From Bugula neritina (lineage: Eukaryota; Animalia; Bryozoa), in the NCBI GenBank assembly GCA_964035545.1, contig OZ037770.1, forward strand, positions 12,142,642-12,206,641: a stretch of 64,000 bases of DNA, written 5' to 3'. The notes under the pieces were generated by a model that saw nothing but the letters and a program-made list of their open reading frames with translations, had not been told where the DNA came from and made no database searches. Shown piece by piece: positions 1 through 64,000 of this stretch; position 1 is the stretch's first letter, and every line of letters starts with the position of its first letter. Both the position numbers and the translations under genes were made by a program.

Positions 1-20428
<20,428 letters not shown>

Positions 20429-21379
20429 GATAACGGAAATATATAAAGGATAGACTACTCTGTAAAAAAAAGAGAAATTAAATAAACTTTCTAGTAGAAA
20501 TCTAATCAAAAAATGCTTATATTACCCTGATATGTCATAAAAATTCCTTTATTGTGCCATCCAGCAAAAATTATTAATTCTTTATAACAGATTGAAATTA
20601 AATCAGAAAAATTAGGGATAGTAACTCAAGGCCCAGAGTTAAAGTGGAGTCACCCAGCTGGACAGAAGAAATTTGCATTGCATTTGCATTATATTTATAT
20701 TATATTTATATTATACCAGAACTCCCTAACTTAACACCCCTATAGCAAGGCACTAATAATATAGTTCAGTAACCTTTTCATCCCAGTTTAATTAGTGGAG
20801 CGTAGTTAAAACTAGTTTTAAATAATAAGCACTTATAATTATATTCATTTATCATAATAAATATTAAGAGCACAAATTTAATCGCTATTTGAATTTGGTT
20901 TCAGACAATAAGGAATGCAACTGTGCTTTTGTTTCTAAATAAAGTCAAATAAAACCAAAATAAAATGAAAAGCTGAAAACACACACTTGAAATACTATTT
21001 TGGCCCTAATAGTAATATTGATCATCATACCCAATGATACTCATGATCATTATCAAACTAAAAGTAATGATATCAAAATTTCATGAGTTACACTTTCACA
21101 CAGTTACAATTTTGCTAGTCAAAGTGCTACAACAAAGGTTTTGACTGAACTGACAATTTTATGGATTGCTGCAAATTTTAGAGATTTGGGCTTATCAAAA
21201 TTTTAGCGGTTACTTCACATTTTTCCTGTTTACATAGATTGGGCAATTACTTGAAGCTACACTAGCAATCAACTTGAGAACTTGCAAAGGACCCAATCAA
21301 GTCAATTTTCAAATACTGCATTTCAAAATTAGCATTATCATTATGATTATCTTGATCCCTAAAATCAACAACCACTACA

Positions 21380-21905
21380 CTATGGCTATTACTATTTACT
21401 ATTAGTACTACTACTTATATTAAACTACCAGGGGGTCTCTTAGCATTACAGTTACCTATTACTATTACTAGTATCACTGCTACTTTTAGTTTTAGAGTAG
21501 GTTATAACCGTACGAGTACGACAGTTTGATTTACAGTTACTGTTAGAGTTCAGTTACAGTTAGTGTTACTGTCAGTGTTACAGTTTCAGTTTGAGTTAGT
21601 GTTACACTCTTAAACTTGAAGTTAAACTTAAAGTTAAACTTATATTAATAATTATTATAGGAACTATAACTATAAGTATAAGTATAAGTATAACTATAAG
21701 TTTTAGTTATACGTATATCAATATCATAATTATATGGTATAGTACCAAAATACCTCAAAGGTTTTCCTAAGGAAAACACTTACAATGGTTCTTGGTCTGA
21801 TCAGATATTACTATCACTACAACTCAAACTATTAATATAAATATACAATTACAACACTCGCACTCAAGCTCATACTGCCACAGTTACAACTACTACTAGT
21901 ACTAG
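21380..21905. repeat. Low-complexity tri/hexamer array (ACT, GTTACA, TATAAG/TATAAC)
   Basis: Shares words with 32280-33290, e.g. gagttagtgttac and tataactataagtataagtata. Confidence 0.6.
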
Positions 21906-22299
21906 CAGCTGGTTCGGCGTTTTCAAAGGGTACTTGGGGATGCTAGTCCTTCCCCAATAACATTTTGCGTAAAAATGATTTGGTTTGAAGGCGTCGACAG
22001 TAACACCCATTCTCTGAGCTCTAAACCCTGAGCTATGGTTAGCCAAATGGCTGTGCATCATTTACGAATTGAGAAGATAACTCTATAACAACATTTTGTT
22101 TCGTTTTATAATTGATATGTGAAGTGTTTAATCTTGCATAACTGATTTTATAAGAATTTATTTTATAGCCGTACGTGATCATTGAATTGATTTTTGTAAG
22201 TAATTCATGTCATATTTACTAATTAACAAATGCAATTTGTCATAATTTCAAGAAAACATAAATGTAATAAACCTTGAAGCAGTAAATATAAAAAACCAC

Positions 22300-22480
22300 T
22301 TTCCCTGGGAGAATCCCTGATGGAAAGAGTTTTTAAATCAGGGTAAGGACTTATTCATATGTGGCATAAAAGCAATTATGACCATATGCTCTTCCTAACA
22401 TCACCAATGGCCTTTGTCTGGGCTCGAACACATGACTTAATGTTTACACAGCCAACACTCTAACCCGTAGACTACAGCTA
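22300..22480 (-). mobile_element. tRNA-derived SINE copy
   Basis: Same family body and head. Confidence 0.75.
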
Positions 22481-23109
22481 TACACAAATTATATTAAGGC
22501 TCTCCCTTTAGCTCAGCATTTTGAAAGGCTCATAACAATCCTAGAGTTACTTGAGCACCCTGGGCTTTAACATGTTTAAACATTTTATATTTCAAATATT
22601 CTTCTTTGGTACAAACATATATTTCTTCCATTGTGAACCATAATACTCTGTTCCATGCTGACGAAGGGACAGCCTCTGAAACAGCTGCTATTTCAGACAA
22701 ATATTTAGTAACTGTTGACGTATGCTTTACAGGCGTTTTTAAATGAAACGTACACTTATTATATTTTAGATTTCATTGCATATAAGCATATTTATTGCCA
22801 AAATGTCTCTCTAAGCACTTTACAATTATACTTCTGGTGGTGTACAAATTACTTGAAGAATTTTCAAATCTACTTAAGGAGTTAATCAATTCAAGAACTA
22901 TTGGATTATAGTTCAACTTGGATGGCAATAAAGTGCTAGCTCTAGATAGAGTCTAGTTAGTAATATAATTTTGGGACTTTATAGTTGTATCATTATTTGC
23001 AGTTTGGACAAACATATGTCAGCATGAAACGAGATGTGTAAAATAACATGCAACATGTCAAACTAGATAAATAACATAGTACGATGCATGCAGTATATAT
23101 ACCTTTTTG

Positions 23110-23317
23110 AGTATATACGTGTGTGCTTGCGCGAGTGCGCGAGTGCGTGTGTGTGTGCGTGTGTGCGTGTGTGCGTGTGTGCGTATGTGTATGTGTATGC
23201 ACGCATGTCCGCATGTATATATATATATATATATGACTGTGAGATATAGTGCGCTGCTAAAAAGAGCTCAATGTTTAAAACTCAAATTCACAAATTTAAC
23301 TGTGACATTTTAACTCT

Positions 23318-23410
<93 letters not shown>
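23110..23410. repeat. Compound (GT/GC)n + (TA)n microsatellites
   Basis: GTGTGCGT array at 23118-23200 and TA run at 23322-23410. Confidence 0.9.
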
Positions 23411-23413
<3 letters not shown>

Positions 23414-23536
23414 GCTCAAAAGGGTGTATACTGTATGCATTCACTATATTATTATACATCTTGTTTAATCTTATTTAATATGTCCAAACTGCAAATATAT
23501 AGCCACAAATCTTTCACTCAAATTGAAATATTTCAG

Positions 23537-23983
23537 GGTAAAGTGATATTTTTTACTGAAGAAACAGGCTTTGATGGATCAGTCTCTAAGCTGGAATATG
23601 TGGGTGAGAATAAACTGGGAAGAGATTATCTACTAATTGGTATGCCTATATTTCGAGTAACAAGCTTCTTTTATCTATATAAAGTTTTGTTGTATAGGTA
23701 TTGAGATTTAAAGTATGCAAGTTACAGTACCAATGTATATTCTATTAATAACAAAATGTGTATTATATGGATGCAATAGACCCTTTTCAGTGGTCTCCAA
23801 TGTCCCGCTAAAATTAAGAGTTGTGTCCTCCCAACATGCAAAAATGTTGCCTAAAATATGCTTGAACGCATTTTTGTGGATTTGTGAGTGTAAAGCACAT
23901 TATATATTATTTTTTGGTATAAATTATTAGTATGCCGTTGTATAATATATATATATGTATCATTAACAATCTGAACACACTAC

Positions 23984-24062
<79 letters not shown>

Positions 24063-25076
24063 AAATACGATATACAGGTTCCAACAGACCTTAGAATATA
24101 AGTCTTGCAGTAGACCTGGAGCAGTCTGATGCTGAAAGTGCATATAGCATAACTTGGTTCAGTAAGTAGAACAGTTAGCAGCTCCTAGTAAAAAGGAAGT
24201 TAATTGAGTTTTTATTCTCTAAATTTCATCATATTTTGTTCGAAATGCATAAAATTATATCAAATCTAATTATTTTGGTAACTCGATCACTGTAATTGCT
24301 TGTTTATAATTTGAAACTAAGTGTTTTATCTACGCAGCTATATAATATATTACTTGTGTTTTTGGTAAATAAGAAGCAAACACCAAGAACCAGTTTACTT
24401 CTAGGCTACATGCAGTATAATTATGCAAATAAAAATTAAAAAATGAAGTGAAATTTTACCTTGAAAGATTTGAATCATCAAAATTTTAACCCATTAGCTG
24501 TTAACTGACCCAAGTGTGTGTCTCTCTACATAATTTGTATATATACATTATTTTGTACTCTGAAGATGATTTTGGACCTGAAAAAGCATAGTATTGGTGT
24601 TTTGGTTTTAGCAGGCATATTTTATTACTCTTTCAGTTACTTATTTGCATTAGAACTTTGAGTAGAAGTCAATATTTTTAAGCTCTAGTCCTTCATTTAA
24701 CTTCAGTAAGAGTAAGAAGTTGATGCAGTATGCATAAGAGTGTATATAACTAATATGGTTGTACTTTCACCTGTTAAACTTCATGCATGGCAAAACTTTA
24801 CATAACATATATATATATTATATATGTATATATATGTTATAGCAAGTTTTATTGGCCAGTTGAGCCAGTATAATAATTGCATGACTCGTAATTTCAAAAC
24901 ATGAGCCTCACTGATCACTAAGTCGACTCCAGAGTCTCAACAGAAGAGACAAGTCGTTTTCTGCATAATGAATGTTTACACTTCATTTCTATTTCACTAT
25001 AGATATCAATTCACAGACTCTTATCAGGAAGAGAGGTGGTCTGATTAAGGTAAATTGTGAAGCTGGCGAAAAATGA
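23537..25076 (+). pseudogene. Inverted partial paralog of the lectin/CUB receptor: three exons with an in-frame TAG, ending before the TM exon
   Basis: 23537-23639 (103 nt, GKVIFFTEETGFDGSVSKLEYVGENKLGRDYLLI) matches 6911-7013 (103 nt). 24078-24161 (84 nt, GSNRP*NISLAVDLEQSDAESAYSITWF) matches 4229-4312 (84 nt, GNKEPWKVSVTVDVEQSDEDSAYQISWY). 25003-25076 (NINSQTLIRKRGGLIKVNCEAGEK*) matches 3580-3666. The AG/GT sites are intact. TAG at 24092-24094 replaces Trp. Confidence 0.8.
23986..24056. repeat. (TA)n microsatellite
   Basis: Pure TA run. Confidence 0.95.
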
Positions 25077-25993
25077 TTGATTTATTGATCTATCCAGGGA
25101 ATGTCTTCAGTAGTGACCATGAATTATAATTGTCGTTTTGATTGTCTATAAAATTATGTAAGAAAATTAGCAAAATTCTTTAAACTTTTTTTGTGATATA
25201 TTAATTTGTGTTATACATTGATTTTTGTGCTTTGAATTTTCTAACTTTTGAATCCTATAAAATATATGTTGCTTTATAGTGCTAAAAATATAACATAAAA
25301 AGTTATACAAACCATTGCTTATTATTGTGTGGTGTTTTTTAAAAGCATTTCAAACTACGATTTATATTACAAGCTTTAGAAAAGTTTATGCATGTAAGCT
25401 TTGCAGCCTTAACTAAATAAACAAATATATTCAATATATTACTCTTTAGTATTTTATGCTGAAAAAGCTAATTTTTTTTAAAAATATTAGTGACGTGGCA
25501 AGACAATTATTCAAATTCAAATGCCTGATAATTTTACCCTTTTGAATTAAGCTAAAGCACTAAGCTTTACATTCAAATCATACAAATAAATATTGTTGAA
25601 CTGAAAAACATGAACTACACTATTCATAGAAGATCTTAGAGAATCCTTGACACAATTCACTTATGCAGTACTAACATATTCTTATACATATCTTAGTTTT
25701 CATCTACATACTGCTTTGAGGTTGTATGCCTAAACAATTTTGTTTTATAATACATTTTGTGTGAGTATTTGCTGGAATGATTTGGGATTTCAGACCGTTT
25801 GCTGATGATGCTTTGACATTACTGCTACTATAAAACTTATACTGATTATAGCTAGCTTTCATTGCATGTTATTATTAGCTGCTGCACTGCACAGCATAAT
25901 CACTGCTATAGCTTGAAAGTTTAAACTTTTAACTTTAAAACCATACCAAAGAAGTGAGAGATATCAGTAAAACACCAGCAGCCTAGTTTAATA

Positions 25994-28900
25994 TCATTCA
26001 GATTTTATTTTACTTATTTTGATATAACGATAATGAACAATAACATAACCAGCCAGAGCGAGGAGAGTACACACTGCGCCACAGTACAGAGTTACAGATA
26101 TACCAAAATGTTGCATAAGATGGCCGGCAAACAGAGGTGTGATTAGTCTGGCTGAAGACATGACGGTACCGGAAATACCCACCAGGTACCCCGTGTTGTG
26201 TTTACCCAGCACCAGAGTGGTGTAGCTCTGTAGGGACACTTTACCCAGCATAGTGGAGGTACTCATGAAAGCTATAATTACATAGAGGCTAGTAAGATCG
26301 GGCACGTTTGATACGGCCACCATGGTAACTGCCGAAATTAAACAGGAAATCAAGAGCTGAGCGATTCGTGAGGAGACAATCACAGAAATGTACTTCATCT
26401 GCGAACCAATCAGTGTCTGTATGACTCCATTGAAGGATATCAGCCATCCAGTCTAGAAACAGAGGAGCATTCAGTGCAGGACTACTAATTGGAAATGTAA
26501 AGTCCTAAATATATACATACAGCAAAATATAAAATCGAAATGAAATGTTGAGTTAAGCATAATAGCGTGCCTATGTTATTAACTTATGTAGGTGTCATGT
26601 GAAACATTTACCTGTAAGTGTGTCATGTGAAACATTTACCTGTAAGTGTGTCATGTGAAACATTTACCTGTAAGTGTGTCAAGTGATTGACTTACCTGTG
26701 CAGGTGTCAGGTGAAACATCTCTCTATACATTAGACTGTAACTGAACCTCCACAAGTGTCCAGTTATGCCCAGTAGAAGTCGACAAGACATGATTAGGAC
26801 TAGAGAGACGTTGTCTATGGTCGATGGTGAAAGTGAGGCTTTAGACCTGTGGCAATACAATGATAAACTTACATAGCTTAACATGTGGCCATACAATAAT
26901 ACACTAATTAAAGCTTCTCATGTGGCGATACACCAATGATTTTACCTTACTATTTCATATGGTGATAGAGCAACAAACTTATACAACAATCACAGTAGCG
27001 GAGCAAAACTGCTTTTGAATATAGCGGAATTAGAGAGAGCTTACACACGAATAGCTACTATATTGATGAACTGTTACCAGTTGCTATGGGTGATGGCAAT
27101 GACCTTTAACCTTACATTACATAACAGCAGCCTGTACTTACTGGGCTTTATCTTTGGAGTTGTCTGACTTATTTTTTTCACCATCTTGTGGAAGGTATAT
27201 AAATATCAAAGCTACAAACACATAAGTAGACCTTGCATAATTTGAACCCTTTAGTGGAATTTATAAATATACATGCTACTGGAATAAAGCAGGTGGGATA
27301 CCAAGTGAAACTACCACGAATTGACAACACATTTTTCCCTACAGTTACACTTTTCAAACTGTCACTCACTTTTATGATGAAGAGCTCAAGCAACCACCAT
27401 TACGCCAAAACGCATTGCCTTTACATCAAATTACCTTCATATTGTTCGCAACAAAATGAGATAATATACCAAAGCAGGATACAATTCTTTTACTCAATTA
27501 AACAAAATAATAAATTAAATTAAATGTATTAAAAACACCTTAATTCACTTTTAGATAAAAAATAGCAATAATAGCAAAATAAAATAACAGTAACAAATAA
27601 AATGCCCCCTTTTAAAATATGAATAATAGTTTGAATTTATTTACAGGTGATGGTGTTATTGAAAATCCTTCCTTATATTGGGGTAGACTGATTGATCTAA
27701 AAAAGGTATACATGTGTTCACCACTATTTCCTAATGCCATTGGCAGCAGTTGTGGTGTAAGAAGAAACATTGGCAGGGGCAGCAAAAATAGCCATCACGT
27801 CCCCTAGTATAAGGAGCACCACATTTTAAATCCAGTTTTTCTTTCCCCCAATACAACACTGGAAGTGACTTTATTGATGGATTAAAATACTGATGTGTAC
27901 AGATTATTATGATATGTTATTAGATACTGACCTGTGTTGACCAGGTATATAACAAACACACAGAGTCCAATCTTGAAATATCCATCGTCCGTTTGCATGA
28001 GGTATCCGGCAATAGGAGGGGAGACGATAAACGCCAGACTACAGGCGGACTGGTAACTGTAATATTACAGGATTATTCTGTTTCATCACAATATATAGAT
28101 CTTTAAAATAATCTCAATTGAAACATGCTGAATTTAACTGGAAGATGCGCTAAAGAAATTTTTAACTGCTTCAATATTAATTAACAATTTAGTCTAACAA
28201 TCTACAGGTTAAACAAATAATTGTAGGCCCCATTATTGAGCATCTGTGTAAATAATGACGGATAAAAAAATAGTTGACAAACAACTAAGGCACTTCCGAA
28301 AATATAAGTTTCACTAAAAGGATTGATCTTTCATTCAAGTAATATAATTTATATAACTACACAATGTAGTATTCGAATTACACAAATTTTAATTCAATAT
28401 TATTTAAATGTAAAAATTCTATCAAAAATATTCTTTTTGATACTATAATTCATTTTAATTTTTAGCTGATTTCAGTTCTAAGTTAATACAGTTGCTTTTC
28501 ATAAATTATGTTGGAGATAGATTTTTTTATTAAAATCCAGTTGAGTGGAATTATCCCCCCTTCAACCTTTACAGATCCGAACACACTTTAGAGCTGAAAA
28601 TCTGCTTGTGATCCTGAGTAAATAAAACAAGTTAAATTAGCATGGCAACTGTTTTGGCAAGGAAATCACACGTGCTCAAGCTGATTGGAATTATTCAGGA
28701 GGTTCTGTTCTAAAAATAGTTTTAGATATCAGTAACTATTCTGCTTTTTAAAATCAAATGTGAAAATAAATTTAATTTTTATTATATTTTATTTCAATGA
28801 GATGAACCTGCATCAAGGTTAAATTATCAATATGGTAATGTCATCTAAAAGATAACTGCAACTATGAAGTTATCTCCTCCGACAAATCCAAATGGCTCTT

Positions 28901-31279
28901 AGTATATACTTACTATCCAAGTGCTTGAGATTCCTGATTTGAACTTTGACCTTTAGTAAGGTCTGACAGTGATGACTGTATGAGATTTAGAGGGTGCTTG
29001 AATATTCCTAAACGAAATACAAGTGATATTACAGACCACGGAACATGAATCTAACCCCATAAAACAAGTGCAAAGAGATTGACATGAAAAATATTTTAAC
29101 ATATGAAAAAGCAGTTTACATGACTGTAACTTGAATATATGTGAGGGAGAATTAGTTATATACAGTGCTTCCTCCGTATCTCACTAAGCTGCAGGTCCCA
29201 AAACCTCAATTTGTGACTTAGTAGAATACCAAATTTAGCTCAGGGATCCTTTAAATTCGGCCATTTTGTCCCTATACACACATATATAAGCCACGAAACA
29301 AAGGTCCAAGCCCTTCTCCAGATGTATGAAATTTCGTGAGAAATGAATAGTGAGATACGGAGGGAGCTATATATCATACTATTTTATATATCATATTATT
29401 GGAGTTGTTCGCTCACCTAGGTAAACTCTGATGATGCCAATGACGAAGAGATTAGTGACAGCACCGAGGAACAAGTAGCCAACACTACACATTGACAGGC
29501 ATACGAGTAATGTCACTTTCTTGCTGTGCTTGTCAGCATATTTACCCTGTGATGGAGATGAGAAAAAATTGCATGTTCAGAGGGTGGAAAACTATCGGCA
29601 TATACAGCAAATTCATTCGCATTAGCCAAAATTGGTTTTACTAAATCAACAACTTGACTGATGATTCATAGTATTAGCCTCTGATCAGACAGCTGGCTAT
29701 AGAATAGCTAGGGTTGTCTAAGGTTGGCCCCCTTTCTTTTACACACAGGTGATTTTAGCTCTTAAACTACGACAACACATCAGGCCTTCACCAAATGACA
29801 TACATTATTCTACTGCATTATTTCATCATATTATATTACACTGCTATATTACACTATTATACCATCAGATCATATTAGATTATACCATTATATCATATTA
29901 GATTTGATTATTATATTCCATTATATACAAAACATATTATTATCTACTGCCTCCATATACTTTAAGCATACCACTGTGTTCTATAATATACCGTTTGAGT
30001 TTGATTAAAAGTGATACGTCAAAGCTGTGTGTGCACTCGACAGCAAAATTACGTGATACTAATATCAAACAATGCCATTTTAACTTATAAGCTTTACCGT
30101 GTCGCAAGAAAATCTGAAAAATAAAAGAGTGACAACTAGTGAGGGTAGAACAACTCTAGTGATGGTTGGAATAACCAAAGGGGCCCGGTACCACCTAGTA
30201 ACAACTAGCTGTCAGAAAGGTGCACTTACCACCAACGGGGAAGAAAGAAGTTGAACAAAACCGTACAATGAGCCTGCAAACATAGTCAATGATCGTAGAG
30301 TCTGTAAATATATTGAATACTTTTGATTTCGCTAAAACACAAAACAAAATTATTAAAATAACACAAACAAAACTGTATAAAACTGCATAGTATAATTACA
30401 AACAAGTTTACAATGGACTATTGAGATGTATCTCTGATATGATGAAACAAAAGATGATGCAATGCGAACTAGTGACCTCTTACCGATATACCCCACAGCA
30501 GTGTGGCTCGCTCCCAGCTGCCGCAGATGACTAGACAGCTGCATGGTCATCATACCAACTCCACAGAGGTCCTACACAGAGTACTCAGTAAGTTACTTCC
30601 TAATATCTACAGTAACTTACACCTACACGGTGTAATCAATAAGTTACAGTCACTAATACCTACAGTGACTTTTCACTTACCCTGAGATCAACCAACAGTA
30701 CAAAACACACTACGTTGCTGAAAAACTAAAGTTTGAAATAGATCTACTGCAAAAAATGAACCTTGAAAAGCCTTTTTAGGGAGAAAATAAAATTACTGAT
30801 GCCAATGTTTGTCTGGTAATCAAGTTCATGCAAGCAGAAGGAATATTGTGATATTGAGAAGCAAAAAAGTTCTTAAACAGAGTAAGGCTTGATTCCGCAC
30901 AGTTTACACTAGTACGGTGGGACGAAGACGCGCCCACTTAAACTAGTACATAGAACAAAGCCAATTTAGTGAGATGAAGAACAGACTCTTACAGCCACAA
31001 CAATCAACTCGATGAGAAGGCATAAAAACAAAAGTTACATGTGCAATATTTAGAACAAACTAAAGATTGAAGAGTACTTTTCAAAACAGTATAAAACTAT
31101 AAACAAATAGAAACTTTGAAAAGAATAAAAAACAAATAAAGCAAAAGTTAAACTGAAAATTAATAAATAATTTTGACTTGTGCATGTGTGCGATATAAAG
31201 CAAACAGAAAAAAAAAGTACATATTTTTCTAACTTACCAGAAAAGCTGCTGTAAACAAAACAACAAAAGTCCTTTCCAT
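25994..31279 (-). CDS. MFSD9: Major facilitator superfamily transporter, MFSD9-like
   Basis: Phase-compatible exons: 31238-31279 (MERTFVVLFTAAFL), 30484-30571 (DLCGVGM...QLGASHTAVGYI), 30230-30273 (GSLYGFVQLLSSPLV), 29417-29546 (GKYADKHSKK, MFS motif A), 28914-29007 (GIFKH...LSDL), 27932-28056 (SLAFIVSPPIAGYL), 27142-27211, 26696-26846, 25994-26452. The motifs FLDL.GV, LGAS, GS.YG..QL.SS.LVG and GIFKH recall vertebrate MFSD9. Confidence 0.88.
26592..26680. repeat. 28-bp x3 tandem repeat derived from an MFSD9 exon end/donor
   Basis: Unit gtgtcatgtgaaacatttacctgtaagt resembles cttacctgtgcaggtgtcaggtgaaacat at 26691-26719. Confidence 0.85.
29163..29369. mobile_element. Tc1/mariner-type MITE in an MFSD9 intron
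   Basis: TA|CAGTGCTTCCTCCGTATCTCAC...GTGAGATACGGAGGGAGC, colinear with 6171-6379. Confidence 0.7.
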
Positions 31280-32279
31280 AGTGGTAGGTGATAGTGCAAA
31301 AGGCTGTATCTACAAAATTAAAATTACAAATTAAATAAAATCAAAATTTCACACTCATCCATCCATGTCATTACTAATAAAGCTTGTAAATGTCAAGCAG
31401 TAATATACTTTTTCATAAAATCAAAATTCAAAGTTTTATCTTATTAGAAACATGTGCAGATTGCAGAGCTATGAGAGAATTGAAAATTCGACACAAAGTT
31501 TGACAGACATCTTTAAATGATTTTTTTGAAGATTATATTATGTCATTACACCTTCTTTATAAAATATTTAATTCCAACTGTGCAATATAAGAAACTAAAT
31601 ATATACACAGTTTACTTTTGATTCAAGCTCACTCACTTAATCTATAAAATATTATATCACAATAACTTACACATACTACAAAATGTTGAAATTACGTTAA
31701 TAGATTTGAATGAACACATTTTTGTGGCCATTTTGAATTATACTATAGCATCATTATCATTAACTTCGACAGGTGCATGTGTAGCATTAGCAGAGAGTTT
31801 TTTTATCTCAATGATTACTTGATATGTTATGTTTCAAATTGAGTTTTAATATCAATAGTAATCCACAATGACAGAATAATAAGTATTATTAAAACCAGAC
31901 TTAGCAAAAGCATCAGTTCCAAAATAGATCCACCAACCTGACTTTTAGCCTTTTCCCAATTACTATCACATCGATTGTTACACAAAAGAAAAACTAAATC
32001 AGCATATTTGAAGTTAAATAGATTACTTTTTTTAGAAACTTCTAGTTATACTAATGCCTCTCTTAAAAAAAACTAGATATACAATTATCAATTATACTAC
32101 TACAAGCATGCACCATGATAATTTGTGAATGTTAAAATTTAACATCAGTAATAATTTGATTATATTGAAAAGAAATTTATTTTTTTCTTTGATCAATTTA
32201 TTGTATTCGGCATTACTAAATTAGCATTGTCACTATCATTATGATTATATTTATAGGTAACTAGAAGCATAAAGCAGGC

Positions 32280-33290
32280 GATACTATAATTCATAGTATA
32301 ACTATAAGGTAAATATTAGGCACAAGTTACAACTAATAGTAACATTTACTAATACTAAAACTATTAATTTTAAGAAACTCACACTCAAACTGGCAGTTAT
32401 TAAACCTAATATCCGTATAATCATTACACTTAGAGTTAGTGTTACCTCTTTGGCTTTTAACAATACTAATACTATTACTATCAGTAATACTAATAGTAAT
32501 ACTACTAACTATAACATTGACAATAATTGTGTTAACATAGATATTATAGTAATTATTATAAAAATAATAATTATTATATTTATATTACTATTAGTATTAG
32601 ATCAAAATGATTATAATCAACCTTCAACCTAATTATAATTACTATTAGTATTATAATTATAATACTAACAGTGATAGTACTAAAATTAAATATAACAACA
32701 ATTATATATTTATAATATTTATATATAAATTTGATTTGTATTGATATAATCATCATTTTACAGTCTTCAGTTTTTTTATTTCGTACGTACTCCAATCAAT
32801 ATGAATAAACTTTTTGTTTTAACCAAAGTAATAAATATCAACTTCAATTTCAAGCTTAATTAATAATTATAATTATAATGAATAAATAAATATAATAATA
32901 ACATTAAGTTATTACTTTTACATCAACCTAGTCCTATGGCTATAGAGTTATACTTATAGCCTATCGACCAGCAGTTAAAGTTGCAGCTTGAGCTAATGAT
33001 AATCATAATGATTATCATTATCATTATGATAAACATATTGATTATCATTATCATTATGATAATCATAATGATTAACTGCAAATCTAACAGTAACACTAAC
33101 AGTAACTGTATAACTACAAGCCCAACTCTAGTAGTACTAGGTCTAGTACTGTAAGTGTAGTACTACTACTAGTAGTATAACTATAACTATAACTATAGTA
33201 TAAGTATAACTATAACTATAAGTATAAGTATAGGTTGAAATTGATGTAAAACTAAAAGTATAACTCGTACTCATAGTCATAGCCCATAGG
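32280..33290. repeat. Low-complexity tri/hexamer array upstream of the MFSD9 CDS
   Basis: AAT/ACT/TATAAC/TATAAG/ATC arrays related to 21380-21905. Confidence 0.6.
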
Positions 33291-34238
33291 AATATTGAGC
33301 CATGAGTTAAAGTAGCTGGATTTGGTTTGCTAGATTCTGTCAAATGATTATAGAGATAGTATGCATATATTTTAACTATATATAAAGTCTATAGATAATT
33401 ATATACTTATACTATCACTCTCACTTTGGATTCTACAAAAATGTTCAACAAAACCGTTATATGCCGGAAGCGGTAAAACATAATACTGGAATCGACGAGA
33501 GTCTATCTCAACTAATTTCCTAAATAAGATATCGTCCAAGTTTCGAAAAGACCGAAGTGGTATACAAACGCCTCTCTTAGGTCTACGCACAGTAGCGCCT
33601 ATTGGTAGTTGAACACTTCAAAAGGGTTAAAGTTCAGAAGAGACCGCGCCGATTCACCCCAAATATAACAAGTAAAGCCTTCCAGGCTCACAAGTCACAA
33701 CCAGCGCTTTGAACAACCTGGTTACAGCTAGAAGAATAATGCAGATGATATAGAATAGGTTGAATTTCATGAAGCAATGAAATTGATATTTGTATGAGGC
33801 TGCTATAAATGTTTAAGCTGTAACTCAGGGGAGAGTACCTACTCCTAATTATAAATTTATTAACCAGTGACAAGGGAAAGGGCAATAAAACATGCTATAA
33901 AAGAAAATGAGAAAATGTAGAACAAATAAAATAAAGAATAAATAGTAAACATATTTGGCTATCAAAAGAAGTTCACATTTGATGAATATTATATTTTTTA
34001 GCAAAACTTTAATGGAAAGCTTTATTTTTCCTAATTAACAGATAGTGGTGTAATAGTCAGCATGATGCATGGTGAATTTAGTATGAAAACAGTGTTATAT
34101 ATATTAAGAAGGTCACATAAACAATCCTTTCAAACCTGTAAGCTGTAAATAATTTAAATTGTGAGAAATTCAAAGTAGGCCTACTGATTTCAAGAAAGAA
34201 AGAGAAGACAACTTTATAATAAGATCACCCAATTATAA

Positions 34239-34582
34239 GCTTAGGGCCACACGGTGCGTATTTTCGCATGCGAAAATTGAAATCACAAGTAGCAAAGGTG
34301 TCCACTGTGCGCGTTGAGAAAACATTCGCACTTGTCGCTCAGCATTTTCAACGCAAGTGCGAATCGTCTCTGTCGCCGTCACCTAATTGGCTGGTAGTTA
34401 TTCAGCGAGCTCAATTTCTTTATTTTAGTGCTACATTCCAGTAAATTGCGTTTTATTGAAAGCGAGTGCGATTTAAGAATGAGAGCTTTATTTATCACGC
34501 ATCACTGACGCTACAGTGGACACCTTTGCTACTTGTGATTTCAATTTTCGCATGCGAAAATACGCACCGTGTGGCCCTAGGC
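34239..34582. mobile_element. PIF/Harbinger (Tourist-like) MITE, copy A
   Basis: ~70-bp TIRs (GCYTAGGGCCACACGGTGCGTATTTTCGCATGCGAAAATTG...), flanked by TAA on both sides. No coding capacity. Confidence 0.88.
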
Positions 34583-34730
34583 TAACTTTTCTGTGACATT
34601 TTAAGATATTATAGTTATTAGAGTAGAACAGTTTTTAGATAGCATGATGAGTGTATAACTGTGTGTCACAGAGCATTCCATACGTCAATTAGAATGTAAT
34701 ATATACTCTGGTCTTTGCTGATGACAGGAC

Positions 34731-34889
<159 letters not shown>

Positions 34890-35666
34890 CAAGCATTGCC
34901 AAATAGCAATATGGCTACACCTTAAGATAGTTATCAGAGCGGAACAACTCGCAGATAGATATAAAGTAGCAAGGTCACTTATACAAGCCACTACACGTTC
35001 TGAGAAGCCGGCCTTGGTGCTGTCATAGCTCTGGATAATTTCTAAGTAATTTTTGCCAGGTTTTATTTAAATTTCACAGTTTTAGACTCATTGAGGTTAA
35101 AGGTTAGTAATAATAAATTTCCATATGGCTAATAAGCATTATGGAAAATCTTGCCTATAGAAAAAAATTTATTTCTATTCATGGCATAAAAAAGAAACTT
35201 AAAGCTCACTTTGTTTAATGTTCTGAAGTTATAGCTTGTGATCAAGCAATTTTTTAAATCTTTATAAAAATACAGTGATACAAGTTTAATTGTTTTTAGG
35301 ACGGGAGTCTATCAATCTAATCGTTTTTATGCATATGATAACCAACGTGCTCAACCTTATTTGATTTTGCAAAGTTATAAATTATAATCAAAATAGTAAT
35401 GTATATTTGTGAATGTAAAAAATGTTTTTCAAATCTCTTTTTAAACTCAACTTTCATTCTAAAAATTGAGAAGTATTTTTAATTAAGAAAATGCATGAGC
35501 CAATAAATTATAATTTTTAAAAGCATGTTTTACATGATGATGGTAGAAATATTGTGTGATGCTTTAAAGTGAGTGCAATGATGGTAGGTGAGAAAAAGCA
35601 TAGCAAAACAAGTTTTAATTTCATCAAACTTTCAACATGCATTTCAAAACAAATATAGGAACTAAT

Positions 35667-35728
35667 TATATGAGAGCAGTTGAAATTTCTCCGGCGAGAG
35701 CCGGAGAAATTTTAGCTGCTCATATATA
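35667..35728 (+). other. Hairpin with ~27-bp stem and GAGA loop upstream of copy 1
   Basis: tatatgagagcagttgaaatttctccggc-GAGA-gccggagaaattttagctgctcatata. Confidence 0.7.
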
Positions 35729-35961
35729 CTGAGCATACACAGATATGTCATTGTCACTTTGATCTATCATAACACTTAAATAGTTGGCCAAATAAACATT
35801 GTTTTCTTGGTGTCACCTACTTGAAGATTTGTGAGTTTAATCAACTTCTTCGGAAAGAGTTGGTTGTTTAAGGAAATAATTTATTTATTATTTAATAATA
35901 AGTAATAACATCAATATATGATAAACCTAATTATACTCCAGAAATTATTTCTGTTACAGCT

Positions 35962-37323
35962 ATGGCTATACGAGGAATAAAGCTAAAGTTTTTCAAGCAC
36001 TGTATCTACCTGGTGATATACTCCCTGTTTCGTTGCTGCCAGTTGATCTCCTGGTGGCTAACAGGAATTCAGAGTCACCTGAAGAGCTGCCGGAATGGAA
36101 AGAATTATGAGTCGTCTGCGCAGCTACTTAAAGTTTGGTTTCACTCATCTGGAAGAATAATCAATTTCAGTCTACGACATCATTTCCTGTCTACTCATGT
36201 AAACTTTGTTCATCCAACTTATGCTCTACAGAAACACATCACATTAATGACAGTAACTGACAAAGAAGCTATCTTTAGTATTCAAGGCGAATGTGATGAT
36301 GTTTTAAATGTTAGAAAATGGCCATTTTTGAATGTAGGACATCCAACAACAGCTAAACATCTTCTCATCATGCCCATAAGTTCCATGATCAAACTTGGTG
36401 AAGAGTTGGGAGACCCAAAAGCTAAAGTGATTTGGATTTATCACACTGCAAGATGTGGATCCACAGCTATGTCTCAGGTCTTCAATTCTCTACCAGATGT
36501 TGTATCAATATCTGAACCAAACTGTCTGTTTTCCCTGGACATGGCCTTTAAAGAAAAGTACTTTGAAAAAAAGAAAGGTTCATGGATTACTTCTGATGAA
36601 TATCAGCAAATCTATAAAAATGCTGTTAGATTGTTGGTAAAGCCCTACAAAAGAGATGCTAATGTTTTTGCTGTGAGGTCCCATGGATATGCATCAAAAG
36701 CAGATCTTCATTTGATACCAAAACTGTTTCCACAGTTTATTGGAATATTCATGTACCGAAATGTGAAAGAGGCAGCCATCTCTTTAACCAGGGTGTCACA
36801 GGGCATTTACCTGCATGGAGATTGTGCTTTAGCTGTCATTAAAACCCCCATTCTTTCACTTCTTTTTTCAAATCTACGCCCGTCAAATCTGCTATACTGT
36901 AGCTGTAGTGAACCAAAACATTTGGAGTGGCTGTTTAAACGAGAGAACATCGTAAAAAGCTGTAACTTTATTAACTCTGTGATACAATTTGCTGGAGCAT
37001 GTTTCCATTACAAAGATGTGGTGGCTAAAGGTTTACCAGTTGTGGCAGTTAAATACGAACATCTACAAGAAGACAAAATGAGGTTATTTAAAATCTTATT
37101 TGAACATGTAGGATTAGAGATGACATCAGAGAGAGAAAGATTAATCCATCAAGCCTTGAGTGAAGACAGTCAGAAGGGAACCGATGCTGATAAAAAGGTC
37201 ATGGCAAGCGTTAAGGCTGACGTAGCACAAGAGATGATAGATGAAGCTAACTACTTTCTAAGATACTACCGTCTACCAAACTGGGGGGAAGATATACTTC
37301 TACCTAAAACACTAGGATACTAA
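35962..37323 (+). CDS. Sulfotransferase-fold protein, copy 1 (453 aa, intronless CDS)
   Basis: 5'-PSB-like loop WIYHTARCGSTAMSQVF, RSH (KTH-like catalytic His motif), 3'-PB-like FMYRN...IS, VKYEHL, C-terminal DSQKGT. Hydrophobic N-terminal segment. Splice acceptor cag 2 nt upstream of the ATG. Confidence 0.9.
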   Translation: MAIRGIKLKFFKHCIYLVIYSLFRCCQLISWWLTGIQSHLKSCRNGKNYESSAQLLKVWFHSSGRIINFSLRHHFLSTHVNFVHPTYALQKHITLMTVTDKEAIFSIQGECDDVLNVRKWPFLNVGHPTTAKHLLIMPISSMIKLGEELGDPKAKVIWIYHTARCGSTAMSQVFNSLPDVVSISEPNCLFSLDMAFKEKYFEKKKGSWITSDEYQQIYKNAVRLLVKPYKRDANVFAVRSHGYASKADLHLIPKLFPQFIGIFMYRNVKEAAISLTRVSQGIYLHGDCALAVIKTPILSLLFSNLRPSNLLYCSCSEPKHLEWLFKRENIVKSCNFINSVIQFAGACFHYKDVVAKGLPVVAVKYEHLQEDKMRLFKILFEHVGLEMTSERERLIHQALSEDSQKGTDADKKVMASVKADVAQEMIDEANYFLRYYRLPNWGEDILLPKTLGY

Positions 37324-37510
37324 TCTGTAGGGGAATTGTACCAGAATTTAGGACAACAAAATCGTATGGAAATAAAATTTAATTCTGTGAAATAGAAGTA
37401 AATTGTTACAAATTATTATATCGAGAAACTAATATTAATATACTAGCTTGGATACTGATTTGTAAAAGACTAAATCAAACATAAAAAATAACCTAACATA
37501 TTGTGACAAT

Positions 37511-38018
37511 CACTGCGTTTCCATCATTACATTATGCAATGGATTTTTCATTTGGTGTTTGGAAATGAGTTGGAATGAAGTCACAACCATATATAGGTTC
37601 ATTGAAACCGCAACCACAAGTTAATCTGTAAGCCTAGGGCCACACTGTGCGTATTTTCGCATGCGAAAATTGAAATCACAAGTAGCAAAGGTGTCCACTG
37701 TGCGCGTTGTGAAAACATTCGCACTTGTCGCTCTGCATTTTCAACGCAAGTGCGAATCGTCTCTGTCATCGTCACCTAATTGGCTGGTAGTTATTCAGCG
37801 AGCCCAATTTCTTTATTTAGTGTTATATTCCAGTAAATTGCGTTTTATTGAAAGCGCGTACGATTTAAAAATGAAAGCTTTATTTATCACGCATCACTGA
37901 CGCTACAGTGGACACCTTTGCTACTTGTGATTTTAATTTTCGCATGCGAAAATGCGCACAGTGTGGCCCTAGGCTAAGAGAATCTAATTGCATAATGCAC
38001 GGTAGTGGATATGCAGTG
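37511..38018. mobile_element. CACTG-ended MITE (CMC/EnSpm-like), interrupted by the Harbinger MITE
   Basis: Ends CACTGCGTTTCCA / TGGATATGCAGTG with 3-bp TSD AAT. Confidence 0.65.
37632..37974. mobile_element. PIF/Harbinger (Tourist-like) MITE, copy B, nested in a CACTG-ended MITE
   Basis: Near-identical to 34239-34582, same orientation, TAA TSD. Confidence 0.88.
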
Positions 38019-38393
38019 AATGGGGTACTTTCTTTGATTGTTTTAGTTAGATAGTTACTGATATGCTAATACTAATGTAGAACCTATAAACAAACATACA
38101 GCTTATTGTATTTAGTTTTTGGAGAACATATAACTGTAATAACATACTTATTATATTATGTGGTTTATTTTCTAGAATTCATATACTTTTTCATATAAAA
38201 TAACTGTAACGTGTTAACAATATATTATACTACAATTTAATAGTTTGCACATGAAGTATTAACTGAAATAACATCAACTATCACTATAGCAGTTCTATAC
38301 CTTCTCGTCTTATCTTCTTTAACTTGGGCTTTACATTTCAACACTCTAAAGTTACACACACACCCACACATTATATAAGTAAATGAATAAACA

Positions 38394-38398
<5 letters not shown>

Positions 38399-38474
<76 letters not shown>
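38399..38474. repeat. (TA)n microsatellite
   Basis: Pure TA run. Confidence 0.95.
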
Positions 38475-38477
<3 letters not shown>

Positions 38478-39379
38478 TATCAAAATAACCTGACCAAGCT
38501 ATACAAGTTTATAGCCAAGTTTTATAAATCATTCAAGCAGTAGAAACTTATTATAGCAGCTGAATCCACTTCATTTTTGTTTAAGCACTTATTAAATAAC
38601 ATCAAAAAGTCACACTTCATAAAATTTAAAAAATGATAGAAGCCAAGCATTTTAAAACATAAAAAACTTTACTACTATTGCACAATAATATAAAATTGAA
38701 TTTTACCGAAGGGTACATATGTTCAGCCTTATACATGTTTAGAACCAAGATTATTTATTAACCACTGAATATATTTTAAGCATTGTTCACATTTGGCTAT
38801 CCTTACCTAAAGTAAAGGCTGACCTTTACAATTACTTTGTGCACTGACTGTATAGATGTAGTTGACCAACTTTTGAAACATTCCTAAACAGTATGCATCA
38901 AAGCAATCGGGTATGCATTACAGTGTCATCATGATGAATAGAACCTAATCTCATGTTTCAATCTTGTAACCGGGGTATCCGGGTGCCTATTTTATTAATA
39001 GCATGCAAATGTGTTATATGAAAGAATCAGTGCAAACCAGAAGAATATTAATTTGCATTGTCTTAGAGTAATGCAAAACTAGCATCCGGCATTACAGCTT
39101 TTCTCGAAGGGGTTCAAGTCAAACATATTAAATTAAACTAATATAAGTGATAGTTGGAAACTTTTAGCTTAGTAGGGTTCCAATAAATTATAATCAAATA
39201 GGCAGAAAATTTGCCAAGTTGATTAGATGCAAAATATCTGTGTAAAGGCTGTTTAAAAAGTTCTAGCAGTTAACTAGCTCTCTACCTTATATAATAATGT
39301 ACTCAGCAAATCTTAGCAAACCCTGTTGAAGCCCCTGTAAGCTTCAACAAAATTAATTTGAAACAAGTTATTATAAGTT

Positions 39380-39560
39380 ATGGAGCAGGCGTTAGAGCAC
39401 CTGCTCAGGGAGCAAAAAATCAGTAGTTTGAATCCAAGATAGAGGATAGAGGCTATTTGCGATGTCATTATAGGAAGAGATTCAGTCATATATTGCTCTC
39501 TTTTGCCACGTTAGAAACAGTTTAAAAACCTTTTTTCAAAGGGTGGAATATGTAAAATCC
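39380..39560 (+). mobile_element. Degraded tRNA-derived SINE copy
   Basis: ggagcag...ttagagcac...gtttgaatcc...aggaagagattcagtcata. Confidence 0.55.
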
Positions 39561-40946
39561 ACAACAAAAGTGTACATATTAATTTATAAGTTAAGTGCTA
39601 TGCATGTTGTAAACTATGAAGATTTAATAAATATAATAATATACTATTATAGTAGCATTGAAAAGTGGCGGGTCTGCCATAACGCTATATATAATAGCTA
39701 GTTGTTACAATGCTATATATAGCTATATATAGCTACATTGAGCTTTGTGCTTCAAATATGACACTCTGCAACAAGTGGTTATGAATTCAGCATGTTATGT
39801 AACACAACTTTTATTAGAAAAGTAGAGATCAAAGCTTAAACAATCACTTGTAGTCTTCAGACTCTTTTGTCCCAGGAGCAAGTTTTAGAAATTTTGATGG
39901 AAGTGCAGCTTTCTATAGCTATAATACAAAACATTTACGTAGCAAAAAATGACTTGTATATAAAAATTTGTCAAATTGTAAAAGCACTTAAATGTTGGTT
40001 TTCTTTCGTAAATACATGAAAGTTGGCTGGGTTTTGCGACCCTCCTAAAGATGGCTGGGTATATATATTGTAGCTGCTCTAAGGATACCAGGCTATTGTG
40101 ATTAAAGCTGGCGGGCTTTTTGTAACCACAACTAGGCAAGCATGGGTTTTACAATCATGAAATTATAGCTTTATATATTGTGCAATTAAATTTGCATATT
40201 GCATGTTAAATCCGTTTGCAGCATGTTGTGAATTTAAATCTCAGGTTCCACACTATTGAGTAACGGGCTCTAAGTCTATAAAATGTGACAAAGCGTGGGA
40301 TGAATACGGGTTATTCATTAATACTGTTATTTATGGGTCTGATTAGCTACATAAATTATCTGTCCACTAGTTTACTATATGCATGCCTTGTTATATAAAC
40401 TCGGTGTTATAAAACCTGCTAAATTCAGCCTATCACAATAAAGGTCTTAATATGTGACACCAGCATACCAGCAATCATATCTACAATCATCATTCTATTA
40501 TTATTTATTGTATACCAGTGTTTTGTCTTGAATTTCTGAATGAATGGGCCATATCATATTACAGTGTATAAAAAAATGTTTGAATGCTAGTGTTTTATAT
40601 GTGGGGGTTGAAATAAATTGCAAACAAAATACAAATTTATATAACCCAAATTTTCATGAAGGTATTTGAATTCTCACTCAGTTGAATAACTAGAAATGGA
40701 AATCTTTAGATACAATTTTGTAACGGCCACGGGATATTGTTGGAAGAGTCAGTAAAATCCAAGTTCTATACTTCAAAATAATTATGTTAATTCAACTAAT
40801 TATAATATATATTATATACTGCGCAGTGTTGATAGAAATAGTAATAAAATTATAGTATTTTAGGAAAGCCAAATCATACTAGTGTAAAGCAATCTATAAT
40901 GGACTAATAGCTTTTATAACTTTTCATTATAAGATATTTTTGTAGT

Positions 40947-41075
40947 AAGAGCAGCTGCGTGGTCTAGGATTTAGAGCACCGGTTTAGTAAATCTGAGGTC
41001 ATGGGTTGGACCTGGTAAAGACCATTGGTGATGTTAGAAAAAGCATTTAATCCCGTGCCACATGTATATGAATAA
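40947..41075 (+). mobile_element. tRNA-derived SINE copy (3' truncated)
   Basis: agagcagctgcgtggtctaggatttagagcac...ccattggtgatgttagaaaaagcat. Confidence 0.65.
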
Positions 41076-41207
41076 TTCTCCTTCGCATGCTTTAATGCAC
41101 ATTTCCAAGAGTTTGATGATCCCTTTGAAATTTAATGCATAAATAATTATGTGTGCAATGAGCCAAAACCGCAGTGGGTTCCACTTCAGTGGGTGCTTGC
41201 ATATGTT

Positions 41208-41385
41208 GACCTGTGAGGAACCCCTGGTGGAAGGGGTTTTTGTTAAAGCGGGCTAAGGACTTATTCATATGTGGTACAGGAGAAATTATGATTGTATGCT
41301 CTTCCTAACATCACTAATGGCCTTTGTCAGAGCTCGAACCCATGACTTCGTGCTTACTAGACAAATGTTCTTATAGCCCCTAGAG
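41208..41385 (-). mobile_element. tRNA-derived SINE copy
   Basis: Same family, tail-to-tail with the 40947 copy. Confidence 0.75.
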
Positions 41386-41566
41386 TCTAGAGTCTAGACT
41401 CTAGACAAGTGACTGAGGGGCTGACCATAATAAAAACCCCTTGGAAACATAAAGAGGAAAACAGTCTACAGTAGAAGTATTTTAGGGAAAAGTTTGAAGA
41501 ATACAAAAACCAGACAAACCCCAGACAAAAACTATAGTTGTCTATATGTTGAATCACCCATTTAGG

Positions 41567-41669
41567 TGCAGTAGTGGAGAAATTCTAAAAGCCTAAGTTC
41601 TTTAATTTTGGTTTGCATGGGTCATGGATTGAAATTCTCATAACTTTTGCTACATTTCTCCATTACTGC
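41567..41669. mobile_element. Short MITE-like element
   Basis: TGCAGTAGTGGAGAAAT ... ATTTCTCCATTACTGCA inverted termini. Confidence 0.45.
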
Positions 41670-43123
41670 ATCTACTTCATCAAACTGCCTTGAAGTTTTA
41701 GACTAAGAATTTATATAGTAAGGCCTAACGCAGTTGATATTTTATTTAGATAATATACAAACTATATCATATATAATGCAAAACATACAATTATCAACCA
41801 TACATGCATGGAATGTAGTAGTCACAAATTTGCAAATGGTATAAAACGCACATCAATTTTAAAGACACCTTTCATAAACTTCTGTTGTTTAGTGAAATGT
41901 ACTGTGCAGTTTTGACAAAATATTGACAAAAGAATACGTTTGAGATTTTTTATATTAAAATAATAATATTTTATATTTTCCTGGCATTTTCATAACTGAA
42001 ACTTTTTAGATACTAATTTTCTAAAAAAAACATTTTTCGTTTTAGCTGATAAAAATCACAATTGTTAATGCAGTAGTTTATGAAGCTGAACGTATTCTGA
42101 GCTCCTGCCTAAAGGTATTATTAGATAGACCAGACTGACTAGACTAGCTGTAGTTGGGTGGTAATTTGATTTTACTTTATGTATAATAGTTATTAGATGT
42201 TCAGATAAGACTCAAACTGGGATTCATGCAGCGATTTGCCACGCATTATTATATTTCACAGGAGTTCAACGCCCACTGAAAGCTATAAAATAATAACTCG
42301 GTCTTTTGACATAATTATAACCGGATAGACACTGCGATTAGCTTAATATTGAGTCCTGGAAGATTAGAACAAAGATTACTAAAAGAAGTACCAATTTAGA
42401 GTTGAATGAGTGCATTAATTTGGGGTCAAAGGATTGGACACCGACGACGTGTATACTAATACTGTACTCAGTCACTCCAATGGAGTGCTGCTTCTAACAA
42501 TAATATTCTGACGGACCAATAGAAAATAATTTATGTAATAATGGACACCATAAATAACGGTGTTAGTGCCGCATTTGTCACATTATATAGACTTAGAGTC
42601 TCGCATTCGTAGTTGAAGAACTTCGTACGATAATTCGGTCACAAAATACTCCGAAGGCCACTACACAATATGCAAATTAGTTGCAAAATAAATAATATAT
42701 TGCGATTTTAAAACCCAATTGCTGAATTGTGGTTACAAAAGCCGGTCAACCATAATATACAGTTTGTTGATCAGACTGTTAAGGTTTTTCTATCAACTTT
42801 TTAAGACCCTTTGCACTCGGTGACCCAAAGCTCTTTCCAGCCCATACAGTGGTATAAAGCATAATAAGGGCTTTCACAGGCTGTAAAAACTTTTAGTATT
42901 ACTTAAATATTTTAGTTATAGTTGATATATTACGTATTCAATTATAATAACTGTTGACTTTTTATGAGACCTACCAACTTTAAACTATATGAATTTGAAT
43001 TAGGAGAAGATCTTCGGAGTATAATGTTGAAACCAGTTACCAGGAGAAAAACAAGAACGTAATATACTAAGCTATACTGGGAATAATAGAATTGGTTATA
43101 TGGTATCATTCCAGATAGATGAC

Positions 43124-43178
43124 TTCCAGTTAGACGACCAAATTCTAGTTAGACGACTAAATTCTAGTTAGACGACCC
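43124..43178. repeat. 19-bp x3 tandem repeat
   Basis: Units ttctagttagacgacYaaa. Confidence 0.8.
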
Positions 43179-44157
43179 CAAATACACTGTTACATGGCTC
43201 CACTCAGACACCTGTGCAGATGGATTTACATATCTTGCCTTGATCATCACAAGCTGTATTGACTTAATTCAATTAATTATGTAATTTATCAATCTGTGCC
43301 AGCTGTGATGGATACATTTAATGTGATAATTGATTTTATGTAATACCTATATATGAACAATGTAATTGGTTTTCTTTTTCATGTGAACATGGCTTCAAAA
43401 CTCTACAATAAATAAATAATGGCTTAGAAGTTTACAATCTTAGGCTCTATATTAAACATAAAGCCAAATAAATCTGCAACTTAGTATCAAATACCGTTAT
43501 TTTTTAAAAGTCCCTATAATGCTTTTTAAATAAAGTCATCTAAATAAAAGTTGCCTATCTGGACTGAAACCGTTCATATAGTTTTCGTGTTATGCTATAA
43601 CTTATAATATTATATAGTTATTACATAATGGTCTATAAGTGTTATGTGAGACAAATAGATAGCTTCTTTAAGGAAAAGTATAGTGTGATATGAAATTGAA
43701 ATAAAGTTGCAAGTTTTTCAAAAGATAGTGTTTGTTTAGTAATGATATTATTATAATCATGCAGAGAAAAGAAAATATCTCATTAACATGATGTTGTCAT
43801 AAAAATGAATACCTAAGCAATTTTTTCTCAAATCATTTGTGGTATTTGATAATAATACTTTATATAAACCTTTTGCAAGATATTTTACTCTACTTATAGG
43901 ATTTAAGCCACAGGCCTGTTGTCTTGCAAACTGATGCACTATAAACCATCACACCACATATACTGATAGTCTTTTCCGCCTTTCTTTGATCATTTCTATT
44001 AATCAGTCAGTTATAATATTCGACGTGCAAAGAAACCAACACATTTGCCTCTAACATTAAGTCGTCTACAGAATATTATATCATGAGCAAAAAGCTATAA
44101 ATGCTCTTGACTATCATATGGCATATTTACTATAGAAAACATACATTTGATATTGTA

Positions 44158-44375
44158 AGGAGCAGCTGTGGTCTAGGGGTTAGAGCATTTGCTTAGTGAA
44201 CACGGACGTCATGGGTTCAAACCCGAGTAAAGCCCATTTATGATATTGGAAAGAGCATCCAGTCATAATTGCTATTGTGCCTCCTTTAAATAAGTCCTTA
44301 GCCCGCTTTAGCAAAAACTCTTTCCACCAGGGGTTTCTCACAGGGATGGTGACTATAAATTTGTGTGAGTTGTTC
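44158..44375 (+). mobile_element. tRNA-derived SINE (one of the most complete copies)
   Basis: A-box TGGTCTAGGGG, B-box GGTTCAAACC, and a body with GGAAAGAGCATCCAGTCATAATT...AATAAGTCCTTAGCCCGCTTT...CCACCAGGGG. At least 8 copies in the window. Confidence 0.8.
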
Positions 44376-47020
44376 ATGCATTTAATATTGTAGTCATGAA
44401 TACCACTTTATGTCAACTGTTTAATCAAGCTCATGAGCTAACAATTGAAATAAAATATTCTCAGCATTTATTGTTAGAACGTAAGCAAATTGTTGAATAA
44501 TTTTCACTGAGCTCTTTATCTGTTCATCAGAGAAAACTTCTCCCTACAGGTAGGCTTGTCAAAACCTCTATTAAGCTCAGGTCATAGCACCTAAATTTTT
44601 CAGGTACAGTTTTTTTGAGAATAAATAGTGAACTCTAAATTACACACATGATTACTTATATTCAAAGTGATTTAATTGTTTAAAATGAATGGCTGCATTG
44701 ATGAAATGAGTTTATTGATGTAAAATTAAAATTACAGAATTTTAAACCTTTGAAGCAAAATTGAAAGTGTAGTCTATGAATTCTATACCACATTATAAAC
44801 TTTATAACCAGGTATAGGGTAAAACAATATTTAGCTGTCATATTTTATGGTTATTCAGTATTTTAATTTATTTATAGTCATTTTGGATTCATCAGCCTTT
44901 AGCTGGAGTTGCTTTCCCCACGCCATTATTTATTTCACTTTACAGTAGAACAAATACCAGTTCTCTAAATGTGTTTTACATATAATTGAAGTCTGTAGTC
45001 TATTAATGACAAATTTTCACACATGCAATGTTTGTTTTGTCAACTAATTTTATAAGTTGTGTAAATATTATTTAATTATTGAAACTCTTCATTTTAGTCC
45101 TTATAAGAAATAACTTGCATTGCAAAAGTTCGATAAAGCTTTGTCTAGAAATAAAATTTGAAAATTCTTTAGGAAAGTTGGCGCAAATATATATATAATA
45201 TTTGTCACTATGAGTTCATATAGGGTAGGTGACATAGGAGCACCTGTAAACGCAGACAAAGAGCAGGCAACTGCTAATTCACATTTTATGTGAGCATTCA
45301 TAATGCTTTAGTAATTTAGTGAAAAAGGACACAGAAGCTGTCTTGTTATCTGTTGTTACTTTTCCCCTGATGCCAGAGTCATGGCATTAAGATATATGGT
45401 TAAATATGGTTTTATGCACACTTATGAAGTTCAATAAAATATATCTACATATAGATCTGCGTAACAAACTATACTAAAACATTACTTTGCTGCTTCTATA
45501 TTAAAATGCAAATAACATTAAAGCATCTTTGTCTACTTTGTCTACTAAAATTAAAAATTGGCATTACGTTTTTCAGTTTTATTACATATATATGTATGTA
45601 TAAATTGATGATAAAATTTTCTTGTATTTATATACTTCTATTATGTAGTTTAACTTTTGTTAATTTATTATTGTGACTTCCAATTTGTGGGTGTGTGTTC
45701 ACGCACCTACACCTATATTATGCTAAGCACTGTCTTCCAATGACTTCAATACTATACCAGCTAGAAGACTTTAGCACACAAAGAGTATGGTCATATGTAG
45801 ATGGTACACTCATAGCAAGTAGCTGTAAATTAACAGATAATCTAAAAGTAACTGATCTGGCAAAATAAAAAACAGTTTTAGTGAATAACAGTTATATTAG
45901 TGACACATTTGCCGCAATAATTTAAAATCTGGTAATTAATCCTCCATAATCATCTCGTAATAGTCATATAAATTCTGGCTTCAAACTCTGATTAAAATGT
46001 TGGTTTACATTAAGGTTTAATCTTACTGAATACTTTAAATGCTTCTCTGTGAAACTGCAATGTATGCAAAGCTATAGTTTATATCATATCTATCAAACCA
46101 GCCTCATGTTTAAATAATATAATTTGCAGGTGTTTAGTTATTTTATAATAAAGTCACTATTCATGCTGCTATATAATGTAACATACACTCCACTTTTTAT
46201 ACTCATAGTAATGGTAAATTATTATATTTATTAGTGCCTTAGGTTTGCTGGGTACACGTTACTAGTTTGAACAGAGGAACTAAAATACCTGCAACAATTA
46301 GTACTTTGTGAAAAGCGCTTAATAATAGGATTGAGTAGATGGGGAATATATGGCAGTCCTAGAAAAGGTATACATTGATAGCAGAAATAATTTTGTTAAA
46401 TTAATTAAATCTGACAATTTGATATAAGCGTACTGTTTGGGAATGTCTCAAAAGCAAGTTATTCAAGTTGCAGGTCAACGACATCTACAATCAGTGCATA
46501 AAGTACTTAAAAAAACCAGCCTTTACTTTTGGTGTGAATAACCAAATGTGAACAATGCTTAAAATATATTCAGTGAATTAATAGACCACCTTAGTTCTGA
46601 ACATGTATAACTTTTAAAGCTGGACACATGCACCCTTCAATAGATTTTAACTCTAAATTATGCTAAAACAAAATAGCTGTTTATGTTAAACATTTGAAGG
46701 CTACTTTCTTTTTGACACAAACCATGATTTGACTACAAACAATGAAGACATGTCTGTGTAAAAAGTTGAAACTATGTCACAGAAAGTAAGACAAGAAAAG
46801 AATGAAATATGGCGTTGATATGATTGCAGTCAATACTAGCAAAAGTACAAACTATAATATAATATACCTTATACTAGTATAATGACTAATAATTACATAA
46901 AGTACATTGAAAGTGATGTGCATACTAAAAGAATGAATTAGTGTAATCTGGATACATATTGGTTTAGCAACAGTGTATTATTCAACATTATCTCTAATGA
47001 TACAATAAACTCTCTACAGA

Positions 47021-48382
47021 TTAGTACTGAAGTGTTTTAGGTAGAACTATAGCTTCACCCCAGTCTGGTAAACCATAGTATCTTAGAAAGTAGTTAGCTT
47101 CATCTATCATCTCTTGTGTTACATTAGTCTTAACGCTTGCCATGACCTTTTTATCAGCATCGGTTCCTTTCTGACTGTCTTCACTCAAGGCTTGATTTAT
47201 TAACCTTTCTCTCTCTGATGTCATCTCTAATCCGGCATGTTCAAATAAGATTTTAAATAACCTCGTTTTGTCTTCTTGTAGATGTTCGTATTTAACTGCC
47301 ACAACTGGTAAGCCTTTAGCCACCACATCTTTGTAATGAAAACACGCTCCTGAGAATTGTATCACAGCATTGATAAAGTCACAGCTTTTTATTATGTTCT
47401 CTTGTTTAAACAGCCACTCCAGATGTTTTGGTTCACTACAGCTAGAGGATAACAGGTTTGATGGGCGTAAATTTGGAAAAAGAAGTGAAAGAATAGGATG
47501 TTTGATGACAGCTAAAGCACATTCTCCATGAAGGAATATACCCTGTGTCATACGAGTTAAAGAGATGGCTTGTTCTTTCACATTCCGATACATGAATATT
47601 CCAATAAACTGTGGAAACAGTTTTGGTATCAAATGAAGATCTGCTTTTGATGCGTATCCATGGGACCTCACAGCAAAAACATTAGCATCTCTTTTATAGG
47701 GCTTTACCAACAACCTAACAGCATTTTTATAGATTTGCTGATATTCATCAGAAGTAATCCATGAACCTTTCTTTTTTTCAAAGTACTTTTCTTTAAAGGC
47801 CATGTCTAGGGAAAACAGACAGTTTGGTTCAGATATTGATACAACATCTGGTAGAGAATTAAAAACCTGAGACATAGCTGTGGATCCACATCTGGCAGTG
47901 TGATAAATCCAAATCACTTTAGCTTTTGGGTCTCCCAACTCTTCACCAAGTTTGATCATGGAGTTTATGGGCAAGATGAGAAGATGTTTAGCTGTTGTTG
48001 GATGTCCTACATTTAAAAATGGCCATTTTCTAACATTTAAAACATCATCACATTCGCCTTGAATACTAAAGATAGCTTCTGTATCAGTTACTGTCATTAA
48101 TGTGATGTGTTTCCGTAGAGCATAAGTTGGATGAACAAAATTTACATGAGTGGACAGGAAGTGATGTCGTAGACTGAAATTGAGGAGTCTTCCAGATGAG
48201 TGAAACCAAACTCTGAGCAGCTGAGCAGATGACTCATAATTCTCTCCATTCCGGCAGCTCCTCAGGTGACTCTGGACTCCTGTCAGCCACCAGGAGATCA
48301 ACTGGCAGCAACGAAACAGCGAGTATATCACCAGGTAGATACAGTGCTTGAAGAACATCAGTGTTATTTCTTTTGTAGCCAT
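47021..48382 (-). CDS. Sulfotransferase-fold protein, copy 2 (453 aa)
   Basis: Same motifs and length as copy 1, in inverted orientation. tag|ctATG acceptor context. Confidence 0.9.
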   Translation of the reverse strand: MATKEITLMFFKHCIYLVIYSLFRCCQLISWWLTGVQSHLRSCRNGENYESSAQLLRVWFHSSGRLLNFSLRHHFLSTHVNFVHPTYALRKHITLMTVTDTEAIFSIQGECDDVLNVRKWPFLNVGHPTTAKHLLILPINSMIKLGEELGDPKAKVIWIYHTARCGSTAMSQVFNSLPDVVSISEPNCLFSLDMAFKEKYFEKKKGSWITSDEYQQIYKNAVRLLVKPYKRDANVFAVRSHGYASKADLHLIPKLFPQFIGIFMYRNVKEQAISLTRMTQGIFLHGECALAVIKHPILSLLFPNLRPSNLLSSSCSEPKHLEWLFKQENIIKSCDFINAVIQFSGACFHYKDVVAKGLPVVAVKYEHLQEDKTRLFKILFEHAGLEMTSERERLINQALSEDSQKGTDADKKVMASVKTNVTQEMIDEANYFLRYYGLPDWGEAIVLPKTLQY

Positions 48383-48620
48383 AGCTATAATAGAATTTAA
48401 CGTTCATTATAATGATAATATAATACTACTTATTTATATAGAAATACATCCAACGTTTATTAATAAATGATTTGACGAAATCAAATTTCCAAATGCAGTT
48501 AAAAAATTAATGTTTAATTAATTGTTGATCTAAATTTTAAACTAAGCTGGTGATTAATCAAAGTCAATCAAGTCAATATTTTGCTTAGATGGAGAAATGA
48601 ATAAATTCATACCTAAAATT

Positions 48621-48810
48621 CCTTACCTCTTTTTTGTTTTATTCTGTTTTCACTGATCTGGAACAATTAGACCACTCGGTCTAAGTAAACGCGCGAGAAA
48701 CAGATCCTTGCAATAAGAGACATAGGGAATTATTCAGAATGGTGTCAAGCAAGTTATCTCAGACTGCAATGAATGTGAGCTAACCTCAATCTGTTGTAGT
48801 TTATAACACA
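48621..48810 (-). promoter_or_regulatory. Putative promoter + 5'-UTR exon of copy 2
   Basis: The reverse complement is homologous to 56120-56298, with donor GAG|GTAAGG at 48626. Confidence 0.5.
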
Positions 48811-49016
48811 TAGATGCTAGCTGCTATATCCATGCTATTCTATGACATCCACTAACAGTTCCACTTAATTAACTATTTTGAAAGGCAAAATACTGACAAC
48901 TGATCACCCACCATTCATCATAGTGTTATGGTGGGTTTTTACAATTTAGAGGTATTGCAAACTTACCGAATGATATAGTTGTTGTGCCCTCCGGTTTAGC
49001 TCAGGGTCAGTATATT

Positions 49017-49134
49017 CACTGCATGGTTTCCATGACTGTGCATTAACTTATATAGTTGCAGTTTTATTCAATGTAACTATTTCCATTAGCCAATGAAAAA
49101 ATCCATTCGCATAATGCATAATGGAAGCGCAGTG
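49017..49134. mobile_element. CACTG-ended MITE
   Basis: CACTGCATGGTTTCCA...TGGAAGCGCAGTG with TSD ATT. The interior is homologous (inverted) to 37511-37620. Confidence 0.65.
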
Positions 49135-50206
49135 ATTGGCACGGGCTGCTTAGCTTGGCTACGAGATAACTCCAGCTTCTGTCAGTCTGCAGTAGGGGGT
49201 AGAATTAGGACCCCTGGTTAAGGTATTCGTCTGGTGGTGTTCCGCAGTCTAGGATCCTGGGTTTTCACTCACTTTAATACACCTTGACTGTTCTTGCTAG
49301 TTCCTTCAGTGACCCTTCTGACTTGAAACACATCTGTCCTGGTCTGGATGGTATTTAGGAGTGCCAATTGGATGTTTCAGTAGCCCCGCCTTCTGCCAAG
49401 CAGCATATCTGGGACATTAGAGATCAGCTGTATAATTGTCAAGGTGTGTAGTCAAGGCAGCAGCTCCATATAATATAGTTATACAAGAGCTGCAACACTG
49501 ATTAGCCAATAATACATATAGCCAAATCATACATGTTACCATTCATATATAAGGAGTGCTGCAGTCCACAACCGTTACCAAAAGATTGTACGCGAGTTAT
49601 TTAAGTATGTCTTGAGTCATTGGGCTTTATGCTGGGTTGTGCATAGATCAATATAGTTATAAATATTCTAAATATGTGTGGCATTAATGTGGTACCAGTT
49701 TCAATAATGTTAATATAAGATATTATTAAATGTATGCAGGCAATGGATTCCTCTACTTGTTAAGTTACTGATCGCAATACCAAGCACCTACCTCAAGAGA
49801 ACAGCTGGTAGTAATGTCTGTGCAGTTATCCCATAGGTGTATGTCACAGTGTATAACATGTATATAACATTAGCATTCAGTTTCTCAGTGAGTTTGACTA
49901 AGAATATGAAGTTAGAAAATTCTGGATATAACAATAGCCTTAAACTTAAGCAGATTAACATCAAAGAGGAATATTATATTGGGTTGGATCATGGGAACAC
50001 AACTTCATGCTGCTAATTTTTTTAATCATCTCTTTCTTAAACAGTCCTGCATTTTTTCACAACTTTAGATAGTTTTACTATGCGTATCTATTTTATTTGT
50101 TTACTAGCTTGGGCAAATAGTTTATAATAAAAAATGTAGATTCCAAAAGTTATCTATATCTGTTGAAAAGCACAAAGATGAAAGCAAAGTCTTTTTGTTT
50201 CTCTGT

Positions 50207-50405
50207 TTATAAACAGTCACTCCAGATGTCTTGGTTCACTACAGTTACAGGGTAACAGATTTGATGGATGTACATTTGGTAAAAGAAATGAAAGAAGGAG
50301 GTTTTTAATGACAGCTATAAAGCACATTCTCTATGAAGAAATATACCCTGTGTCACAGGAGTTAAAGAGATGACCTGTTCCTTCACATTTCGATACATAA
50401 ATATT
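50207..50405 (-). pseudogene. Internal fragment of a sixth sulfotransferase copy
   Basis: Aligns by eye to about 47405-47600 (YRNVKEQ...SEPxHLEW region). Carries a 2-nt insertion (gctataaagcac vs gctaaagcac) and substitutions, and is truncated on both sides. Confidence 0.85.
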
Positions 50406-50964
50406 GTTACAATTACCGCATGAGACATCATTTGTGTCTCAAATTTCCTGAAACTATGTTTTTTTTTAACGCAAAATATTTACTCAAATAATGGCATGGC
50501 TTGTACCCAATTATTTGTAGCATTGAATAATACTGTCTAATGCTTTAATTTATAAACTACTACAACAGATTAAGGTTAACTATACCTTTCATTGCAGTGT
50601 AAGATAACTTGCTTGACATCATTGTGGATAATTTTTTATGTATCTTATTGCAAGGATCTGTTTCGTGTGCTCATATTTAAACTCATTAATCTGACAGTTC
50701 TAGGTCAGTGAAAATAAAGATAAGCAAATATTCATATTCTCAATGAAAATCAGGAAATTTAGATAGCGATGTTTCTCCATTACCACGTACCTAACTGTCC
50801 TAAATAAGATATTATTACTTTATTCAATTGCTAGCCTAAGTTTATACTGTGTTCCCATAACCCCGTTGTGATGGAATTATGGACTTTGGGTTTATTCAAT
50901 TCAAATTTCATATTCTCATCTCGTTGAGGCCATACCCTTATTTCCTAAGTTTCTGAAAAATAAT

Positions 50965-51036
50965 TGCCCGCACTGGGAATTGAACCGAGACCTCTGGCTA
51001 GCAAGCAAGTACGCTAACCATTACACCACAGGGACC
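50965..51036 (-). pseudogene. tRNA-like sequence (pseudo-tRNA or head of a second SINE family)
   Basis: Reverse complement GGTCCCTGTGGTGTAATGGTTAGCGTACTTGCTTGCTAGCCAGAGGTCTCGGTTCAATTCCCAGTGCGGGCA has good A and B boxes but mismatched acceptor and anticodon stems. It lies in a segment absent from the paralogous upstream regions. Confidence 0.6.
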
Positions 51037-51051
51037 ACTGGGTAAACTCTT

Positions 51052-51213
51052 CACTACAGTTTCTATTATCGCAAATGGATTTTTTCCTTCGCCCAATGGA
51101 ACTATAGTTGCATCGAATGAAACCACAACTATGAGGTAATGCAAACCACAAACCAAAATTAATCCGTACAGGCATTCATTCGCATAATGCGCGCATGTCA
51201 TTGAAACGCAGTG
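51052..51213. mobile_element. CACTA/CACTG-ended MITE
   Basis: CACTACAGTTTC...GAAACGCAGTG with an interior homologous to the other copies. No clear TSD. Confidence 0.55.
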
Positions 51214-51444
51214 ATATGGAGATGCAGCCACCCTTGTAAATACAGCAACCTATCCTGAGCTAGCTGACTGGACCTAACCGACAAGAAGTCTTACTGCACC
51301 CAACAGCTATCAGAAACTACTTCTCTGCAAGATCCAATATCAGGTAGACGTACCAAAACGAGAGGAGTCATCTACAAGGTAATTACCATTAAGTATATGC
51401 ATATGATACTGTTATAGTAAACAACTAAGTGCTTAGCTATATTA

Positions 51445-51475
51445 CACTATGTTTCCATGTCATGGAAATGCAGTG
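51445..51475. mobile_element. 31-bp TIR-only derivative of the CACTG MITE
   Basis: CACTATGTTTCCATGTCATGGAAATGCAGTG flanked by TTA on both sides. Confidence 0.55.
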
Positions 51476-51747
51476 TTAGTAGAGTAAAGTCGATACCCCA
51501 ATTTCACGATACAACAAAATCGAATTGATTTGTGGTTGCTTTTTTCATTAACTTGTTGTGGTTGTATTCGATTGACCCCATGCATCAAATGAAAAATCCA
51601 TTCTCGAAGTATGAGTATGCAGTGTATGACAATCAAATAAGGAAACACTATTCTCTTGGCTGCACTTGACAATGTGACTTTTACTCAACCCTCAAAAGTT
51701 GGTTATATTTGATTAAATTATAATGAAGATTTACTTTTATTATAGCT

Positions 51748-53109
51748 ATGGCTAAAAGAGAAATAACACTGATGTTCTTCAAGCACTGCATCTACCTGGT
51801 GATATACTCGCTGTTTCGTTGCTGCCAGTTTATCTCCTGGTGGCTGACAGGAGTTCAGAGTTACCTCAAGAGCTGCCAAAATGGAGAGAATTATGAGTCG
51901 TCTGCTCAGTTACTTAAAGTTTGGTTCAGATCATCTGGAAGGTTTCTTAATTTCAGTCTACGACATCACTTCCTGTCTACTCACGTAAAGTTTGTTCATC
52001 CAACTTATGCTCTACAGAAACACATCACATTAATGACCGTAACTGATACAGAAGCTATCTTTAGTATCTCTGATGAAAGCGAAGATGTATTTAATGTCAG
52101 AAAATGGCCATTTCTGTCTTTAGCTCAACTCCCAACAGCCAAATATCTTCTCATCATGCCTATAAGTTCCATGGTCAAACTTGGTGAAGAGTTGGGAGAC
52201 CCAAAAGCTAAAGTGATATGGATTTATCATGCTGGTAGATGTGGATCCACAGCTATGTCTCAGGTTTTCAATTCTCTACCAGATGCTGTGTCAATATCTG
52301 AACCAAACTGTCTGCTTTCCCTAGACATGGCGTTTAAAGAAAGGTACTTTAAAGAAAAGAACAGCTCATGGATTACTTCTGATGAATATCAACAGATCTA
52401 TAGAAACGCTGTCAGGCTGTTGGTAAAGCCCTACAAAAGAGATGCAAATATTTTTGCTGTGAAGTCTCATGGATATGCATCAAAAGCAGATCTTCATTTG
52501 ATACCAAAACTGTTTCCACAGTTTATTGGAATATTCATGTATCGAAATATGAAAGAACAGGTAATCTCTGTAACTCGTGTGACACAGGGTATATTCCTTC
52601 ATGGAGAATGTGCTTTAGCTGTCATTAAACATCCCATTCTTTCACTTCTTTTACCAAATATGCGTCCATCAAGTTTGCTACACTGTAGCTGTAGTGAACC
52701 AAAACATCTGGAGTGGCTGTTTAAACGGGAGAACATGGTGAAAAGTTGTGACTTCATCAATGCTGTGATACAGTTTGCTGGAACATGCTTCCATTACAAA
52801 GATGTGGTGGCCGAAGATTTACCAGTTGTTGCAGTTAAATACGAGCATCTTCAAGAAGACCAAACAAAGTTTTTTGAAATGATATTCAAACATGTTGAAT
52901 TGGAGATGACATCAGAGAGAAGAAAGTTGATTGACTATGCTCTGAGCGAAGACAGTCAGAAAGGCACCCCAGTTAATAAAAAGGCCATGGCAAGTGTTAA
53001 GACTGAAGTAACACAAGCAATGATAGATGAAGCTAACTACTTTCTAAAACACTATAGTCTACCAGACTGGGGTGAAGATATACTTCTACCTAAAACACTT
53101 GAGTACTGA
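51748..53109 (+). CDS. Sulfotransferase-fold protein, copy 3 (453 aa, divergent active-site motifs)
   Basis: HAGRCGST, VKSH, YRNMKEQVIS, VKYEHL, DSQKGT. No indels relative to the other copies. Confidence 0.9.
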   Translation: MAKREITLMFFKHCIYLVIYSLFRCCQFISWWLTGVQSYLKSCQNGENYESSAQLLKVWFRSSGRFLNFSLRHHFLSTHVKFVHPTYALQKHITLMTVTDTEAIFSISDESEDVFNVRKWPFLSLAQLPTAKYLLIMPISSMVKLGEELGDPKAKVIWIYHAGRCGSTAMSQVFNSLPDAVSISEPNCLLSLDMAFKERYFKEKNSSWITSDEYQQIYRNAVRLLVKPYKRDANIFAVKSHGYASKADLHLIPKLFPQFIGIFMYRNMKEQVISVTRVTQGIFLHGECALAVIKHPILSLLLPNMRPSSLLHCSCSEPKHLEWLFKRENMVKSCDFINAVIQFAGTCFHYKDVVAEDLPVVAVKYEHLQEDQTKFFEMIFKHVELEMTSERRKLIDYALSEDSQKGTPVNKKAMASVKTEVTQAMIDEANYFLKHYSLPDWGEDILLPKTLEY

Positions 53110-54064
53110 TCTGTTGAGGATTTGTATCAGAGTTTAGGACAACATAATTTATCGGGATAAAAAAATAATCCCTCGGAATATAATTAGTTAGTTATCAATT
53201 AGTATGTTGCCATACTATAATACTAATGTACTAACTAAGATACTGATTTGTAAATGGTTTATTCAAACATAAGAGATAGCATAATATATTGTGATAATGG
53301 GGTAATTTCTTTGTTTATTATATAAGTTAGTTGCTAATATACTAAATCTAATATATACCTTCGCAAACTAAAGAAACATGTACAGCCTACACCCTACCGT
53401 ATTTCATTTTTTTGGAGAACATATATCTATATTATACTTATTTTAATATGTGGCTTATTTTCTAGAATTTATATACTTTTTCATATAAAATAACTGTAAT
53501 ATGATAACAATATATTATACTATAATTAATTGTTCGCACATGAAATATTAACTGAAATTAAATCAACTATCACTAGCAGTTCTATACCTTCTCGTCTTAT
53601 CTTCTTTAACTTGGGTTTAGCAGTTTAACACTCTAAAGTTACACACATGCACGCAACAGAATGCATGAGGTATATTATATCAAGGTATTATAGTATAGTC
53701 TTTCAAAAAGAGCAACTTCTGTTTTAGCTGATGGGGATTGCAACTGTTGATGCAGCAGTTTACGAAGTTGCACGTATTCAGATCGCCTGACTAAAGGTAT
53801 TATAATAGAGACCAGATTGGCTGTAGTTGGGTGGTAGTTTGATTTTACTTTATGTAGGCTTATAACTTTTTATACGCACACTTTGTTGTAATGTTGGCCA
53901 GAGCAGCAAATGTCAGCCATTTTTAAAAATGCCTGAGCTCCCTGTACGGTACGTCAGAATCACGCGCGGCTTTGATTCTAAAAGTTGCGTCAGGCTCCTA
54001 TTGGGCAGGGAGACATTTGCGTGAACTCATTGGATATAAAGATCTTTAATGAGGTGTCATAGAT

Positions 54065-54237
54065 AGCAGACTTTGAGAACTTCAGCCTGGATACATTAAA
54101 AACGGCCTAAGTTACGGCATTTGCTCTTATACACACATCCATTATACATGCATAAGCTACAAAACGACGTCCAAACCCTTCTCGCGAACTATGAAATTTC
54201 GTGAGAACTAGAGCCATGAGATATGGAAGAAGCACTG
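54065..54237. mobile_element. Right end of a related Tc1/mariner-type element
   Basis: Ends GAGATATGGAAGAAGCACTG|TA, with an interior similar to 29260-29369. Confidence 0.5.
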
Positions 54238-56119
54238 TAAAATATGAAAATTGAAATCTTCTTTTAGTTTTCCAACAGAATAAACTATTGCAAATTTGGC
54301 TTTTCCTTTCTTTGGCCATTCCTACTCACTCATTATTATTTGACCTACAAAGAAATCAAAACATGTATTTCTATACTACTGCTAAGTGCTAAGTAGCTTA
54401 CAGAATATCATATTACTGTTGAAAAGTTAAAGACACTCTTGCCTATTATATGGCACATTCACTATATAGTTAAGTGTTGAGGAGCATGCAATTGATATTG
54501 TATGTGTTAATGCTATATTTTATGTCAAACATGATGTCAGGAAAAGCACTTGATCATAATGACCTTCATGTGTCACAGTAACAGCCCTCAAGCAAGGTTA
54601 AGCCATGGGCCCAGCCCTTAGTACCCTTAAAAAGGCTGTCATAGGACCTAAAAGCCAAGGCGAGTTTTGGTTTACAGTAATGGAGACAGACAGAGGGTAG
54701 ACAACTGCTGAATTATATTCAAAGTAGGTAGGAATTGCCTCCTTCTGTTAGTTACTCACCAAACTTAAACCCGTTCATCCTAAAGTGAGCAATGAGCAGT
54801 TTGATTGCTATATATATACACACCATGTTGAAAAATGGCTCCTCTGATTTCTCGTACTTTCTACCTTCTAAACTTCTCCATAGTCTTTCGAGAAGTACCG
54901 ACCTCGCCATATTATAAATATTCTAGTAGATGGATGTTGATACAAGTCAAGATGCTGCTTCTTATGAAAACAATTGAATAAACTAAATGTTTCTATTGTG
55001 TTGATTTCCTTTGTCGTTCTTAAGGTGAAATATGAATTGCATTGTTGAAATAATATTGTTTTCAAAATCATATTTATTCAATATTATTATTACATTAAGT
55101 TGTGCACTAACATAATATACTAATTCTAATAATAGTGCTGAGCTTATACAATTTTTTTGAGTTATATCAATTATTATTTTTCTAATCTTATATTAAATAA
55201 GTTGATATCTCTTTTGCATAAATAAAACTAGAATTTATATTGCATATTATATCTATACATCTAACATAGTTACAAAAACTTGTGCATTTATTCACTTTTG
55301 AAAATAAAATTCTTTCTTTTAAATAATATGCTATAGAATATATTATTTTGTAGTTTTTCTGACATCAAGACACATAAAGTATATGAGTGCATATTTTATC
55401 TTGACATGGCTTTTGCATTAGCAAGAAAACCTATTACACTATATAATATCAATAAAGAAGATAACAGCTATTCAAGAGTTTGCAATAGAATGATTTATTT
55501 TTATTCTAGTAATCTCTGTGGACAAGAGTAAAATAATGTAGATTAAAGGGAAGCAGCTAAAATTTTATGAATGAGAGGTTTACACTTTAGCTTGACATAA
55601 TGTTATACATTTTGACAATATACTATATTATTATGGACACATTAAATGAAACTCTAAACAATTACAATTAAACAAACTACTTGTTTACTGAATTCTAGAC
55701 AGTTGATTCTACAACAGCTTTTACAAAAGTCAAAGACTTTAACCTTTCATTTTATTACTTATAAAGAAGTCTTTCTTCAAAAAATTCCTACATCTCTGCT
55801 TTTTCACACCTTTTTCAAATCCAAAATTTTTAGCATAAATTATTTGTCAAAACTATATCAAACAAATAAGCAAAATATGCATATTTATATAAAATTATAT
55901 AGTATAAATAATTTATAAAATAGAGTTATCTCCTTCCTTCTAAAAATCTCTCCCACAACTGTTTCAAAATTCAGTGGTGTAGAGTTGTGTTCTCCACATT
56001 CAACTTCCCACAGCTTTTCAATACACTTGAGTTCGCCTTTTAGTTGTGGTTAGTTTTGACTTTTCAAAATACTTAATCAAGCGACCTGTCATTGGATAGA
56101 GATAGGAGGCAGTGTCCAT

Positions 56120-56298
56120 GTGTTATAAACTACTACAACAGATTTAAGGTTAACTACCATTCATTGCAGTGAAAGATAACTTGCTCGACATCGTTCTAAA
56201 TAAGCCCCCTATGTATCTTATTGCAAGTGGCTGTTTCGCATGCTCGTATTTAAACTCATCAATCTGACAGTACCAGGTCAGTGAAAATAAAGGTAAGC
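56120..56298 (+). promoter_or_regulatory. Putative promoter + non-coding 5'-UTR exon of copy 4
   Basis: TATA-like ttataaa at about 56123, an Inr-like tcatt about 35 nt downstream, donor AAG|GTAAGC at 56293, and an acceptor just before the ATG. The block recurs upstream of copies 2 (inverted), 3 and 5. Confidence 0.55.
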
Positions 56299-56667
56299 AA
56301 ATATTCATATTCTCAATAAAAATTAGGAAATTTAGATAGTGATGTTTCTCCATTACCCACCTAACTGTCCTAAATCAGTAAATGAGCTGTTGTTACTTTA
56401 TTCAATCGCTAGCCTAAGTTTATCCTGTGTTCCCATAAGATCGGATGGATTTTTGGTTAATTTTTCATTAACTTATTGTGGTTTTATTCGATTGACCCCA
56501 TGCATCAAATAAAAAATCCATTCTCGAAGTATGAGTATGCAGTGTATGACAATCAAATAAGGAAACACTATTTTCTTAGCCATATTTGACAATGTGACTT
56601 TTACTCAACCCTCAACAGTTGGTTGCATTTGATTAAATTATGACGAAAATTTACTTTTAATATAGCT

Positions 56668-58029
56668 ATGGCTACACGAGAAATAACACTGATGTTCTTC
56701 AAGCACTGCATCTACCTGGTAATATACTCTCTGTTTCGTTGCTGCCAGTTGGTCTCCTGGTGGCTGACAGGAGTTCAGAGTCACTTGAAGAGCTGCCGAA
56801 ATAGAGAGAGTTTTGAGTCGTCTGCTCAGTTACTTAAAGTTTGGTTTCATTCATCTGGAAGACTCCTTAATTTCAGTCTACGGCATCACTTCCTGTCCAC
56901 TCATGTAAACTTTGTTCATCCAACTTATGCTTTACAGAAACCTATTACATTAATGACAGTAACTGATACAGAAGCTATCTTTAGTATTCAAGGTGAATGT
57001 GATGATGTTTTAAATGTTAGAAAATGGCCATTTTTAAATGTAGGACATCCAACAACAGCTAAAAATCTTCTCATCATGCCCATAAACTCCATGATCAAAC
57101 TTGGTGAAGAGTTGGGAGACCCAAAAGCTAAAGTGATTTGGATTTACCACACTGCAAGATGTGGATCTACAGCTATGTCTCAGGTTTTCAATTCTCTGCC
57201 AGATGTTGTGTCAATATCTGAACCAAACTGTCTGTTTTCCTTAGACAAGGCGTTTAAAGAAAAATACTTTAAAGTGAAGAAAGGTGCATGGATTACGTCT
57301 GCTAAGTATCAACAGATCTATAGAAACGCTGTCAGGCTGTTGGTAAAGCCATATAAAAGAGATGCTAATGTTGTTGCTGTGAGGTCCCATGGATATGCAA
57401 CAAAAGCAGATCTTCATTTGATACCAAAACTCTTTCCACAGTTTATTGGAATATTCATGTATCGAAATGTAAAAGAACAAGCCATCTCTTTAACTCGTGT
57501 GACACAGGGTATATTTCTTCATGGAGAATGTGCTTTAGCTGTCATTAAAAACCCCATTCTTTCACTTCTTTTTCCAAATTTACGCCCATCAAACCTGTTA
57601 TCCTGTAGCTGTAGTGAACCAAGACATCTTGAGTGGCTGTTTAAACGAGAGAACATAATAAAAAACTGTGACTTCACCAATGCTGTGATACAATTCTCTG
57701 AAGCGTGTTTCCATTACAAAGATGTGGTGGCTGAAGGTCTACCAGTTGTGGCAGCTAAATACGAACATTTCCAAAAAGACCAAATGAAGTTTTTTGAGAT
57801 GATATTCAATCATGTAGGATTAGAAATGACATCAGAGAGAAGAAAGTTGGTTGACTATGCTCTGAGTGAAGACAGTCAGAAGGGTACCCCGGCTGATAAG
57901 AAACTCTTTGCTGACGTTAAGACTGAAGTAACACAAGCAATGATAGATGAAGCAAATTACTTTCTAAGATACTATGGTCTACCGGACTGGGCTGAAGATA
58001 TACTTCTACCTAAAACACTTGAGTACTAA
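56668..58029 (+). CDS. Sulfotransferase-fold protein, copy 4 (453 aa)
   Basis: Same motifs. First member of the tandem pair with a 4228-bp offset. Confidence 0.9.
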   Translation: MATREITLMFFKHCIYLVIYSLFRCCQLVSWWLTGVQSHLKSCRNRESFESSAQLLKVWFHSSGRLLNFSLRHHFLSTHVNFVHPTYALQKPITLMTVTDTEAIFSIQGECDDVLNVRKWPFLNVGHPTTAKNLLIMPINSMIKLGEELGDPKAKVIWIYHTARCGSTAMSQVFNSLPDVVSISEPNCLFSLDKAFKEKYFKVKKGAWITSAKYQQIYRNAVRLLVKPYKRDANVVAVRSHGYATKADLHLIPKLFPQFIGIFMYRNVKEQAISLTRVTQGIFLHGECALAVIKNPILSLLFPNLRPSNLLSCSCSEPRHLEWLFKRENIIKNCDFTNAVIQFSEACFHYKDVVAEGLPVVAAKYEHFQKDQMKFFEMIFNHVGLEMTSERRKLVDYALSEDSQKGTPADKKLFADVKTEVTQAMIDEANYFLRYYGLPDWAEDILLPKTLEY

Positions 58030-58845
58030 TCTGTAGAAGATTTGTATACCAGAATTTAGGACTACATGATTGTATGAGAATAGAATAATCCCCCTAATAG
58101 ATAGTTACCAATACTAATAGTAATATACATTTGAAAAACTAACGAAACATGTACAGCCTACTGTATTTCATTTTCATATATCTATATTATACTCATTTTA
58201 TTGTGTGGTTTATATTTTAGAATTTATATACTTATCTAATGTAAAATATCTATTACGTAATAGCAATACATTATATTATAATTCTATAGCTTGTAAATGA
58301 ATGGTTAGCGCAATAAAATCAACTATCGCTAGCAGTACTACCTTCTCGTCTTTTCTTCTTTAACTTGGGCTTAGCAGTTCACCACTCTAAAGTTACACAC
58401 ATGCACGCAACAGAATGCATGAGGTTTATTATATCAAAATATTATATTATTATAGTGTTTCGAAAAGAGCAACTTCTGTTTTAGCCGATGGTAATTACAA
58501 CTGTTAATGCAGCAGTAAATGAAGTTGCACATATTTTGAGCTCTTGACTAAAAGTATTATTATATAGACTAAACTGGCTGTTATAGGTAGGTAGAAATTT
58601 TGACTTTACTTTACTAGCCACACTTTGCTATAACATTGGCCGTAACAGAAAAGCTCTGAGCTTGTTGTACGATGTTACAGTACGTCAGGATCAAGCACGA
58701 TTTGTTTAAAAAAAGTTGTGTCGGCTCCTACTGGACAGGGAGACATCTGCGACAACTCATTGGATATAAATCTCCAATGAAGTGTCATAGATCGTACCAA
58801 ATAGCGCACTTGGAGAACTTTAGCCTGGATACGGTAAAAATAGAT

Positions 58846-59490
58846 ATAGATATAATATGCAATATAAATTCTATAGTTTTATTTATGCAAAACAGATATC
58901 AACTAATATATAATATATTATTAGAAAAAACAATTTGTATAACTTAACAAAATTGTATACGCTCAGTGCTATTATATGAACTGATATATTATGCTTATAT
59001 TGTGCAACATGATATTATATAATATAGAAATATAATGTGATATTATTATTCTTATATATAAGAATAATAATATCACATTATATTTCTCGCACTTTCTACC
59101 TTCTAAACTTTTCCATAGTCTTTTGAGAAGTACCGACCTCGCCATATTATAAATATTATAGTAGATGGATGTGGATACAAGTCAATATATACTGTTTCTT
59201 ATGGACACAGTTGAATAAACTAAATGTTTCTACTGTGTTGTTTTCCATTGTTGTTCTTGAAGTGAAATATGAATCGCATTGTTGAAATAATATTGTTGTC
59301 ACAATTATATTTATTTAACATTATTATTATATTAAGTTGTGCACTAACATAATATACTAGTTCTAATAATAGTACTGAGTGTATACAATTTTGTTAAGTT
59401 ATATAAATATTATTATTTTCTAATCTAATAGTAAATAAGTTGATATTTCTTTTGCATAAACAAAACTATAGAATTTATATTGCGTATTAG
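58846..59490. repeat. AT-rich foldback: ~160-bp imperfect inverted arms enclosing a perfect 62-bp palindrome (59026-59087)
   Basis: 58846-59010 is the reverse complement of about 59330-59490. AGAAATATAATGTGATATTATTATTCTTATA|TATAAGAATAATAATATCACATTATATTTCT is a perfect palindrome. Confidence 0.8.
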
Positions 59491-60347
59491 GTTTATACAA
59501 AAACGTGTATATTTATTCACTTTTGAAAATAAAATTCTTTTTGTTTAAATAATATGTTATAGAATATATTATTTTGGAGTTTTTCTGACTTCAAGACACA
59601 TAAAGTATATGGGTGCATAATTTATTTTGACATGGCTTTTGCATTAGCAAGAAAAACCATTACACCATATACTATCAATGAAGAAAATAACAGCTATTCA
59701 AGAGTTTGCAAAAGTATAATTTATTTTTATTTTAGTAATCTCTGTAGAAAAGGGTAAAATAATGTAGATTAAAGGGAAGCAGCTAAAATTTTATGAATGA
59801 GAGGTTTACACTTTAGCTTGACATAATGTTATACATTTTGACAATATACTATATTATTATGGACACATTAAATGAAACTCTAAACAATTACAATTAAACA
59901 AACTACTTGTTTACTGAATTCTAGACAGTTGATTCTACAACAGCTTTTACAAAAGTCAAAGACTTTAACCTTTCATTTTATTACTTATATAAAGAAGTCT
60001 TTCTTCAAAAAATTCCTACATCTCTGCTTTTTCACACCTTTTTCAAATCCAAAATTTTTAGCATAAATTATTTGTCAAAACTATATCAAACAAATAAGCA
60101 AAATATGTATATTTATATAAAATTATATAGTATAAATAATTTATAAAATAGAGTTATCTCCTTCCTTCTAAAAATCTCTCCCACAACTGTTTCAAAATTC
60201 AGTGGTGTAGAGTTGTGTTCTCCACATTCAACTTCCCACAGCTTTTCAATACACTTGAGTTCGCCTTTTAGTTGTGGTTAGTTTTGACTTTTCAAAATAC
60301 TTAATCAAGCGACCTGTCATTGGATAGAGATAGGAGGCAGTGTCCAT

Positions 60348-60526
60348 GTGTTATAAACTACTACAACAGATTTAAGGTTAACTACCATTCATTGCAGTGA
60401 AAGATAACTTGCTCGACATCGTTCTAAATAAGCCCCCTATGTATCTTATTGCAAGTGGCTGTTTCGCATGCTCGTATTTAAACTCATCAATCTGACAGTA
60501 CCAGGTCAGTGAAAATAAAGGTAAGC
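60348..60526 (+). promoter_or_regulatory. Putative promoter + 5'-UTR exon of copy 5
   Basis: Identical to 56120-56298, with donor GT at 60521-60522. Confidence 0.55.
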
Positions 60527-60895
60527 AAATATTCATATTCTCAATAAAAATTAGGAAATTTAGATAGTGATGTTTCTCCATTACCCACCTAACTGTCCTA
60601 AATCAGTAAATGAGCTGTTGTTACTTTATTCAATCGCTAGCCTAAGTTTATCCTGTGTTCCCATAAGATCGGATGGATTTTTGGTTAATTTTTCATTAAC
60701 TTAATGCGGTTTTATTCGATTGACCCCATGCATCAAATGAAAAATCCATTCTCAAAGTATGAGTATGCAGTGTATGACAATCAAATAAGGAAACACTATT
60801 TTCTTAGCCATATTTGACAATGTGACTTTTACTCAACCCTCAACAGTTGGTTGCATTTGATTAAATTATGACGAAAATTTACTTTTAATATAGCT

Positions 60896-62257
60896 ATGGC
60901 TACACGAGAAATAACACTGATGTTCTTCAAGCACTGCATCTACCTGGTAATATACTCTCTGTTTCGTTGCTGCCAGTTGGTCTCCTGGTGGCTGACAGGA
61001 GTTCAGAGTCACTTGAAGAGCTGCCGAAATAGAGAGAGTTTTGAGTCGTCTGCTCAGTTACTTAAAGTTTGGTTTCATTCATCTGGAAGACTCCTTAATT
61101 TCAGTCTACGGCATCACTTCCTGTCTACTCATGTAAACTTTGTTCATCCAACTTATGCTCTACAGAAACACATCACATTAATGACAGTAACTGATACAGA
61201 AGCTATCTTTAGTATTAAAGGTGAATGTGATGATGTTTTAAATGTTAGAAAATGGCCATTTTTAAATGTAGGACATCCAACAACAGCTAAAAATCTTCTC
61301 ATCATGCCCATAAACTCCATGATTAAACTTGGTGAAGAGTTGGGAGACCCAAAAGCTAAAGTGATTTGGATTTACCACACTGCAAGATGTGGATCTACAG
61401 CTATGTCTCAGGTTTTCAATTCTCTGCCAGATGTTGTGTCAATATCTGAACCAAACTGTCTGTTTTCCTTAGACAAGGCGTTTAAAGAAAAATACTTTAA
61501 AGTGAAGAAAGGTGCATGGATTACGTCTGCTAAGTATCAACAGATCTATAGAAATGCTGTCAGGCTGTTGGTAAAGCCATATAAAAGAGATGCTAATGTC
61601 TTTGCTGTGAGGTCCCATGGATATGCAACAAAAGCAGATCTTCATTTGATACCAAAACTCTTTCCACAGTTTATTGGAATATTCATGTATCGAAATGTAA
61701 AAGAACAAGCCATCTCTTTAACTCGTGTGACACAGGGTATATTTCTTCATGGAGAATGTGCTTTAGCTGTCATTAAAAACCCCATTCTTTCACTTCTTTT
61801 TCCAAATCTACGCCCATCAAACCTGTTATCCTGTAGCTGTAGTGAACCAAGACATCTTGAGTGGCTGTTTAAACGAGAGAACATAATAAAAAGCTGTGAC
61901 TTCACCAATGCTGTGATACAATTCTCAGGAGCGTGTTTCCATTACAAAGATGTGGTGGCTGAAGGTTTACCAGTTGTGGCAGCTAAATACGAACATTTCC
62001 AAAAAGACCAAATAAAGTTTTTTGAAATGATATTCAATCATGTAGGATTAGAAATGACATCAGAGAGAAGAAAGTTGATTGACTATGCTCTGAGTGAAGA
62101 CAGTCAGAAGGGCACCCCAGCTGATCAGACAATCATTGCTGATGTTAGGACTGAAATAACACCAGCAATGATAGATGAAGCTAACTACTTTCTAAGATAC
62201 TATGGTTTACCAAACTGGGGTGAAGCTATACTTCTACCTAAAACACTTGAGTACTGA
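60896..62257 (+). CDS. Sulfotransferase-fold protein, copy 5 (453 aa)
   Basis: Near-identical to copy 4 except scattered changes and the C-terminal ~45 aa. Confidence 0.9.
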   Translation: MATREITLMFFKHCIYLVIYSLFRCCQLVSWWLTGVQSHLKSCRNRESFESSAQLLKVWFHSSGRLLNFSLRHHFLSTHVNFVHPTYALQKHITLMTVTDTEAIFSIKGECDDVLNVRKWPFLNVGHPTTAKNLLIMPINSMIKLGEELGDPKAKVIWIYHTARCGSTAMSQVFNSLPDVVSISEPNCLFSLDKAFKEKYFKVKKGAWITSAKYQQIYRNAVRLLVKPYKRDANVFAVRSHGYATKADLHLIPKLFPQFIGIFMYRNVKEQAISLTRVTQGIFLHGECALAVIKNPILSLLFPNLRPSNLLSCSCSEPRHLEWLFKRENIIKSCDFTNAVIQFSGACFHYKDVVAEGLPVVAAKYEHFQKDQIKFFEMIFNHVGLEMTSERRKLIDYALSEDSQKGTPADQTIIADVRTEITPAMIDEANYFLRYYGLPNWGEAILLPKTLEY

Positions 62258-62984
62258 TTTGTGCAGAATTTATTTCAAACTTAAAGATAACGTAGTGTTA
62301 GCGAATACTGCTACTGATTTTTGTTGGGTAGTTACTAAACAAATATAGATTACAGTTGTTCAATTATTTTGGAAAACATGTAACTTTGTTCGACTTTTTT
62401 TCAAGAATTTATTCAATTATTTCATACAACATTTATATCATGTAAAAACAATATAATATAACGCAATAGTTTACATGGAATAGCAACTGCTTATATAACA
62501 TTACCAGCAACCTAGATTATGATTTTTGTCGATGTGGGTTTTGTTATCCGTGTATAGTTTCAATCTTCTTCATAGAAATTTATTCTAATTCAAGTTCATA
62601 TAGTTTTAATTTTAAAGTTGTAACTGAGTGGCAAATAAAACGAAATTGCAGTATTAAAAAATGATTAAAGTCATAATTCAAAAGCTTATCAACAAATTAA
62701 TCACAAAGTTTTAGAAATCATTTGAATAGCTCTAAAATTTTTATCTTTTTGCCTACAAGTTGTGGACTTTCTTCTAACAGCTCATGGCACATCCTTTTGT
62801 TAAAAATTCATTTGGTAGCCTCAGAGCATGAATAAGAATATCCTTCTATAACTGAGTCAGTGTTCTAACCTGATCCCTATTGTCAATATTATATTAAAGG
62901 GAATAGTCCTTATGACCTTATTCATGCTGAGGTTGGAAGGTTCAATCCACACAGCCAGGCACTTCAGTGCAATATAAATCTATG

Positions 62985-63150
62985 ATTGTAGCACTGGCTT
63001 AGTAAACACAGTAAAGGCCATCAGTTAATGTTAGGAAGGGAAGTCTAATATGATTGCTTCGTTGCACACTAGAAAACAAACCCCTCGGCTGCTTTAAAAA
63101 AACCTTCTATTAAGCTTTCCCACAGGGATGACGACTATAAACTCACGTGT
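62985..63150 (+). mobile_element. Degraded tRNA-derived SINE copy
   Basis: gcactggcttagtaaacac...ggccatcagttaatgttaggaaggg...cacagggatgacgactataa. Confidence 0.6.
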
Positions 63151-64000
63151 CCTGCTTGATATGTGCTTAGAATATGCTATTTTCACCTTGTGTTGGCAAT
63201 ACTTGAAGTGTGTTCTCTCTTGATCATCAACTGCCTACCAGCATGCAGTTTACTTCAAATGCAAGTTCTAGCGAAGTATAGGTGAATGTGATCGATGAAA
63301 GAAATAGTGAAAAGTTAGGCAATGCTTTAGTTTTTTTCTTTGTACATTTCTGAGATGAGGGGTTTGTACTTTATTGGTGCGAAACAATGTTGCATTTTCA
63401 GATGATGGTTCTCTTATCCTAATACCAATAAATTATAGAAACTCAATTCAAATTGTAGCCAACCCAAACTATCTATAGATTTAACTCAATGATTAGGGTA
63501 GTTGGTGGTTTACATGTTCATACCAAAGCCTTTGGTACACTAATATCATCCAAATGGAATTTGGATTCACATCAAACCTATTCAATAAATAAAAATATAT
63601 ATTGGAATCACTAGTCACCTTAAAAATTCCAGCATAAATAAATAAAAGCATACAAAAGTGCACGCTGAATAAAAATATTAGCACCAAAGAGATTATCAAT
63701 TTTGTGAGAGACTTGAGATGGGGAAAAAAATTAACATATTATAATTATAATAATAATTTAAGATAAATTCAATGGGGTCAAAGGAGCAGCCATGCCTCAC
63801 AAGAACTTAAAGACACAACACCAAATAGAGAAATAATTGGCAACAACATAAAAAGGTAATCCAATATCTGTGAACCTAAACAGGTGCAAGTATGAGATTC
63901 TGATAAACATAAACCAGGTGACTGAGGATTGCTAACAGAAAACATATCGTACAAAATAAAACCAAATATTAAATTAATAAGCATTAGGTTGACAAAGTTT

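Follow-up and report, generated by a model that had tools for sequence, protein, structure and literature searches.

The nearest solved relatives of the proteins described here, by sequence profile, are the protein-tyrosine sulfotransferases TPST1 and TPST2 (PDB 5wri, 5wrj, 3ap1-3; tick TPST 8w5z), with which they share the same alpha/beta core (Z 13.3–16.5, ~230 residues aligned), a ‘YE.L’ strand (family consensus KYEDL versus HYEQL in TPST1) and a match to Pfam PF13469. Identity is just 10–14%, however, which does not amount to TPST orthology or close membership, and the present family differs further in having an extra conserved N-terminal module of ~100 residues, a DSQKG(T/S) motif close to the C-terminal end and a membrane topology that may be opposite. 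Mycobacterial Stf9 and Stf1 (PDB 2z6v, 2zq5) and actinobacterial proteins named ‘Sulfotransferase family’ are similar in overall length. The alignment with Stf1 spans residues 13–445 and that with an actinobacterial Atlas cluster residues 55–446 (TM 0.81 by the match), so these proteins have some of the N-terminal region in common, but sequence similarity is marginal (profile E 0.02–0.04) and the bacterial proteins are soluble, lack an N-terminal hydrophobic helix and may act on different substrates. The sulfotransferase (ST) domains of CurM and olefin synthase (OLS; PDB 4gbm, 4gox) activate a beta-hydroxyl group for decarboxylative elimination. They are recovered at profile E 2e-7 and 4e-5 and Z 13.3–14.8, yet they are domains within polyketide synthases, whereas the proteins studied here stand alone. 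Cytosolic SULTs (PF00685; SULT1A1, SULT1E1) have the same fold (Z ~11–12) and PAPS motifs. The SULT catalytic His is not conserved in our family, where a Lys is and where the Glu base is conserved instead, and our proteins are ~150 residues longer with a hydrophobic N-terminus.

We analyzed a 64,000-nucleotide stretch of Bugula DNA (the window), in which an original prediction made from the sequence had described five open reading frames (ORFs) of 453 aa and a sixth fragment as an expanding cluster of atypical sulfotransferases. The window ORF list contains exactly five 453-aa ORFs, all intact and gap-free, and the five align codon for codon without gaps at 86–97% nucleotide and 81–96% protein identity, confirming the gene count and the additional fragment (Table 1). 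There are no further ORFs of at least 150 aa within positions 30000–64000, so the five are not chance occurrences. ST3 is sister to the other four copies and is the only one with Lys239. The closest pair, ST4 and ST5, differ at 2.6% of CDS bases. This divergence between copies, together with one-to-one best counterparts in the public Bugula neritina assembly, shows that the copies are distinct genes rather than assembly duplicates. We regard the locus as probably a long-established, conserved array comprising five functional paralogues and one relic, belonging to a PAPS-dependent sulfotransferase family without a studied member.

Table 1 Features of the sulfotransferase array in window coordinates.
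Feature	Position	Strand	Description
ST1	35962..37323	+	Intact single-exon CDS, 453 aa; best B. neritina counterpart EB796_010878 (96% aa)
ST2	47021..48382	-	Intact CDS, 453 aa; orthologue EB796_022264 (92% aa; dS 0.31, dN/dS 0.11)
ST3	51748..53109	+	Intact CDS, 453 aa; orthologue is the 454-aa gene adjoining EB796_022264 (91% aa; dS 0.23)
ST4	56668..58029	+	Intact CDS, 453 aa; in ~4.2 kb tandem unit common to ST5
ST5	60896..62257	+	Intact CDS, 453 aa; 96% aa identity to ST4, dS 0.064
Sixth-copy relic fragment	50121..50410 (approx.)	-	Covers aa ~260–351, two frames, frameshift-broken
Upstream block of ST4 unit	54753..56667	+	Repeated at 59066–60895 before ST5
MITE, ~350 bp, terminal inverted repeats ~75 bp	37626..37980	.	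Second copy at 34236–34585; pair brackets ST1
LTR-like interspersed repeat, ~230 bp	51214..51445	.	Inside 655-bp insertion, ST3 upstream region
T-rich tract, then TAYAG and CT abutting ATG	35949..35961	+	ST1

Placement of these proteins within the sulfotransferases depended on the breadth of the alignment. PDB sequence searches with a single sequence or 13 sequences returned nothing meaningful, whereas a 58-sequence family profile recovered human TPST1 (E 4.4e-12) and the CurM ST domain (E 2.4e-7); a search of NCBIfam gave zero matches. An AF2 model built from the 58 sequences (pLDDT 94.7, pTM 0.93) was compared with 48,161 PDB chains in an unbiased structure search, and ranks 1–18 were all PAPS sulfotransferases (Z 10.3–14.7), led by Stf9 (Z 14.7, 232 residues aligned), TPST1 (13.6) and the OLS ST domain (13.3), with P-loop kinases entering only from rank 19 down (Z ≤10.2). 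A second model and Foldseek were concordant. The modeled catalytic domain (~residues 150–450) thus has a sulfotransferase fold, an alpha/beta architecture built on a central parallel sheet and related to P-loop kinases, as had been proposed, and lies nearest to TPSTs, bacterial Stf1/Stf9 and CurM-type enzymes. Family assignment by Pfam is less direct. PF13469 (Sulfotransfer_3) matches 51 of the 58 family members at E ≤0.01 (best 1.4e-13), but the five window copies score 14–20 bits, below the curated cut-off of 27, and are therefore best described as divergent relatives of PF13469 rather than formal members by score. Membership among cytosolic SULTs is not indicated: PF00685 scores 16–21 bits against a cut-off of 22, with no match for two copies, and H241 lies outside the conserved columns.

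The catalytic residues of TPST2 are Arg78, Glu99 and Lys158 (PMC10951654), and a comparable set can be traced through the profile alignment. R164 falls on the TPST Arg and E185 lies 21 residues on, as Glu99 does after Arg78, while K/R239 aligns one residue off Lys158, beside an alignment gap. R266 and S274 fall on the TPST RD...S motif that contacts the 3′-phosphate, in which an Arg closing a strand is followed eight residues on by a Ser in the next helix. Two residues, G166 and R266, never vary across the 58 family members, and conservation is ≥90% at R164, S167, T168, E185, K239, Y265, S274, E366 and D402. Each of the five copies retains all of these residues, save for K239R in four, and the 5′-phosphosulfate loop R164-C-G-S-T168, which corresponds to the strand-loop-helix motif (K/R)xGxT(T/S) of the superfamily and aligns with PRSGTT in TPST1, is intact in 5/5. 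The earlier comparison of SULT YPKSGT with ARCGST is accordingly valid for this 5′-PSB loop. The PAPS-binding motifs named in the original prediction are likewise intact, but its catalytic His, the last residue of (K/R)(T/S)H (H241), is not conserved across the family. Arg164, Glu185 and Lys/Arg239 are instead the catalytic candidates, as in TPST and unlike His-dependent cytosolic SULTs. By analogy, the R164-C-G-S-T loop would hold the PAPS 5′-phosphosulfate and R266 with S274 the 3′-phosphate, Glu185 would deprotonate the acceptor hydroxyl, and Arg164 together with Lys/Arg239 would stabilize the sulfuryl group during transfer, in the manner of TPST.

Replacement of the family Lys by Arg at position 239 in four copies could be read as a sign that the proteins have lost catalysis and serve as PAPS binders or scaffolds, or that the copies are non-functional but have not yet decayed. 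We consider this highly improbable because the remaining motif residues are all preserved in the five copies, dN/dS across the catalytic core (residues 151–270) is mostly 0.08–0.16 with one window at 0.24, and the frames remain open despite paralogue dS of up to 0.41, in the sister lineage as well.

The N-terminal extension noted previously is present but is more than an extension, being a family-wide conserved module that opens with a hydrophobic helix. In the predicted arrangement, the helix (residues 2–34) and then a small beta-sheet would precede the catalytic domain. The helix is probably a membrane anchor. The N-terminus is hydrophobic throughout the family (median KD19 1.66; ≥1.6 in 31/56 members) but only moderately so in the five window copies (KD19 1.41–1.44), where, given the very high pLDDT, the helix may pack on the protein instead of spanning a membrane. 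Charges flanking the helix in the window copies lean toward an orientation opposite to type II, which would place the catalytic domain in the cytosol. N68 is the only sequon common to the five copies, two of which carry one extra each.

These features bear on whether the array encodes additional TPST-like protein-tyrosine sulfotransferases that work in the Golgi lumen on proteins destined for secretion or for membranes. No solved proteins are closer by sequence profile than TPST1/2, which also rank among the closest by structure, the Arg/Glu/Lys catalytic arrangement is held in common, and the N-terminal helix could serve as a type II anchor. Such a function nonetheless appears improbable to us, considering the low identity to TPSTs, the lack of a TPST counterpart to the N-terminal beta module, the single shared sequon, the helix charge balance favoring a cytosolic catalytic domain, and the presence of a canonical TPST gene elsewhere in the genome (G000:C1:8328616-8329993; one exon E 5e-32 versus human TPST1). 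That separate TPST also indicates that the array genes form a separate family. A further, quite unlikely scenario is that the proteins are sulfotransferases located at the cytosolic side of the ER, tethered by an N-terminal anchor like that of microsomal P450s, that sulfate lipophilic acceptors such as ceramides, with the beta module forming a lipid-acceptor channel and the paralogues differing in acceptor specificity. If true, many invertebrate phyla would possess a class of animal sulfotransferase with a new function.

The relatives were gathered with an exhaustive HMM search, since a word-index protein search using one sequence or an alignment gave only 10 close ones. The family is large: the profile search recovered 1372 cluster representatives, and 146 reached E ≤1e-30. 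Family members are ~410–490 aa long, and the named ones come from bryozoans, nemerteans, molluscs, annelids and copepods; Atlas leads suggest that the range may extend to nematodes, amphioxus and diatoms. The description of the family as poorly characterized holds: every named member is annotated ‘uncharacterized’, and our literature search for the family found no characterized member, studied function or solved structure. Alongside the cytosolic SULTs and the Golgi enzymes (TPST and carbohydrate sulfotransferases), it constitutes a third, distinct kind of sulfotransferase in animals, with an N-terminal module of its own. In the Bugula genome ~17 intact single-exon copies are present, seven of which form a second cluster lying 0.5 Mb from the array, and this makes Bugula a convenient system for finding substrates; obvious candidates include any bryozoan sulfated lipids or metabolites. 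We view the present result as a sound annotation of an uncharacterized enzyme family, and not as a surprise.

Comparison with the public B. neritina assembly indicates that the array is not new. Every array gene has a best counterpart there; on one contig the relic and three genes are arranged as in the window, both in order and in orientation, with the relic in the matching relative place, and a fourth gene is assigned to the same contig by gene number. Orthologues differ from the window copies at dS 0.23–0.31. Because the array is common to both, it is older than that split; it is thus old, shared with a sister lineage and not freshly expanding. The proposal of an expanding, birth-and-death cluster is not borne out, given a counterpart for every gene and the retention of the relic and gene order at this divergence; there has been no recent gain, with the possible exception of ST4/ST5. 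Selection on the copies is purifying, as originally claimed, with pairwise dN/dS among the five of 0.18–0.28 over dS of 0.06–0.41. Positive selection was considered and rejected, as the highest dN/dS in any 30-codon window is ≤0.49.

Age and constraint also weigh on the idea of a lineage-specific locus that is still expanding by gene birth and death and sulfates metabolites, pigments or xenobiotics for chemical defence. The multi-copy state of the family in this genome, second cluster included, would fit such a locus. A homologue exists in Watersipora, and ceramide 1-sulfates, which are sulfated lipids, are known in the bryozoan Watersipora cucullata (PMC6722838). A short N-terminal hydrophobic helix followed by more positive charge would also fit an enzyme that is tethered to a membrane and uses lipophilic acceptors. 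We nevertheless hold this reading to be doubtful, since array and relic are shared with B. neritina at the divergence given above, no segment reaches dN/dS >1, and no biosynthetic neighbors were seen in the window; a chemical-defence role in particular is speculation.

The DNA surrounding the genes suggests how the array was built. In addition to its copy before ST5, the ST4 upstream block is partly repeated before ST3 (50550–50860 plus 51516–51747) and is also found ahead of the B. neritina ST3 orthologue, and upstream DNA is shared among ST2–ST5 at 74–93%. The repeated blocks show duplication at the DNA level. On the favored interpretation of an old conserved array, segmental duplication would predate the divergence from the B. 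neritina lineage that has been sequenced. Purifying selection would since have kept the genes, while mobile elements inserted later and ST4/ST5 probably underwent some gene conversion.

Flanks that are rearranged and full of transposable elements (TEs) had been described. A MITE and an LTR-like repeat are indeed present, but no long TE ORFs were found in the array flanks, and most of the DNA between the genes aligns collinearly with the B. neritina contig, at 66–87% identity. This matters for the suggestion that the copies are assembly artefacts, or else retrocopies or cargo of mobile elements. The genes lack introns, exist in multiple copies and have MITEs as neighbors, and similarity between ST1 and ST2 stops within ~15 nt of the CDS. 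Even so, we think this almost certainly wrong. The copies differ from one another at 2.6–14% of nucleotides and have their own counterparts amid collinear intergenic DNA, TE ORFs are lacking, and the family is conserved across animal phyla; the shared upstream DNA and interspecies collinearity led us to reject a retrocopy or TE-cargo origin.

The T-rich/TAYAG/CT motif listed for ST1 in Table 1 stands immediately ahead of the start codon in each of the five copies and in two B. neritina orthologues. From its sequence we infer that it may be the 3′ splice site of a 5′-UTR intron. For one paralogue, a Logan contig (SRR4020084) matches the genome collinearly and is therefore uninformative on splicing, exact-protein look-up returned no transcript contigs for ST1 or ST3, and JGI contigs carrying P0003 yielded no expression evidence. 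Among the repeats, the 350-bp MITE is very abundant, with 96–98% identical copies on every chromosome, and genomic copies of the 230-bp LTR-like repeat elsewhere are often paired, ~6.5 kb apart.

Exactly five open reading frames of 453 aa (ST1–ST5) lie in the window with a fragment of a sixth copy, and the original prediction of five such frames plus a fragment is confirmed by the ORF listing, a gap-free alignment and the location of the relic. The five copies, each a single-exon coding sequence, share 86–97% identity in DNA and 81–96% in protein. No other ORF of at least 150 aa was found between 30000 and 64000. The window spans C6:12142642-12206641 of the assembly; its sequence contains no N and is AT-rich (GC 27–40%). 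No biosynthetic partner genes were seen in the rest of the window; the sole recognisable neighbour is a short ORF upstream of the array, probably one exon of a gene for a major-facilitator transporter.

Features of the sulfotransferase array and related loci (plain positions are window positions; others are on chromosomes of the same assembly, G000)
Feature	Position	Strand	Description
ST1	35962-37323	+	453-aa ORF
ST2	47021-48382	-	453-aa ORF
ST3	51748-53109	+	453-aa ORF
ST4	56668-58029	+	453-aa ORF
ST5	60896-62257	+	453-aa ORF
Relic of sixth copy	~50121-50410	-	aa ~260-351, frameshifted
Probable MFS-transporter exon	25994-26398	-	134-aa ORF; Pfam MFS_1 E 6e-7, below cut-off
MITE, two copies flanking ST1	34236-34585; 37626-37980		~350 bp; terminal inverted repeats ~75 bp
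230-bp repeat, single copy here	51214-51445		within insertion upstream of ST3
Second cluster	G000:C6:12664335-12719439	mixed	7 intact paralogues and a fragment; ~0.46-0.51 Mb beyond window
Broken family copies	G000:C8:4761945-4763288; C2:2841116-2845954; C3:19002292-19004197		in-frame stops or split in pieces
Canonical TPST gene	G000:C1:8328616-8329993	+	three exons; PF13469 above cut-off

Single ST sequences fall under the Pfam cut-offs (PF00685 at most 20.8 bits vs 22; PF13469 at most 20 bits vs 27), and searching PDB sequences and NCBIfam with them returned nothing useful. Structure and profile evidence nonetheless supports well the predicted enzyme class, sulfotransferase, and agrees with the fold originally called. 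An initial AF2 model built on 13 sequences (pLDDT 76) had only PAPS sulfotransferases as structural matches (TPST1 Z 16.5), and a model based on a 58-sequence family alignment reached pLDDT 94.7 and pTM 0.93. In a Foldseek-independent structure search of 48,161 chains, ranks 1–18 were all sulfotransferases (Z scores: Stf9 14.7, TPST1 13.6, tick TPST 13.6, OLS ST 13.3, TPST2 13.3, Stf1 12.5); the expected P-loop kinases first appeared at rank 19, with Z no higher than 10.2 and interspersed with more sulfotransferases. The alignment profile matched TPST1 (E 4.4e-12) and the CurM ST (E 2.4e-7) among PDB sequences, and 51 of the 58 aligned members match PF13469.

Across the family alignment G166 and R266 are invariant, and R164, S167, T168, E185, K239, Y265, S274, E366 and D402 are at least 90% conserved (numbering of the window proteins). 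Arg78, Glu99 and Lys158 are experimentally supported catalytic residues of TPST2 (PMC10951654). When the family profile is aligned to TPST1, R164 coincides with the TPST Arg, R266 and S274 match the TPST 3'-phosphate motif, and E185 lies 21 residues after R164, the same spacing as from Arg78 to Glu99; K239 is one residue off the TPST Lys, next to an alignment gap. The conserved active-site residues are all intact in ST1–ST5, position 239 being Lys in ST3 and Arg in the other four. All five copies carry the histidine singled out in the original prediction (H241), but the wider family does not conserve it. On these sequence comparisons, a Glu-base mechanism of TPST type seems likelier than the His-dependent one that cytosolic SULTs use. 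The position of the DSQKGT motif (402–407), which includes the conserved D402, suggests a cofactor contact.

That the window family might be the organism's own TPST was considered and rejected: a separate canonical tyrosylprotein sulfotransferase gene sits on C1, its middle exon matching human TPST1 at E 5e-32, and the window family is thus a separate branch. Because a word-index protein search reached just 10 close relatives, the wider family was gathered by exhaustive profile search, which gave 1372 representatives at E ≤1e-3 and 146 at E ≤1e-30, most of 410–490 aa with near-full profile coverage, N-terminus included. Named members come from Watersipora, Lineus, Haliotis, Mytilus, Elysia, Plakobranchus, Capitella, Paralvinella and Tigriopus, and every one is labelled 'uncharacterized', 'hypothetical' or 'Sulfotransferase domain-containing'. 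An Atlas search added clusters from nematodes, amphioxus and diatoms, as leads only. The family comprises TPST/Stf-like sulfotransferases without a studied member.

Ahead of the core, whose first strand is 155–161, the AF2 model places helices at 2–34, 36–44, 123–130 and 139–149 and strands at 53–61, 75–83, 93–98, 102–108 and 131–138; family-conserved motifs here include SAQ (52–54), F75, F105 and P138. The first helix, which begins near the N-terminal end, varies in sequence and keeps its hydrophobicity (median best 19-residue Kyte-Doolittle score 1.66; at least 1.6 in 31 of 56 members), which would fit a membrane anchor. Lys and Arg are usually commoner after it than before, so that the positive-inside rule leans towards a cytosolic catalytic domain. 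The helix may instead pack on the core, given that the window copies score only 1.41–1.44 and that it is modelled at very high confidence. Another bryozoan, Watersipora cucullata, contains ceramide 1-sulfates (PMC6722838); speculatively, these would offer a testable lead to the substrate, provided that the enzymes are tethered to a membrane.

The five-gene array is real, selected and conserved. Pairwise dN/dS among ST1–ST5 is 0.18–0.28 (dS 0.06–0.41), with regional values of 0.16–0.34 and no 30-codon window above 0.49. The closest outside matches are Bugula neritina proteins (90–96% identity) from another public assembly, GCA_010799875.2; orthologue dS of 0.23–0.31 and intergenic identity of 66–87% indicate that the two assemblies represent diverged lineages. 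Its contig VXIV02003231.1 carries, in the order and orientation of the window, EB796_022264 (the ST2 orthologue, within the ST1–ST5 clade of the tree), the relic fragment, the ST3 orthologue and the start of a further copy. By gene number and sequence, EB796_022266 and 022267, the latter presumably also on this contig, are the ST4/ST5 counterparts, and EB796_010878, on a different contig, is 96% identical to ST1. Array and relic therefore predate the split; the array is conserved rather than freshly expanding, and the proposed 'expanding chemical-defence locus' is not supported. A stretch of ~6.3 kb separating the ST3 and ST4 orthologues (13195-19548 of VXIV02003231.1) is missing from the window.

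ST4 and ST5 (dS 0.064) are nearer each other than to 022266/022267, which suggests gene conversion or parallel duplication. Their units share a 100% identical 300-nt stretch upstream (55760–56059 vs 59988–60287), whereas the coding sequences differ by 2.6%, suggesting recent gene conversion in intergenic DNA. Duplication at the DNA level is evident from upstream DNA common to ST3–ST5 (up to 1.7 kb), a weaker piece of which also occurs at ST2.

Genome-wide (216 Mb), 29 family matches were found, of which ~17 are intact single-exon copies. Paralogues of the second cluster are 63–67% identical to ST1 in amino acids, four being near-identical and young; B. neritina counterparts are EB796_008369, 008370 and 008177. 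Singletons occur on C1, C2, C6 and C9, besides several broken copies; those on C8, C2 and C3 are likely pseudogenes. At the C2 site several family pieces lie near one another.

A T-rich tract ending TAYAG, 2 bases ahead of the ATG, is present in all of ST1–ST5 and two B. neritina orthologues, and is kept at ST1 although the remaining upstream similarity is lost. By its sequence it is probably the 3' splice site of an intron in the 5' UTR; the second cluster has a Kozak-like GCACC there instead. The MITE flanking ST1 is very young and very abundant, with 5932 candidates in the genome at first look and 40 scored copies 96–98% identical and on every chromosome. The 230-bp repeat looks like a retrotransposon LTR, its copies elsewhere in the genome often being paired ~6.4–6.7 kb apart.
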